Part shown: one piece after another, positions 1 to 39,708 of the stretch
How the letters are laid out: every line of letters begins with the position of its first letter
How positions within the stretch are numbered: position 1 is the stretch's first letter
NCBI GenBank assembly: GCA_030612405.1
Contig: JAUWNY010000001.1
Coordinates: 1-39,708 of the forward strand
Reading direction: 5' to 3'
From: Candidatus Methanophagales archaeon
GTDB taxonomy: Archaea; Halobacteriota; Syntropharchaeia; Alkanophagales; Methanospirareceae
Length of the DNA stretch: 39,708 bases
The notes under the pieces: generated by a model
What the model was told of the DNA's origin: nothing
Seen by the model: the letters and a program-made list of their open reading frames with translations, nothing else
Databases searched by the model: none
Translations under genes and position numbers: made by a program

Positions 1-61
1 ATTGGGCTAACGCCTAAAGAGCGTCCAAGACGCCGTGATGGAACCGGTCCATAGACTATTT

Positions 62-925
62 TCATTTTATACCTCCCCACACATCCTTTATCGCATCTGA
101 TACTCGCCCATCCGAGAATTCAACCACAGGCATACCTGCAACCATCGCCTCGGTGACCACGGGGTCGTAAGGAATGTTTCCAACCATCTCCACTCCTCGC
201 TGCCGGCAAAACTCGGTAATCCTGTTGCTGTTCTCCTCATTAATGTCGTATTTGTTGATGCAGACGATTGAATCAATCCCAAAATGTCTGGTCACATCCA
301 GGATTCGTTCGAGGTCATGCAGTCCGGACATCGTGGGCTCGGTAACGATGAGTGCAAGGTCCACGCCAGTCAAGGACGCAATTACCGGACAGCCGATGCC
401 TGGTGCCCCGTCAATCAAAATGAGTTCACAACTTTCCTTTTCCGCAACCTGCTGTGCCGTGTTTCTAACAACGGTAACCAGCTTTCCAGACGCTTCTTCC
501 GCGATATTTAGCTGCGCATGAGCCATCATGCCATATTTCGTCTTTGATATAAAAGAATACCCAGAGACCCGCTCTTTAAGCGTAAGTGCCTCCTGCGGAC
601 ACGTAAACACACAGGCGCCACAACCCTCACAACGTGCGGGATTGACTGCATAACCTGATTCTTCGGTCAAAGCTATCGCATTGAATCTACATGTTTCTTC
701 GCATATTCCGCACTCGGTACACAGCGTTTTATCCATAACGGCAACTTTCAGGCCTTTAAACTCCTCTCTCTCTATGATTTCCGGATGCAACAGCAGATGG
801 AGGTCTGGTGCGTCCACATCGCAGTCTGCAATGACTTTGTTCTCTGCGAGGGCGGCGAACGAGCCCACAAGGGTTGTCTTCCCCGTGCCTCCTTTTCCAC
901 TAATAACCGTTAGTTGTTTCAACAC
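62..925 (-). CDS. MinD/CooC-family P-loop ATPase with inserted 2x[4Fe-4S] ferredoxin domain (COG1149-type)
   Basis: 287-aa ORF with a GTG start. Walker [10 protein letters not shown] lies near the N-terminus. Ferredoxin motifs [11 protein letters not shown] and [11 protein letters not shown] are present. MinD-like body with [10 protein letters not shown]. Paralog of 1009..1854. Confidence 0.85.
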
Positions 926-980
926 TTTTTCTTTTTCATAAAAAGAAAACCTGTGCTAAAAGAAAAATACAAAAAAAGGT

Positions 981-1011
981 TCTCGTGAAAATCTGTGTAA
1001 TCTTGTGGTTA
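981..1011. repeat. 31-nt intergenic repeat unit (copy a): tctcgtgaaaatctgtgtaatcttgtggtta
   Basis: Matches 18720-18750 at 30/31 positions. Its reverse complement matches 14741-14771 at 29/31. The terminal tta (1009-1011) is the stop codon of CDS 1009..1854. Confidence 0.8.
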
Positions 1012-1854
1012 TAAGAGAACTTTATCAATTATCCCCGCGAACTGCTCCTTCCACTCGGGCATCTCCTTCACAAATGGCACGCCCTCGGAATAGCACCGTG
1101 CTATCTGCCTGTCATACGGAATCTCAAGCAAAATCGGTATTCCCTCCTTCTCGCAGTGCTCATAGACTTTTCGATCCCCAATCCCCGCTTTATTTATCAC
1201 CACGCCAAAAGGGATCTTTAGCACCCTGAGCACCCCAATCGCAAGCCTCAAATCGTAGAGCCCAAACGGCGTGGGTTCAGTCACAAGCACGCAGTAATCA
1301 CTGCCTTGCACCGCAGCAATCACCGGGCATGCCGTTCCCGGCGAGACATCAATAATCACGGTCTTTTCTGGATTAAGTTCCTCTTTTACCTGGTCGATCA
1401 GCGGTGTTGCCATCACCTCTCCGATATTCAACACCCCGTACACGAGTTCAATGTCAATGTTGCCGTCACCGCTTTTTCCTGTTTTTATAACGCCAATCTC
1501 CCTTGATGCCTCGCTGATTGCATCCTGCGGGCATACCAGGGCGCATAACCCACAGCCGTGGCAAAGTTCAGGGAATATCATAACTTTTTTGGAAGGCACA
1601 ACAACAAGGGCGTTGTATTCACACGCTGCAGCACACTTCCCGCAGTAATCACACCGATCGTAATTGACCGTTGGCACCAGCGTATATGCCGGCTTTACCA
1701 CCTCGTTCACCGGATTAAGGAAGATATGTGCATTTGGCTCTTCAACGTCGCAATCGAGTAGCTGTACTTGTACGTTCGGGAGCGACAGCGCAAGATTAAC
1801 TGCTACGGTGGTCTTTCCCGTACCGCCTTTGCCACTTGCTACCGCAATAATCAT
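1009..1854 (-). CDS. MinD/CooC-family P-loop ATPase with inserted 2x[4Fe-4S] ferredoxin domain (COG1149-type), second paralog
   Basis: 281 aa. Walker [10 protein letters not shown]. Ferredoxin motifs CDYCGKCAAAC and CHGCGLCALVC. Same architecture as 62..925. Confidence 0.85.
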   Translation of the reverse strand: MIIAVASGKGGTGKTTVAVNLALSLPNVQVQLLDCDVEEPNAHIFLNPVNEVVKPAYTLVPTVNYDRCDYCGKCAAACEYNALVVVPSKKVMIFPELCHGCGLCALVCPQDAISEASREIGVIKTGKSGDGNIDIELVYGVLNIGEVMATPLIDQVKEELNPEKTVIIDVSPGTACPVIAAVQGSDYCVLVTEPTPFGLYDLRLAIGVLRVLKIPFGVVINKAGIGDRKVYEHCEKEGIPILLEIPYDRQIARCYSEGVPFVKEMPEWKEQFAGIIDKVLL

Positions 1855-1896
1855 CTGTTCACCGTTGTGCTGTGTTGCATTACGTTGCGAGCATTA

Positions 1897-2256
1897 TTAA
1901 TGCCGGTGCATTTTACACGCATTGGCATCGCTGGCTTCGACAAGCTTTCCGGCTTGAAAAGCCCTTATTGCTTCGCTCACCGTGCCACTGGCGCCCACAT
2001 ACACTTCTATCCCCAACTGCTCAAACATGCCGATTGCACGCGGTCCTAATCCCGAACAGAGCATTATTTCAGCACCTGCACCTGCTACGAGCTCCGGCGT
2101 ATTGCCTACACCGCCAAAATGTTCACCCGTGTTCTGCACAATTTCCACCTCGTTATTCACTATATCCACAACAGTAAACGTTGGCGCTCTTCCAAAGTGC
2201 TCGCTTACAAAATCGTCTAATCCTCCATTTCCCAGTGTTGGTACACATAGTTTCAT
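1897..2256 (-). CDS. NifX/NafY/NifB-C-terminal-like protein (dinitrogenase FeMo-cofactor-binding fold, COG1433-type)
   Basis: 119 aa. The pattern KLCVPT..G..D..VSEHFGRAPTFTVVD and GAEIMLCSGLGPRAIGMFEQLGIEVY is typical of stand-alone NifX-like domains. Confidence 0.8.
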   Translation of the reverse strand: MKLCVPTLGNGGLDDFVSEHFGRAPTFTVVDIVNNEVEIVQNTGEHFGGVGNTPELVAGAGAEIMLCSGLGPRAIGMFEQLGIEVYVGASGTVSEAIRAFQAGKLVEASDANACKMHRH

Positions 2257-2295
2257 ACTCTTACATTACCCCCTCTCTTTTTAATTTTCCTTTGC

Positions 2296-2463
2296 CTACT
2301 TGCAAAATGGACAACTACCGCCAGAACAACCGACATCCGCTGCCATACTGTTCTCCCCGTATAGCTTCGACCAGCACTCCTGGCAAACCATAATGCGTCC
2401 AAGCTCTTTGTGGTCTGCTTCCATTCTACTCCCTTCTTTTCCACACAGTTCGCATATACCCAT
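2296..2463 (-). CDS. Small Cys-rich protein (55 aa, zinc-ribbon-like), not in the supplied ORF track
   Basis: Hand translation gives MGICELCGKEGSRMEADHKELGRIMVCQECWSKLYGENSMAADVGCSGGSCPFCK. It has two CxxC pairs plus CxxxxCxxC. It fills the gap between 2256 and 2509 on the operon strand, and gggggt lies 9 nt upstream of the ATG. Confidence 0.45.
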   Translation of the reverse strand: MGICELCGKEGSRMEADHKELGRIMVCQECWSKLYGENSMAADVGCSGGSCPFCK

Positions 2464-2508
2464 TTTGTTTTACCCCCAGTTTCTAATTAACTCCTTCCTC
2501 TCCAAACT

Positions 2509-2826
2509 TTACTTTCTCAGTTCTTCCAATCTCTTCTTTATCTGCTCTAACTGGTCACCAAGCATCTTCGCCTGCGATTCAAGCATAGAAATCTCCTGTT
2601 CTTTTGGCACTGTCGGCATGCCCATTGGTGCAACAGGCGCGCCTGTCGGCACTTGCTGCTGTATCCATGAAGCAAACTGCGGCATCTGTCCTGTTTGAGC
2701 AAGATACTGCGCACCTGGCGGCATTCCCGTGGGAGTTCTACCTACCCAGCCTGGCGAATATCCAAACCTCATCCAGCCTGGCAAACCAGTCAGATAATAC
2801 ATGTTTCTCCATCTATTTCCTCCCAT
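2509..2826 (-). CDS. DUF5320-like protein (P/G/M-rich N-terminal part plus C-terminal coiled coil)
   Basis: 105 aa. The C-terminal heptad segment KEQEISMLESQAKMLGDQLEQIKKRLEELRK parallels the C-terminus of 3281..3913. Family assignment is from memory of the DUF5320 pattern. Confidence 0.6.
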   Translation of the reverse strand: MGGNRWRNMYYLTGLPGWMRFGYSPGWVGRTPTGMPPGAQYLAQTGQMPQFASWIQQQVPTGAPVAPMGMPTVPKEQEISMLESQAKMLGDQLEQIKKRLEELRK

Positions 2827-2853
2827 TTTTTTCTTTTCACCTCCTAAACTTTT

Positions 2854-3057
2854 TTACGGTCTTGTCATTTTAGACCCGCATTTCGGGCAAGTCTGCTGAT
2901 AGCATGACACCCCGACTTGATGTGGCATTGTATATCCGCAATTTGGGCATCTGCATTCTCCACCGGGTCCCAATCCACTGCCACCCATTCTTCCTTGCCC
3001 TTGACCTCCTCGTCCTATTCCTTGACCTCTTCCTCCTCCTCTTCCCATGCCACTCAT
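2854..3057 (-). CDS. Gly/Arg-rich mini-protein with C-terminal zinc ribbon
   Basis: 67 aa. The N-terminus is GRGGGRGQGIGRGGQGQGRMGG, followed by CRCPNCG...CPKCG. ATG start. One nt separates it from the stop of 3059..3274. Confidence 0.6.
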   Translation of the reverse strand: MSGMGRGGGRGQGIGRGGQGQGRMGGSGLGPGGECRCPNCGYTMPHQVGVSCYQQTCPKCGSKMTRP

Positions 3058-3058
3058 T

Positions 3059-3274
3059 TTATCTTATCCACCTCCCGTAAGAATACGGATAGCCATAATA
3101 TGGCACGGGGTATGTTCCCAGAGATGGAGCCATTGCACCATACATTCCTGTCCACCACCTTCTGGGAAGCCATGGGAAATTCCTGCAGTATGGATAAGGG
3201 TTGCCCATTCCCATACCTCTCCCGGGTCCAAAGCCAGACCAAAAACCTCTTCCAAAACCTCTTCCTCTTGCCAT
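3059..3274 (-). CDS. G/R/P/Y-rich mini-protein (resembles the N-terminal half of DUF5320)
   Basis: 71 aa, MARGRGFGRGFWSGFGPGRGMGMGNPYPYC.... This frame was chosen over two overlapping ORFs because it packs at 1 nt and 6 nt from its neighbours and shares their GRG composition. Confidence 0.45.
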   Translation of the reverse strand: MARGRGFGRGFWSGFGPGRGMGMGNPYPYCRNFPWLPRRWWTGMYGAMAPSLGTYPVPYYGYPYSYGRWIR

Positions 3275-3280
3275 TTTTTT

Positions 3281-3913
3281 TCACCCCCTTTTAAGTTCTT
3301 CTATTCTCTTCTTCACTTCTTCTAAATCATTCGCCAGTCTATTTGCCATGTTCGATAGTTCTTCGATTTCTTCTTCTTTCGTTCGAGGCGTTATTGGTGC
3401 CTGCGGCACTTGTGGCTGTGGTTGTGGTTGCGAAGGCATTGGTTGCTGCATGCCAAGTCCCATGCCCACGCCACGTCCTCTACCGCCACCTCGTCCTCCG
3501 CCCATGCCCATGCCAAATCCGCCACCTGGTGCAGTAGCACCCATACCCGCATGAGCAGCAACTGTCGAACCCCCCGCCTCGTTAAGCTTACCGCCTTTGT
3601 ACATCTCAACAGCTTCTTTCACCGTGCCATACGCACCGGTTGCGATTTTCACATCGGCGGTGGAAAGCACCTGAAAGGCATTGGGACCTATATTTCCTGA
3701 GATAAGCACGTTCGCTCCTTTATTCACTACTGTCTGCGCCGCTTGAATCCCTGCTCCTCCCGGTGCAGCGATCGCTTTGTTTGCCATCGCTTCGAACGCC
3801 ATCGTATCCGAATCAATGAATACAAAGTATTGACACCTGCCAAACCTTGGGTCTACCTGCGCATTCAAATCCCCTGTCGTTGCAGTTACGCACATCTTCA
3901 TCCTTCTTTTCAC
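3281..3913 (-). CDS. NifX-like domain fused to a GMG/GRG low-complexity linker and a DUF5320-like coiled coil
   Basis: 210 aa. The N-terminal ~115 aa carry DPRFGRCQYFVFID and GANVLISGNIGPNAFQVL (NifX-like). Next comes GGGFGMGMGGGRGGGRGRGVGMGLG and a QPQPQPQ tract, then KEEEIEELSNMANRLANDLEEVKKRIEELK. Confidence 0.8.
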   Translation of the reverse strand: MKRRMKMCVTATTGDLNAQVDPRFGRCQYFVFIDSDTMAFEAMANKAIAAPGGAGIQAAQTVVNKGANVLISGNIGPNAFQVLSTADVKIATGAYGTVKEAVEMYKGGKLNEAGGSTVAAHAGMGATAPGGGFGMGMGGGRGGGRGRGVGMGLGMQQPMPSQPQPQPQVPQAPITPRTKEEEIEELSNMANRLANDLEEVKKRIEELKRG

Positions 3914-3947
3914 CTTTTCCCTTTTTTTACTTTTTTTCCCTCTTTAT

Positions 3948-3963
3948 ATGAATATATATTCAT
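3948..3963. promoter_or_regulatory. 16-bp perfect palindrome ATGAATATATATTCAT, 35 bp upstream of the 3281..3913 start
   Basis: Self-complementary by direct reading. The 14-mer ATGAATATATATTC recurs at 5269-5282. It could be a TATA element, an operator, or both. Confidence 0.4.
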
Positions 3964-3982
3964 TACGATATAAAAAGGCAAT

Positions 3983-4849
3983 TTACTTCTTTTGTGTTTT
4001 ACCTTCCACAAATACCCGCACATTTTCCACTATGTGCTCAAACGCTTCCTTCACCTTCGATTCCTTTTGCATGACAAAAGGTGTGCCCGCATCCGCAGCT
4101 TCTACCATCTTCGGGTCGAGCGGCACTCTGCCGAGGAAAGGCACACCCAACTCGCTCGCCGCCCGCTCACCACCGCCGTATTTGAAAATGTTTATCTGTT
4201 TGCCGCAGTAAGGGCATGTAAATCCGCTCATGTTCTCGATTATCCCTATCACAGGTACTTTCAGCACACCCGAGAAGTTCACTGCCTTTCTCGAATCCAG
4301 TAATGCTAAATCCTGCGGTGTCGTAACGATTATCGCACCATCCACGTTTTTTATCAACTGCGCAACACTTAACGGTTCGTCCCCTGTCCCCGGCGGAAGG
4401 TCAACGACCAGATAGTCCAGCTCACCCCAATCCACGTCTGAGAGGAACTGTCGTATCGCATTCATCTTCATCGGTCCCCGCCAGATAATAGGAGAATCCC
4501 GGTCAGGCAGCAGAAACCCTATTGACATCGCTTTCAGCCTCGGTGTGACCAAAATTGGCGACATTTTATCCCCTGATACCTCTGGTCGCTTGTCCTCTAT
4601 TCCCAGTATCTTCGGCACGTCAGGTCCGTGTATATCGGCATCCATCAACCCCACGTCTAAACCCCTCATTCCAAGAGCAAAAGCGAGATTCGCTGCTACC
4701 GTCGTTTTCCCTACTCCCCCCTTTCCACTCATCACCATTATCTTGTACTTTACCTTCTCCATACTCGCTTTCAACGCCGCGTCTTCCTCCTTCCTCATCT
4801 TCTCTTTTTCTTTCTCTCCTTCCGTTCCCATAGTCATAGTCATAGTCAT
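3983..4849 (-). CDS. Mrp/NBP35/ApbC-family Fe-S cluster carrier ATPase
   Basis: 288 aa. Deviant Walker [11 protein letters not shown]. The motifs [17 protein letters not shown] and the cluster-bridging CPYCG are all typical of Mrp/NBP35. Confidence 0.9.
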
Positions 4850-4851
4850 AA

Positions 4852-5259
4852 TTATACCTTATCCTCGAAATTAAAAGAAGCTAAATGTCCTCTTCCTCCT
4901 CTGTGCTTTCCACCTCCACACCGAGCAGGCATTTTGCATTCCGCAAACACATAGCTCCCGCCCTCTATCCTTATGGCTTTCCCTTCGACAAAGGCTTCTG
5001 CTATTTTTCGATGTGCTTCAGTTATTATTCGATGGAACGTAGGCTGCGAAATATCCATTAACTTCGCCGATTCCGCCTGGTCGAGCCGCAAATAATCTTT
5101 CAGCCTTATGCTCTCTAACTCCTCCACCTTCAATATTTTTTCGGTTTTGGGATTATAGAAGCCCATCCCCCGTGCTCCTGCCCCTGCCATTGCCCTTGGC
5201 TCGAAGTAAAGGAAGTTTGGCTGAAAACCAACACATCTTACTCGTCTTGCATCACGCAT
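4852..5259 (-). CDS. DUF134 (UPF0251) family putative DNA-binding protein
   Basis: 135 aa. The N-terminus [18 protein letters not shown] matches the DUF134 signature. An HTH-like segment [31 protein letters not shown] is present. First gene of the minus-strand operon. Confidence 0.8.
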
Positions 5260-5268
5260 AATCCCTGT

Positions 5269-5282
5269 ATGAATATATATTC
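5269..5282. promoter_or_regulatory. Second copy of the ATGAATATATATTC motif, in the 67-bp divergent intergenic region
   Basis: Identical 14-mer to 3948-3961. It lies 10 bp upstream of the DUF134 ATG (5259) and 45 bp upstream of the ATG at 5327. Confidence 0.4.
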
Positions 5283-5326
5283 TCAGATATAAGTAAAATA
5301 AATAAAATAGGAGCTATATTAAAATC

Positions 5327-6601
5327 ATGGGGACTGCAAGGAAGAAGGAAAAGAGCAGGGAAAGGGAAAGAGAGGAAAAGATAAGGATTGCTCAGGTTTC
5401 CTGTGGCACCGTATATGGGAACGTGCAAAAAGAGATAGAAAAAGTTGCTACGGAGATAGGAGCCGAGATATTTGTGCCCGAAGTTGACCTTGACTATGTA
5501 GCATCGAAAGTAGACGAATTTGGATATGACCTTAAGAACAGCATTGGATTAAGTGTAGCATTGGCAAGAGGGTACGCGGTGGCTGAGGGGTTATGCGATG
5601 CGGATGCCGTATTTATTGCAGGCTGTCACAAGTGTCCACGAGGAGCGATTATAAGGACGGAAATAAGGAAGATAATACAGGATAAGACAACCTTGCCGCT
5701 TGTTATGTATCCTTTTTCGGAGCGGACGAAAGCGGGTGAATTGATGACGAGAATGGAAGCATTGATTACGATAGTGAAGCGGAGATGGATACTGGAAAGG
5801 AGGAAACAGGAGGGACTCACGGCGGGTATAGATTCGGGCTCCACAACGACAAAAGCAGTGATAATGCAGGATGATGAGGTGTTGGGCGCTACATGGACTC
5901 CAACGGGGGACGTAATAAAAACGGGAGAGCGTGTTTTTGCGAAGGCGCTGGAAATCGCAGGTGTGAAAAGGGAGGACATAGAGGCGATAGGGACGACCGG
6001 CTACGGTAGATATGCGTTAGGTGAGCATTTCAACGCGGACCTGGTGCAAGAAGAGCTGACCGTAAACTCAAAGGCTGCGATGTATCTTGCGGGAATAGAA
6101 AAGGGAGAGGCAATGATTATTGACATCGGCGGTATGGACAACAAGATAATAACGGCAAAAGACGGCATCCCTGACAACTTCACGATGGGTGGGATATGCG
6201 CAGGTGCTTCGGGAAGGTTCCTGGAGATGGTGGCACGTAGATTGGGTGTAGACGTGGTAGAGATGGGGCAGTTGGCTATGGAAGGCGACGCGCATAAAGT
6301 AAAGACCGATAGCTACTGCATCGTTTTTGGTATTCAGGACCTCGTATCCGCATTGTCAAGCGGGGCGAGACGCGAAGACGTTGCGGCGGCTGCATGTCAT
6401 TCCGTAGTAGAACAGGTAAAAGAGCAGTTGTTACAGGAAATAGACCTCAGGCAGCCTGCGATAGAAGTTGGCGGTACTGCACTGGTGGAGGGCGTGCCGG
6501 CGGCGATGAATGACGTATTGGGATTTGATGTCATTGTGCCGAAATACCCACAGTACATCGGTGCCGTGGGCGGGGCGCTGCTCTCTTCGTCTTTCAGGTA
6601 A
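5327..6601 (+). CDS. BadF/BadG/BcrA/BcrD-type ATPase (acyl-CoA dehydratase activase-like) with an ~165-aa N-terminal extension; architecture like methanogenesis marker protein 15
   Basis: 424 aa. ASKHA phosphate-1 motif GIDSGSTTTKAVIM at about residue 167. Later motifs IDIGGMDNKII and VGGTAL. The Mmp15 assignment rests on architecture only. Confidence 0.7.
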   Translation: MGTARKKEKSREREREEKIRIAQVSCGTVYGNVQKEIEKVATEIGAEIFVPEVDLDYVASKVDEFGYDLKNSIGLSVALARGYAVAEGLCDADAVFIAGCHKCPRGAIIRTEIRKIIQDKTTLPLVMYPFSERTKAGELMTRMEALITIVKRRWILERRKQEGLTAGIDSGSTTTKAVIMQDDEVLGATWTPTGDVIKTGERVFAKALEIAGVKREDIEAIGTTGYGRYALGEHFNADLVQEELTVNSKAAMYLAGIEKGEAMIIDIGGMDNKIITAKDGIPDNFTMGGICAGASGRFLEMVARRLGVDVVEMGQLAMEGDAHKVKTDSYCIVFGIQDLVSALSSGARREDVAAAACHSVVEQVKEQLLQEIDLRQPAIEVGGTALVEGVPAAMNDVLGFDVIVPKYPQYIGAVGGALLSSSFR

Positions 6602-6610
6602 AGTAAAGCC

Positions 6611-7027
6611 ATGTTACGATTTATTGGTGTGGTGGAGAAGGCGAACGAAAGGGGAATATCAAAGATACGAATTTTTGATGAATTTCGTGAGGGTTTGGAA
6701 GGATTAGATACCTTCTCGCATATTATCATCCTCTACGGGTTTCATTTACGAGCTACTGAGGAGAGAAGGAGGGTTTTAAAAGTAATTCCAATGGGGTGTG
6801 CGGGAAACCCAAAAGTGGGTGTGTTCGCCTCCAGGAGCCCAAGCAGACCTAATTGTATCGGATTGTGCGTAGCGGAACTGGCGAAACGGGAAGGGAATAT
6901 TTTATCGGTGAAAGGGCTCGACGCTTTTGAAGGCTCGCCGATAATCGACATTAAGCCGTACATCCCACGAATAGATGCATTCCCTGAAGCTGCAGTTCCG
7001 CAGTGGGCTCGTGCTCGTCACCCTTAA
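6611..7027 (+). CDS. TsaA/TrmO-like (UPF0066/YaeB) SAM-dependent methyltransferase domain protein
   Basis: 138 aa. GVFASRSPSRPNCIGLCVAELAKREGNILSVKGLDAFEGSPIIDIKPY matches the TrmO N-terminal beta-barrel signature. Confidence 0.75.
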   Translation: MLRFIGVVEKANERGISKIRIFDEFREGLEGLDTFSHIIILYGFHLRATEERRRVLKVIPMGCAGNPKVGVFASRSPSRPNCIGLCVAELAKREGNILSVKGLDAFEGSPIIDIKPYIPRIDAFPEAAVPQWARARHP

Positions 7028-7045
7028 ATATGCTGGCTAAGAAGG

Positions 7046-7546
7046 ATGGACGTCAAGATAATTCGCAGTCAAAGAAGAAATAAAACGATAAGTGCACGAG
7101 AAGTGGATGGTGCCATTCACTTATACCTACCGGCGGCTATCTCGCGAGAGGAGGAGTTCAAGTACGTCCAGTGGGCGAAAAAGCGTTTCGAGTCGCGGCG
7201 ACGCAAGAACGAACTTACGGATAAAAATGCTGATGCCGTACTGGAACAGCGTGCTCGAGCACTCAACAAGCGGTATTTTGGTGGTGAACTTTCCTGGAAG
7301 CAGATGAGTTATACGACCGAGCAGAATACACGCACGTTCGGAACCTGTAACACGAGAACCAGAATAATCCGGATTTCCGACCGTCTGTTGAAAATGCCGA
7401 CATTTGTGCATGATTATGTTGTGGTGCATGAGCTTGCACACCTGAAGGTGCCACGACACGGACCCAAATTCTGGCAACTCGTGAATAGGTATCCAAAAAC
7501 CGAGCGAGCACGAGGGTATCTGATGGCGGTTGGGATGGGTGATTGA
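7046..7546 (+). CDS. DUF45/YgjP-like (M48/SprT-type) zinc metallopeptidase
   Basis: 166 aa. HExxH motif VVHELAHLKVPRHGPKFWQLV near the C-terminus, with the typical R-x-SxRxxR N-terminus. Confidence 0.75.
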   Translation: MDVKIIRSQRRNKTISAREVDGAIHLYLPAAISREEEFKYVQWAKKRFESRRRKNELTDKNADAVLEQRARALNKRYFGGELSWKQMSYTTEQNTRTFGTCNTRTRIIRISDRLLKMPTFVHDYVVVHELAHLKVPRHGPKFWQLVNRYPKTERARGYLMAVGMGD

Positions 7547-7611
7547 AAAAATGGAAAGAATAAATTTAATTTTAGATAGATGTAATAAGAAATAGAAAGT
7601 AGAAAGTAAAA

Positions 7612-10566
7612 ATGAATCCTGCAAATATTGTTGATTACCTGATAAAGGATATTAAGGAACGGCTTACGCTGGATGGTAAAAACAAAGTCTTTGAAGAAGG
7701 GAAAGAACTTCATTCTGAATTTATGAACGAGAAGGCGGAGCCAGAAGCATTTACGAGAGAATTCATGATTGACAAAATCCTCGATGCTTTTAGGTTGGAA
7801 AAACTGCCTGAGAAATCTTTTGAGACACCCAGTGGCTATCGCAGTGTAGATTACGGCATAAAGGGCAAAGGACACATGTTCCTGATTGAGGCAAAGCCTT
7901 TAAATGCTGATTTATTTGAAAAGGGTAAAGAAGGAGCTGTTAATCAAATAAAAGGCTTATTCAAACTTGCAGAAGTGAAGGAGAACTACGATTTTGGCGT
8001 GGCAAGTGACGGGTTGAGATGGGTATTCATTGACAAGCGTGGGAAAATAGTTGATGACCTGAAGTTAGTGGAGGATTTCGAAAAGATAAAGGAATACTCA
8101 GTAGGCAAGGAGAGAGTTGTTTCGGCGGAAACCGAAGAGGAGATAAGCAAGAAGTTTTACGACTGGTATAATGCGCTTTTGCACGGAGGCAGATATAAAG
8201 ACCATGAAAACAAGCTGAAGACCGTTTCTGAAGCCGATTGTCTGGTCAGCAATGTCCGTGGAGTGCAGGATTTGGATGAAAAGGAACAGATAGCGCAGGT
8301 AGTGATGAATCGGCTGATTTTTATCAAGTTCTTGCAGTCAAAAGGAATAATAGGTGAGGATATACTCCGATATTTGTTTGAAGTTAAAGAGGACATACTT
8401 ACAGCAAAGCTAAGACAATTGTTCTTTGGTGTGCTGAATACGCCAAAAGATGAGCGATTTGATGTTAATGAGCGGTTCCGAGAAATTCCGTACCTGAATG
8501 GGAGTTTGTTTGTTCACACCGAGGTTGAGAAGAGGAATGGGGATTATAAAATAAAAGCAGAGATTTTGAAGACGGTGATAGAGTTCTTAGACAGTTTCAA
8601 GTTCGTGCATAAGGAGCAGCTTGGGAACGAGGATTCCATAGACCCAGAAATTCTGGGCTATATCTTTGAAAGGACGATGACTGCCACGGACAGGAAGGGA
8701 ACAGGCGCGTATTATACCCCGAAACAAATAACAAGGTATATTTCCGAGAATACCATCTATTCTTACATAAATTACCGAACAAACGAATTTCTTAAGGAGA
8801 AGAAGGGCTACAAGGAAACTGAACTGGTCGAAGACATCGAGAAGTTATTTATCTTGCCCGCGACGACTCTGGAAGAAATATGGAAGCAGATAATACAAGA
8901 AATAAAGGTTCTGGATAATGCTTGTGGTTCTGGTGCGTTCTTGCTCACTGCAGCGAATATCCTGTTCGCGCTGAATAGAAGAATAGACGATAAATTGGGA
9001 CTGGGAAACTCGGACATCGCATTGAAGAAGTGGATTTTAGTGCATAATCTTTACGGTGTGGATATAAATCCGAGTGGGATAGAGATAGCGAAATTGAGGC
9101 TCTGGCTTTGGCTTGTTGATTCTTACGAGCCAGAACGCATAGAACCATTACCAAACATTGACTACAACCTCCGTGTGGGGAATAGTTTGATTGGATACGT
9201 GGATATAAATGACTTCAGGCAAACAAAACTCAATTTTTTGAACCATTTTATGGAAGAGGAAAAACCCACGCTGGATGAGTTTCTTAACGAGAGAAATCCG
9301 CTTCTACAAAAGTATAAAAGAGCGGAGGGAGAAGAAGCGAGGGGATTAAAAGATAAAATAAATGAGCTGGATGTGAAGATACAGAAGCTATTAAACGGGA
9401 ATCTTTATTTGAATTTCAGGGCAAGAAGAATAAAAATAAGCAAGGAAGATTTTCTACACCTGAAACCATTCCACTGGGGCTTTGAGTTCTATGACGTGTT
9501 TGATTCTGGAAAGCCAGAAGAGGAGCGAGGGTTCAATATAATCATCGGGAATCCACCTTACGTTGAGCTTAGCAAAGTTGGATATGGTTATCTACTTCCA
9601 GAATCGAGGAATTTGTATGATGCATTCATGAGGATTTCGATAAAAAAACTGCTTTACCCTGCGGGCATGTTTGGATTCATTCATGCGAACTCTGCCTATT
9701 GCCAGCCGAAATATAAAGCGCTGAGAAACTTCCTGAGGGAATATACAAACGATTTGACGATTATCAACTTTGCGATAAGACCACAACCAGTTTTTAAAGG
9801 TGTAATGCAAAGAACCGCTATTACGATATGTAAAAAGGATATTAGCGGCGCTAAAAGCGTCAAAACATCGAGATATCTTCGGCTCACCGAAGAAACCAGA
9901 AATAAAATCTTAAGTGAACCACCAATATACGATTGTAGTGAATTTGCATGGGATTTTGATGATTTTATACCCAAGATTGGAAGTGAAGAGGACTATAAAA
10001 TATTCAAAAAGGCGGTCAGTTGCCAGAAATCCTTAGGAGATATCCTAAGTCTAAATGGGAAAAAGGGCGTTTCTTTATTCTATCACGATAGCGGCGAATC
10101 GTATTGGACAAAGCTCTTAACTTACGAACCAAAAGGGATCAGGGACGGTAAGGAGGTCAAACCATCGCACTGGTTTGAGATAAAGGTAAATAGGGATTAT
10201 GCGGATTTTGTTACTTGTGCCGTAAACAGCACGCTGTTTTACTGGTTCTGGCTGACTATTTCTGATTGTAGAGATTTAACCCAAAACGTTATTAAACAGT
10301 TTCCAATCCCTTCTGCTGGTGCTATTTCCACTGATATGTCGAAAAAATTAAAAGGCTATGCTCGGAAATTAATGAAATGCTATAAAGAGAATTCTTATTT
10401 TGTGGAAAAAAGGAAAGGGTACAAATCACTGGAGTTCAAAGTGAACAGGTGCAAAAAGTTGATTAATGAAATTGACGCGATAATTGGAGAAATTTACGGA
10501 TTGACTGATGAAGAGATAGAATATTTAGTAGGATATGACCTGGAAATGAGGACGGAGAAGGATTAA
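7612..10566 (+). CDS. Single-chain Type IIG/IIL restriction-modification enzyme (PD-ExK nuclease + gamma-class N6-adenine methyltransferase + target-recognition region)
   Basis: 984 aa. Nuclease-like D..EAK in VDYGIKGKGHMFLIEAKP. GAYYTP motif, SAM motif I LDNACGSGAFLL and catalytic motif IV IIGNPPYVE. Long C-terminal region. Visibly A/T-rich relative to the flanks. Confidence 0.8.
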   Translation: MNPANIVDYLIKDIKERLTLDGKNKVFEEGKELHSEFMNEKAEPEAFTREFMIDKILDAFRLEKLPEKSFETPSGYRSVDYGIKGKGHMFLIEAKPLNADLFEKGKEGAVNQIKGLFKLAEVKENYDFGVASDGLRWVFIDKRGKIVDDLKLVEDFEKIKEYSVGKERVVSAETEEEISKKFYDWYNALLHGGRYKDHENKLKTVSEADCLVSNVRGVQDLDEKEQIAQVVMNRLIFIKFLQSKGIIGEDILRYLFEVKEDILTAKLRQLFFGVLNTPKDERFDVNERFREIPYLNGSLFVHTEVEKRNGDYKIKAEILKTVIEFLDSFKFVHKEQLGNEDSIDPEILGYIFERTMTATDRKGTGAYYTPKQITRYISENTIYSYINYRTNEFLKEKKGYKETELVEDIEKLFILPATTLEEIWKQIIQEIKVLDNACGSGAFLLTAANILFALNRRIDDKLGLGNSDIALKKWILVHNLYGVDINPSGIEIAKLRLWLWLVDSYEPERIEPLPNIDYNLRVGNSLIGYVDINDFRQTKLNFLNHFMEEEKPTLDEFLNERNPLLQKYKRAEGEEARGLKDKINELDVKIQKLLNGNLYLNFRARRIKISKEDFLHLKPFHWGFEFYDVFDSGKPEEERGFNIIIGNPPYVELSKVGYGYLLPESRNLYDAFMRISIKKLLYPAGMFGFIHANSAYCQPKYKALRNFLREYTNDLTIINFAIRPQPVFKGVMQRTAITICKKDISGAKSVKTSRYLRLTEETRNKILSEPPIYDCSEFAWDFDDFIPKIGSEEDYKIFKKAVSCQKSLGDILSLNGKKGVSLFYHDSGESYWTKLLTYEPKGIRDGKEVKPSHWFEIKVNRDYADFVTCAVNSTLFYWFWLTISDCRDLTQNVIKQFPIPSAGAISTDMSKKLKGYARKLMKCYKENSYFVEKRKGYKSLEFKVNRCKKLINEIDAIIGEIYGLTDEEIEYLVGYDLEMRTEKD

Positions 10567-10569
10567 GCT

Positions 10570-11835
10570 ATGCGCAAAGGAGATAATCAAGCTATGAAAA
10601 AAAACAAAGCTAAAGCTAAAGCATTATTGCTAATCTGTGATGGTCTCGGAGACCGCCCATCCATAGAAGGAAAGACGCCCTTACAAGCTGCTAATACGCC
10701 TTATTTAGATGAGATAAGCAAAGAGGGAATAAACGGGTTGATGGACGTCATCTCTCCCGGGATAGTACCCGGAAGCGATACGGCACATCTCGCAATCCTT
10801 GGCTACGACCCATACAAGTATTATCCAGGCAGAGGTGTGCTTGAAGCGCTTGGTGCTGATATGGAACTATGCAAAGGAGACGTTGCTTTCAGAGCGAATT
10901 TCGCTACCGTGGATGATAAGATGCGAATCATAGACCGAAGAGCCGGGAGGAAGGGCAGTAAAGATCTGGCAGAAGCACTAAACGGGCTTGAAATAGACCA
11001 CACCAAAATAATGTTCACGAATACCACGGAACACCGATGCGCACTGGTACTGAAAGGTGAGAATCTGTCAAAAGCGGTCTCTGATGTGGACACACATGAA
11101 GCTGGAAGCAAAGTAAAAAAATGTGTGCCGCTTAAACTCGAACTTGAGGAAGGCGAGAAAGAACTAAAGACCGCAAACATCGTGAATGAATTTGTCTCTC
11201 AGAGTTATGATATACTGAATGAGCATCCGGTAAACGAAGAAAGGAGGCGGAGAGGCGAACTACCTGCGAACATAATTTTGCTGCGAGGTGCGGGAAGCTA
11301 TGAGGAAGTGCCTCCGATGAAAGGCCGATTCGGATTCGGAGCTGCCTGCATAGCAGGAGCTTCTCTTTACAAAGGCGTTGCGAAATATCTCGGCATGGAC
11401 GTTGTGCCTGTTGAAGGTGCGACAGGCAGAGCGGATACGGATTTAAATAATAAAGCAGAAGCTGCTTTGCATGCATTGGAAAAGCATGATTTTGTTTTCC
11501 TTCACGTGAAAGCTACCGATAGCTTGGGACACGACGGCGATTTTAAAGGAAAGGAGGACATGATTTCGCGGATAGATAAAGAGCTTGTAGCACGAATAAA
11601 GGATGTTGACGCATATATCGCCATTACGGCAGACCACAGCACGCCCGTATCAATAAAACGACACAGCAGTGACCCTGTTCCCATAGTTATAAAAGGCGAG
11701 GGTGTCAGGAAAGACGGAATAACCAAATTTGATGAGATTTCCGCTGCTTCCGGCGGGTTGGGCAGGATAAGAGGTGTGGACTTAGTTCCGATATTATCGG
11801 ATTTTATGGGTTTTTATAAGATGTACGGGACGTGA
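10570..11835 (+). CDS. apgM: 2,3-bisphosphoglycerate-independent phosphoglycerate mutase, archaeal type
   Basis: 421 aa. LLLICDGLGDRP, SDTAHLAILGYDP, HVKATDSLGHDGD and ITADHSTP match the ApgM metalloenzyme motifs. The true start may be the internal Met at 10594. Confidence 0.9.
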   Translation: MRKGDNQAMKKNKAKAKALLLICDGLGDRPSIEGKTPLQAANTPYLDEISKEGINGLMDVISPGIVPGSDTAHLAILGYDPYKYYPGRGVLEALGADMELCKGDVAFRANFATVDDKMRIIDRRAGRKGSKDLAEALNGLEIDHTKIMFTNTTEHRCALVLKGENLSKAVSDVDTHEAGSKVKKCVPLKLELEEGEKELKTANIVNEFVSQSYDILNEHPVNEERRRRGELPANIILLRGAGSYEEVPPMKGRFGFGAACIAGASLYKGVAKYLGMDVVPVEGATGRADTDLNNKAEAALHALEKHDFVFLHVKATDSLGHDGDFKGKEDMISRIDKELVARIKDVDAYIAITADHSTPVSIKRHSSDPVPIVIKGEGVRKDGITKFDEISAASGGLGRIRGVDLVPILSDFMGFYKMYGT

Positions 11836-11886
11836 AGTCTCGACTGCTAACTCCATCACGCAAAGTAAAGACGTATAAAATTATAT

Positions 11887-11916
11887 GGACGCAGATTAAC
11901 GCGGATTAACGCAGAT
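11887..11916. repeat. GGACGCAGAT-type repeat: ggacgcagattaacgcggattaacgcagat
   Basis: It shares the ggacgcagatNNacgc core with both arms of the 14810-14884 hairpin. There is an internal 10-nt duplication (gattaacgc). It sits in a convergent intergenic region. Confidence 0.6.
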
Positions 11917-11945
11917 GAAAAAAATACATTTTAAAGTTTGTTAGT

Positions 11946-12164
11946 TCAAGCTAATTCATCCCTCGCCGCTTCTAACAGTGACGATGCTTCTTCCATGCTC
12001 TTTCCCGCTTCCTTCAAACGTCTACTGACATCCACGGGTCCAATCTCTTCTGCCTCTCTCGCCGCCTTCCTGAAACGTTCCGCATGCTCTTTATTATGCT
12101 CAACCCAATGTTCTAATTTCTTCCGTAACCTTTCGACCTTCTCCATTTTCTTCTCCTTATTCAT
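11946..12164 (-). CDS. Small all-helical His/Glu-rich protein of unknown function
   Basis: 72 aa. LEHWVEHNKEHAERF segment. The RBS-like sequence gggaggagaaga lies upstream of the ATG. No family recognised. Confidence 0.5.
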   Translation of the reverse strand: MNKEKKMEKVERLRKKLEHWVEHNKEHAERFRKAAREAEEIGPVDVSRRLKEAGKSMEEASSLLEAARDELA

Positions 12165-12190
12165 AGTCTTCTCCTCCCTAAATAGTGATC

Positions 12191-12254
12191 AGGGACTAGG
12201 GACTTTAGCCTAACCCCTAGTGGCTAGTGCCTATTGCCTATTGCCTGGTGGCTA
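12191..12254. repeat. Short direct-repeat tract (agggact x2; tgcctat x2; tggcta x2)
   Basis: Read directly: agggactagggact...tagtggctagtgcctattgcctattgcctggtggcta. It lies between the ahcY stop and the start of the small ORF. Confidence 0.4.
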
Positions 12255-13508
12255 CGTCCCAAAATCCCACGAGCTGAGATATTTCTTCTGCTCTTCCGTC
12301 AGTTCCTCTACCTCCACGCCCATTGACTTCAGCTTCAATCGAGCCACTTCCTCGTCTATATCCTTCGGTACGGGATATACCTCTTTGCGAAGCTTCTCAT
12401 GATTCTCTACTATATATCTCACGCACAGCGCCTGATCTGCGAAACTCATGTCCATTACCTCCGGAGGATGCCCGTATGCCGCAGCGAGGTTCACAAGTCG
12501 GCCTTCGGAAAGCAGATACAGCTTCCTGCCGTCGGTCATCCGATATTCAACCACGTTCTCTTTTATCTCGTTTTTCGCCACTGCCATCTCTTCCAGGTCG
12601 TTTGTGTTTATCTCGACATTAAAATGACCCGTATTGGCAAGAATTGCGCCGTCTTTCATCAACTCCATATGCTCGCCGCGTATAACAGACGTATCGCCGG
12701 TAGCAGTGATAAAGAGGTCGCCGATTTTTGCCGCTTCTCGCATTGGCATCGCCCTGTATCCATCCATAACCGCCTCTAATGCTTTTCGCGGGTTTGTCTC
12801 CACTACTACCACGGATGACCCCAGCCCCTTTGCCCTTAGCGCTACTCCTCGTCCACACCAGCCGTAGCCGGCTACTACGACAACCTTACCTGCAAGGAGA
12901 ATATTTGTCGCATTCATCACGCCATGAATTGTGCTCTGCCCGGTTCCGTATCGGTTATCAAACATCATTTTCGTCTCTGCATCGTTAACCGCGATAAAAG
13001 GGAAGCCCAGCTTGTTCTCCTTCGCTCTTGCGTGAAGTCTTATCACGCCCGTGGTCGTCTCTTCACAGCCGCCCATTATGTTTTTCATCTGTTCTTCGTG
13101 CTCTGCGTGAATCTTTGTAGTTGCATCGCCGCCATCGTCAAGCACTACCGAAGGTTCTATCCTGAGTGCCTCATCCAGGCATTCGTAATATTCCTCGTTA
13201 CTCTGTCCCCTGAATGCGTATGTTCTTATTCCAAGCGAAGCCAAAGCAGCAGCTATGTCGTCCTGCGTAGAGAGCGGATTGGCAGCCGTAAGTGCAACTT
13301 CCGCACCACCCGCTTTTAGTGCTAAGACAAGATTCGCCGTCTCCACCGTGACGTGCAAACATGCTATCACATTTACACCTTCTAACGGCTTCTCACGCTC
13401 ATATCTATCCCTTATCATGCTCAAAACCGGCATTCTACCACCGACCCACTCTATTCTCGTTTTCCCGCCTTCTGCAAGGTTTATGTCCTTTATCCTGTAA
13501 TTATTCAT
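12252..13508 (-). CDS. ahcY: S-adenosyl-L-homocysteine hydrolase (or the closely related archaeal S-inosylhomocysteine hydrolase)
   Basis: 418 aa. Motifs [19 protein letters not shown], the NAD-binding [12 protein letters not shown], and GHFNVEI are textbook SAHH motifs. Confidence 0.95.
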
Positions 13509-13665
13509 ACGTTAAACCATACCCCCTTGTCCTACTGTTTACTGAAACTATGAACTGTATTACAATAAAAAGCTTTTTATTCCTTTTTTGCTTATAGTTT
13601 AATATATGTAACGAAAAGTAGAAGAAGGTAAGGCGGCAATATCGTGGTAGAGGTAAGAGAAATAA

Positions 13666-14037
13666 ATGATAGTAAAGGATATAATCGAGGAATCGGCTCT
13701 GACACTCGCAGAAGCCAGGGATATTTTGACTGCACCGAGGAAGCGTGAGCGAGGGAAGGAAGAGAAAGGGGCGGCGGAAGAGAATGAAATGAGGTTCGAG
13801 CGAAGAAAAGCGGTTGAGAATACGACAAAGTTCGCCAAACTCGGAGCTAAAGAGTCAAGAGCCCTTATAAATGAGCTTCTGGAGTTAGAGAAAACAAAAG
13901 AGGAGATTGCCATTCGGATTGCTGACCTGATGCCAAAGAGCAATAATGAGGTTCGAGCAATCTACGCGAAGGAGAGATTCACACTTACCGAGGCAAACAT
14001 AGAACAAATACTTGATTGCGTTGCCAAGTATGAATGA
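13666..14037 (+). CDS. rpoF: DNA-directed RNA polymerase subunit Rpo4/F
   Basis: 123 aa. The layout is LTLAEARDIL...FAKLGAKESRALINELLEL...IADLMPKSNNEVRAIYAKERF. A DUF655 gene follows, as in the conserved archaeal pair. Confidence 0.75.
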   Translation: MIVKDIIEESALTLAEARDILTAPRKRERGKEEKGAAEENEMRFERRKAVENTTKFAKLGAKESRALINELLELEKTKEEIAIRIADLMPKSNNEVRAIYAKERFTLTEANIEQILDCVAKYE

Positions 14038-14117
14038 ATGAGTTACACAAAACAAAAAAGTTTGGATTTTTTGATTTTTTAAAAAAAAATTCTAAAAAGT
14101 TTTAGAGGGGAGAGAGG

Positions 14118-14732
14118 ATGAGAGGGAACGAGTATGAAAAGAGGGGTAGGATAGAGAGGGGAAGGGAAAGTGGAAGGGAAAAGAAACGGGAAACGCATGT
14201 CCATATCCTTGATTATTTGCCCTACGGGCACCCCGAAGATTCTCGACCGGTATATCAGAAAAAACCACTTGTTCAGGCTGTTGGCGAGGCTAAGTTCGTC
14301 TTAATGGAACTTTCACCGAAGAAAGATAAAATCCCGGCGGTGTATGAACGCGTATATATTGGAGAAGGGGAGCGAGACGTAATAGACCATGTAATCAAGC
14401 GATTGAGATATACGGAACTGACACAGACGGCGAAGGTAGAACTTCCTTATATTCTGGAGAAAATGGTAACGGATGATGAAGAAAGATTCATACGGGCGTT
14501 CAACGAAGCAAAACCCATCACCACGAGATTGCACACGCTCGATTTGATGCCCGGGATAGGGAAGAAATTGATGTGGGCAATAGTGGAAGAGAGGGAGAAA
14601 GGGGAGTTTTCCGGTTTCGAAGACCTCACGAAACGAGTTAAAGGGCTTCATCATCCTGAGAAGATAATTGCAAAGCGAATAGAAGAGGAAATAATGGAAG
14701 AGGACATGAAATACAAAATTTTTACGGGTTAA
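14118..14732 (+). CDS. DUF655 family protein (putative RNA-binding, HhH-containing; conserved partner of rpoF)
   Basis: 204 aa. HILDYLPYGHPEDSRPVYQKKPLVQAVGE and LHTLDLMPGIGKKLMWAIVEER are typical of DUF655. Confidence 0.8.
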   Translation: MRGNEYEKRGRIERGRESGREKKRETHVHILDYLPYGHPEDSRPVYQKKPLVQAVGEAKFVLMELSPKKDKIPAVYERVYIGEGERDVIDHVIKRLRYTELTQTAKVELPYILEKMVTDDEERFIRAFNEAKPITTRLHTLDLMPGIGKKLMWAIVEEREKGEFSGFEDLTKRVKGLHHPEKIIAKRIEEEIMEEDMKYKIFTG

Positions 14733-14934
14733 GAAATTATTAACCACCAGATTACACAGATTTCCACGAGATTATTTATTGTATATAAAGTATATCTCCC
14801 TTCTATTTAGGACGCAGATTTACGCAGAAAACTATTTCCTCAAATTATATTTAAAATCCTGATTATCTGCGTTCATCTGCGTCCGATTATCAGAAATTAT
14901 TCTTTTTTATGTAATCTTGTGGTTTATTAATTGC
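14733..14934. repeat. MITE-like composite: terminal inverted copies of the AACCAC(A/C)AGATTACA repeat flanking an internal 19-bp-stem hairpin
   Basis: The left end gaaattattaaccaccagattaca (14733-14756) pairs with the reverse complement of the right end tgtaatcttgtggtttattaattgc (14910-14934). The inner arms ggacgcagatttacgcaga (14810-14828) and tctgcgttcatctgcgtcc (14866-14884) pair at 17/19. No ORF is present. Confidence 0.55.
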
Positions 14935-14943
14935 ACCTTCGCC

Positions 14944-17346
14944 TTAGCTGCTATATTCCGCACACAAGACCTCTTTTATGTGCTCGGCTGTCTTTTTACC
15001 CACGTGTTCTACCTCCATCAATTCCTCCTTTGACGCCATTAAAATGCCTTCTACCGTTTTAAATCGTGTTAGCAGATTCCTTGTCGTTACAATACCGATG
15101 TTAGATAATGCAGAGATGAGATATTCCTGCTGCTCCCTTAAAGATGCCGAAGGTTTCTTACCATGTGGGTTCACCTCCGTTTTGTTCGGCATTTGCTCAC
15201 GCTTTGCGATCACGTAAATCAGCGATGCCGTGTCTGCTTCGTCCCTCGTTTGTAGTATAGGAACAGAGAAATCAATCGCTATGGTAGCCATTACGGCTCT
15301 CACCACATTTGGATGCACATTCCTCTGCCCATAAATCGAGTCACCTTCAATAACGAGCAAGGGGTTTTCGTACTCGCTCTTCATTCGATGTATCTGGTCG
15401 AACAAATTCCTGCGTTTGTTTATCAGCGAATCGAGGAAATCAAGCGTTGTTTTCCGCTCTATACAAACCCTATCTGAAACAACGTAGTCGCCAATCTCTA
15501 AATTCTGCAATTTCAGGTCTACACCTGCTTTCGCCAGGAACTTCGCTACTCCCGACCGCGTCTCTCTCATGTCTACAAAGATGGTTAATTGCAATGGCTC
15601 CGCACCAAACTCGGTTATCTGTCTCTGTTTTTGCTCCTCTTTTTGTTCACGATGCGGTGGTTTGACTTTGATTTTATCCTCTAAATTCGCTTTCACTTTC
15701 GCCGTTACTGTTTCCGCGACTTCATTTCCTATCCCGCCGCCCCCGCTGAGTTCACTTATCCTTCTCCTCATGGCCTGCTCCTTGCTCCTGCTGAGCCAGT
15801 AATATCCTTCATCTCTCGTTCCTTTTGCAATAAGCACGATTACTTTGCCTATTTTTTTCCTTGCAGTCCTTCCTTTTCTTTGTATGCTTCTTATCGCAGA
15901 AGGAATGGGCTCGTAGAACAGCACGAGGTCAGTCGCAGGAATATCCAGTCCCTCCTCAGCCACGGAAGTGGCAACCAAAACGTTGTAGACACCTTCCTTA
16001 AACTTATTTATTATTTCTACCTGCTCCTTTTGCGTTAATCCCTTATCGCCCACTTTTGACGCCTGTCCGATGAACTTAACCGCTTTTATTCCCTCCTTTT
16101 CTGAATTCAACCTGTGCAACGTTGATATAACCATCTCCGCAGTATCGCGGTAGTTAGTGAATACGATTATTCTTGTATCGGGATTAACCCTCATCTCCTC
16201 CTGCAGTATCCCTATCAGCGTGTTCAGCTTTGGATGCTCACCTTCGTATGATGCCACCAGGGACATCACATCCACGAACTTGTTATCCTTAAGCAACCGC
16301 TTTGCTGCCTTGCTCCCATCTCTTGAAAGTGCTTCACTCTTCAATCGGTCAAAATATTTTCTAACGGCGAAAATGCCCTGCGTCTCTATCAACTCAATCG
16401 CATGTTTTAGCTTCAATACTTCTGCTTGCAATGACAACGCCTTGTATAAGTCCGCATGCTTCCATTTTGCCAGTTGAATCTCTATTATCCGCCGTAATTG
16501 TAAAAGCTCTGTTTTTGATATGTCCCTGCCCCTCTTATTCTTTCTTATGAACCCGAGCTTTTGTAATTCCTTTAATCGCGTTTCCAATACGTCATCCAAG
16601 ACTCGTTTCAGGCGCTTTATCTCCTCAGGGACTTCTACACTACGCCATTCAAAGTTCTTCTTGAATACATAAGGGGCTACGTCGTGGTCGTATTCCGTCC
16701 TGCTTTCCACATGCTTTACACCTAAGGAAGTGCAAATTTCCCTTATCTTCTCCCTGTCACTGCCAGGCGAAGCGGTCATCCCCAATACCCGCGGCTCTTT
16801 CGCCTGTTCATAATATTTCTCCGCTATGTACACATACGAGTAGTTTCCCACTGCGCGGTGACATTCATCGAGTATTAGCAGCGCTATATCGCGGAGGGTG
16901 ACCCGGTTGCTCAGTAAATCGTTTTCTATTACCTGTGGCGTGGAAACGACTATTTTTGCAGCGTCCCATAACTTTTCTCGTTTATCCGCCGATATAGTAC
17001 CCGTGAACGTTTGTATAAGAGAAGCATCAAGGGTCATCACATCTTTTAAAAACGCCGAATGCTGTTCGACTAAAGGTCTCGTAGGAGCGAGGAAAAGAAT
17101 TTTTCCCTTCTTCAGCCGGTCTATCAGAACAAAAAGGGCTATGGTCGTCTTACCCAAGCCAGTAGGCAAAACAACCATCAATGAGTCCTTCTTCCCTGCT
17201 TCTGCAATAGAAATCTGGTATTTTCTCTGCTCCACCACCGCTTCCTTTAAAAGAGGATGTGATACGAATTTTGAGGTAGCGGTACTGGTACCGGCACTTG
17301 TAGTTACAGAAGAGTGAGTGGGAGAGGGTGCTTGATGGTTATGCAT
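14944..17346 (-). CDS. hef: Hef helicase-nuclease (FANCM/XPF-family: SF2 helicase + ERCC4 nuclease + HhH2)
   Basis: 800 aa. Helicase motifs LPTGLGKT, DECH, MTASP and QRKGRTAR. ERCC4 nuclease GDYVVSDRVCIERK. C-terminal HhH region. Confidence 0.9.
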   Translation of the reverse strand: MHNHQAPSPTHSSVTTSAGTSTATSKFVSHPLLKEAVVEQRKYQISIAEAGKKDSLMVVLPTGLGKTTIALFVLIDRLKKGKILFLAPTRPLVEQHSAFLKDVMTLDASLIQTFTGTISADKREKLWDAAKIVVSTPQVIENDLLSNRVTLRDIALLILDECHRAVGNYSYVYIAEKYYEQAKEPRVLGMTASPGSDREKIREICTSLGVKHVESRTEYDHDVAPYVFKKNFEWRSVEVPEEIKRLKRVLDDVLETRLKELQKLGFIRKNKRGRDISKTELLQLRRIIEIQLAKWKHADLYKALSLQAEVLKLKHAIELIETQGIFAVRKYFDRLKSEALSRDGSKAAKRLLKDNKFVDVMSLVASYEGEHPKLNTLIGILQEEMRVNPDTRIIVFTNYRDTAEMVISTLHRLNSEKEGIKAVKFIGQASKVGDKGLTQKEQVEIINKFKEGVYNVLVATSVAEEGLDIPATDLVLFYEPIPSAIRSIQRKGRTARKKIGKVIVLIAKGTRDEGYYWLSRSKEQAMRRRISELSGGGGIGNEVAETVTAKVKANLEDKIKVKPPHREQKEEQKQRQITEFGAEPLQLTIFVDMRETRSGVAKFLAKAGVDLKLQNLEIGDYVVSDRVCIERKTTLDFLDSLINKRRNLFDQIHRMKSEYENPLLVIEGDSIYGQRNVHPNVVRAVMATIAIDFSVPILQTRDEADTASLIYVIAKREQMPNKTEVNPHGKKPSASLREQQEYLISALSNIGIVTTRNLLTRFKTVEGILMASKEELMEVEHVGKKTAEHIKEVLCAEYSS

Positions 17347-17437
17347 AAGAATAAATATGCAAAGAGGTAAATAAATTTTATTAGGTTGGAGCTACTTAGA
17401 GAGTGAGAGGTTAAAGTTAAAGAGGGGGAAAGAAAAA

Positions 17438-17821
17438 ATGCGAGGTGGATTTAGAAAGGGGGTAAACCTGAGTCCTAAGAAATTAGACCAGATGATGAAA
17501 CAAGTGGGTCTAAGCGTAGAAGAGATGAACGACGTGGAGGAAGTAGTGATAAAAACAGCCGATGCAGAACTCGTTTTTGAGGATGCAACCGTTACGATTA
17601 TGGACGCTCAGGGCTCGAAGATGTATCAAATAACGGGTACGCCGGTAAAACGCCCTAAGCGCGAATTGGTGTCTGAGCAGGAACATGAAGTGAGTATTTC
17701 TGCTGAAGATGTGGAAATAGTGATGGAAAAAGCAGGTTGCGGTGCGGAAGAGGCAAAAGCCACGCTAATCGAGACACGAGGTGATTTAGCAGAGGCAATA
17801 TCCCGGCTTTGCGAGGAATGA
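17438..17821 (+). CDS. nac: Nascent polypeptide-associated complex protein (archaeal NAC)
   Basis: 127 aa. NAC domain (VVIKTADAELVFEDATVTIMDAQGSKMYQITG) plus a C-terminal UBA-like segment (EDVEIVMEKAGCGAEEAKATLIETRGDLAEAI). Confidence 0.9.
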   Translation: MRGGFRKGVNLSPKKLDQMMKQVGLSVEEMNDVEEVVIKTADAELVFEDATVTIMDAQGSKMYQITGTPVKRPKRELVSEQEHEVSISAEDVEIVMEKAGCGAEEAKATLIETRGDLAEAISRLCEE

Positions 17822-18654
17822 ACTTGGTTCAACCAAAACGAATTGGGATGGTGTGCAGGGGCGAGGAGCGAGATGTAGCAGTGTTAAAGCGTCTGATTGA
17901 GTGCGTGGATAAACGAGCTGAAGTCATACTGGATAGAGAGACGGCGAAAAAGCTCAAAAGACAAAATCAAGGCATGAGGATAGAAGATATGTCGGTAGAT
18001 TTTTTGATTTGCGTTGGTGGTGACGGCACGATTCTAAGAACGCTTCATTATTTGAAAACTCCTACGCCTGTATTGGGTATAAATATGGGTGCTATCGGTT
18101 TTTTAGCGGAGGTGCAGCCAGAAGATGCGGTTTCTGTACTCACCGAGCTATTAGAAGGGTTTACGGTAGAGAAGCGAGAGCGGCTTTCGGTGGAGCTAAA
18201 AGGCGAAAGAGGACGGATGCCCTATGCGATGAACGAAGCGGTGATAATAACGTCAAAACCCGGGAAAATGCTGCATTTCGCTATTTTTGTGGATGGTGAA
18301 GAGTTAGAACGACTAAGAGCAGATGGTGTTGTTTTCGCAACGCCCACAGGAAGCACTGCGTATGCGATGTCCGCTGGCGGGCCAATAGTGGACCCAAAAG
18401 TAGATGCAGTCATAATAGTGCCAATTGCACCTTTTAAACTTTCTGCAAGACCTACTATCGTGGACATAAACACAGTGATAAGTTTAGAGCTTCTGGGGAT
18501 GAAGGAAGCAGAATTAGTCATAGACGGGCAGTTTTACAGGAAGGTGGGCAAAGAAGAGAGGGTAAGCATTACGCGAGGAGAACCTGCTTTTTTTGTGAAA
18601 ACAGAGGATAGGCATTTTTTAAAACTCCAGGATAAATTGCGAAGTGAGGGGTAA
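17809..18654 (+). CDS. nadK: NAD kinase
   Basis: 281 aa. GGDGT motif (ICVGGDGTILR), NxGxxGFL (INMGAIGFLAE), and TPTGSTAYAMSAGGPIV. Confidence 0.9.
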   Translation: MRGMNLVQPKRIGMVCRGEERDVAVLKRLIECVDKRAEVILDRETAKKLKRQNQGMRIEDMSVDFLICVGGDGTILRTLHYLKTPTPVLGINMGAIGFLAEVQPEDAVSVLTELLEGFTVEKRERLSVELKGERGRMPYAMNEAVIITSKPGKMLHFAIFVDGEELERLRADGVVFATPTGSTAYAMSAGGPIVDPKVDAVIIVPIAPFKLSARPTIVDINTVISLELLGMKEAELVIDGQFYRKVGKEERVSITRGEPAFFVKTEDRHFLKLQDKLRSEG

Positions 18655-18667
18655 TAAATTGCAAATA

Positions 18668-18750
18668 TTAAACCACGAGATTTCACGAGATTAACACAAG
18701 ACCAGAAATCTGAGATTTTTCTCGTGAAAATCTGTGTAATCCTGTGGTTA
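18668..18750. repeat. Hairpin-forming pair of repeat units (degenerate left copy plus full 31-nt right copy at 18720-18750)
   Basis: ttaaaccacgagatttcacgaga...tctcgtgaaaatctgtgtaatcctgtggtta. The segments tcacgaga and tctcgtga are perfectly complementary. It sits in a convergent intergenic region. Confidence 0.7.
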
Positions 18751-18771
18751 CTTTTTGGAACGACTATAAAC

Positions 18772-18978
18772 TCAAAACCAGCTAAAAACCCACCAAAAAC
18801 TCATCATCAAAATGCCTGAAAACAATGGTATCGTTAGATTATCGTCTATTGTTACTCCGTAAACTCTTAAAGGCACGCCATCTGCTATTACCGCGACAAT
18901 CGCGCCAAAAACCGCCACGGGTAACGAGTGGAGAACGAAATACCCGATTATAAATGAAACCGCGAACATAACCAGCAT
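18772..18978 (-). CDS. Small hydrophobic membrane protein (68 aa from an internal Met), function unknown
   Basis: The track ORF 18772..19035 would overlap the pan stop. The Met at 18978 begins two predicted TM helices (MLVMFAVSFIIGYFVL..., LFSGILMMSFWWVFSWF). Confidence 0.4.
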   Translation of the reverse strand: MLVMFAVSFIIGYFVLHSLPVAVFGAIVAVIADGVPLRVYGVTIDDNLTIPLFSGILMMSFWWVFSWF

Positions 18979-19003
18979 CACTTCGGGTGGCTTTATCCTT
19001 TTT

Positions 19004-20314
19004 TCATGCGAACATCGCGCCCGTCTCCTTAGCATATAGATGAGGCTTCTGCTCGTCCCCTATTATCTTCGTTATTGCTTGCTCGAACTCTTCCATTTCT
19101 ATTGATTTCTTATTCCTTTTCACGGCGAACATGCCCGCTTCGGTAGATATCGCCTTTATATCAGCACCCGTGGCATTTTCAGTAAGTGCCGCCAGAGTAT
19201 CTAATTCTACATCCTTTCCTAATTTCATCTTAGACGTGTGTATGCGGAATATTTCCTCCCTCGCTTTCCTATCAGGCACCGGTATTTCGATGATACGGTC
19301 AAATCGGCCGGGACGAAGTAAAGCAGGGTCGAGAATATCGGGTCGGTTTGTCGCAGCTATTATTCTCACATCACCTCTTGGATTGAACCCATCAATCTCG
19401 GCTAAAAGCTGCATCATCGTGCGCTGCACTTCACGCTCACCTGTCGTGCCGTCCTCTACTCTGCGAGCCGCTACTGCATCTAACTCGTCAATAAACAGTA
19501 TGGTTGGGGCTTTTTCCTTTGCCAGTGCAAAAAGCTCCCGCACCAATCTCGCACCTTCACCGATATATTTCTGCACCAGTTCAGAACCAACGACACGTAT
19601 AAAAGTAGCAGATGTACGATGTGCAACTGCTTTGGCAAGCAGCGTTTTCCCCGTGCCGGGCAATCCAGTCAGAAGAACACCCTTTGGTGGCTCCACACCT
19701 ATGCGTTCAAATTGCTCTGGAGCCGTAAGCGGCAGCTCGACTACTTCCTTTATTTCCTCTATCTGCTCATTTAACCCGCCTATCATATTGTAATCCACTT
19801 CGGGCGATTCTATCAGTTCCATACCGTACACGGAAGGGTCTTTTGCCGAAGGCAGTACGCTAACCACAGCCAACGACTGCGGATTCAGCCCCACCTGCGT
19901 GCCGGGCGCAGCTTCTTTGGGGTCTATGAACTGCGAGTAATTTACAACGAATTTTGGTCCTGCGCTGCTCCTTACCACTATCCTTTTATCATCTATTACA
20001 TCCACAACAGTTCCTATTACCAGAGGCGGAGTACGCAGCTTTTCTATCTCTGCCCTCAACTTCTTTATCTCGCGCTCATACCGATTTCTCAACTCCTCGC
20101 GATACCTTTCTTCTCGCTCTAACTTCTGCACCCTATCCGTCAACTGGTTGTTTACTTCCTCTAACCGTCGCACCATATCCGCCAGGTATCGGGGATAATC
20201 ACCGCCGCCGTAGGCGGCACCTGCACCTGCACTTGCACCCACACCCACACTGCTACTGCTGATACGGTTGCTATTACCACTGCTAACGCTCGCTTTCATT
20301 TTGACCACAATCAC
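19004..20314 (-). CDS. pan: Proteasome-activating nucleotidase (AAA+ ATPase)
   Basis: 436 aa. N-terminal coiled coil, OB segment, Walker A GLPGTGKT, Walker B ILFIDELD, second region of homology [20 protein letters not shown]. Confidence 0.95.
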
Positions 20315-20375
20315 TCACAATTAATATTTACTTCTCTACTTCACGCCTATATAAATGAATACAGAAAATAAATAG

Positions 20376-20861
20376 ATGGAAATTATGCCTTATATACAAA
20401 AACAAATGGAAATAAAATCCAAGGCACAGTGCGAGATATGTGGCACGGAAATAAAAGGTGAGGTATACCGCATAAGAATAGATGCGTCAGAGTTGAGCGT
20501 TTGTAAATCCTGCGCACGGCTTGGAACAGTTGTAGAGGGAGCCAAGAAAGGAAATGAAGTGCTGGAATCGCAGCACGCTAATTCCAGTGTCAATGGCAAG
20601 CCCAAAAGAAAGCCGATTTCAAAATTATATACGCAAATTGACCACGAGATAGAAGCGGAGATGGAAATTGATGCGGTGGAAGAGGATTACGGGCGTAAGA
20701 TAAAAGAATCGCGAGAAAAGGCAGGGCTGAAACAAGCAGAACTTGCACAGAAGATAAATGAAAGGCACTCGTTGCTACGGAAGATAGAAAATGAGGAGCT
20801 AATGCCCGGCGAAGAGATAAGGAAAAAAATCGAACGTGCGCTTAAAGGTTTTTTGGTCTGA
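20376..20861 (+). CDS. Archaeal multiprotein-bridging factor 1 (Zn-ribbon + XRE-type HTH)
   Basis: 161 aa. Zn ribbon CEICG...CKSCA at the N-terminus. The HTH is RKIKESREKAGLKQAELAQKINERHSLLRKIENEE. Confidence 0.8.
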   Translation: MEIMPYIQKQMEIKSKAQCEICGTEIKGEVYRIRIDASELSVCKSCARLGTVVEGAKKGNEVLESQHANSSVNGKPKRKPISKLYTQIDHEIEAEMEIDAVEEDYGRKIKESREKAGLKQAELAQKINERHSLLRKIENEELMPGEEIRKKIERALKGFLV

Positions 20862-20874
20862 GCGTTTGTTTCAT

Positions 20875-21330
20875 TTAGAACGTTGTTTCAAGTGGTTTTA
20901 ACAGGCTGAGTAAGGTCATGCTGACAATTATGCATATCGCTAACGTAGAAATGAACACATCCATTCCTCCAACTGCGTTAATGCCGCCTCGTTGTATGTA
21001 TTTTATACCTGCCAACGTTGTAACGAAAGCAAAAGTTGCGCATACGGCAAGGAACAAGCCTTTAAGAAGCGATTGATAGCTCTGTTCCCATTTCCGCTTC
21101 TTCTTCACCCGCTCCTTTTCTCTCTCTTTCGACTCATAAAACACGGTGAAAACAACGAAGAAGACCGCGAGAAGCAACAAAATAAAGTGTTTGGGAATTG
21201 TTTTCTCACCCTCAGAAAACGACACCAAGCCAAAGGCTATGAAAAGCATGAGCCCTGCGAGTGCGGTGGACAGAGCAAGCGTTTCCAGATATTTTTTATA
21301 GCTCTCTATCCCTTTTAGTTTTGATAACAT
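20875..21330 (-). CDS. Integral membrane protein (about 4 TM segments), unknown function
   Basis: 151 aa. Four hydrophobic stretches are separated by a KEREKERVKKKRKWEQ loop. Confidence 0.55.
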   Translation of the reverse strand: MLSKLKGIESYKKYLETLALSTALAGLMLFIAFGLVSFSEGEKTIPKHFILLLLAVFFVVFTVFYESKEREKERVKKKRKWEQSYQSLLKGLFLAVCATFAFVTTLAGIKYIQRGGINAVGGMDVFISTLAICIIVSMTLLSLLKPLETTF

Positions 21331-21399
21331 TTTTCTTCTCTCGTTGTATATAAGGCATGATTTATAGTTTCAGAAATATTAAACTTATGACGAAAAAAG

Positions 21400-22140
21400 A
21401 TGATTCGCGTTTCCCAGTTGGTTAAATATTATAATGGTCTGAAAGCATTAGAGGACGTTTCTTTCCATGTCAGAGAAGGAGAGATTTTCGGACTGCTCGG
21501 TCCAAACGGTGCAGGAAAAACTACACTCGTCGGAATACTCACCACGGAAATTAAACCTACCCATGGGACAGCTCGGATAAAGGGAATTGATGTAGTAAAC
21601 GATCCGTTAGCCGTTAAACACCTTATAGGAGTTGTCCCTCAGCATCGAAGCCTGGATAGAAAGCTTACAGCAAGAGAAAACATGCTGGTAATGGCAAGAG
21701 CGTATGGCATTAAAAATCCAAGGAAGAGGGCAGGGGATCTTCTCTCCTTAGTGGGACTTGCGGATAGAGCAGAGGGCGGGATAAGAGAGTATTCAGGTGG
21801 TATGCTGCAAAAGCTTCTTGTTGCTCGCGCTTTAATACACGACCCCAAAATTCTTTTCCTGGATGAACCCACCTTGGGTCTTGACCCACAAGCACGAATA
21901 GCAATCTGGGAAGAAATTCTGCGACTTAAGGATGAGGGAAAGACCATGATTCTTACTACCCACTATATGGAAGAAGCGGACCGTCTATGTGACAGGGTTG
22001 CTATCATGAACCAGGGAAAAATAGTGAAGGAAGGGACCCCCGAAAATCTAAAAAAAGGACTGAAGGTATATGGACTTCATTCACGAGAGCCAACTTTGGA
22101 AGATGTTTTCATAAATCTGACTGGAGGGAGACTAAAATGA
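21400..22140 (+). CDS. ABC transporter ATP-binding protein (ABC-2/DrrA-type exporter)
   Basis: 246 aa. Walker A GPNGAGKTT, signature YSGGMLQK, Walker B ILFLDEPT. Confidence 0.9.
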   Translation: MIRVSQLVKYYNGLKALEDVSFHVREGEIFGLLGPNGAGKTTLVGILTTEIKPTHGTARIKGIDVVNDPLAVKHLIGVVPQHRSLDRKLTARENMLVMARAYGIKNPRKRAGDLLSLVGLADRAEGGIREYSGGMLQKLLVARALIHDPKILFLDEPTLGLDPQARIAIWEEILRLKDEGKTMILTTHYMEEADRLCDRVAIMNQGKIVKEGTPENLKKGLKVYGLHSREPTLEDVFINLTGGRLK

Positions 22141-22931
22141 ATCTAAAAAGAGCAAAATGGAGTTTTAATGCCGCAGTGGCAATTTTCAGGAGAGATATGC
22201 ATGTTTTCTGGAAAGAAATAGGAGGAAATCTACTCCGTATAATCGGCGAGCCACTCTTTTTCCTGTTTGTGTTTGGAGTCCTTCTTCCCAAGTTAAATCT
22301 GTTCCGAGCAGGATATATAGAAATCCTTGTCCCTGGGATAATCTCCATGTCTACCATGACAGGCAGTATGAGGGGGGTGGCAGCAGGAATTAGCCTGAGT
22401 TTTGAGTATAATGAAGAGATTAGAGCACATATTCTCACGCCTATAACTATGAGAACTCTCGCTCTTGAAAAAATAATATGTGGCACATTTCAGGGTATCG
22501 TCTCCGGAACAATAGTCCTGGCTTTAGCCTTGATAATCTTTCCAGGAAAGTTTTCCTTTTCCTCTCTTTTTTTCTTTGAACTTCTTCTGATTTTCATAGC
22601 TTCAGGAATAACTTTTGCCTCCCTTGGTCTTGCATTAGGCTCTTCCTTTATCCCGGAGACCATGTTTGAAGTGCTGTTTATTATCATGATGCCAATGATG
22701 TTCTTTGGGGCTACTTTCTATCCTCTATCTCTTCTCCCTGAGGTGCACCCCGCCTTTTTCTACCTCACACTTTTTATTCCTTTAACTTATATAAGCGAGG
22801 GAATTCGTGCAATTCTCACCCCTGAAATTGCTTTTCTTCCTGCCATTTACTGTTTTATAGGAATAGGAGTTTACTTTCTCATTTTCTTTTCCCTGGGCGT
22901 GTGGGCTTTTAAGAGAAGAGCAATAAAATAA
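22137..22931 (+). CDS. ABC-2 type transporter permease
   Basis: 264 aa with six hydrophobic segments. A 4-nt start/stop overlap with the ATPase gene. Confidence 0.85.
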   Translation: MNLKRAKWSFNAAVAIFRRDMHVFWKEIGGNLLRIIGEPLFFLFVFGVLLPKLNLFRAGYIEILVPGIISMSTMTGSMRGVAAGISLSFEYNEEIRAHILTPITMRTLALEKIICGTFQGIVSGTIVLALALIIFPGKFSFSSLFFFELLLIFIASGITFASLGLALGSSFIPETMFEVLFIIMMPMMFFGATFYPLSLLPEVHPAFFYLTLFIPLTYISEGIRAILTPEIAFLPAIYCFIGIGVYFLIFFSLGVWAFKRRAIK

Positions 22932-23003
22932 CCCTCTGAAACGCAGTATAGTATCATAATTTCCTTCATAGAGCAGATTGAAAGTAAGAAAAAAATAGAA
23001 AAC

Positions 23004-23014
23004 TTTATATATAT
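23004..23014 (+). promoter_or_regulatory. TATA-box-like element tttatatatat upstream of the big operon
   Basis: It is the only strong A/T box in the 241-bp gap 22932-23172. It lies about 160 nt upstream of the ATG at 23173, which implies a long purine-rich leader. Confidence 0.25.
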
Positions 23015-23172
23015 CCTCAACAATAAAAATGCAATACGTTATCTTCAGGATAAAATAAGAGTAAAGGTGTGAAAATGAAAGCAAAAAGGGTGAAGTTGGT
23101 AACGATGCCCTTTGCGTGGTGTGAATGCGTGAAGGGGGTAAAAAGGGGAGGTGATGAAAAAGGGGAATAAAA

Positions 23173-24033
23173 ATGGACATAATAAAAGAGACAATAAAAG
23201 AGACGGAGAATCTGGGTATAAGTGCAACTCTTTCAAACGTAGTTATCACCAGGTTTGGTCCGTGGACGTTGAGCTATGTGAGATACGATGATGGTGAACT
23301 CGGATGCGGATGTGCGAACAATGAAGCGGAGAGATGGGGAATTCCAGAAGATGCATCGTTTATAAAAGACCTGCTCAATTTGAATGCTTACGATGCCGTA
23401 GACAAACTGGCGAGTTTAGAGAACAGCGTATTCATAAACTCGCTAAGGACTTCAATAACCTCTGCTCTCTCTTATAGGTTAATGAACGATGGAAACGAAT
23501 TGAAAAAAGAGGGATATGATGCTGAAGCCTACTATGCTCCAACCACTGCTCTTTTAGACCCTTCAAGATTTGTGAAAACGTTGGATAAAGTAGCGATAGT
23601 TGGTTTTCCCTCGTGGGCTATACACCTATATGCTGAGGTTGCAAATGAAGTGCGTGTTACCGAACTTATGGATTTGAAGCAGTTATCTGTTATTGATTTC
23701 GATGCTGATGAGGACTCAAACGTAAAAATATTTCCCGCTGATACGAATAAGGAAGTTCTAAGTAAGGCTGATGTTGTTTACCTAACTGGTGATACCGTAG
23801 TGAACGGCACAATAAATGAAATTCTCGAGTGCTCCAAAAATGCCAGATTACGAATAATCTACGGACCCTCATCGGCTTTTTATCCAAAGGTGCTTTTTGA
23901 ACGAGGTGTGGACGTTTCTTTGCCTATAATCTTTCCAAATACACCGGAGTTCAAAAGACGATTTGCACTAAGTCGAGGTTATTGGTATTTTATGAGGGAT
24001 GTAAAACAAATGTTAATAAAAAGGAGGGGATAA
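23173..24033 (+). CDS. DUF4213/DUF364 family protein ('putative heavy-metal chelation' enolase-N-like + Rossmann-like fold), copy 1
   Basis: 286 aa. N-terminal YVRYDDGELGCGCA (DUF4213-like). C-terminal VAIVGF...FPADTNKEVLSKADVVYLTGDTVVNGT...IIYGPSSAFYPKVLFERGVDV matches the DUF364 pattern. Confidence 0.7.
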   Translation: MDIIKETIKETENLGISATLSNVVITRFGPWTLSYVRYDDGELGCGCANNEAERWGIPEDASFIKDLLNLNAYDAVDKLASLENSVFINSLRTSITSALSYRLMNDGNELKKEGYDAEAYYAPTTALLDPSRFVKTLDKVAIVGFPSWAIHLYAEVANEVRVTELMDLKQLSVIDFDADEDSNVKIFPADTNKEVLSKADVVYLTGDTVVNGTINEILECSKNARLRIIYGPSSAFYPKVLFERGVDVSLPIIFPNTPEFKRRFALSRGYWYFMRDVKQMLIKRRG

Positions 24034-24034
24034 T

Positions 24035-25603
24035 ATGAAAAATAAGAAAAAAAATGCTTTTTGGGGTTGTATAATTGTGGGGATAGCTCTCGTAGGCGGT
24101 ATAATAATGGCGGGCTGTATAAGTCCACCAGAAGAAGTTCCCAAACAAGAACTGGTGGTTGGTATAAGCACAGATGTTGATAACTGGTATTTAGATAAGT
24201 TTCCTTATGGCGATGCGAGATTCGTGTGGTCACAGGTTTACGAAACTTTAGTACGATTAGATACAGATTTGAAGATACAACCAGGATTGGCGGAATACTG
24301 GGAAACCCCAGACGATGGAAGAACATGGGTATTTCATTTAAGGAAAGGAGTTAAATTCCACGACGGAACACCATTTAATGCGACAGCAGTGGTATTTTCG
24401 TACAGCAATATATCTTTCGTTAGAAAAGTTACACTTGGGAATGTTGACCATGTAGAAGCTCTCGATGAGTACAGTGTCAAATTTGTATCAAAGCGACCTA
24501 TACCCGTATCACATTATATCACGCATGTAGCATGGCCGATTATGAGTCCTACTTGTGTGGACGGAAAAGGAGAGTTCGTGAAACCAATTGGAACAGGACC
24601 ATTCAAATTTGAAAAGCAGATTAAAGACCAGGAAGTCGTGCTTGTAAGAAATGATGATTACTGGGGAGAAGAGCCAACCTTTGAGAAACTCATTTTTAAG
24701 GTAATTCCAGAGGTGGCGACACGTGTAATGGCTTTGGAGACCAAAGAAGTGGACATGATAATGAAAGTGCCGGAATTTGAAGTCGCGAGGTTAGAAGTGG
24801 AGCCAAATATCGAAGTATATAGGAAATTGACAACCTTCACTGACTTTTTACAATTTAACTGCGAAAAAGAACCTTTTAACGACACAAAAGTGAGAAAGGC
24901 AGTGGCATACGCGGTTGATACGGAAAAACTGGTTAAAACCGTTTTAGAGGATGTTGGAGAGCCAGCAAACGGCCGTCCTTTATCCCCCGTCATGTTGTAT
25001 TCGAAACAGGACCTCAAACTGTACAAATATAATCCAGAAAAGACTAAGGAATTATTGTCGGAAGCTGGCTGGAAAGACACCGATGGTGACGGAATAGTTG
25101 ATAAAGATGGAAAGCCATTCAAGGTGTCTCTCCTGGTGGAAAGAGGTGCTTGGACACCACCCCGCTTTATTCCAATGAGTGAAGCCATTCAGGGAGCGTT
25201 AAGAAAGGGGGGTATAGATGTAGAGATGCAAGTTCTGGAACCTGGAGCAGTCATAAAACTTGAAAGAGAAGGTAACTTTGACATGATCCTGAGGACAGGA
25301 TATTTTGTATGGGGTTCCTATCCAAGACACTTCTTTCTACATTATTCTAAATGTCCATACGGTCACTACAAAAACGAAGAATACGACAGACTTGTTGATT
25401 TGGCAGATTCGACGGTAGATACAAAAGAGCAAGAAAAGCTATACCACGAATTGCAGGACATGGTCATCGAAGAAGTCCCGGCATTTTATCTGGTTCACGA
25501 AGAAAAGATTGTCGCCGCGAATTCTTACGTAAAAGGGTATACTATAACAGCCGAAGACCCCTGGCTTAATCTCAAGGGCGTTTATCTGGAGGGAAAGACA
25601 TGA
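24035..25603 (+). CDS. ABC transporter substrate-binding protein, family 5 (NikA/OppA/DppA-type), copy 1
   Basis: 522 aa. N-terminal TM segment plus lipobox-like MAGC. Family-5 signatures LAEYWETPDDGRTWVFHLRKGVKFHDGTPFNA and GTGPFKF. Confidence 0.9.
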   Translation: MKNKKKNAFWGCIIVGIALVGGIIMAGCISPPEEVPKQELVVGISTDVDNWYLDKFPYGDARFVWSQVYETLVRLDTDLKIQPGLAEYWETPDDGRTWVFHLRKGVKFHDGTPFNATAVVFSYSNISFVRKVTLGNVDHVEALDEYSVKFVSKRPIPVSHYITHVAWPIMSPTCVDGKGEFVKPIGTGPFKFEKQIKDQEVVLVRNDDYWGEEPTFEKLIFKVIPEVATRVMALETKEVDMIMKVPEFEVARLEVEPNIEVYRKLTTFTDFLQFNCEKEPFNDTKVRKAVAYAVDTEKLVKTVLEDVGEPANGRPLSPVMLYSKQDLKLYKYNPEKTKELLSEAGWKDTDGDGIVDKDGKPFKVSLLVERGAWTPPRFIPMSEAIQGALRKGGIDVEMQVLEPGAVIKLEREGNFDMILRTGYFVWGSYPRHFFLHYSKCPYGHYKNEEYDRLVDLADSTVDTKEQEKLYHELQDMVIEEVPAFYLVHEEKIVAANSYVKGYTITAEDPWLNLKGVYLEGKT

Positions 25604-25658
25604 GCAGGAAAATGATTGCTTTGGATTGAATAAAAGAAGGAATTGCGTAACGTAAAAA

Positions 25659-26519
25659 ATGGGCATAATAAAAGATACGATAAAGGAGATAGAGAATCTG
25701 GGTATAAATGCAACTCTTTCAAACGTAGTCATCACCAGAATCGGTCCGTGGACATTGAGCTATGTGAGATATGATGATGGTGAACTCGGATGCGGTTGCG
25801 CAAACAACGAAGCGGAAAGAGAAGAGATTCCAGAAGACGTATCGTTTATAGAAGACCTGCTCAATTTGAATGCTTACGATGTCATAGACAAACTGGGGAG
25901 CTTGGAGAACAGCGTATTCATAAACTCACTAAGGGCTTCAATAGCTTCTGCACTCTCTTATAGGTTAATGAATGATGGAAACGAATTGAAAAAAGAGGGA
26001 TATGATGTTGAAGCCTTCTCTGCTCCAAACACACCTCTTTTAAACCCTTCAAAATTCGTGAAAACATCGGACAAAGTAGCAATGGTTGGATTTCACATGA
26101 TGACTACACCCCTGTGTGCAGAGGTTGCAAAGGAGGTGCATGTTACCGAGCTCATGGATTTGAAGCAGCTATTGCTTATAGATTTCAACGCTGATGATGA
26201 ATCTAACATAAAAATATTTCCTGCGGATAAGAGTAAGGAAGTTCTAAGTGGCGCTGATGTTGTTTACATCACTGGTGAGACCGTAGTGAATGGCACATTA
26301 AATGACCTTCTCGAGTTCTCCAAAAATGCCAGGACCAGAATAATTTATGGTCCCACTTCGGCTTTTTATCCAAAGGTGCTTTTTGAACGAGGTGTGGACG
26401 TTTCTTTGCCGATAATCTTCCCAAATACACCTGATTTTCGGAGACGATTCGCACTAAGCAGGGGTTATTGGTATTCTATGAGGGATGTAAAACAGATGTT
26501 AATAAAAAGGAGGGGGTAA
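25659..26519 (+). CDS. DUF4213/DUF364 family protein, copy 2 (tandem duplicate)
   Basis: 286 aa. It aligns gap-free with copy 1, with about 52 mismatches by manual count. Confidence 0.7.
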   Translation: MGIIKDTIKEIENLGINATLSNVVITRIGPWTLSYVRYDDGELGCGCANNEAEREEIPEDVSFIEDLLNLNAYDVIDKLGSLENSVFINSLRASIASALSYRLMNDGNELKKEGYDVEAFSAPNTPLLNPSKFVKTSDKVAMVGFHMMTTPLCAEVAKEVHVTELMDLKQLLLIDFNADDESNIKIFPADKSKEVLSGADVVYITGETVVNGTLNDLLEFSKNARTRIIYGPTSAFYPKVLFERGVDVSLPIIFPNTPDFRRRFALSRGYWYSMRDVKQMLIKRRG

Positions 26520-26520
26520 A

Positions 26521-28074
26521 ATGGAAAAGAAGAAAAAAATTGCGTTGTTGGTTTGTATAGTTGCGGGGGTGGCAATTGCAGTAGCTGGCTGTATAAGCCC
26601 ACCAGAAGAAGTTTCGAAACATGAATTAGTGGTTGGCATAAGCACAGATGTTGATAACTGGTATTTGGACAAGTTTCCCGGTGGAGACGCGAGATTTGTG
26701 TGGTCACAAGTTTACGAAACTTTAGTACGATTAGACACAGATTTGAATATACAGCCAGGATTGGCAGAATCGTGGGAAACACCTGATGATGGAAAAACAT
26801 GGATATTTCATTTAAGAAAAGGGATCAAATTCCATGATGGAACACCATTTAATTCGACCGCAGTTGTATTTTCATACAGTGATAAATCTTTCGCTAGAAG
26901 AGTTGCAATCGGGACGGTAGACCATGTAGAGGCTCTGGATGAATATAGTGTAAAATTTGTTTCAAAGCGACCTACGCCCGTACCACTTTATATCACGCAT
27001 GTGGCATGGCCCATTATGAGCCCCAGTTGTGTGGATGAGAAGGGAGAGTTCGTAAAACCAATTGGAACAGGACCGTTCAAATTTGAAAAACAGATAAAAG
27101 ACCAGGAAGTCGTGCTTGTAAGAAATGATGACTACTGGGAAGAGAAGCCAACCCTTGAGAAGGTCATTTTTAAGGTGATTCCTGAGGCGTCAACACGTGT
27201 GATGGCACTCGAAACTAAAGAAGTGGACATGATTATAAAGGTGCCGGAATTTGAAGTCTCGAGGTTAGAAAAGGAGTCAAATATCGAAGTATATAGGAAA
27301 CTAACAACCTTCACTGACTTTTTGCAATTTAACTGTGAAAAAGAGCCTTTTAATGACACAAAAGTGAGAAAGGCTGTGGCATATGCTATTGACACAGAAA
27401 AACTGGTAAACACCGTTTTAGAGGGTGTTGGAAAGCCGGCAAAAGGTCGTGCTTTTTCTCCTGTTATGTTGTATTCGAAACCAGATCTCAAACTGTATGA
27501 ATATGACCCAGAAAAGACTAAGGAATTATTATTAGAAGCTGGCTGGGAAGACACGGATGGTAACGGAATAGTGGACAGAGATGGAAAGCCGTTCAGGGTG
27601 ACTCTTTTGGTGGAAAGAGGCGCTTGGGCACCACGCTGGATTCCAACGGCTGAAGCTATTCAAGGAGAGTTAAGAAAGGTGGGAATAGATATAGAAATAC
27701 AAGTTCTGGAAAGTGGAGCAGTTACAAAGCTTGAAAGAGAAGGTAACTTTGATATGATGCTGAGGTCAGGATATTTCGTATGGGGACCTTATCCAAGACA
27801 CTTCTTTGTGCATCATTCTAAATCTCCATACGGTCACTACAAAAACGAAGAATACGACAGATTGGTTGATTTGGCAGACTCAACGGTAGATACAAAAGAA
27901 CAAGAAAAGTTATACCACGAATTACAGGAGATGGTCGTTGAAGAAGTCCCGGCATTTTATCTGGTTCATGAAGAGAAGATTGTCGCAGCGAATTCATACG
28001 TAAAAGGATATATTATCACAGCCGAAGATCCCTGGCTCAATCTCGATGGCGTTTACATGGAGGAGAAGAAATGA
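26521..28074 (+). CDS. ABC substrate-binding protein, family 5, copy 2 (tandem duplicate of copy 1)
   Basis: 517 aa. Lipobox-like VAGC. Highly similar to 24035..25603 along its whole length. Confidence 0.9.
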   Translation: MEKKKKIALLVCIVAGVAIAVAGCISPPEEVSKHELVVGISTDVDNWYLDKFPGGDARFVWSQVYETLVRLDTDLNIQPGLAESWETPDDGKTWIFHLRKGIKFHDGTPFNSTAVVFSYSDKSFARRVAIGTVDHVEALDEYSVKFVSKRPTPVPLYITHVAWPIMSPSCVDEKGEFVKPIGTGPFKFEKQIKDQEVVLVRNDDYWEEKPTLEKVIFKVIPEASTRVMALETKEVDMIIKVPEFEVSRLEKESNIEVYRKLTTFTDFLQFNCEKEPFNDTKVRKAVAYAIDTEKLVNTVLEGVGKPAKGRAFSPVMLYSKPDLKLYEYDPEKTKELLLEAGWEDTDGNGIVDRDGKPFRVTLLVERGAWAPRWIPTAEAIQGELRKVGIDIEIQVLESGAVTKLEREGNFDMMLRSGYFVWGPYPRHFFVHHSKSPYGHYKNEEYDRLVDLADSTVDTKEQEKLYHELQEMVVEEVPAFYLVHEEKIVAANSYVKGYIITAEDPWLNLDGVYMEEKK

Positions 28075-29660
28075 ACAAACGAATAACTGCTTTGCTGATT
28101 TGTATAATTGCCGGGGTGGTCCTCGTATGCGGTATAATACTGGCTGGCTGGATAAGCCCGCCAGAAGAAGTTCCTAAAGAGCTACCTCAAGAGATAGTTA
28201 TTGGGATAGGAGAAGATATAAAAGGGTTGGAGCCTGTTTCTGGTTGCCCATGGGGAGCACCACTTCGCCCGATTTATGAAACATTGGTAGTAGAGGATGC
28301 GAATCTTAAAATTCAACCTTTGCTAGCAGAGTCATGGGACGTATCAGAAGACGGTAAAGTATGGACTTTTCACCTGAATAAAGGAATAAAATTCCACGAT
28401 GGCACTCCATTCAATGCTTCGGTGGTGAAGTTTTCTTTCGAATATAAACCCGAAGCATACCGTGCTCTTTATGCAATGCTGAAATCAATAGATGCCATAG
28501 ATGAATACACGGTTAGATTCGTTTTAAATAAGTCGTATGCACCACTATTAAGGGATGTCAGTTCAGCTCCAATAATGAGCCCAACAGCCGTAGATGAAAA
28601 CGGAGAATTCAAATCACCTGTTGGGACAGGTCCATTCAAACTCGATGAGTGGGTCAAGAGCCAAAAAATTGTGCTGGTAAAGAATGAAAATTATTGGAGA
28701 GGGGCACCAAAATTAGAAGTAGTAACCTTTAAAATAATACCTGATGCCTCCGCAAGAGCTATGGCTTTAGAAACAGGGGAAATAGACCTGACAGGTCATC
28801 GAGCGGGTAGAGGCGTATTATACGTTCCAGACATACCGAGACTGAGAGAAGAACCGGAAATAAAAGTAATTGAAGGATATACACAGCCCTGCGTGAATTG
28901 GATTCAATTCAATACAGAAAAAGAGCCGTTCAATGATTTAAAAGTGAGAAAAGCTGTTTACTATGCCATTGATACTCAAAAAATGGTCACTTTTGTAGTG
29001 GGTGAGACAGCAGCACCATTATTACAGGGACCCTTGTCAATGCCATCTACCAAACATCTATTAAACCGGGAGCTAACGTGGTATCCTTACAATCCAGAGA
29101 AAGCAAAAGAGCTATTAGCAGAAGCGGGATGGAAAGATACAGATGGAGATGGCTTTCGAGATAGAAATGGGGAACAACTAAAAGTCACGTTTGTTCTCTC
29201 TGCTCGCCATCCGGAAGTACCAAAAATCGCAGAAATAGTCCAGGCACAATTGAAAGAGATTGGAATGGATGTGGAATTACAGACAGTCGAGTATGGAGCT
29301 CAGAAAATGATGTTTAAAAAAGGACAGTATGGCATGATGATGCAATTGGGCGTTTGTGGACATGGTGACCCTTCTCTCTGGCTTAATTACTTCTTCCATT
29401 CGAAAAGGGGAGTAAATTGCGCATTCAAAAATGATACGCTAACTGCATTGATAGACAAGGTATATACAACGGTAAACGAGGATGAGCGTGTCAAGATATT
29501 CTATGATATTCAGGAAGTATTGGAAGAAAATGTCCCAGGGGTTTTTATTTATACTGATGCAAACGTTGTCGCTGTGAATGAGCGTGTTAAGAACTATGAG
29601 ATGTTTGGAGGAATACACGGGGCATATCTCAGCCTATGGAAGGTGTATATCGAGGAATAA
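28071..29660 (+). CDS. ABC substrate-binding protein, family 5, copy 3 (divergent)
   Basis: 529 aa. LAESWDVSEDGKVWTFHLNKGIKFHDGTPFNA and GTGPFKL. ATGA start/stop overlap with copy 2. The lipobox position reads LAGW instead of AGC. Confidence 0.9.
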   Translation: MNKRITALLICIIAGVVLVCGIILAGWISPPEEVPKELPQEIVIGIGEDIKGLEPVSGCPWGAPLRPIYETLVVEDANLKIQPLLAESWDVSEDGKVWTFHLNKGIKFHDGTPFNASVVKFSFEYKPEAYRALYAMLKSIDAIDEYTVRFVLNKSYAPLLRDVSSAPIMSPTAVDENGEFKSPVGTGPFKLDEWVKSQKIVLVKNENYWRGAPKLEVVTFKIIPDASARAMALETGEIDLTGHRAGRGVLYVPDIPRLREEPEIKVIEGYTQPCVNWIQFNTEKEPFNDLKVRKAVYYAIDTQKMVTFVVGETAAPLLQGPLSMPSTKHLLNRELTWYPYNPEKAKELLAEAGWKDTDGDGFRDRNGEQLKVTFVLSARHPEVPKIAEIVQAQLKEIGMDVELQTVEYGAQKMMFKKGQYGMMMQLGVCGHGDPSLWLNYFFHSKRGVNCAFKNDTLTALIDKVYTTVNEDERVKIFYDIQEVLEENVPGVFIYTDANVVAVNERVKNYEMFGGIHGAYLSLWKVYIEE

Positions 29661-29678
29661 AAACAGGAGGTAAAAAAC

Positions 29679-30149
29679 ATGAAAATAACAGAAGAGGTGA
29701 AGGAAGTAATAAATAACAATATTGTCCATTTAGCGACTTCTTCAAGAGATGGTAACCCAAACGTGGTTCCAGTAGGTCTTTGCAGAGCAATCAGCGACCA
29801 TGAACTGCTGATTGTAGATGTGTTTTTCAAAAAGACGAGAAAAAACATGGAAGAGAATCCCCGGGTTGCAATTGCCGTTGAGGCACTGGAAGAACTGAAA
29901 GCATATCAGATTAAAGGGAAAGCAAAGATTTTCGCTCAGGGTGAATTATACGATAAAGCGGTTGAAATAATGGGAGAACAAAACGAAGTGCGAGAGAAAA
30001 GGATTTCGGTACTGAGAGAAAAAAGACCTGAGATGGCAGAGAGGTTTGAAAAACTTGTTGCAAGTCATCATAAATTGAGACCGAAAGCGGTTGTGCTGGT
30101 AGATGTGGAGGAAATATATTCGACAATGCGTGGGGTGGGGGGCAAATAA
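29679..30149 (+). CDS. Pyridoxamine 5'-phosphate oxidase-like split-barrel flavin-binding protein
   Basis: 156 aa. VHLATSSRDGNPNVVPVG...LLIVDVFFKKTRKNMEENPRVAIAV is the typical PNPOx-like/FMN-binding split-barrel pattern. Confidence 0.7.
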   Translation: MKITEEVKEVINNNIVHLATSSRDGNPNVVPVGLCRAISDHELLIVDVFFKKTRKNMEENPRVAIAVEALEELKAYQIKGKAKIFAQGELYDKAVEIMGEQNEVREKRISVLREKRPEMAERFEKLVASHHKLRPKAVVLVDVEEIYSTMRGVGGK

Positions 30150-30151
30150 AA

Positions 30152-31219
30152 ATGGAATTTGAAGAAGTATTGAAAAATGCAGAGGAAAATGAAATAACAA
30201 AGGAAGAAGCACTGTATCTTTTTAAAGAAACAGGCAGATATGACAAGGCATTGAAACTGTTTGAAGTTGCAAGCAGGGTACGGGATGACGAAATTGGGAA
30301 TGTGTTTAAGCTGGATGGCTTTATAGGTTTAATTACGCATTGCACTGTGGATCCACCATGCAGATACTGCCATAGTTCAAGCAATATTAAATCTGGTTTT
30401 GGACTCGAGAATGTTCTAACCATTGATGAGATCGTTGAAGGTGCCAGATTGATAGAGGAAACAGGAATAAGCATGACAGAGCTCGGTGGCGGAACGACAG
30501 TAGGAAACAGCGGAGAAAAAGTTATTGAAGCCGTTAAAGCAGTTAAAAGAGCAACTGACCTCGATATTTGGGTAAACGTTGGTCCAGCGCTTTCTGAAGA
30601 CACGTTAAAGGAACTAAAGAACGTAGGAGGTGTAGATGTAACAAGTTCTTTCGAAGTTAACCCGCTAAATGAAGAGTTATTTAGAAAAGTAAAACCAGGA
30701 GATGACTTGGATGCAAGAAAAAAACTTGCTAACATGATAAACGATACAGGATTAGGATTAAACAGTGTACTAATGAGTGGGTTAGGAGAATCTTATGAGG
30801 ACCGCGTAGATCACATGTTTTACCTGAAACAGTTTGAAAATTTCAAGTATTTCCTGTGCACTTGGTTCCATCCAGCTCCTGGAACTCCGATGGCTAACTA
30901 TCCATTAACTTCGCCATTAGAGGCGGCAAAAACTGCTGCAATCGCACGCTTGATTTTTCGAGATATTGACATCCATATTAGCGGATACGAACACATTCCA
31001 CTTTGGATAATGGCTGGAGTCAACAGAGTCGTTCATGCTGGTGCATCTGTACACAGAGTAAGGGATGGTGCTGGATGGCATACAATAGGTGCAGAAGTAA
31101 AACACATCAATGATAGATTAGACTTTCTCAATTTACTTCCAACAACCGTAAGATTCATTACTGGGGCTGGAATGGAAGTTGAACCTGAAATTGAGAGGAG
31201 GTGGATAAATGAAGTTTGA
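30152..31219 (+). CDS. Radical SAM enzyme, BioB/HydE/PylB/HcgA-like, with a CX5CX2C cluster motif (RS1)
   Basis: 355 aa. HCTVDPPCRYCHSS (C64, C70, C73). ELGGGTT about 40 residues downstream. The N-terminal ITKEEALYLF helix is typical of this branch. Confidence 0.8.
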   Translation: MEFEEVLKNAEENEITKEEALYLFKETGRYDKALKLFEVASRVRDDEIGNVFKLDGFIGLITHCTVDPPCRYCHSSSNIKSGFGLENVLTIDEIVEGARLIEETGISMTELGGGTTVGNSGEKVIEAVKAVKRATDLDIWVNVGPALSEDTLKELKNVGGVDVTSSFEVNPLNEELFRKVKPGDDLDARKKLANMINDTGLGLNSVLMSGLGESYEDRVDHMFYLKQFENFKYFLCTWFHPAPGTPMANYPLTSPLEAAKTAAIARLIFRDIDIHISGYEHIPLWIMAGVNRVVHAGASVHRVRDGAGWHTIGAEVKHINDRLDFLNLLPTTVRFITGAGMEVEPEIERRWINEV

Positions 31220-32246
31220 AGAACTATTGGCTGATGCAAGAGAGAGGGAAATAACTAGGGAAGAGGTGCTGTTCCTCTTTGAAGGGGCAAACGATTGGGT
31301 AAAAGTTTCCCAACTGCTGAGTACAGCCAGTTACGTGCGAGACAAAAATGTTGGAAGGCTCTTTAAGCTGAAAGCCTTTATTCTATCCACTAACAAGGGA
31401 TGCAGGACAAATCCGCCATGCAGATACTGCGGGCAGTCAAGCGAAAAAGCTAAGTTTTTCACTAATGTAGCAACCCCAGAAGAGGTAGCGGAGTCAGCAA
31501 AAATTGCCGAAGAAATTGGCTTCAAAGGTGTTCAGTGTGGTGGTGGATGCTCCGGCAATAAAGGAGCAGAAGCAGTAGAAGATACCAGGATCGTCAAATC
31601 AGCAACAAACCTCGATGTCTTTGTCAACTACGGTGTAGATATGTCCGATGAAAATATCCAAAAACTAAAAGAACTCGACATTGGAAGTATTGGATGCTCG
31701 CTCGAAACAATAAACGAAGAGACATTCAAAAAAATCAAGCCAGGGGATAGTATAGAAGAGAGAAAAAAGGTCGCGCAGTTGATAGACAAACATGGCGTAG
31801 GTTTGGCAAGTGGTATAATGATAAACATTGGAGAATCTTATCAGGACAGAGTGAACCACATATTTTATCTTAAAAACTTTGAGAACCTGAAGCTGATCTA
31901 CATCTCGGGTTTTTTTCCAATACCTGGAACACCGCTGGAAAATCACCCTTCTGCGACATCAATAGACATTGCCAAAACCATGGCAATAGTGAGGCTCACT
32001 CACAGAAACACAGACCTTGACGGGGCTTTCGGAAGGGATGACCAGCTACAGCTCTGGATAATGGCAGGAGCAAGCCACAGGCTAATACACGGAATTTTTG
32101 AACCGAAAAATAAAATATTTTCCCATAAGTTTAGAGGCAAAGTTCAAAAGATCGGAGAAGATTTTGCGTTCATGAACGTGCTTCCGATTTATGTAAACAT
32201 GATAGAAGAAACAGGACTTAAGGCGGATATAAGGGGGGGTGCGTAA
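31209..32246 (+). CDS. Radical SAM enzyme, paralog of RS1, with a CX5CX2C motif (RS2)
   Basis: 345 aa. GCRTNPPCRYCGQSS (C65, C71, C74). VQCGGGCSG. It overlaps RS1 by 11 nt. Confidence 0.8.
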   Translation: MKFEELLADAREREITREEVLFLFEGANDWVKVSQLLSTASYVRDKNVGRLFKLKAFILSTNKGCRTNPPCRYCGQSSEKAKFFTNVATPEEVAESAKIAEEIGFKGVQCGGGCSGNKGAEAVEDTRIVKSATNLDVFVNYGVDMSDENIQKLKELDIGSIGCSLETINEETFKKIKPGDSIEERKKVAQLIDKHGVGLASGIMINIGESYQDRVNHIFYLKNFENLKLIYISGFFPIPGTPLENHPSATSIDIAKTMAIVRLTHRNTDLDGAFGRDDQLQLWIMAGASHRLIHGIFEPKNKIFSHKFRGKVQKIGEDFAFMNVLPIYVNMIEETGLKADIRGGA

Positions 32247-32248
32247 AA

Positions 32249-33805
32249 ATGGTATCAAGAAAAGTGACAATTGGACTGGTAGTAATTGGCATAATAGTGT
32301 TGGGCGTCTTAATAGCAGGTTGTTTAAAGCAGGAAGAAGCTCCGAAGCGAGAACTCACAATTGGTGTAAGGGGATGGGCAGGACCATCTGATATAATATC
32401 AGCGATGGGTGGCAGTGCTGATCATCTGGTCTTCGAAACGCTTGTCATGATGGATCAAAATAAGGAGTTTAAGCCGCTATTGGCTGAATCTTGGGACATT
32501 TCCGATGATGGGAAAACATACACCTTCCATTTAAGGGATAAAGTGAAATTCCACGATGGAACTCCACTAACAGCAAATGATGTCAAATTTTCGATTAACC
32601 ACTTCAAATATCCCCCACTAATATCTGTTATAGAGGACATACAGGTTACAGATGATCATACGGTGAAATTTATTCTGAAAAGACCTTCCCCCCAGTTTCT
32701 CTTTGAGTTACACTTTGGTGGTGCGATTATAAAGCCCACTGAATATGAAAATGGCGTGGTGACAAATGCAGTAGGAACAGGTTCATTTAGACTCGGGGAT
32801 CATGCTAAAGATCAGTATTTTACTGTCATTAAAAATGAAAACTACTGGGGTGGCAATGTGAAACTCGACAAAGTAACTTTCAAAGTAATACCCTCCCCTC
32901 ACACGAGGGTAATGGCACTCGAAACCGGCGAAATAGATATGACTGGGACCGATGCAGGAAGTCACATTCCAACCGATGCAATTTCAGGATTAAAAAATAT
33001 TCCTGACCTTGAACTAATGAAATCTGAGAAGACAGGGTTCAGAATTAATGTTGTCGCTTTCAATTGCCTTAAGTCACCGTTTAATGATTTGCGTGTAAGA
33101 AAAGCGGCTTGCTATGCAATTGACAAAAATGCAATAAATGTGATTCTTGGAGATGGAGGCAGAGTTGTTGATGGACCTGTCTTTCCTGAAACTGAGTGGT
33201 ACAATCCTACAATTAAGGGTTATCCATACGATTTAGAGAAAGCCAAAAAACTATTAGCCGAAGCAGGATGGGAGGACACGGATGGCGACGGAATCTTAGA
33301 GAAGGATGGAAAGCCCTTTAAGGTCTCTTTCGTTATATCTCAAGTAAGCCCGCTTTGGTCTAATATCGCAGAGGTGATACAAGCGCAATTGAAAAGGGTG
33401 GGCATAGATGTGAAAATACAGGTGTTGGAGTCAGGAGCACATTTTGCAGCTCTGAGCAGGGGCAGTTTTGATACGACGATCAAGGTGGATACAGGGACGC
33501 CAAGGATACCTCCCGACTTTTCACATACCTATCATTCCATCTCCAGAGCAGGTGGGTGGGGTGCAAAATTAATCGAAAACGAAACTCTCGACCGCTTGAT
33601 CAATCAGCATCTTTCCACTCTCGATCATGGAAAGCAACTTGAACTTGCTTATGAGATACAAGAGGTCATCAATGAAAACAGACCTGTCGCACTCTACATC
33701 GAAGACTATCGCATAATAGCGATGAACAAAAAAGTCCAGGGCTTTGAGCCCATGCCAGGATGGAGTTCGCTCCGCTATCTCTGGACGGTGAATATTGAGG
33801 ACTAA
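32249..33805 (+). CDS. ABC substrate-binding protein, family 5, copy 4 (divergent)
   Basis: 518 aa. Lipobox-like IAGC. LAESWDISDDGKTYTFHLRDKVKFHDGTPLTA and GTGSFRL. Confidence 0.9.
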   Translation: MVSRKVTIGLVVIGIIVLGVLIAGCLKQEEAPKRELTIGVRGWAGPSDIISAMGGSADHLVFETLVMMDQNKEFKPLLAESWDISDDGKTYTFHLRDKVKFHDGTPLTANDVKFSINHFKYPPLISVIEDIQVTDDHTVKFILKRPSPQFLFELHFGGAIIKPTEYENGVVTNAVGTGSFRLGDHAKDQYFTVIKNENYWGGNVKLDKVTFKVIPSPHTRVMALETGEIDMTGTDAGSHIPTDAISGLKNIPDLELMKSEKTGFRINVVAFNCLKSPFNDLRVRKAACYAIDKNAINVILGDGGRVVDGPVFPETEWYNPTIKGYPYDLEKAKKLLAEAGWEDTDGDGILEKDGKPFKVSFVISQVSPLWSNIAEVIQAQLKRVGIDVKIQVLESGAHFAALSRGSFDTTIKVDTGTPRIPPDFSHTYHSISRAGGWGAKLIENETLDRLINQHLSTLDHGKQLELAYEIQEVINENRPVALYIEDYRIIAMNKKVQGFEPMPGWSSLRYLWTVNIED

Positions 33806-33807
33806 AA

Positions 33808-34824
33808 ATGGACAAGATTATATACAGGATGCCCGAAGCGGATTTTGGACTTATAGGTGAAATAGCAAAAGGAAACGAAAAAGCGAATATCCTATTTGCT
33901 GCAGCAGACTTAGAAATTTTTGATTCGCTCACCCACCCAAAAACAGCAGACCAGGTCTCAGAGGAAATCAAGACCGACCCGTACTTGACTGAGAAGTTCT
34001 TGAATGCACTGGTAGCCCTGAATCTTATCCACAAAATAGATAATCGATACTCGAATACCAAACTTGCAGAGACGTTTCTTGTAAGAAAAAGCCCTTTTTA
34101 TCAGGGCACTTTATTTGAGATGAAGAAGAGAGGATTAACAGATTGGCAAAGAATAAGTGATGCCCTGAAGAACGGTGGCATTAAAATTAAAGCAGGAACA
34201 GAAAATAAGAGCATCATTGACAGGACTTTTATTGTAGGACATGCTGAAATAGCCATCACAGGAGCTATGCAAAGAGCGGTAGATGCTGTGTCATCACTTC
34301 CAGAATTTAAAGGAGCAAAGAAGCTTCTCGACCTTGGAGGAGGTCATGGGCTGTATTCTATTGCCTTCCATCAATTGAAGCCAGACCTCGAAGTTGTTTT
34401 ATTTGATTTGCCTCACGTTACAGAAATTGCAAAAGAATATCTTGAGCAGCATGGAACGCAAGGCAAGATAAACATTATCGCTGCTGATTTCACTAAGGAC
34501 GATATTGGCAATGGCTATGACGTTATTTTCGTATCTGATGTGACAATAACAGGTATCCTAAAAAAGGTATATGATGCTCTGAATGAGAATGGTGTTTTGA
34601 TATATCGACGATGGACAATTAACGATGATAGAACATCACCTTTAACCTCTGTTTTATTTGATTTCATGCTGGCAATGAGGAGGAGTGAGCACCGGGTATA
34701 CACATTGGGAGAATACATCCGTCTTTTAGAAGCCACCGGATTCTCTATCACACGAATTTTAGACCTCTCCTCTCCACAAGACCCAACAAAAATCATCGTT
34801 GCAAAGAAGAAGGAGAGATGCTGA
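33808..34824 (+). CDS. Class I SAM-dependent methyltransferase of the small-molecule O-methyltransferase family (winged-helix dimerisation domain + Rossmann domain)
   Basis: 338 aa. SAM motif I LLDLGGGHGLYSIAF, acidic loop VLFDLPHV, and the N-terminal ~100-aa helical domain typical of the COMT/CrtF/BchU-like family. Confidence 0.8.
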   Translation: MDKIIYRMPEADFGLIGEIAKGNEKANILFAAADLEIFDSLTHPKTADQVSEEIKTDPYLTEKFLNALVALNLIHKIDNRYSNTKLAETFLVRKSPFYQGTLFEMKKRGLTDWQRISDALKNGGIKIKAGTENKSIIDRTFIVGHAEIAITGAMQRAVDAVSSLPEFKGAKKLLDLGGGHGLYSIAFHQLKPDLEVVLFDLPHVTEIAKEYLEQHGTQGKINIIAADFTKDDIGNGYDVIFVSDVTITGILKKVYDALNENGVLIYRRWTINDDRTSPLTSVLFDFMLAMRRSEHRVYTLGEYIRLLEATGFSITRILDLSSPQDPTKIIVAKKKERC

Positions 34825-35756
34825 AATATATATTAAAACGGCTTCTATTGGTTTTTGTAGTGGTCCTTGGTGTAACAGTGGTTACTTTTTCTGCAATGCA
34901 GTCCGCTCCTGGCGACCCTGCAGAGATGATTGCGGTAGCCAGGTATGGCGAGGACTTGACACAAGAGGAAATAGAATGGGTAAGGGTAACAGAGGGCTTA
35001 GACGCTCCAGTGTATATTCAATACCTAGGATGGCTGGAGCACGTTTTACGCCTGGATCTGGGTAAGTCACTGATAACCTATGAAGATGTCTTAGAAGAGA
35101 TACTGACCAGATTCCCGGCAACCCTGGTGTTGACAATCTCAAGTTTAATTTTATCTCTATTGATAGCGCTACCTATTGGAATAATCAGTGCCGTCAGAAA
35201 AAATACTATTGTTGATAATGCGTGCATGACCGGCGCTTTGCTTGGGGTGTCCATGCCCAACTTCTGGCTGGGATTGCTTTTAATCTGGTTATTTGCTCTA
35301 TCTCTTGGATTGCTTCCCAGTTTTGGCTACGGCAGCATCAAACATCTTATTCTTCCCACGATAACCTTAGGCACATCAATGGCTGCTATCACAACTCGCC
35401 TTACTCGTTCGAGCATGCTGGATGTGCTAAACCAGGATTACATAGTAACGGCAAAAGCAAAAGGATTGGATGAGAAAACAATACTTTTAAAGCATGCGTT
35501 GAAAAATGCTATGCTACCCGTAATTACGTTTGTGGGGTTGCAGTTGGGCTTTTTACTTGGAGGAGCTGTTATTGTTGAGACAATATTCGCATGGCCCGGA
35601 ATTGGAAGATTATTGGTGGACTCCATATATGCCAGGGATTTTGCGTTAATTCAAGGTTGTGTCTTATTTATTGCTGTTATTTTCGCATTAGCCAACCTGG
35701 CAGTAGATATCCTCTATGCCTACTTAGACCCGAGAATAAGGTACGAGAAAAAATGA
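34818..35756 (+). CDS. ABC transporter permease (DppB/OppB/NikB-type)
   Basis: 312 aa. N-terminal MLKYILKRLL signature of this family. EAA-like loop YIVTAKAKGLDEKTILLKHALKNA. Confidence 0.9.
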   Translation: MLKYILKRLLLVFVVVLGVTVVTFSAMQSAPGDPAEMIAVARYGEDLTQEEIEWVRVTEGLDAPVYIQYLGWLEHVLRLDLGKSLITYEDVLEEILTRFPATLVLTISSLILSLLIALPIGIISAVRKNTIVDNACMTGALLGVSMPNFWLGLLLIWLFALSLGLLPSFGYGSIKHLILPTITLGTSMAAITTRLTRSSMLDVLNQDYIVTAKAKGLDEKTILLKHALKNAMLPVITFVGLQLGFLLGGAVIVETIFAWPGIGRLLVDSIYARDFALIQGCVLFIAVIFALANLAVDILYAYLDPRIRYEKK

Positions 35757-36610
35757 ACGAAACGTGGATAGCACTTAAGGAACTCGGAGAAAACAGGATG
35801 GCTGCAGTAGGGATAGTAATCATCATCATTTTAGTATTTGTTGCGTTTTTCGCCCCTTTCCTTGCACCCCATAACCCTTTAGAACAAAATCTGGAAAAAC
35901 GGCTGCTCGCACCCAATAGCGAATACCCTTTTGGCACTGATGAACTGGGAAGGGGCATATTCTCAAGAGTCCTGTATGGGACGAGAATATCCTTAGAAAT
36001 TGGCGTTATAGTAGTGGGAATAACAGCCTTAGTTGGCACAATCCTTGGGGGTATATCTGGCTACTACGGTGGAATAGTGGATGAGATTATAATGAGGTCG
36101 GTGGATATAGTGCTTGCTTTTCCAAGCATAATTCTCGCTTTGGTGATTGCAGGACTTTTAGGACCCGGCCTTTTCAATGTGATACTTGCCCTTGCCGTGA
36201 CGCATTGGCCTGCATACACAAGACTTGTGAGGGGGATGGCACTCTCCGTAAAGGAAAAAGAATTTGTTGAAGCGGCAAGAGCGTTAAGAGCCTCAAACTT
36301 CTATATTATGCGTCGTCATATCTTGCCAAATTGTATAAGTCCTGTTATTGTGCTTGCAACTCTTGGTATTGCCCATACGATAATTTTTGCAGCAGCTCTC
36401 AGTTTCTTAGGCTTGGGCATTCAACCTCCTACACCTGAGTGGGGATCAATGCTTAAATCAGGCATCCCTTATTTGCGTAGTGCACCTTTTTTAACCTTTT
36501 TCCCAGGCATCATGATAATGATTACCGTGCTTGCTTTTAATTTTTTAGGTGATGGATTAAGAGATACGTTAGATCCAAGGGCAAAGGAAATGATAATGAT
36601 GAGGAAATGA
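35753..36610 (+). CDS. ABC transporter permease (DppC/OppC/NikC-type)
   Basis: The start is moved to the ATG at 35753 (MNETWIALKEL...), which overlaps the upstream stop as ATGA. 285 aa. EAA-like FVEAARALRASNFYIMRRHILPN. Confidence 0.85.
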   Translation: MNETWIALKELGENRMAAVGIVIIIILVFVAFFAPFLAPHNPLEQNLEKRLLAPNSEYPFGTDELGRGIFSRVLYGTRISLEIGVIVVGITALVGTILGGISGYYGGIVDEIIMRSVDIVLAFPSIILALVIAGLLGPGLFNVILALAVTHWPAYTRLVRGMALSVKEKEFVEAARALRASNFYIMRRHILPNCISPVIVLATLGIAHTIIFAAALSFLGLGIQPPTPEWGSMLKSGIPYLRSAPFLTFFPGIMIMITVLAFNFLGDGLRDTLDPRAKEMIMMRK

Positions 36611-37560
36611 CTTTATTGAAAATAGAAGACCTGGGGGTTTATTTCAATGCGAGGGGAAGAATTGTAAAAGCAAACAATGGCGTTGATTTAGAGATAGAGG
36701 AAAATGAGATTTTAGGCTTAATAGGGGAGACTGGCTGTGGGAAATCAATCCTTGGAAGGGCGATAATAGGGCTGCTTTCAGAAAATGTAGAAATTAAGGG
36801 AAAAATCATTTACCGGAGAGAAAATTTATTGACGCTTTCTGAAGACAAAATGAGGCAAATTAGAGGTAAAGAGATTGGAATGATGCTCCAGAATCCGTCT
36901 ACCTCACTGAATCCCGTGTTAACTGTTGGAGAGCAGATAGCAGAAGTTTACCGCTATCACGAGGGCATTGGAAAAGAAGAAGCGAGAAAGAAAGCGGCGG
37001 AGACGTTCAAATTGGTTGGCATAGACCCAGAAAGGATGGATGAATATCCACATCAATTTAGCGGTGGGATGAAGCAGCGAGTTATGATTGCCATTGGATT
37101 AGCACTAAATCCCCGAATTTTAATAGCAGATGAACCAACCACAGGCTTGGATTACTCAATGAAAAAAAAGATTGTAGATTTGATGTCTGAGTTAGTCAGA
37201 AGCAGGAACATGAGTATGCTGCTAATAACCCATGACCTGGAAGTGGCGAAAAGAATGTGTGACAGAATTGCAGTAATGTATGCAAGCGAACTGTTGGAAA
37301 TTGCCCCTGTTGAGAAAATTTTATCTGAGCCCAAGCACCCTTACACGCAAGATCTGCTGGACTCACTTCCACGTAGAGGCTTAAAGCCAATACCGGGTGC
37401 AAGCCCCAGCCTCACTTCACTCCCCGCAGGGTGTAGATTCCATCCGAGGTGCAGATATAAAAGCGATGAGTGTTCAGAAAAACATCCAGAGATGATAGAG
37501 ATAGAGGCTAAAAACCATGTAAGGTGCTTCCTATATAAAAATGACGAGAATAAAGGTTGA
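36607..37560 (+). CDS. ABC transporter ATP-binding protein (DppD/OppD/NikD-type)
   Basis: 317 aa. Walker A GETGCGKS, signature FSGGMKQR, Walker B ILIADEPT. C-terminal Cys-rich extension CRFHPRCRYKSDEC. Confidence 0.9.
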   Translation: MTLLKIEDLGVYFNARGRIVKANNGVDLEIEENEILGLIGETGCGKSILGRAIIGLLSENVEIKGKIIYRRENLLTLSEDKMRQIRGKEIGMMLQNPSTSLNPVLTVGEQIAEVYRYHEGIGKEEARKKAAETFKLVGIDPERMDEYPHQFSGGMKQRVMIAIGLALNPRILIADEPTTGLDYSMKKKIVDLMSELVRSRNMSMLLITHDLEVAKRMCDRIAVMYASELLEIAPVEKILSEPKHPYTQDLLDSLPRRGLKPIPGASPSLTSLPAGCRFHPRCRYKSDECSEKHPEMIEIEAKNHVRCFLYKNDENKG

Positions 37561-38239
37561 GAACCTGAAAAAATATTTCTATTCAGGAATATTCAGGAAG
37601 AAAGTGATAAAGGCGGTTGATGGTGTGAGTTTTGAGATAAAGGAAGGAAAAACTTTGGGTTTGGTTGGTGAGAGCGGCTGCGGGAAAACAACTGTTGGGA
37701 GGACAATTTCAAGACTTATAAATCCTACAGAGGGGAAAATAATCTTCGGTGGTGAAGACATTACGAGCCTGAATGGCCGCGAACTAAAAAAATTGGGAAG
37801 GGAGATGCAGGTGATATTCCAGAATCCCGAGTCATCTCTGAATCCGAGGATGAGAATCTATGACAGTATTGCTGAACCCCTAAGGATTCATAAGGTCTGT
37901 AATAAAAAAGAGGAAAAAGAGAGGATTTATGAGTTAATCGAAACGGTTAATTTAAATGAAGAGCTTCTATTCAGGTATCCTCATGAGTTAAGTGGCGGGC
38001 AAATTCAGAGAGTTGTGATAGCAAGAATTTTGAGTTTGAATCCAAAATTTATTATTGCAGATGAGCCCACTTCTATGCTGGATGTCTCAGTCCAGGCACA
38101 AATTCTCAATTTGATGAAGGATTTGCAGAAAAAATATGGGATAAGTTACCTGTTTATTTCCCACGACTTAGAAGTAGTAGAGTGGATGAGTGATGAAATT
38201 GCTATAATGCATAAAGGAAAGATTGTGGAGAGGAAATAA
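37541..38239 (+). CDS. ABC transporter ATP-binding protein (DppF/OppF/NikE-type, short form)
   Basis: 232 aa. Walker A GESGCGKTT, signature LSGGQIQR, Walker B FIIADEPT. Confidence 0.9.
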   Translation: MTRIKVENLKKYFYSGIFRKKVIKAVDGVSFEIKEGKTLGLVGESGCGKTTVGRTISRLINPTEGKIIFGGEDITSLNGRELKKLGREMQVIFQNPESSLNPRMRIYDSIAEPLRIHKVCNKKEEKERIYELIETVNLNEELLFRYPHELSGGQIQRVVIARILSLNPKFIIADEPTSMLDVSVQAQILNLMKDLQKKYGISYLFISHDLEVVEWMSDEIAIMHKGKIVERK

Positions 38240-38306
38240 GTATATTAATTGGAAAGTTTATCTTGGTAAAAGCACTTCTTTTCTAAAAGGCACACTAAAC
38301 TAACAA

Positions 38307-39668
38307 ATGAACCTAAAAGAAGCCACCAGGATATTGGTTTTAGACACCATTCACGGAGCGGAAATAATTGCAGAAGAGCTAAAGGAACTTGGAAAACAAG
38401 CGGAGGTGTTCGACCCATACCATCAGACCTTTACTAAAGCGTTGGATTACGATCTGGTTATCGCACCGGTTCACCTAAATCCAAACTTCGAGGTTGTAAA
38501 ACGGGCTTTAACGATGGAGATACCTTTTATGAGCCATCACAAAGCGATAAAAGAAATTGCACGTTTGAAAAACCTGTTCAGCGATACAAAGGTGGTGGAA
38601 GTAACGGGGACGGTGGGGAAGACGGCGGTCTGCGAACTAATCTGTCAGCTGCTGAAAAACAATAATGCGAAGGTGCTTTCTCATACCAGTTCCGTTACAA
38701 GATTCCAATCGGCAGGGGAAGAGGTGCAATTCCCCAGAATCGGCGGCGCACCTGCGAACGTATTAAAAGTGATGCGCATAGCGAAAGAAAAGAATTTGAA
38801 GGCGGAGATTGCAGTATTTGAAATTTCGCTTGGTTTAACGGGAATCGGCGATGTAGGCGTAATAACGAGTTTGGAAGCAGATTACCGGATTGCCGGTGGC
38901 ACAAAAGACGCTTCTGTTGCGAAAATCGCCTCGATACAGAATTACGCAGACGAAATAGAAGGTAGAAACAGAAAAAGCGCCGTGATAGTTCTTCCAGATA
39001 GTTTCGCGGAAATGCCGGAAAAACGAAAAAATGAACTGAAAGGGTTCAGGTTCAATACGAACTTCTTTGGCGCCACGGCAAAGGCAAAGAACCTGTGGTT
39101 AGACGATACCGAGCACAAGGTCTTTTTCGACGGGCTGAAAACCGTAAATGGTGATTCCGTAAGTGGCGGGATGAAATTCCATTTTGAAGCTGGTTTCTAC
39201 GGGGACTATTACAGGAACAGTTTAGAAGCGTCGTTTTGCACGGTTTTGAGTCTTGGCATTCCACCAGAAAGGGTCAATACAGGCGACATTTCCGCAGTGC
39301 GCGGCAGATTGAAGGTTGAGAACCGAAAAGGGCGGTTTTTGATTGATAATTCCAATTCAGGCACAAAATTGACGTTCCTCGATGTGATAACGGAAATGGC
39401 GCGGCGGTATTCTGATAAGATGATTCTGATTGTTGGCGTGGAGTCGGAATATGTGTGTGAAGGTGTGAACGAGGAAGAACTGAAAGAAGTGGTAGCGAGT
39501 GCAGCAAGAGATTTCGTTGAGATAATAATCGTGGGTGATGAGTTCAAGGATAAAATCGAAGGTAAGACGGTGTTTTTTTCTGATACGCTGGATGCGGCGT
39601 TGGAGAAGGCGGTCAGCGATTCAGAAGAAGGTTCTGTGATTATCTCTAACGTGAAGACGTGGCGGTGA
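38307..39668 (+). CDS. cfbE: Mur-ligase-family protein, probable coenzyme F430 synthetase (CfbE-like)
   Basis: 453 aa. Rossmann-like N-domain, Mur-ligase P-loop GTVGKT (nt 38607-38624), and a three-domain length. In archaea without a (pseudo)murein context, the known Mur-ligase homolog is CfbE. The symbol is given on family and context, not on remembered sequence identity. Confidence 0.5.
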   Translation: MNLKEATRILVLDTIHGAEIIAEELKELGKQAEVFDPYHQTFTKALDYDLVIAPVHLNPNFEVVKRALTMEIPFMSHHKAIKEIARLKNLFSDTKVVEVTGTVGKTAVCELICQLLKNNNAKVLSHTSSVTRFQSAGEEVQFPRIGGAPANVLKVMRIAKEKNLKAEIAVFEISLGLTGIGDVGVITSLEADYRIAGGTKDASVAKIASIQNYADEIEGRNRKSAVIVLPDSFAEMPEKRKNELKGFRFNTNFFGATAKAKNLWLDDTEHKVFFDGLKTVNGDSVSGGMKFHFEAGFYGDYYRNSLEASFCTVLSLGIPPERVNTGDISAVRGRLKVENRKGRFLIDNSNSGTKLTFLDVITEMARRYSDKMILIVGVESEYVCEGVNEEELKEVVASAARDFVEIIIVGDEFKDKIEGKTVFFSDTLDAALEKAVSDSEEGSVIISNVKTWR

Positions 39669-39685
39669 TTATAGTCATTCCGAGA

Positions 39686-39708
39686 ATTATTAACCACCAG
39701 ATTACACA
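39686..39708. repeat. Truncated copy of the AATTATTAACCACCAGATTACACA repeat at the window edge
   Basis: Identical at 23/23 positions to 14736-14758. It begins 18 nt after the stop of the CfbE-like gene. Confidence 0.8.

Follow-up and report, generated by a model that had tools for sequence, protein, structure and literature searches.

Ten co-directional genes at the start of a 39,708-nt stretch of archaeal DNA (the window) raise the question of which metallocluster system they encode and whether it is already known elsewhere. Weighing the evidence below, we favour, with some reserve, reading the region as the form taken in methane-oxidising ANME-1 archaea (Methanophagales) by the orange protein (ORP) gene cluster, which is known from sulfate-reducing bacteria and handles iron-sulfur (metal-sulfide) material.

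Gene content and edges of the operon

All ten ORFs (Table 1) were present at the coordinates given by the initial annotation, on a single strand with gaps of 1-83 nt as described (2, 69, 6, 1, 27, 45, 39, 42, and 83 nt from g1 to g10), and its domain calls for g1, g2, g3, g8, g9, and g10 were borne out by profile searches. The "three or four" mini-proteins are four. Each of g4-g7 has an upstream GGAGG/GGGGG-type ribosome-binding site, and comparison with ANME-1 relatives gives them a dN/dS of 0.09-0.23 (large genes, 0.10-0.20), so that all four are genuine genes under purifying selection. Homologues of g3 begin MKICVTA, which probably places its true start at the ATG of codon 5 (3901).

Table 1. 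Positions of genes and sequence elements in the window
Feature	Position	Strand	Description
Radical-SAM gene start	1-65	-	first 21 codons of a 329-aa gene
g10	62-925	-	paralogous MinD/ParA-type ATPase with 2x[4Fe-4S] insert (MFb)
g9	1009-1854	-	MinD/ParA-type ATPase with 2x[4Fe-4S] ferredoxin insert (MFa)
g8	1897-2256	-	second NifX-like protein, 119 aa
g7	2296-2463	-	55-aa mini-protein, 7 Cys
g6	2509-2826	-	105-aa DUF5320-like mini-protein
g5	2854-3057	-	67-aa mini-protein, Gly/Arg tract and Cys ribbon (m5 family)
g4	3059-3274	-	71-aa mini-protein, Gly/Arg/aromatic-rich
g3	3281-3913	-	ORP-type domain, cationic tract, Pro/Gln linker, DUF5320 helix
Palindrome ATGAATATATATTCAT	3948-3963		perfect, 16 nt, in the 69-nt g2-g3 gap
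g2	3983-4849	-	Mrp/NBP35-type Fe-S carrier ATPase, 288 aa
g1	4852-5259	-	DUF134 helix-turn-helix protein, 135 aa
Palindrome TGAATATATATTC(TCA)	5270-5285		11-26 nt upstream of the g1 start

The operon runs past the window edge into a radical-SAM gene. On a longer contig (L002), this gene overlaps the g10 stop by 4 nt (ATGA) and is followed by a 128-aa ORF. It matches PF04055 only, its best NCBIfam match is MoaA (51 bits, far below the cutoff), and identity with NifB was rejected, since none of the NifB models gave a match at E<=1e-3. Orthologues (142-246 bits) were detected in 13/80 loci, several abutting MFb. The claim that a radical-SAM NifB core is missing thus stands for NifB, but not for radical-SAM genes as such, whose apparent absence is a product of the window cut because the gene continues beyond the edge.

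The divergently transcribed neighbour is Mmp15-like, as first called (methanogenesis marker 15, 629 bits vs. cutoff 456). The proposed Mmp15/MCR link found no support: Mmp15 is adjacent in none of the 80 other loci, other methanogens included, and the carriers of the cluster are mostly bacteria (64/80 loci). We know of no bacteria with MCR. In the paper on MCR activation it is NifB that is named, rather than any NifX-like or MinD-like protein, and the MCR-activation complex does not include Mmp15.

Relationship to the ORP gene cluster

Conserved synteny, the check set beforehand, was clear in 80 GTDB species, 16 of them archaea and 64 bacteria, with counts drawn from the 80 best-scoring loci, many of them on short contigs: an MFa/MFb partner is adjacent in 77, any NifX is present in 72, an ORP-like protein in 67, a second NifX (NXb) in 51, and Mrp in 36, in some as Mrp+NifX fusions. 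This synteny agrees with the initial view of an ATP-dependent module, conserved and co-transcribed, that handles metalloclusters, and the view that it is not a nitrogen-fixation cluster was likewise supported. We conclude that the ORP module is ancient and common to anaerobic archaea and bacteria. An archaeal origin of the ORP cluster was proposed in 2007, as quoted in PMC8359166, and a 2014 paper (PMC3949148) drew attention to the homologues AF2378-2380 of Archaeoglobus.

In profile searches, g3 matched Nitro_FeMo-Co (9e-23) and DUF5320 (1.3e-8). Its best PDB match is 2WFB, the crystallised orange protein (1.6e-19), which was also on top in Foldseek (TM 0.89), vs. E ~3-6e-3 and 14% identity for NifX/NafY. 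This argues against the earlier proposal that the NifX-like proteins carry FeMo-co/NifB-co; by Foldseek they are ORP/IssA-type, and their identity as nitrogenase NifX/NafY was rejected.

Taking as reference two loci (L086 and L087), each with a protein that matches D. gigas ORP at 68-75% identity (blastp), g1, g3, g8, g9, and g10 are one-to-one orthologues of ORP-locus genes, and g2 has a counterpart in the ORP cluster as well. The N-terminal domain of g3 is 46-47% identical to these close relatives of orange protein. By blastp, g9 is 42-45% identical to the first MinD-Fdx protein and 31-32% to the second, g10 is 46-49% identical to the second and 31-33% to the first, and g8 is 29-31% identical to the second NifX. 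The g1 protein is 36% identical to the DUF134 protein beside close relatives of D. gigas ORP.

The label "uncharacterised" therefore needs correction, the operon being orthologous to the Desulfovibrio ORP cluster, from which a physiological complex of two MinD-ferredoxin proteins, ORP, a small Cys protein, and Mrp was pulled down. In vitro, the Desulfovibrio MrpORP loads Fe-S clusters onto the subcomplex of MinD-ferredoxin proteins and ORP (PMC6345978). The sole Desulfovibrio phenotype reported is a morphological or cell-division defect, a point against the Fe-S reading.

The g2 protein (PF10609, Mrp/NUBPL ParA, 6e-101; motifs GKGGVGKT and CPYC) has MrpORP (NF041136) as its best NCBIfam model, with 374 bits, below the cutoff of 450, and an alignment spanning only model positions 1-249 of 365; unlike Desulfovibrio MrpORP, it has no C-terminal Di-Nase domain. 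Both g9 and g10 are CbiA/MinD proteins with two CxxCxxCxxxC motifs each, inserted in g9 just after switch I. The MFa family (871 clusters at 50% identity, E<=1e-30) has all 8 ferredoxin Cys invariant, and Cys176, which lies seven residues beyond the Walker-B Asp169, is nearly so; the family includes many tandem MFa-MFb fusions (~30 among the top 150 representatives). We presume g10 to be the heterodimer partner of g9, reading both heterodimer and ATP-coupled redox from fusions and motifs. The g8 protein (PF02579, Nitro_FeMo-Co, 2e-22; PDB matches 1T3V/1O13 at ~2e-19) belongs to the TM1816/PH0822 subgroup, with the motif EHFGRAP (no Cys) and the C-terminus CKMHRH; g3 and g8 each have only 2-3 Cys.

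Cationic tail, mini-proteins, and regulator

In the AF2 model of g3, the domain (residues 5-113, pLDDT 80-94) is followed by a disordered tract (114-174, below 50) and a helix (179-209, 85-92). Tail residues 116-170 have a pI of 12 and are (G/M/R)-rich. C-terminal tails of at least 35 aa were detected in 24/82 ORP-like proteins vs. 1/57 second-NifX proteins, and the ORP-like tails share the pattern (GMGR)n, then coiled coil. The frequent presence of cationic (GMGR)n tails and a DUF5320 coiled coil in ORP-type proteins is undescribed in the literature searched. The cationic tail of ORP-type proteins resembles that of IssA, the thioferrate-storage protein; however, the g3 tail is Met-rich and nearly free of aromatics (~1%), whereas the IssA tail is Trp/aromatic-rich, and the g3 tail could just as well be suited to soft metals, Cu(I) for example. 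The ORP purified from D. gigas has a Mo-Cu-sulfide cluster, not Fe-S, which also counts against the Fe-S reading of the ANME-1 operon. Concerning the iron-sulfur reading, which we prefer, IssA-clade homologues occur in 110/132 Methanosarcinales genomes (PMC8351635), and in M. voltae on pyrite the IssA-clade Mvol_0689 and Mvol_0693 are induced alongside a thioferrate-like EPR signal (PMC8516115, PMC9431491).

The composition of g4 (pI 10.5; Gly 21%, Arg 13%, Trp/Tyr/Phe 25%, Pro 13%) mirrors the thioferrate-binding tail published for IssA (70 aa, 15 Gly, 7 cationic, 14 aromatic, 11 Pro, pI 10.7; PMC5524996); this mimicry of a free IssA tail by g4 is undescribed in the literature searched. Its homologues were found in ANME-1 and Methanocellaceae loci (dN/dS 0.23 vs. 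ANME-1 relatives). Searches with g4, g5, and g7 gave no Pfam or NCBIfam family above threshold.

The g5 protein (dN/dS 0.11-0.14) joins an N-terminal Gly/Arg tract to a C-terminal 6-Cys/1-His ribbon (CxCPxCG...PH...C...CPxCG), whose Cys/His alignment columns are invariant in the m5 family. This is a large, unnamed Cys-ribbon family, undescribed in the literature searched: its profile gave 2,247 matches, almost none carrying a Pfam domain, and it occurs in 33/80 loci, usually directly upstream of the MinD-Fdx pair. The ribbon is also fused behind NifX-like domains (L020, L059, L066) and behind DUF134. The [2Fe-2S]-binding protein Orp5/Dde_3197 is a candidate homologue of g5.

The g6 protein (dN/dS 0.09-0.12) is borderline for PF17253 (DUF5320; 26.5 bits vs. 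cutoff 27), with an N-terminal half rich in aromatic residues, Gly, and Pro and a C-terminal coiled coil paralogous to the g3 C-terminus; DUF5320 proper occurs in 16/80 loci. For g7 (CxxC...CxxC...C...CxxC), phmmer found homologues in 0/80 GTDB loci, and it was seen here only in ANME-1 (L001 orthologue 80% identical, dN/dS 0.15); it may be an analogue of the Zn_ribbon_8 proteins, which occur in 21/80 loci.

The g1 protein (PF02001, DUF134, 5.6e-22), with two Cys and a Gly/Arg tail at its C-terminus, is likely a local transcription regulator. DUF134 lies within 6 kb in 21/80 loci, and P0098 is a natural DUF134-ORP-DUF5320 fusion. The palindrome upstream of g1, within the 67-nt divergent intergenic region, is a candidate operator or promoter element, and its second copy in the g2-g3 gap suggests a second promoter or operator serving g3 onward. 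Its 13-mer has only two sites in 39.7 kb (0.04 expected; 0/100 shuffles), and three ANME-1 loci (L001, L006, and L007) have the palindrome conserved at the corresponding positions, whereas none of the other 87 loci contains it. It appears to mark two promoter regions and is undescribed in the literature searched.

Proposed mechanism and genomic neighbours

We propose that g2 would load [4Fe-4S] clusters into g9 and g10, which together may act as a nucleotide-switched heterodimer, an ATPase of the MinD/NifH class with ferredoxin inserts directly after switch I and a conserved switch-II Cys at the NifH Cys132 position. In this ATPase, the transfer of electrons or clusters would be tied to the binding or hydrolysis of ATP, with the ORP-type carrier g3 and g8 as partners. 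The (GMGR)n tract of g3 and its coiled coil, along with free g4 (IssA-tail-like), g5 (Gly/Arg tract and Cys ribbon, which probably binds Fe-S), and g6 (DUF5320 coiled coil), could form a multivalent scaffold that holds an anionic iron-sulfide species, much as has been proposed for thioferrate and the IssA tail, and that acts as a chargeable and dischargeable buffer or store. Regulation of the operon by g1 would act via the GAATATATATTC palindrome before g1 and g3; relatives of g1 are fused to the m5 Cys ribbon or the ORP domain, so g1 probably senses the same ligand. The downstream radical-SAM enzyme may be a recurrent accessory.

An unbiased neighbour census detected NifU_N in 25/80 loci, all co-directional, Fur in 8/80, FeoB-like proteins in 6/80, and DtxR in 4/80. 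These commonest extra neighbours (NifU/IscU, Fur, FeoB, and DtxR) indicate a role in iron and Fe-S homeostasis.

Orthology of the operon to the ORP cluster of Desulfovibrio

The operon is a real, very well conserved archaeal variant of the known ORP cluster (ORP, the orange protein of Desulfovibrio). All ten minus-strand open reading frames of the initial annotation (g1 to g10, g1 being the 5'-most) were present where it had placed them, and profile searches confirmed the families: DUF134 for g1, Mrp/NUBPL-type ParA for g2, Nitro_FeMo-Co plus DUF5320 for g3, Nitro_FeMo-Co for g8, and CbiA/MinD for g9 and g10, with two CxxCxxCxxxC motifs apiece; no family scored above threshold in this search for g4, g5 and g7. 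The intergenic gaps from g1 to g10 are 2, 69, 6, 1, 27, 45, 39, 42 and 83 nt. The four mini-ORFs (g4-g7) are real genes; each is preceded by a ribosome-binding site of the GGAGG/GGGGG type, and their dN/dS against ANME-1 relatives (0.09-0.23) lies in the same range as that of the large genes (0.10-0.20). The g3 gene probably starts at the ATG listed in the table, because its homologues begin MKICVTA. A profile search of window ORFs detected Mmp15, CfbE, PAN and Hef, in keeping with an ANME-1/Methanophagales archaeon as the source.

The best PDB match of the g3 N-terminal domain is the crystallised D. gigas orange protein 2WFB (1.6e-19), on which the AlphaFold model of g3 superposes with a TM score of 0.89 at 40% identity by Foldseek. 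NifX (9IAN) and NafY (1P90) were reached by Foldseek with E values of only ~3-6e-3 at 14% identity, ruling out a true NifX/NafY identity of g3 and g8; the label 'NifX-like' given to these proteins should read ORP/IssA-type (IssA, an iron-sulfur storage protein of P. furiosus). NifX, NafY and the C-terminal domain of NifB share Pfam PF02579 and the general fold with g3 and g8, whereas no NifH/D/K/E/N/B gene was found among the scanned ORFs of the window or in the operon, the adjacent radical-SAM enzyme is not NifB, and the cluster is present in non-diazotrophs. The view that this is not a nitrogen-fixation cluster stands.

Comparison loci were found with the 2WFB sequence as query and encode proteins 68-75% identical to 2WFB; the g3 N-terminal domain is 46-47% identical to these ORPs. 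Their gene order is DUF134, Gly/Arg-repeat mini-protein, ORP, two ATPases of the MinD-ferredoxin type (MinD-like with a 2x[4Fe-4S] ferredoxin), NifX and Zn-ribbon. In blastp against two loci carrying D. gigas ORP relatives (L086 and L087), g9 was 42-45% identical to the first ATPase and g10 46-49% to the second, with cross-paralogue values of only 31-33%. The g8 protein was 29-31% identical to the second NifX of the ORP loci and g1 36% to their DUF134 protein. By blastp, g1, g3, g8, g9 and g10 are one-to-one orthologues of the ORP-locus genes, the ATPase comparison being made through L086/L087.

The best NCBIfam model for g2 is MrpORP (374 bits, below the cutoff of 450), the Di-Nase half being absent. 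The protein has GKGGVGKT at residue 42, CPYC at residue 212 and a match to PF10609 over positions 1-245 of 246 (337 bits), i.e., the deviant Walker A GKGGhGK[ST], the CxxC and the full-length domain of the Mrp/NBP35 family. It shares the Walker A motif and the CxxC that binds a bridging [4Fe-4S] cluster with Mrp/ApbC/Nbp35/Cfd1, but lacks the N-terminal Cys motif of Nbp35 and MrpORP. The separate NifX-like genes g3 and g8 come after this Di-Nase-less g2, and fused and unfused forms are intermixed in the published MrpORP tree (PMC6345978). The position of g2 inside an ORP operon suggests a dedicated client.

The initial annotation called the system uncharacterised, which is not correct. The ORP cluster of D. 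vulgaris, D. alaskensis and D. gigas comprises Orp3, Orp4, Orp5, Orp7, Orp8, Orp9 and the regulator OrpR. Orp3 and Orp4 are MinD-like proteins with two [4Fe-4S] motifs in each, Orp5 is a homologue of a small [2Fe-2S] protein (Dde_3197), Orp8 is the orange protein with the IPR003731 'Di-Nase' domain, and Orp9 is MrpORP, a P-loop NTPase joined to a Di-Nase domain; the proteins form a complex into which Mrp loads Fe-S clusters, and transfer from MrpORP to an Orp3-Orp4-Orp8 subcomplex was demonstrated in vitro (PMC6345978). What the complex does is still described as unclear, and horizontal transfer from archaea has been proposed as its origin (PMC8359166). The Archaeoglobus homologues AF2378-2380 were tied to it in 2014 (PMC3949148).

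The operon and the Desulfovibrio cluster have in common an ORP-type protein (g3), a second NifX-like protein (g8), a CxxC Mrp (g2), a pair of MinD-ferredoxin paralogues whose order is conserved (g9, g10), and confinement to anaerobes; immediately before the ATPase region, a small Cys-rich protein is encoded that may be the counterpart of Orp5 (g5). Like the operon, the loci of the closest D. gigas ORP relatives have DUF134 and a Gly/Arg-repeat mini-protein. In contrast to Desulfovibrio, where the genes form two divergent operons, those here run in a single direction as one; g2 has no fused Di-Nase domain; g3 continues into a cationic low-complexity tract and a DUF5320 coiled coil; g4, g6 and g7 are additional mini-proteins; and g10 is followed by a radical-SAM gene and then by a small hydrophobic ORF. 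The regulator also differs, DUF134 taking the place of the PAS-sigma54 activator OrpR, for which no gene was found in the window. Sigma54 is not usable by an archaeon; activators of this type were found at 16 of the 64 bacterial loci scanned and at no archaeal locus. OrpR is reported to be restricted to Deltaproteobacteria (PMC8359166) and therefore marks the Desulfovibrio subtype, not the ORP cluster itself.

Coordinates of features in the window and in the numbered loci L001, L002 and L089
Feature	Sequence	Positions	Strand	Remarks
Operon g1-g10	window	62-5259	-	
Palindrome GAATATATATTC	window	5270-5285		just upstream of g1
Palindrome GAATATATATTC	window	3948-3963		in the g2-g3 gap
Inverted repeat, 14 nt	window	3936-3981		86% complementary; 18-nt loop; brackets the g2-g3 palindrome
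Probable g3 start (ATG)	window	3901	-	
Radical-SAM gene, first 21 codons	window	1-65		
Radical-SAM gene and hydrophobic ORF	L002	11790-13158		continuation beyond window position 1
DUF134-ORP-DUF5320 fusion (P0098)	L001	8001-9011		336 aa
TrmO_N/TsaA-like gene	window	6611-7027	+	138 aa; 9 nt downstream of Mmp15
SprT/YgjP-like metallopeptidase gene, then DNA methyltransferase gene	window	7046-10566	+	166 aa; 984 aa
Island upstream of cfbE	window	23173-39668	+	co-directional
First island radical-SAM gene	window	30152-31219	+	
Second island radical-SAM gene	window	31209-32246	+	adjacent to the first
Island O-methyltransferase gene	window	33808-34824	+	
Expanded bacterial ORP-like cluster	L089	2448-14219		all one direction; also in L090, L091

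Gene neighbourhoods, regulation and the ATPases

The synteny scan of GTDB species genomes gave 80 loci (16 archaeal, 64 bacterial) from many phyla, Methanosarcina, Methanohalophilus and Methanothrix among the carriers. The initial annotation had made its proposal depend on gene-neighbourhood conservation, and the same families were indeed found in 80 species of archaea and bacteria. Partners were counted up to 6 kb from the anchor, most of them lying on its strand; because of the many short contigs, the counts are lower bounds. All other neighbouring ORFs were clustered without bias and checked against Pfam, except that sigma54 activators and methyltransferases were judged from their sequences and the GAFTGA motif. 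The census indicates a context of iron and Fe-S homeostasis, not of methanogenesis, nitrogen fixation, Mo/Cu transport or cell division.

Genes found near the anchor in the 80 loci (partner counts are lower bounds)
Gene or family	Count	Loci	Remarks
Second MinD-ferredoxin ATPase	partner	77/80	
Any NifX-like protein	partner	72/80	
ORP-like protein	partner	67/80	
Second NifX type (g8-like)	partner	51/80	
Mrp	partner	36/80	
m5 mini-protein (Cys-ribbon family of g5)	partner	33/80	
DUF134	partner	21/80	
DUF5320-like	partner	18/80	
Radical-SAM orthologue	partner	13/80	
Mmp15	partner	0/80	
NifU_N/IscU	census	25/80	always co-directional
Zn_ribbon_8	census	21/80	
DUF5320 proper	census	16/80	
Sigma54 activators	census	16/80	bacteria only
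MBL hydrolase	census	14/80	
Third, divergent NifX-like protein	census	14/80	
ARMT1-like	census	13/80	
Methyltransferase	census	9/80	
DUF364/DUF4213	census	8/80	
Fur	census	8/80	
FeoB-like	census	6/80	judged by eye
TrmO_N	census	5/80	
DtxR	census	4/80	

We detected the palindrome TGAATATATATTC at only two sites in the 39.7 kb, against 0.04 expected. The equivalent sites of three ANME-1 loci (L001, L006 and L007) have it too, the other 87 loci lack it, and its position before g1 and g3 suggests two co-regulated promoters. The inverted repeat around the g2-g3 palindrome could be the terminator of g1-g2 or an extended operator. Together with the 69-nt gap, the palindrome suggests that g1-g2 and the genes from g3 on are transcribed separately, as two units or more, and the genes might on that ground be taken for unrelated units or a chance juxtaposition; we give this next to no probability, as the same families lie on one strand in 80 species of many phyla and several pairs are fused elsewhere.

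One fusion bears on the regulator. In the ANME-1 relative L001, the single protein P0098 joins DUF134, an ORP domain and DUF5320; it opens a compact second form of the cluster, followed by a g7-like gene of 55 aa, NifX and two MinD-ferredoxin genes, with Mrp, g4, g5 and g6 absent. The fusion speaks for a regulator sensing the same ligand. Our searches found no solved structure for DUF134 and no relevant literature on DUF134 or DUF5320.

The TrmO_N/TsaA-like gene of the window matches TIGR00104 with 132 bits (cutoff 93). Genes 36-49% identical to it lie inside ORP-type clusters at L043, L059, L066, L079 and L081, and one further TrmO_N gene in L089-L091. The association of TrmO_N with the ORP cluster may be functional.

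At E<=1e-30 the MinD-ferredoxin family falls into 871 clusters of 50% identity. In about 30 of the top 150 representatives, both paralogues are joined in tandem as one ~600-aa chain (P0121-P0143 and others), which argues for a heterodimer. Other members (P0145, P0165, P0173, P0184, P0215) have N-terminal extensions of ~150-300 aa. The conserved switch-I motif (D34, D36-E38, P40) leads straight into the ferredoxin inserts, and the nearly invariant Cys176 follows the Walker-B Asp169 by seven residues, the spacing of Asp125 and Cys132 in NifH. The ATPases share the signature lysine of the deviant Walker A motif with NifH/BchL/CfbC, in which ATP drives electron transfer, with the metal-insertion proteins CooC/HypB and with the positioning ATPase MinD, indicating an activity that depends on dimerisation. 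Unlike in these SIMIBI relatives, a two-cluster ferredoxin domain is inserted after switch I in each subunit of g9/g10, the fusions and motifs point to an obligately heteromeric dimer of two paralogues or one fused chain, and no MinC/MinE-type partner or membrane-targeting helix was evident.

The membership of g9 and g10 in the MinD/ParA class fits a system that places the septum or another structure, as first proposed for the ORP complex. OrpR inactivation led to morphological defects in D. vulgaris and a cell-division role was discussed (PMC8359166), and MrpORP was located at a cell pole (PMC6345978). However, every member of the family carries two [4Fe-4S] motifs and is paired with metal-cluster carriers and Fe-S biogenesis genes, and no division gene was recognised among the 22 commonest neighbour families, only some of which are identified. 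The morphological defect may be a secondary effect of Fe-S deficiency, and the authors themselves now call the role unclear (PMC8359166). We consider a positioning function quite unlikely.

The downstream radical-SAM gene and the proposed link to MCR activation

The operon does not end with g10. On the longer contig L002, which has the same sequence, a 329-aa radical-SAM gene overlaps the g10 stop codon by 4 nt and is followed by a 128-aa hydrophobic ORF found in ANME-1 only. The initial annotation, which saw no radical-SAM core, was right that NifB is missing; the edge of the window cuts the operon and the radical-SAM gene follows. A NifB identity was ruled out for this enzyme, which matched no NifB model and has weak similarity to MoaA (51 bits against a cutoff of 284), viperin and PflA. 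Its orthologues score 142-246 bits, share the N-terminal start and CxxxCxYCQ, and often abut the second ATPase gene; no curated family matches this ORP-associated family.

The initial annotation also raised, as speculation, an ATP-driven line that builds an L-cluster-like Fe-S cofactor for the MCR-activating complex, with Mmp15 as functional partner. Mmp15 is divergently adjacent to the operon at 67 nt, and a radical-SAM gene does follow g10. The activation complex holds [8Fe-9S-C]-type clusters (PMC12176620), and in M. voltae the genes of two IssA-clade proteins lie no more than about ten locus tags from that of the NifB homologue Mvol_0696; these and the nearby radical-SAM gene Mvol_0698 (all in Mvol_0689-Mvol_0698) are co-induced on pyrite (PMC9431491). 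However, the Mmp15 adjacency is unique to the present lineage, since Mmp15 is absent at the Methanosarcina, Methanothrix, Methanohalophilus, Methanocellaceae and other ANME-1 loci, and the zero count ruled out the linkage. Bacteria are the carriers at 64 of the 80 loci, and we know of no bacteria with MCR. The radical-SAM enzyme is not NifB, and the NifX-like domains are of the ORP/IssA type, far from NifX/NafY. Neither Mmp15 nor NifX-like proteins are mentioned as parts of the activation complex, for which NifB is proposed (PMC12176620). This tempting link is very improbable and was removed as unsupported. Of the broader claim of ATP-driven metallocluster handling, the general statement is compatible with the known facts, while the FeMo-co carriers and the MCR client find no support.

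ORP-type tails, mini-proteins and a proposed iron-sulfur store

A C-terminal tail of at least 35 aa was found in 24 of 82 ORP-like proteins vs 1 of 57 second-type NifX proteins. Its pattern is HFGMG, (GMGR)n, a Pro/Gln linker and a DUF5320 coiled coil, the last replaced by the m5 Cys-ribbon in some proteins. In g3, the tract 116-170 is Gly/Arg/Met-rich with pI 12 and predicted disorder, followed by a confident 30-residue helix (AlphaFold); the C-terminus matches PF17253 (DUF5320) with 36.3 bits (cutoff 27). The g6 match is borderline (26.5 bits), and g4 and g5 gave no DUF5320 match. The 71-aa g4 protein (Gly 21%, Arg 13%, aromatic 25%, Pro 13%, pI 10.5) has almost the composition of the published 70-residue tail of IssA, but as its own gene.

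To our knowledge, a single hyperthermophile is the only source of biochemical data on Fe-S storage of the IssA type. IssA (P. furiosus PF2025) forms thioferrate nanoparticles and consists of the IPR003731 domain, a Pro-rich stretch and a Gly/cationic/aromatic tail proposed to wrap anionic thioferrate; its uncharacterised non-thermophile homologues, the 'IssX' clade, have a high pI and Gly-rich tails, and MTH1175 was assigned to the IssA clade (PMC5524996). MTH1175 is also among the best PDB matches of g3 (1.2e-15), and the features of g3 and g4 would fit the looser 'IssX' description. In IssA as in g3, the IPR003731 domain leads into a Gly-rich, cationic tail, which in g3 is disordered by prediction. 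The IssA tail is aromatic, whereas that of g3 is rich in Met, Gly and Arg, nearly free of aromatics and capped by a coiled coil; the tail-like module g4 is a separate gene; and dedicated ATPases are found in the ORP operon but are unreported for IssA. IssA-clade homologues occur in 110 of 132 Methanosarcinales genomes (PMC8351635), and methanogen homologues respond to the Fe/S source, the M. voltae proteins Mvol_0689 and Mvol_0693, four locus tags apart, rising on pyrite with a thioferrate-like EPR signal (PMC8516115, PMC9431491).

Cys and His are invariant in the m5 family, whose pattern is MPRGDGTGP...G/R-rich...CxCPxCG..PH..PC..CPxCG..MxRE; g5 itself has six Cys and a single His. A profile search gave 2,247 matches, mostly unnamed and with no named Desulfovibrio entry; the invariant columns rule out low-complexity artefacts. 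The ribbon is fused behind NifX-like domains (L020, L059, L066) and behind DUF134 (P0430, P0454 and others). Bacterial m5 genes lie directly upstream of the MinD-ferredoxin pair, for instance at L039, L040 and L055 beside a sigma54 activator, and by position g5 is a candidate counterpart of Orp5. The often-seen member P0451 belongs to an expanded bacterial ORP-like cluster (L089), not to the canonical D. vulgaris locus. That cluster encodes, in order, DUF134, NifX, a PAS-sigma54 activator, C_GCAxxG_C_C, m5, DUF5320, NifX, TrmO_N, ARMT1-like, MinD-ferredoxin, Zn_ribbon_8, radical SAM, methyltransferase, MinD-ferredoxin, NifU_N and Mrp.

The ORP complex has been known since 2011 and its protein since 2000-2004, with no agreed function. 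Orthology, synteny, fusions and Fe/Fe-S neighbourhoods are established here, and the natural fusions would lend indirect support to a physical complex. In the mechanism we favour, the cationic tracts and coiled coils of g3, g4, g6 and the g5 N-terminus would form a multivalent scaffold that stores or buffers anionic iron-sulfide species. Mrp (g2) would mature g9 and g10, and these, judging from the fusions and motifs, would act as a nucleotide-switched heterodimer; with the ferredoxin inserts after switch I and the Cys176 spacing, ATP could gate electron or cluster transfer to g3 and g8. DUF134 would set expression. Three observations stand against this mechanism: the cluster found in isolated ORP is of the Mo-Cu-S type, no phenotype other than a morphological one has been reported, and the g3 tail is Met-rich, not aromatic.

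The first and last of these would suit a thiometallate function, in which ORP-type proteins bind Mo(W)-Cu-S clusters and the system, in sulfidic habitats, buffers or detoxifies thiomolybdate, thiotungstate or copper, or else supplies the synthesis of Mo/W cofactors. D. gigas ORP was isolated with [S2MoS2CuS2MoS2]3-, and g3 is 46-47% identical to close relatives of that protein. The (GMGR)n tails are rich in Met, a composition typical of Cu(I)-binding tracts. MoaA is the nearest, though weak, match of the associated radical-SAM enzyme, and a role in molybdoenzyme cofactor synthesis was suggested for A. fulgidus (PMC3949148). Against this, the MoaA score is far below cutoff, and the census found NifU, Fur, FeoB and DtxR but no recognised Mo/W or Cu transporter among the 22 commonest families, of which only some are identified. 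A thiometallate role is thus unlikely.

A more far-reaching hypothesis, possible though doubtful, takes the ORP-type operon for the anaerobes' general 'ferritin equivalent', a protein-templated, thioferrate-like store with ATP-gated charging or reductive discharge by the g9/g10 heterodimer, loosely like NifH. The tracts and coiled coils would condense an anionic Fe-S polymer, and DUF134, with the same ligand module, would sense the fill state. If this is true, the store would feed the very high Fe-S demand of methanogens and ANME, perhaps including clusters that NifB makes for MCR activation, a possibility hinted at by the co-induced M. voltae genes, and the ORP complex and the IssA/IssX proteins, studied apart so far, would become one system. 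The operon and its 80 relatives tie ORP to IssA through the tails, the free tail-like mini-proteins, the m5 family and the NifU/Fur/FeoB/DtxR setting. ATP-gated Fe-S storage and delivery is a concrete hypothesis testable in tractable methanogens; for ANME-1, which is not genetically tractable, it assigns ten to twelve 'hypothetical' genes. The (GMGR)n plus DUF5320 tails, g4, the m5 family, the DUF134 fusion, the palindrome and the radical-SAM association are undescribed in the literature searched; the IssA-type tail link, the m5 module, the candidate DUF134 operator and the Fe/Fe-S neighbourhood statistics are new here.

Other genes of the window

A long island lies directly upstream of cfbE, the coenzyme F430 synthase gene (257 bits, cutoff 250). 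It encodes two DUF364 'heavy-metal chelation' proteins, four SBP_bac_5 (NikA/Opp-type) binding proteins, a PNPOx-like protein and ABC permeases and ATPases, besides two radical-SAM proteins and an O-methyltransferase. The ANME-1 cofactor is 17(2)-methylthio-F430. The radical-SAM and methyltransferase genes of the island are candidates for the methylthio-F430 step. According to a 2023 study, the only canonical methylthiotransferase of ANME-1 does not make 17(2)-methylthio-F430, and the enzymes are 'yet to be discovered' (PMC10702137).

Downstream of the TrmO_N gene, the SprT/YgjP-like metallopeptidase gene is followed by an MmeI/Eco57I-type DNA methyltransferase gene with weak similarity to BREX PglX, which probably serves restriction-modification (type IIL/IIG) or defence and was inserted amid housekeeping genes. 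The GC content falls to 39-43% over these two genes.

Follow-up and report, generated by a model that had tools for sequence, protein, structure and literature searches.

The 14 close-packed genes at 23173-38239 on the + strand of the window (a 39,708-nucleotide stretch of DNA from a methane-oxidising ANME-1 (Methanophagales) archaeon) were best explained, with a probability of about 0.55, as a nickel-acquisition operon whose enzymes would produce one or two small chelators of nickel, to be taken up again so that they supply F430 synthesis. The operon, delimited by ORF calling and by gene calls on near-identical contigs and followed by cfbE, fuses two modules, each of enzymes and receptors, around a single NikBCDE-type translocon (Table 1). 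An earlier note had proposed that a small molecule binds nickel, is linked to its uptake and feeds F430 synthesis, which was the best-supported reading, and had described a single nickel-linked unit in which an importer operon contains small-molecule enzymes, which was also upheld. No paper describing this enzyme-importer system was found in the literature.

Table 1. Features of the operon and its flanks (positions in the window).
Feature	Position	Strand	Description
ABC-2 type exporter pair	21400..22931	+	DrrA-like ATPase 21400-22140; ABC2_membrane permease 22137-22931
Candidate archaeal promoter	23003..23052	+	TTTATATATA; from sequence
Leader with predicted structure	23036..23172	+	One predicted stem pairs the GGAGGUGA ribosome-binding region
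DUF364 copy a	23173..24033	+	Module D; PF04016, 75 bits; 82% identical to copy b
SBP5-1	24035..25603	+	Family-5 binding protein, lipobox-type extracellular receptor, module D; PF00496, 305 bits
DUF364 copy b	25659..26519	+	Module D; PF04016, 77 bits
SBP5-2	26521..28074	+	Family-5 binding protein; 84% identical to SBP5-1
SBP5-3	28071..29660	+	Family-5 binding protein; PF00496, 331 bits
PNPOx-like split-barrel flavoprotein	29679..30149	+	PF01243, 62 bits
rSAM1	30152..31219	+	Radical SAM, HmdB/HcgA-like, CX5CX2C; module R accessory
rSAM2	31209..32246	+	Radical SAM, HmdB/HcgA-like, CX5CX2C; module R hallmark
SBP5-4	32249..33805	+	Family-5 binding protein; PF00496, 309 bits
Class I SAM methyltransferase	33808..34824	+	O-methyltransferase family; Methyltransf_2 + Dimerisation
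NikB-type permease	34818..35756	+	NCBIfam Opp2B nickel ABC transporter permease
NikC-type permease	35753..36610	+	NCBIfam nickel_nikC
ABC ATPase, OppD/NikD type	36607..37560	+	With oligo_HPY domain
ABC ATPase, OppF/NikE type	37541..38239	+	Profile match
CfbE, coenzyme F430 synthase	38307..39668	+	NCBIfam F430_CfbE

Open reading frame coordinates, junctions and Pfam domains all agreed with the gene order and tight spacing claimed earlier. The junctions were, in order, +1, +55, +1, -4, +18, +2, -11, +2, +2, -7, -4, -4, -20 and +67 nt, and the Pfam order was DUF364, SBP_bac_5, DUF364, SBP_bac_5, SBP_bac_5, PNPOx_N (genes 1-6), Radical_SAM with weak BATS twice, SBP_bac_5, Methyltransf_2 plus Dimerisation (genes 7-10), and BPD_transp_1 twice, ABC_tran twice, Mur_ligase_M (genes 11-15). 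The first DUF364-SBP pair was a tandem duplicate of the second (amino-acid identity 82% for DUF364 and 84% for the SBP). The NikC start was taken from the gene callers (L005); the longest ORF begins at 35591.

The NikB-type permease scored 382 bits (cut-off 350) and the NikC-type permease 372.3 bits (cut-off 358.45) against their nickel models. For all four SBPs nickel_nikA was the top NCBIfam model (SBP5-1, 242; SBP5-3, 274; SBP5-4, 267 bits; cut-off 393), the staphylopine receptor CntA also matched (224 bits with SBP5-4), and E. coli NikA was among the best PDB matches of SBP5-3 (4e-53). The SBPs had signal/lipobox-like N-termini (in SBP5-1, a hydrophobic segment and then AGC) and the enzymes hydrophilic ones; the one NikBCDE-type ABC translocon would serve four predicted lipid-anchored extracellular receptors, and both enzyme modules would be cytoplasmic. 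None of the SBPs reached an NCBIfam equivalog cut-off. The window genes missed the cut-offs of NikA, NikD and NikE, and the ligand-binding Arg137 of NikA was not conserved in the window SBPs, both of which count against the favoured reading.

An SBP gene was adjacent to, or at most two genes from, rSAM2 orthologues (50-91% identity), together with an ABC permease, in 34 of the 35 loci with enough flank, and this held for both SBP folds, SBP_bac_5 and Peripla_BP_2; at one rSAM2 locus an ECF-S-like membrane protein took the place of the SBP. A NikR gene passing the NikR cut-offs lay directly upstream of, or divergent from, the rSAM2 loci L002, L029 and L015, NikR-controlled operons with an rSAM2 orthologue occurred in Aerophobetes bacteria, and in L016 LarC, NikMNQO, LarE and LarB were directly upstream of the radical-SAM/receptor module. 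The NikR, LarBCE and cfbE contexts link the enzyme-importer loci to nickel. Nearly the whole enzyme set, in the order OMT-DUF364-SBP-PNPOx-rSAM2-SBP-NikBCDE, was kept on a bacterial contig that lacks cfbE and carries LspA, genes of the RluA family and, below cut-off, a zinc-finger gene of the DksA/TraR type, and an Atribacteria MAG had a FecBCD-type importer followed by DUF364-DUF364-OMT. In Bacteria and Archaea alike, both enzyme families were strictly associated with importers of the chelate type, and their position beside nickel-regulated importers in unrelated bacteria argues for a nickel-chelator system rather than F430 tailoring. The window itself contained neither a NikR gene nor a recognisable NikR box, a point against the nickelophore reading. 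An ordinary Opp/Dpp-type transporter for oligopeptides or other solutes, interleaved by chance with unrelated enzymes and without a metal role, was very improbable: its family-5 binding proteins are indeed generic, as are its Opp-type ATPases, and its SBPs fell below all equivalog cut-offs, but the permeases exceeded nickel-specific cut-offs, and the enzyme-importer association was repeated over two unrelated SBP folds and recurred beside NikR, LarBCE, NikMNQO and cfbE.

SBP5-4 was the receptor type following rSAM2 wherever the importer was Nik-type: the SBPs encoded immediately downstream of rSAM2 in L016, L018 and L039 were 48-55% identical to SBP5-4 and 34-44% identical to the other three window SBPs. 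The SBP after DUF364 in the bacterial locus L018 was 69.6% identical to SBP5-3, and in L046 an SBP 58-60% identical to SBP5-1 came directly after a DUF364 gene. These identities indicate an evolutionary pairing of each enzyme module with a particular type of receptor (rSAM2 with SBP5-4; DUF364 with SBP5-3 or SBP5-1/2).

Module R comprises an HmdB/HcgA-like radical-SAM enzyme, duplicated as rSAM1 and rSAM2, with the PNPOx-like flavoprotein ahead of it and SBP5-4 as receptor. The pair was HmdB-like rather than BioB-like by NCBIfam and motif: rSAM1 scored 188.5 bits with HmdB (cut-off 320.9), 85 with BioB and 81 with PylB, and rSAM2 scored 229.5 bits with HmdB, also under the cut-off. The CX5CX2C motif (CTVDPPCRYC in rSAM1) was present in 54 of 55 members of the rSAM2 family and also in Methanocaldococcus HmdB (41% identity to rSAM2). 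HcgA (HmdB), which shares this unusual motif with rSAM1 and rSAM2, makes 6-carboxymethyl-5-methyl-4-hydroxy-2-pyridinol (PMC10100467). The rSAM1-type proteins had four or five cysteines in all and no BioB auxiliary-cluster ligands were conserved in the radical-SAM proteins of the window; sulfur insertion of a known kind is therefore unlikely. The suggested likeness to CofG/CofH or MqnC/MqnE held as a loose analogy and no further. Orthologues of rSAM1 (40-49% identity) were paired with rSAM2 in L012, L014, L022, L028 and L037. The PNPOx-like protein matched F420-PPOX families and HutZ weakly and HupZ best in the PDB (3e-10); in L018 a 67% identical orthologue was directly upstream of the radical-SAM gene.

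Module D comprises the two DUF364 copies and the O-methyltransferase-family enzyme, with SBP5-1, SBP5-2 and SBP5-3 as receptors. The AlphaFold model of DUF364 copy b (pLDDT 94) matched the crystal structures 3npg and 3l5o (TM 0.65-0.82), and orthologues shared 73% identity with it in L018, from a bacterium, and 59-60% in the Atribacteria L044. Orf5, a DUF364 enzyme, converts 4''-methyl-SAM by cyclisation into methyl-azetidine carboxylate (PMC12930334). The methyltransferase had its best PDB matches in the DsyB/MTHB S-methyltransferase (4e-20) and RedM, with a weak likeness to BchU, and its orthologues adjoined DUF364 in L018 (55%) and in L044 (44%). DUF364 genes were also found with molybdate/tungstate transporters, for which we know of no organic ligand, and this weighs against the nickelophore reading.

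In the mechanism proposed, the enzymes would synthesise, rather than degrade, one or two nickelophores, small SAM-dependent ligands that bind nickel. The radical-SAM enzymes would form an N-heterocyclic carboxylate, by analogy with HcgA as a carboxymethyl-hydroxypyridinol maker, and DUF364 would use the aminocarboxypropyl part of SAM, by analogy with the methyl-azetidine carboxylate maker, the only characterised DUF364 enzyme; nicotianamine synthesis begins with the same type of reaction as the Orf5 cyclisation. The ligands would exit, possibly via the ABC-2 exporter encoded upstream, and after binding Ni(II) would be captured by the receptors and brought back in. The metal carried in the ANME-1 host would be nickel, and would supply F430 synthesis, the last enzyme of which, CfbE, is encoded next door.

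The main rival to chelator synthesis was that nickel complexes are imported and broken down inside the cell, a less likely course in which foreign or abiotic nickel complexes would be captured and the enzymes would break or modify the ligand, freeing Ni(II); unlike iron, Ni(II) is not releasable by reduction. The minimal loci (NikR-rSAM-SBP-permease-ATPase), with a single radical-SAM enzyme and neither exporter nor further enzyme, fit such processing equally well. The receptor paralogues, from four in the window to more than 10 in L012, exceed the need of one self-made ligand and suggest several differing ligands. Radical-SAM enzymes of uptake operons have a precedent in ChuW/HutW, which destroy the imported ligand in anaerobic haem use; HupZ, the closest solved relative of the PNPOx-like protein, is a haem-utilisation protein, and rSAM2 had its best PDB match in HydE, whose substrate is a metal-amino-acid complex. 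However, a set of four to five enzymes with two SAM-dependent transferase-type members looks more biosynthetic, the closest characterised relatives of the hallmark enzymes (HcgA, Orf5) are biosynthetic, and an ABC-2 exporter is directly upstream.

Salvage of nickel tetrapyrroles, with import of F430, its breakdown products or sedimentary nickel porphyrins, either for reuse or for ring opening to recover nickel, was improbable. Some of the loci have Peripla_BP_2/FecCD importers and TonB receptors (in L014 and L037 a TonB-dependent receptor is upstream), whose families include transporters of haem and cobalamin. Haemin-receptor models gave the TonB receptor its best scores, and a CobN/BchH-like chelatase was embedded in L022 and L028. 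The resemblance of the PNPOx-like protein to HupZ and HutZ, the weakly BchU-like methyltransferase, cfbE next door and the marine sediment metagenome origin of the named contigs would also suit salvage. Every likeness to a tetrapyrrole enzyme was nevertheless weak and under family cut-offs, the window importer was Nik-type and its permeases had nickel signatures, and the radical-SAM enzymes were unrelated to HemN-like ring-opening enzymes.

The Mur-ligase gene described as CfbE-like proved to be a genuine cfbE (257.3 bits; NCBIfam equivalog cut-off 250), and its homologues in Methanophagales/Halobacteriota MAGs (55-96% identity) bear the name coenzyme F430 synthase; in L005 an Oxidored_nitro gene was two genes downstream of it. 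The gene is a neighbour of the operon, and the pathway of CfbE probably consumes the imported nickel. The same place upstream of cfbE was taken in a second archaeon by a plain Nik importer that lacks these enzymes, inside an F430/haem-precursor cluster; nickel import beside cfbE is therefore a recurring arrangement and, with the module beside LarBCE elsewhere, nickel supply better explains the adjacency. The earlier note had alternatively proposed F430 tailoring, in which the radical-SAM pair and the methyltransferase would convert F430 to the 17(2)-methylthio-F430 of ANME-1. This was scarcely credible, although the host belongs to the clade using methylthio-F430, as of 2023 the enzymes of the modification had yet to be identified (PMC10702137), cfbE starts 67 nt past the operon end and the closest solved relative of the methyltransferase is an S-methyltransferase (DsyB). 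The hallmark enzymes occurred with importers in bacteria in flanks without F430 genes (Aerophobetes with NikR, the LspA/RluA-family contig, Atribacteria and a TonB-receptor locus), which agrees with the note's own ground for refuting tailoring. The G60 ANME-1 culture makes methylthio-F430, and BLASTP of E. coli BioB against its genome gave no match (PMC10702137, Table S4), yet BioB detected rSAM1 and rSAM2 at 54-57 bits (E about 1e-12). The few cysteines of the rSAM1 type and the lack of conserved BioB auxiliary-cluster ligands also opposed tailoring, as did the absence of MiaB/RimO-type domains in the Pfam search, another Methanophagales cfbE with no such operon beside it, and the four receptors, which tailoring leaves unexplained.

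The ABC-2 pair lay 241 nt upstream of the operon on the same strand, its ATPase matching Pfam ABC_tran and NCBIfam drrA (305 bits, slightly under the cut-off of 312), and was also kept in L005, L006 and L008. A second ABC-2 pair stood beside a differing architecture in L022, the permeases sharing merely 24% identity. The pair is a possible product exporter, its belonging to the system being uncertain; a dedicated exporter was not consistent among the loci, with a nearby ABC-2 pair only in the window and L022, which speaks against the nickelophore reading. Overlapping the candidate promoter, an inverted repeat (TATCCTCAA-N23-TTCAGGATA; 89% complementarity) may be an operator. The leader had no match in Rfam, even at E ≤ 1, and its predicted fold had a minimum free energy of -25 kcal/mol (z = -3.94), equalled by 0 of 200 shuffles.

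ORF calling, and gene calls made independently on public contigs that are nearly identical, gave 15 plus-strand genes from 23173 to 39668, the last of them cfbE (see table). Successive junctions measured +1, +55, +1, -4, +18, +2, -11, +2, +2, -7, -4, -4, -20 and +67 nt, in agreement with the tight packing described in the earlier note once the start of the second permease was set at 35753. The domain calls made there were all confirmed by Pfam profile search, with the order DUF364, SBP_bac_5, DUF364, SBP_bac_5, SBP_bac_5, PNPOx_N, Radical_SAM, Radical_SAM, SBP_bac_5, Methyltransf_2 with Dimerisation, two BPD_transp_1, two ABC ATPases and a Mur-ligase-family protein. The first two DUF364-SBP units were 82% (DUF364) and 84% (SBP) identical in protein sequence, and on these identities represent a recent tandem duplication. 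A TATA-like element was found about 160 nt 5' of the first gene, overlapped by an inverted repeat (TATCCTCAA-N23-TTCAGGATA). The leader (about 135 nt) had a better predicted fold than shuffled sequences (z = -3.94), with pairing of the ribosome-binding region, and could be metal- or ligand-responsive; an Rfam search of the window and leader regions returned no riboswitch, and the leader had no match. An inverted-repeat search of the loci for a NikR box gave no motif common to them.

Positions of features in the window and in related loci, and make-up of the loci carrying rSAM2 or its orthologues
Feature	Contig or loci	Position	Composition
Operon and following cfbE	window	23173-39668 (+)	15 genes
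DUF364, copy a	window	23173-24033 (+)	
SBP5-1 (receptor)	window	24035-25603 (+)	
DUF364, copy b	window	25659-26519 (+)	
SBP5-2 (receptor)	window	26521-28074 (+)	
SBP5-3 (receptor)	window	28071-29660 (+)	
PNPOx-like flavoprotein	window	29679-30149 (+)	
rSAM1 (radical SAM)	window	30152-31219 (+)	
rSAM2 (radical SAM)	window	31209-32246 (+)	
SBP5-4 (receptor)	window	32249-33805 (+)	
OMT (methyltransferase)	window	33808-34824 (+)	
cfbE	window	38307-39668 (+)	
Duplicated DUF364-SBP units	window	23173-25603, 25659-28074	
TATA-like element	window	~23003-23014	
Inverted repeat	window	within 23003-23172	
ABC-2 exporter pair	window	21400-22931	
NifX/CbiA-Fer4 genes	window	62-5259 (-)	
Restriction-modification gene	window	7612-10566	
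S-adenosylhomocysteine hydrolase gene	window	12252-13508 (-)	
NifX/CbiA-Fer4 genes	L002	16886-19326	
Receptor array	L012	1743-17895	
Cohesin-dockerin protein	L022	53-4912	
CobN/BchH-like chelatase	L022	12539-16357	
CobN/BchH-like chelatase	L028	3463-7281	
cfbE with plain Nik importer	L043 (Methanomicrobia-labelled)	1-21317	CbiX, NikMNQO, FmdE-domain protein, SBP5-NikBC-fused NikDE, CfbE, CfbD-like; also HemC, sirohaem synthase, HemA, HemB, HemD, HemL, TP_methylase, CbiA-type amidase
Type A	window, L005-L008, L020, L021		window type
Type B	L018, L019		OMT-DUF364-SBP5-PNPOx-rSAM2-SBP5-NikBCDE
Type C	L016, L017, L027		LarC-CbiM-PDGLE-CbiQ-ATPase-LarE-LarB-rSAM2-SBP5-NikBC
Type D	L039		rSAM2-SBP5-NikBCD
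Type E	L001, L002, L029-L031		NikR-rSAM2-Peripla_BP_2-FecCD-ATPase
Type F	L032-L035		Peripla_BP_2-rSAM2-FecCD-ATPase
Type G	L014, L037		TonB receptor-rSAM1-Peripla_BP_2-rSAM2-FecCD-ATPase
Type H	L012, L013, L022-L024, L028, L036		Peripla_BP_2 arrays (up to ten or more) with rSAM1, rSAM2, Methyltransf_11; extras: tautomerase (L012), CobN/BchH-like chelatase (L022, L028), ABC-2 exporter (L022)
Type I	L015		NikR / ECF-S-like protein-rSAM

As in the NikABCDE/NikR system of Escherichia coli, both permeases scored above the curated equivalog cut-offs of nickel models (Opp2B, NikB-type, 382.1 bits, cut-off 350; nickel_nikC, 372.3 bits, cut-off 358.45). The four receptors had nickel_nikA as their top NCBIfam match (242-274 bits), below its cut-off of 393, followed by Opp5A/Opp4A or the staphylopine receptor CntA, all below cut-off (opine_bind_CntA, 173-224 bits, cut-off 800). 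E. coli NikA was among their best solved relatives; a His aligned to its nickel-coordinating His416 in SBP5-1 to SBP5-3 only (three of four), whereas the position of Arg137 was occupied by W, W, A and G. Also unlike the E. coli system, the operon contained four receptors and five embedded enzymes, and no NikR gene was present in the window. NikR headed the related loci L002, L029 and L015. All four receptors began with a hydrophobic stretch and then A-G-C/W, the pattern expected of lipid-anchored archaeal receptors, and the operon enzymes had hydrophilic N-termini.

The Cnt systems of staphylopine, pseudopaline and yersinopine comprise biosynthesis (cntKLM), import (cntABCDF) and export (cntE) of a product that binds nickel, zinc or cobalt. 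The window system resembled their logic, with a family-5 binding protein, a NikBCDE-like importer and cytoplasmic SAM-using enzymes in one operon, yet it shared none of their biosynthetic enzymes: domain searches of the operon genes found no homologue of CntL or nicotianamine synthase, of the opine dehydrogenase CntM or of the racemase CntK, and the enzymes present were DUF364, an OMT-family protein, a PNPOx-like protein and two HmdB-like radical-SAM proteins. Four receptors stood against one in Cnt, and the candidate exporter was of the ABC-2 type rather than MFS. Because its permease was only 24% identical to that of L022, the upstream ABC-2 pair was not accepted as a conserved component and was kept as a possible one; export through it may conceivably occur.

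The two radical-SAM proteins were 41% identical to each other, and their best-scoring NCBIfam family was HmdB (TIGR03957; rSAM1 188.5 bits, rSAM2 229.5 bits), below the equivalog cut-off of 320.9. The BioB-type assignment proposed earlier did not hold (85 and 104 bits, cut-off 225), and the comparison with the CofG/CofH and MqnC/MqnE pairs was only a loose analogy; the scores for BioB, PylB, HydE, CofG/H and MqnC/E were all far under those for HmdB, and those for BioB, PylB, CofG/H and MqnC/E were also below cut-off. In BioB, the auxiliary Fe-S cluster is ligated by Cys97, Cys128 and Cys188; the positions of Cys128 and Cys188 were not Cys in the window proteins. Just three cysteines were invariant across the family, those of a CX5CX2C motif (CTVDPPCRYC in rSAM1, CRTNPPCRYC in rSAM2), and rSAM1-type proteins contained 4-5 Cys in all. 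The motif was present in 54 of 55 relatives and in a Methanocaldococcus HmdB 41% identical to rSAM2 (CKINPKCSYC). By Pfam, the UPF0004 and TRAM domains of MiaB/RimO were absent, and only Radical_SAM and a weak BATS match were found.

The CX5CX2C motif has been described as unique to HcgA (= HmdB), the enzyme that turns a small substrate into the carboxymethyl-hydroxypyridinol ring found in the cofactor of [Fe]-hydrogenase (PMC10100467). A SAM methyltransferase gene was near the radical-SAM pair, as is HcgC beside HcgA. Unlike HcgA, however, the window family occurred in bacteria, with metal-chelate importers as neighbours, and no hmd or hcgB-G genes were found in the 39.7-kb window or in any related locus. 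The family was small, with only 28 representative clusters at E <= 1e-30 among 1.84 billion. One member, HDN59170.1, from the cluster of protein P0001 (representative 98% identical to rSAM2), was labelled Candidatus Marinimicrobia/Neomarinimicrobiota in NCBI, probably through a binning error, because the contigs bearing the operon encode archaeal genes and CfbE.

Both DUF364 copies matched PF04016 well (75 and 77 bits, cut-off 23), and the AlphaFold model (pLDDT 94) gave TM scores of 0.65-0.82 to 3npg and 3l5o, with a two-domain fold (enolase-N-like plus Rossmann-like). A nicotianamine-synthase or AzeJ-type fold was rejected, the model matching only DUF364 structures and, through its N-terminal domain, capping domains of the enolase superfamily. 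Window-type DUF364 proteins were labelled Methanophagales, Methanosarcinales, Atribacteria and Elusimicrobiota. Only one DUF364 enzyme has been characterised, Orf5 from the bonnevillamide cluster, which converts methylated SAM to a methyl-azetidine carboxylate (PMC12930334). It shares family and fold with the window copies and likewise co-occurs with a radical-SAM enzyme, but that partner is a cobalamin-dependent C-methyltransferase in a non-ribosomal peptide cluster, whereas the window partners were HmdB-like enzymes and a metal importer. A role of DUF364 in metal chelation was proposed in 2010 on genome context only, and a 2024 preprint used cofitness to tie one member to the uptake of molybdate. 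Among solved structures, OMT had its best matches in the S-methyltransferase DsyB and in RedM, and the PNPOx-like flavoprotein in HupZ.

Orthologues of rSAM2 were gathered by protein search, contig look-ups and a metagenome scan, and their neighbours were annotated by BLASTP against reference proteins; about nine architectures resulted (types A to I). A scan of a genome collection with a broad radical-SAM alignment gave, among the matches listed, one true HmdB and two irrelevant loci. A binding-protein gene was beside rSAM2 or at most two genes away, together with ABC importer genes, in 34 of the 35 loci with enough flank, the exception having a divergent NikR and a membrane protein that is ECF-S-like. 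In type C, the Lar genes scored above their cut-offs, as did the NikR of type E, which came from Aerophobetes MAGs. The type B contig also encoded LspA, an RluA-family synthase and a DksA/TraR-type zinc-finger protein, the first two scoring above cut-off and the third below, and it had no cfbE. An Atribacteria MAG contained DUF364-DUF364-OMT after a FecBCD-type importer, without any radical-SAM gene.

Three type H loci had further peculiarities. L012 had at least ten paralogous Peripla_BP_2 genes in a row, with two radical-SAM genes, a methyltransferase gene and a gene for a tautomerase of 52 aa scattered between them, and no permease within 18 kb. In L022 and L028, a 1272-aa CobN/BchH-like chelatase (BchH model 946 bits, cut-off 829) was encoded amid Peripla_BP_2 arrays and radical-SAM genes, a hint that this lineage has a (de)chelation step or one involving a tetrapyrrole. 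The region 5' of the receptor array of L022 encoded a 1619-aa protein that matched dockerin, NosD/beta-helix and, seven times, cohesin.

Receptor identity followed the neighbouring enzyme. The SBP5 genes 3' of rSAM2 in L016, L018 and L039 were 48-55% identical to SBP5-4 and only 34-44% to the other three window receptors. The one after DUF364 in L018 was 70% identical to SBP5-3, and that after DUF364 in the related locus L046 was nearest to SBP5-1 and SBP5-2 (58-60%). On this orthology, a radical-SAM module and a DUF364/methyltransferase module are therefore fused in the window operon, each with its own receptor type and with one shared translocon. Each module stood alone with an importer in other organisms and was coupled to receptors of two unrelated folds, and the coupling is therefore to the ligand rather than to a receptor protein family.

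The Mur-ligase-family protein scored 257.3 bits with NF033197 (F430_CfbE; equivalog cut-off 250), and its homologues carried the CfbE_C domain, were 55-96% identical and were labelled coenzyme F430 synthase in Methanophagales/Halobacteriota MAGs; what had been called CfbE-like is thus a genuine CfbE. The rest of the window contained archaeal housekeeping genes (PAN, aMBF1, Hef, NAC, Rpo subunit F), and the source of the window is accordingly an ANME-1 archaeon. In a related archaeon (L043; CfbE 56% identical), a plain SBP5-NikBC-NikDE importer, only 27-37% identical to that of the window, lay directly 5' of cfbE without the window enzymes, as part of a nickel/F430 supercluster that also contained the haem-precursor genes, and another Methanophagales cfbE had no importer beside it. 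In type C, the radical-SAM/receptor module was beside nickel-pincer cofactor (Lar) genes instead of cfbE. What these contexts have in common is the provision of nickel for the nickel cofactor, whichever it is, that the organism produces.

Tailoring of F430 by the radical-SAM pair and the methyltransferase, for instance by methylthiolation, had also been proposed, and started from a higher prior because ANME-1 use 17(2)-methylthio-F430, the enzymes for which were still unknown in 2023 (PMC10702137). The proposal was unsupported. The same enzymes occurred with importers in bacteria whose flanking genes included none for F430, as on the type B contig, and rSAM1 and rSAM2 had neither auxiliary-cluster cysteines nor MiaB/RimO domains. 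In addition, BLASTP with E. coli BioB is reported to give no match in the ANME-1 genome G60, whose culture contains methylthio-F430 (PMC10702137). The same query found the two window proteins at 54-57 bits (E ~1e-12 to 1e-13), and therefore G60, a draft genome, probably lacks them. The methylthio-F430 pathway thus loses an attractive but unsupported candidate. Related enzymes with importers were thus found in bacteria (Aerophobetes, type B, Atribacteria), in a phylogenetic profile that rests on metagenome contigs and MAG labels.

At the level of gene content, a nickel-type importer, cytoplasmic enzymes and extracellular receptors are established, as are a strict association of the enzymes with importers and receptors and the presence of nickel regulators and nickel-cofactor pathways as neighbours. 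The boldest reading (probability about 0.4) is that marine-sediment anaerobes, both bacteria and archaea, share a hitherto unrecognised radical-SAM-based route to nickel-specific chelators, in which HmdB-like CX5CX2C enzymes would give a pyridinol-type ligand and DUF364 a SAM-derived ligand, each with its own receptor, and that ANME-1 combine both for the very large nickel demand of F430 and MCR. In the favoured mechanism for the window operon, the ligands recognised by the receptors would be products of the operon enzymes. The radical-SAM enzymes would form an N-heterocyclic carboxylate, by analogy with HcgA; the methyltransferase would parallel HcgC, and the type H tautomerase would fit a pyridinol/pyridone. 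By analogy with Orf5, DUF364 would use the aminocarboxypropyl group of SAM, as nicotianamine synthase and CntL also do.

The main rival reverses the direction, with ligands imported and the enzymes freeing nickel inside the cell. Chemically it makes sense, since reduction cannot release Ni(II), and it agrees with the minimal loci that have one enzyme and with the large number of receptor paralogues. Its model is the anaerobic haem operon (ChuW/HutW, HutX, HutZ, TonB/ABC), which, like the operon in the window, includes genes for a radical-SAM enzyme and for a PNPOx-fold protein among those for uptake. ChuW, however, is HemN-like with a canonical CX3CX2C motif, unlike the CX5CX2C of the window pair. 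Tetrapyrrole salvage, a version of this rival, is suggested by weak similarities to HupZ/HutZ, BchU, a CobN-like chelatase and haem-type receptors, none of them firm, and nothing in the window system shows haem or tetrapyrrole binding.

Methane production and oxidation are limited by nickel supply because every MCR needs F430, and we know of no account of how ANME or other sediment anaerobes acquire nickel from sulfidic, nickel-poor water. Full-text searches gave no report of HmdB-like radical-SAM or DUF364 proteins in nickel uptake, and searches on nickelophores, NikR with radical SAM, archaeal metallophores and later HcgA substrate work gave nothing relevant. If the chelator reading is true, a dedicated nickel chelator whose synthesis needs no oxygen and uses none of the enzymes of the nicotianamine/staphylopine route or their relatives would be a new metallophore class; the [Fe]-hydrogenase cofactor enzyme HcgA would be related to metallophore synthases, and a function would be gained by a small orphan radical-SAM clade and by part of DUF364, in the latter case the long-suspected one in metal chelation, and four receptors and five enzymes would become testable targets for uncultured ANME-1.

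Elsewhere in the window, a minus-strand group encoded two CbiA/MinD-type ATPases that contain ferredoxin domains, two NifX-like (Nitro_FeMo-Co) proteins, of which one had DUF5320, and also an Mrp/NUBPL-type ATPase and DUF134. Of these, NifX-DUF5320 and the two CbiA-Fer4 genes recurred on the Aerophobetes contig L002, some 5 kb 3' of its NikR-rSAM operon, which may be coincidence or a common metal-cofactor theme. An S-adenosylhomocysteine hydrolase gene, probably housekeeping, lay about 10 kb upstream of the operon with its four SAM-using enzymes. A 984-aa Eco57I/MmeI-like fused restriction-modification enzyme was encoded in a stretch with a G+C of ~0.41-0.43, against 0.47-0.49 around it, which may be a small acquired island.

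Follow-up and report, generated by a model that had tools for sequence, protein, structure and literature searches.

HcgA-like radical SAM enzymes nested in nickel and metal-chelate importer operons of archaea and bacteria

Two overlapping genes of a Candidatus Methanophagales archaeon (GCA_030612405.1, contig JAUWNY010000001.1) encode paralogous proteins, here RS1 and RS2, that on their sequences and a structural model are almost certainly functional radical SAM enzymes, HcgA-like but not HcgA. Both lie in the window, the whole stretch of DNA analysed (39,708 nt, positions 1 to 39,708 of the forward strand). The new result of the analysis is their genomic context, in nickel and metal-chelate importers: RS-type genes of many uncultured anaerobes are nested in such importers at around 20 independent loci, archaeal and bacterial, and this suggests that nickel uptake involves an enzymatic step not yet described. 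We consider it likely that the family serves the acquisition of nickel or of nickel chelates. Our leading reading of that role, to which we give a probability of roughly 0.45, is that RS1 and RS2 synthesise a nickelophore, a small heterocyclic ligand for nickel.

The two genes and their motifs are as follows.
30152..31219, + strand: RS1, CX5CX2C radical SAM enzyme of the HcgA superclade, 355 aa
30341..30370, + strand: RS1 cluster motif C64-x5-C70-x2-C73 (CTVDPPCRYC)
31197..31203, + strand: GGAGGTG Shine–Dalgarno-like element, putative RS2 ribosome-binding site, 5 nt before the RS2 ATG and within the RS1 3' end
31209..32246, + strand: RS2, CX5CX2C radical SAM enzyme of the HcgA superclade, 345 aa
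31401..31430, + strand: RS2 cluster motif C65-x5-C71-x2-C74 (CRTNPPCRYC)

An earlier note on this DNA had reported both open reading frames, their 11-nt overlap (31209–31219) and the positions of the CX5CX2C motifs, all of which are confirmed directly on the sequence. Each protein (41% identity between them) carries the motif once, with PPCRYC common to both copies, and a scan of the whole proteins found CX3CX2C nowhere in either, again as first reported. The layout of the BioB/HydE/PylB/ThiH branch described in that note is likewise present: an EIT(K/R)EE(A/V)L helix at the N terminus, a GGG motif about 38 residues past the third motif cysteine and a length of about 350 aa. RS1 and RS2 pass the Pfam Radical_SAM threshold (PF04055; 47.4 and 63.3 bits against a gathering threshold of 29.5), and both score just under that of BATS.

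The motif is no chance pattern: 157 of 160 family members carry C-x3-P-x-C-x-[YF]-C. The remaining three lack CX5CX2C, two of them being short sequences, and CX3CX2C is absent from these three also. With a two-residue insertion, the CX5CX2C variant aligns to the cluster motifs of HydE and PylB (for RS2 on HydE, CRKN--CLYC, by HMMER), and no cysteines of the family other than these three are invariant. In each paralog the widened loop C-x3-P-P-C-R-Y-C is predicted to bind the SAM-cleaving [4Fe–4S] cluster. The CGGGC of RS2 had been put forward as a possible site of an auxiliary cluster. This idea is not supported, as its cysteines are not conserved: C114 is limited to the RS2 type, and C110, which corresponds in position to a ligand of the BioB auxiliary cluster, is variable. 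The ligands of the BioB auxiliary [2Fe–2S] cluster are not conserved in the RS1/RS2 family.

Among the curated families, TIGR03957 (HmdB/HcgA) fits both proteins best, with BioB and PylB well behind: RS1 scores 188.5 bits and RS2 229.5 bits, against a cut-off of 320.9 bits. On the same model P0066, a representative of true HcgA that shares 37% identity with RS2 and 33% with RS1, scores 559.6 bits. Scores are far lower for BioB (TIGR00433, 85–104 bits, cut-off 225), HydE (TIGR03956, 28 and 47 bits, cut-off 254.6) and PylB (TIGR03910, 81 and 69 bits, cut-off 348.2). In neighbour-joining trees, the only kind built and bootstrapped, all CX5CX2C proteins form one clade against the BioB-like outgroup (100 of 100 bootstraps); within it, the HcgA proteins group apart from RS1 and RS2 as a subclade of their own in 99 of 100. 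The trees place the two proteins in sister clades of HcgA, not within it, in agreement with the earlier proposal of HcgA-like enzymes that are not HcgA. The AlphaFold2 model of RS2 (pLDDT 94.1, pTM 0.93) matches PylB, HydE and BioB with TM scores of 0.78–0.82 in Foldseek; by sequence, the solved structure that RS2 matches best is HydE (E = 6e-17).

HcgA is, to our knowledge, the only characterised member of the CX5CX2C superclade, and makes the pyridinol ring that ligates the metal in the [Fe]-hydrogenase cofactor. RS1 and RS2 resemble it in the proline at position 5 of the cluster loop, in length and in their BioB-like barrel, and its product is a metal-ligating heterocycle made from a small metabolite. 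They differ in the C-terminal 80 or so residues, which fail to align, and in setting, which is that of nickel importers and not of hydrogenase maturation: a scan of the window ORFs turned up neither hcg nor hmd genes, as the earlier note had stated, and the Pfam gene annotations for related loci include none of hmd or hcgB–G. Hosts of the RS1/RS2 family are Methanosarcinales, ANME-1 (Methanophagales) metagenome-assembled genomes (MAGs) and several bacterial phyla. The CX5CX2C motif of HcgA has been described, and HcgA alone turns a small (<3 kDa) metabolite into the pyridinol (PMC10100467). Other relatives stand further off. HydE, the [FeFe]-hydrogenase maturase, also acts on a small metal-bound ligand, but it has CX3CX2C, is only 22% identical, and no hyd genes lie near RS1/RS2. 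BioB and PylB (methylornithine synthase) share the fold, a BATS-like C-terminal region and the N-terminal helix before the cluster loop; both have CX3CX2C.

In the window, RS1 and RS2 sit within a plus-strand operon that reads DUF364–NikA–DUF364–NikA–NikA–PNPOx–RS1–RS2–NikA–OMT–NikBCDE–CfbE, with gaps of 67 nt or less, preceded by exporter genes.
21400..22140, + strand: ABC-2/DrrA-type exporter ATPase, first gene of the plus-strand gene array (NCBIfam TIGR01188 drrA, 305 bits)
22137..22931, + strand: ABC-2 exporter permease (Pfam ABC2_membrane), overlapping the ATPase gene by 4 nt
23003..23052, + strand: archaeal TATA-like element CTTTATATATAT, then inverted repeat TATCCTCAA-N23-TTCAGGATA, read in the 241-nt gap
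23173..24033, + strand: DUF364 protein copy a (Pfam PF04016, 75 bits)
24035..25603, + strand: NikA-like family-5 substrate-binding protein 1 (NCBIfam nickel_nikA, 242 bits, below the cut-off of 393)
25659..26519, + strand: DUF364 protein copy b (Pfam PF04016, 77 bits; weak PDB match 3l5o)
26521..28074, + strand: NikA-like substrate-binding protein 2 (Pfam SBP_bac_5, 322 bits; NCBIfam nickel_nikA, 262 bits)
28071..29660, + strand: NikA-like substrate-binding protein 3 (Pfam SBP_bac_5, 331 bits; 70% identity to its L014 ortholog)
29679..30149, + strand: PNPOx-like split-barrel flavoprotein (Pfam PNPOx_N, 61.7 bits; 67% identity to its L014 ortholog)
32249..33805, + strand: NikA-like substrate-binding protein 4 (Pfam SBP_bac_5)
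33808..34824, + strand: small-molecule O-methyltransferase, OMT (Methyltransf_2 plus dimerisation domain; 55% identity to its L014 ortholog)
34818..35756, + strand: nickel ABC transporter permease NikB/Opp2B (NCBIfam NF045470, 382 bits, cut-off 350)
35753..36610, + strand: nickel ABC transporter permease NikC (NCBIfam TIGR02790, 373 bits, cut-off 358; start codon taken from the L036 gene call)
36607..37560, + strand: ABC ATPase, NikD/OppD-like
37541..38239, + strand: ABC ATPase, NikE/DppF-like
38307..39668, + strand: CfbE, coenzyme F430 synthase, last gene of the operon (NCBIfam NF033197, 257.3 bits, cut-off 250)

The TATA-like element and inverted repeat are a candidate promoter and operator of the DUF364-to-cfbE operon. 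The two DUF364 copies are 82% identical and therefore represent a tandem duplication (copy b shares 74% identity with its ortholog in L014); NikA-like proteins 1 and 2 are 84% identical. Whereas NikB and NikC exceed the NCBI nickel-permease cut-offs, the two NikA-like copies tested miss the NikA equivalog cut-off, and because of these scores the nickel specificity of the NikA-like proteins is unproven. The best PDB relatives of NikA-like protein 4 include E. coli NikA and entries named 'Nickel ABC transporter substrate-binding protein' (5yh8, 5yhe). Its orthologs follow RS2 in L005-7, L008 and L014. We presume that the nickel transporter entries akin to it are S. aureus CntA.

The earlier note had linked the two enzymes to a transporter; the link proves to be much stronger and more specific than the sequence alone could show. 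It is conserved from archaea to bacteria and points to nickel. Across the 20 or so related loci (L numbers), the importers are of NikABCDE, Peripla_BP_2/FecCD or ECF type, often with TonB-dependent receptors. NikABCDE-type examples are L014 (OMT–DUF364–NikA–PNPOx–RS2–NikA–NikBCDE) and L005-7, in which larC–cbiMNQO–larE–larB is followed by RS2–nikA–nikBC. A TonB receptor, RS1 and/or RS2, Peripla_BP_2 and FecCD occur together in L004, L017, L031, L032 and L034, with an ABC ATPase as well in all except L031, whose contig ends at this point. The RS gene lies within a Peripla_BP_2/FecCD/ATPase operon in L009, L011, L013/L028 and L035, and next to an ECF S-component in L018, L026 and L033 (CbiQ and ATPases further on in L018 and L033). 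Among bacteria, the same importer context accompanies the family in Aerophobetes, Dehalococcoidales, Omnitrophota and Elusimicrobia MAGs. Many loci have only an RS1-type or only an RS2-type gene, and an obligate RS1/RS2 heteromer is for that reason not supported; a possible heteromer had been raised earlier from the overlap. We know of no radical SAM gene in the described NikABCDE, NiuBDE or Nik/CbiMNQO systems, which these loci otherwise resemble in their importer types and in their association with NikR.

The nikR gene itself adjoins RS genes in L011, L018, L026, L033 and L034. Palindromes resembling the NikR box (GTGTTAC-N13/14-GTAACAC-like; consensus from PMC545781) occur in the promoters of five independent loci, 10–52 nt before the start of the leading operon gene or of nikR (for L033, before the divergent cbiM). 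Five such sites against a random expectation of 2.2 is only about a twofold excess, so the argument rests on where the sites lie. Neither a NikR box nor a nikR gene was found in the window itself.

We propose that RS1 and RS2 are cytoplasmic paralogs, each with a full (β/α)8 barrel, whose 5'-deoxyadenosyl radical chemistry would convert a common metabolite into a small N/O-heterocyclic nickel ligand. Both enzymes would then be active, on a small substrate and with a small product. The flavoprotein of PNPOx type, together with the DUF364 proteins and the O-methyltransferase, might modify the heterocyclic core, and the ABC-2 pump of the upstream genes would carry the nickel-binding product out of the cell. 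Uptake of its nickel complex would fall to NikBCDE with the four NikA-like binding proteins, to feed CfbE/F430 and other nickel enzymes. Biosynthesis is favoured by the tailoring-type enzymes of the larger clusters (OMT, PNPOx, DUF364, a class I methyltransferase and a tautomerase) and by exporter genes adjoining family members at several loci: ABC-2 in the window, L008, L009 and L013/L028, with RND also in L028, ArsP in L027 and EamA in L035. A single DUF364 enzyme has been characterised, and its target is the aminobutyrate portion of SAM (PMC12930334). Known NikA-type binding proteins recognise chelated nickel, either Ni-(His)2 or Ni-His-thiazolidine (PMC12086673), and the best PDB relatives of NikA-like protein 4 include E. 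coli NikA and the nickel transporter entries named above.

The plan is that of the opine-metallophore operons (staphylopine cntKLMABCDFE, pseudopaline cntOLMI), which also combine biosynthetic enzymes and an exporter with a NikA/CntA-family importer or TonB receptor. The enzymes are different: the window encodes radical SAM, DUF364, PNPOx-like and O-methyltransferase proteins, and no operon protein has a Pfam or NCBIfam match to CntL (nicotianamine-synthase-like) or CntM (opine dehydrogenase). The NCBIfam models opine_bind_CntA and CntC/D/F do appear as secondary matches. More tentatively, the family may be a new HcgA-like class making a pyridinol-type or similar nickelophore, released from the cell and taken up again by way of Nik-, Niu-like, ECF- and TonB-dependent systems that NikR controls, and spread by horizontal transfer among ANME/Methanosarcinales archaea and bacteria of anoxic sediments. 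If so, such a system would gate the nickel supply for coenzyme F430 in methane-oxidising archaea.

Several observations tell against a nickelophore. ECF-type and NikMNQO-type importers normally need no chelator. The window has no nikR or NikR box, and its NikA-like scores fall short of the equivalog cut-off. NiuBDE is a nickel importer of the Peripla_BP_2/FecCD/ATPase type (PMC5140060), yet the Peripla_BP_2 proteins of these loci are only distant kin of NiuB/CeuE and not specifically NiuB-like. A single self-made ligand would not need several tandem paralogous binding proteins, of which there are four in the window and at least ten in L001. Finally, L031, L032, L033 and L034 consist of importer genes with one or two RS genes, and no other biosynthetic gene or obvious exporter; such loci would suit an enzyme acting on an imported compound equally well. 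L028, also counted among the importer-plus-RS loci, has the adjoining exporter genes given above.

The main rival, which we regard as the less likely account, is one of ligand processing: the importers would bring in nickel on a strong environmental or foreign ligand, and the radical SAM enzymes would break or remodel that ligand in the cytoplasm, freeing the metal. Importer components are the sole constant partners of the RS genes over the 20 or so loci, and belong to three unrelated types, often with TonB receptors and NikR; the minimal operons have neither another enzyme nor an exporter, and having several paralogous binding proteins would suit a scavenger of varied ligands. Crystal structures show HydE, the closest solved structure to RS2 in sequence, with a metal–cysteine complex (complex B) and with thiazolidine dicarboxylates (5fep, 5ff2, 7o1o, 8qmk), and the nickel ligand in S. 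aureus NikA includes a thiazolidine (PMC12086673). The PNPOx-like protein weakly matches the heme-utilisation protein HutZ, as it does F420-dependent PPOX families. The enzymes would then be a nickel counterpart of ChuW/HutW in anaerobic heme-uptake operons. In chu/hut operons this radical SAM enzyme is nested among TonB receptor, Peripla_BP_2, FecCD and ATPase genes. The analogy is functional only, since ChuW is of the HemN-like class, not BioB/HcgA, and acts on a tetrapyrrole and for iron, not nickel. Against ligand breakdown, amino-acid-type Ni(II) complexes are labile and should need no radical chemistry, and closed BioB/HydE/PylB-type barrels take small substrates, which would argue against macrocycles. 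HcgA, the closest characterised relative, is biosynthetic, and the O-methyltransferase, DUF364 proteins and exporters of the larger clusters suit biosynthesis better.

By analogy with HcgA and the FeGP cofactor, and with the Lar nickel-pincer nucleotide, the product could instead be a pyridinol- or pyridine-type nickel-binding molecule, or the precursor of a new organometallic nickel cofactor, that is co-expressed with the importers and stays in the cell. We think this improbable. The homology to HcgA, the absence of an exporter at many loci and the presence of larC, larE and larB in L005-7 and of cfbE in the window all fit, and NikR control would co-express the RS enzymes with nickel uptake. 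However, the neighbourhoods contain no conserved partner enzyme able to use such a cofactor, and the RS genes are set in among genes for binding proteins and permeases rather than genes for enzymes. Apart from L011, where a LarE-like fragment lies on the other strand, lar genes occur in one locus family only.

Tailoring or salvage of F430 or a precursor, for example to 17(2)-methylthio-F430 by BioB-like sulfur insertion and then methylation by the methyltransferase, is very improbable. It would account for cfbE at the end of the operon, for a BioB-like fold beside a methyltransferase and for the ANME-1 hosts, and the enzyme making methylthio-F430 is unknown (PMC10702137). The family and its importer context nevertheless recur in the four bacterial groups named above, which do not use F430; there are no conserved auxiliary-cluster cysteines to serve as sulfur donors, a closed small-substrate barrel would argue against a tetrapyrrole, and cfbE adjoins only in the window's own genome. 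For the same reason, the occurrence of the family in bacteria that make no F430, the substrates F430 and Ni-sirohydrochlorin floated earlier are unlikely. That these are mis-annotated biotin synthases or other housekeeping BioB/HydE/PylB-type enzymes in a coincidental transporter neighbourhood can be dismissed with near certainty, despite the name 'biotin synthase' in some sources and the weak BATS match, given scores far under all three cut-offs, BioB-like proteins as the outgroup, unconserved BioB auxiliary-cluster ligands and an importer context repeated at about 20 independent loci over two domains. An identical cfbE gene is found in L036, where it matches Pfam CfbE_C and is followed by a convergent FKBP gene.

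The two radical SAM paralogs of the window, RS1 and RS2, have exactly the boundaries that the earlier note gave them and overlap by 11 nt:

30152–31219, + strand: RS1, 355 aa
31209–32246, + strand: RS2, 345 aa

The two proteins are 41% identical. A GGAGGTG element at 31197–31203, inside the end of RS1, lies 5 nt ahead of the RS2 start codon, a placement that fits coupled translation from RS1 into RS2. Both carry the CX5CX2C motif first read from the sequence (C64-x5-C70-x2-C73 in RS1; C65-x5-C71-x2-C74 in RS2), and CX3CX2C is absent from the whole of each protein, as had been stated. The pattern C-x3-P-x-C-x-[YF]-C recurs in 157 of 160 collected relatives; the three lacking it include two short sequences, and none of these has CX3CX2C. 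Judged by this count, CX5CX2C is a trait of the family and not a chance pattern. In HMMER alignments, CRTNPPCRYC of RS2 pairs with the cluster motif of HydE (CRKN--CLYC) by way of a two-residue insertion, and the RS1 motif pairs in the same manner with that of PylB; the motif cysteines thus fall at the SAM-cluster position. When 18 and 55 family members are aligned, these three stay invariant and no other cysteine does, so the 'CGGGC' of RS2, earlier pointed out as a place to check for auxiliary-cluster ligands, is not a conserved site of that kind and was rejected (C110 is variable, and C114 is confined to RS2-type sequences, those resembling RS2). Three proteins of another CX5CX2C subclade (P0062, P0069 and P0072) have extra cysteines directly before the motif, CCITPC-x-T-D-P-P-C-x-Y-C, possible ligands of a second cluster or of a metal.

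Both paralogs match Pfam Radical_SAM, with a BATS match near threshold. For RS2, a confident AlphaFold2 model (alignment of 55 sequences; pLDDT 94.1, pTM 0.93) superposes on PylB, HydE and BioB at a TM of about 0.8, and the predicted fold is that of the full-barrel, small-substrate branch of the radical SAM superfamily. The best NCBI curated family by far is TIGR03957, HmdB/HcgA, on which RS1 scores 188.5 and RS2 229.5 bits, both under its cut-off of 320.9 bits; the BioB (85–104 bits) and PylB (69–81 bits) models also score under their own cut-offs. Of 1.84 billion representative proteins searched exhaustively with HMMER, only 28 reach E <= 1e-30 and 126 reach E <= 1e-10; the better-scoring proteins are mostly CX5CX2C, and BioB-like proteins with CX3CX2C start to turn up at about E = 1e-17. 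Among these representatives, P0066 scores 559.6 bits on the HmdB model and is a true HcgA, sharing 37% identity with RS2 over 256 residues and 33% with RS1 over 293 residues, the last ~80 C-terminal residues being unaligned. The phylogeny, by neighbour-joining only and poorly resolved at the limits of the RS1-type and RS2-type groups, unites all CX5CX2C proteins in one clade against the BioB-like proteins (100/100 bootstraps), in line with the link to HcgA drawn in the earlier note; HcgA itself forms a clade at 99/100 bootstraps, with RS1 and RS2 outside.

The literature describes HcgA as having CX5CX2C and as converting an unidentified small molecule into the pyridinol from which the FeGP cofactor is made (PMC10100467), and a CX5CX2C 'megacluster' has been noted in RadicalSAM.org (PMC9477430). 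By our sequence comparisons, RS1 and RS2 would act like enzymes of the HcgA class but stand apart from HcgA by the curated cut-off and by their position outside its clade; nor are they BioB, HydE or PylB. Among the ORFs of the window that were scanned there is indeed no hcg or hmd gene, and no true HcgA loci were recovered in a scan of genome contigs. What is new is an uncharacterized sister family of HcgA with a conserved, nickel-linked context across domains; the literature searched returned no relevant paper on a radical SAM-made nickelophore, nickel-linked HmdB homologues or NikR regulons with radical SAM genes.

The family is rare and known so far from metagenomes only. Its archaeal hosts are Methanosarcinales, Methanophagales (ANME-1) and other Methanobacteriota, and its bacterial hosts are MAGs of Aerophobetes, Dehalococcoidales, Omnitrophota and Elusimicrobia; most loci come from MAG contigs, whose taxonomic labels may carry binning errors. 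The genome-contig scan yielded 18 loci, 11 of them with family members, and the metagenome-contig scan (alignment A1) gave, among the matches listed, one distant locus, L030. Wherever a locus has sufficient flanking DNA, its RS genes lie embedded in a metal-chelate importer, the kind of which varies.

Importers at the RS loci (L numbers denote related loci from other assemblies or metagenomes)
NikABCDE type: window, L008, L014, L005–7
larC-cbiMNQO-larE-larB, then RS2-nikA-nikBC: L005–7
Peripla_BP_2/FecCD/ATPase type: L009, L010, L011, L012, L013/L028, L015, L016, L035
Peripla_BP_2/FecCD/ATPase with TonB-dependent receptors: L004, L017, L031, L032, L034
TonB receptor, then an RS1-type gene, then an ArsP-family permease: L027
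At least 10 tandem Peripla_BP_2 genes flanking both RS genes: L001–3
ECF type: L018, L026, L033

What stays the same from locus to locus is the radical SAM enzyme and what changes is the kind of importer, which argues for a role in nickel-chelate acquisition and against one tied to a single transporter or to archaeal cofactors.

Several of these loci have features of their own. In a Dehalococcoidales MAG (L014, 3732–14015), the order OMT-DUF364-NikA-PNPOx-RS2-NikA-NikBCDE (OMT, O-methyltransferase) is nearly collinear with the window and its proteins are 48–74% identical to those of the window, a likeness that suggests cross-domain transfer or a mis-binned contig. In L005 (4529–9766), the complete nickel-pincer cofactor set larC, larE and larB, with cbiM, a PDGLE-domain gene, cbiQ and an ABC ATPase set among its genes, lies directly upstream of an RS2-type gene and nikA-nikBC. 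The Peripla_BP_2 genes around the RS1-/RS2-type genes of L001 (1743–17895; also L002, L003, L010 and L015) encode 408–427 aa; the same L001 region holds a class I methyltransferase and a 52-aa tautomerase-like ORF, and ATATGAC-N13-GATCATAC, found inside each of its binding-protein genes, is a coding repeat, not an operator. L030 (2370–10939 of a human-gut metagenome contig from a high-GC organism) encodes a distant relative that matches Radical_SAM and BATS and is 30% identical to RS1; a FecCD-ATPase-Peripla_BP_2 importer lies about 4.5 kb upstream of its gene. We rejected the Peripla_BP_2 partners as NiuB/CeuE orthologues, the matches being distant (E about 1e-5); their best PDB matches are uncharacterized binding proteins and HI_1472.

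RS1-type and RS2-type genes occur together in the window, L008, L001–3, L004 and L032, in varying order. RS2-type genes stand alone in L005–7, L011, L013/28, L014, L026 and L031, and RS1-type genes in L017, L018, L027, L033 and L034. Because many loci hold one type only, the two are not obligate partners, and the heteromer suggested from the gene overlap loses its support as an obligate form. Loci with both types probably carry out two different radical steps, or one step on two substrates.

The evidence for nickel has several independent sources among regulators and neighbours. A nikR gene adjoins the RS loci of L011, L018, L026, L033 and L034, those scanned matching Pfam NikR_C at about 110 bits. 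The operator consensus described for delta-proteobacterial NikR, GTGTTAC-N13/14-GTAACAC (PMC545781), has five independent sites at two or fewer mismatches (L011, L013/L028, L018, L033 and L034), each 10–52 nt ahead of the operon's first gene or of nikR (in L033, of the divergent cbiM). Five sites against 2.2 expected at random is only about twice, and these candidate boxes would be informative through position, not count. The presence of larBCE, cbiMNQO, Nik permeases and cfbE points to nickel as well. No NikR box was found in the two promoter regions of the window or at several other loci, even at three mismatches, and no nikR lies near the window operon; the nickel link of the window thus rests on NikB, NikC, CfbE and orthology. 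The binding proteins are at most putatively nickel-specific.

The window operon runs on the + strand from DUF364_a to cfbE, all intergenic gaps being 67 nt or less. The gene order is ABC-2 exporter ATPase and permease; DUF364_a, NikA_1; DUF364_b, NikA_2; NikA_3; a PNPOx-like flavoprotein; RS1, RS2; NikA_4; an O-methyltransferase; NikB, NikC, NikD, NikE; and CfbE (NikA_1 to NikA_4 are NikA-like binding proteins). NikB, NikC and CfbE pass their NCBI curated cut-offs, and the locus, ending after cfbE, is present in four other assemblies. A 241-nt gap with a TATA-like element sets the ABC-2 genes apart; directly after the TATA-like box lies an inverted repeat, TATCCTCAA-N23-TTCAGGATA (23012–23052), a possible operator that is unlike the NikR boxes of other loci. 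An Rfam scan of the window found no riboswitch or other RNA family. DUF364_a/NikA_1 and DUF364_b/NikA_2 (23173–28074; DUF364 copies 82% and NikA-like copies 84% identical) are two copies of a gene pair recently duplicated in tandem, a duplication that hints that a DUF364 protein and the adjoining binding protein work as a pair. Against the PDB, DUF364 gave weak matches to 3l5o and 3npg only, without functional information.

Beyond family, fold and context, all that we say of function is inferred. Two mechanisms fit, and we rank first, at a probability of roughly 0.45, a biosynthetic one, in which the RS enzymes would build a small heterocyclic nickel ligand. It is preferred because the only characterized relative builds a metal-binding pyridinol ring, because richer clusters add tailoring enzymes (O-methyltransferase, PNPOx-like flavoprotein, DUF364) and because exporters of several kinds adjoin six loci. 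We also count in its favour that the sole characterized DUF364 enzyme acts on the aminobutyrate moiety of SAM, cyclizing methylated SAM to methyl-azetidine carboxylate (PMC12930334), and that NikA-type proteins recognize chelated nickel (PMC12086673). We place processing of an imported nickel complex second and consider it rather unlikely; it would suit the many operons made up of importer genes and one or two RS genes only, and the structural relative HydE has been crystallized with metal-bound cysteine and thiazolidine ligands. Those heme-uptake operons that contain the radical SAM enzyme ChuW would offer a precedent by analogy. We give distinctly less credence to synthesis of an intracellular ligand or cofactor. 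Tailoring of F430 is very improbable given the bacterial distribution and the absence of a sulfur-donor cluster, grounds on which methylthio-F430 synthesis, prompted by cfbE, the methyltransferase and the BioB-like fold, was also set aside.

Nickel is the limiting metal for methanogenesis and anaerobic methane oxidation (as F430 in MCR) and is also required by [NiFe]-hydrogenases, CODH/ACS and Lar enzymes; what enters through binding-protein-dependent nickel importers is mostly chelated nickel. To our knowledge, the opine (cnt) pathway is the only dedicated biosynthetic route to a metal ligand that a NikA/CntA-type importer takes up. Opine-metallophore operons are laid out like the window operon, among whose proteins no CntL or CntM family was found. 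Nik, Niu and ECF nickel importers are also alike, but none has been described with a radical SAM gene, which the window operon adds. Such a family in archaeal and bacterial nickel importers would represent a new enzymatic step in nickel acquisition, whether the ligand is made or unmade. Members of the CX5CX2C clade other than HcgA would have a functional context for the first time, which would offer a handle on the chemistry of HcgA, and studies of how nickel limits methane-seep communities and is competed for within them would have candidates to test. The DUF364 proteins would gain a second context, beside NikA-like proteins, soon after the characterization of the first DUF364 enzyme.

The host is a methane-metabolizing type of archaeon: methanogenesis marker 15, Hef, PAN and an archaeal phosphoglycerate mutase are encoded elsewhere in the window. 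The nearest named relatives are Methanosarcinaceae and Methanosarcinales MAGs. The region 62–7027 encodes two MinD/CooC-like ATPases with ferredoxin domains, two NifX-like (Nitro_FeMo-Co) genes, DUF5320 ORFs, DUF134, an Mrp/ApbC-type Fe-S carrier, the marker 15 protein and TrmO. Ferredoxin-domain ATPases, Nitro_FeMo-Co/DUF5320 genes and TrmO recur in L033 (15057–21059), in a neighbourhood adjoining its nikR-ECF-RS1 operon. A further gene follows in the window:

7612–10566: Eco57I/MmeI-like DNA methyltransferase, 984 aa in a single chain, with Eco57I, DUF7814, MmeI_Mtase and N6_Mtase domains

From its domains, this is taken to be a type IIG-like restriction-modification protein, unrelated to the RS finding; the phosphoglycerate mutase gene comes after it.
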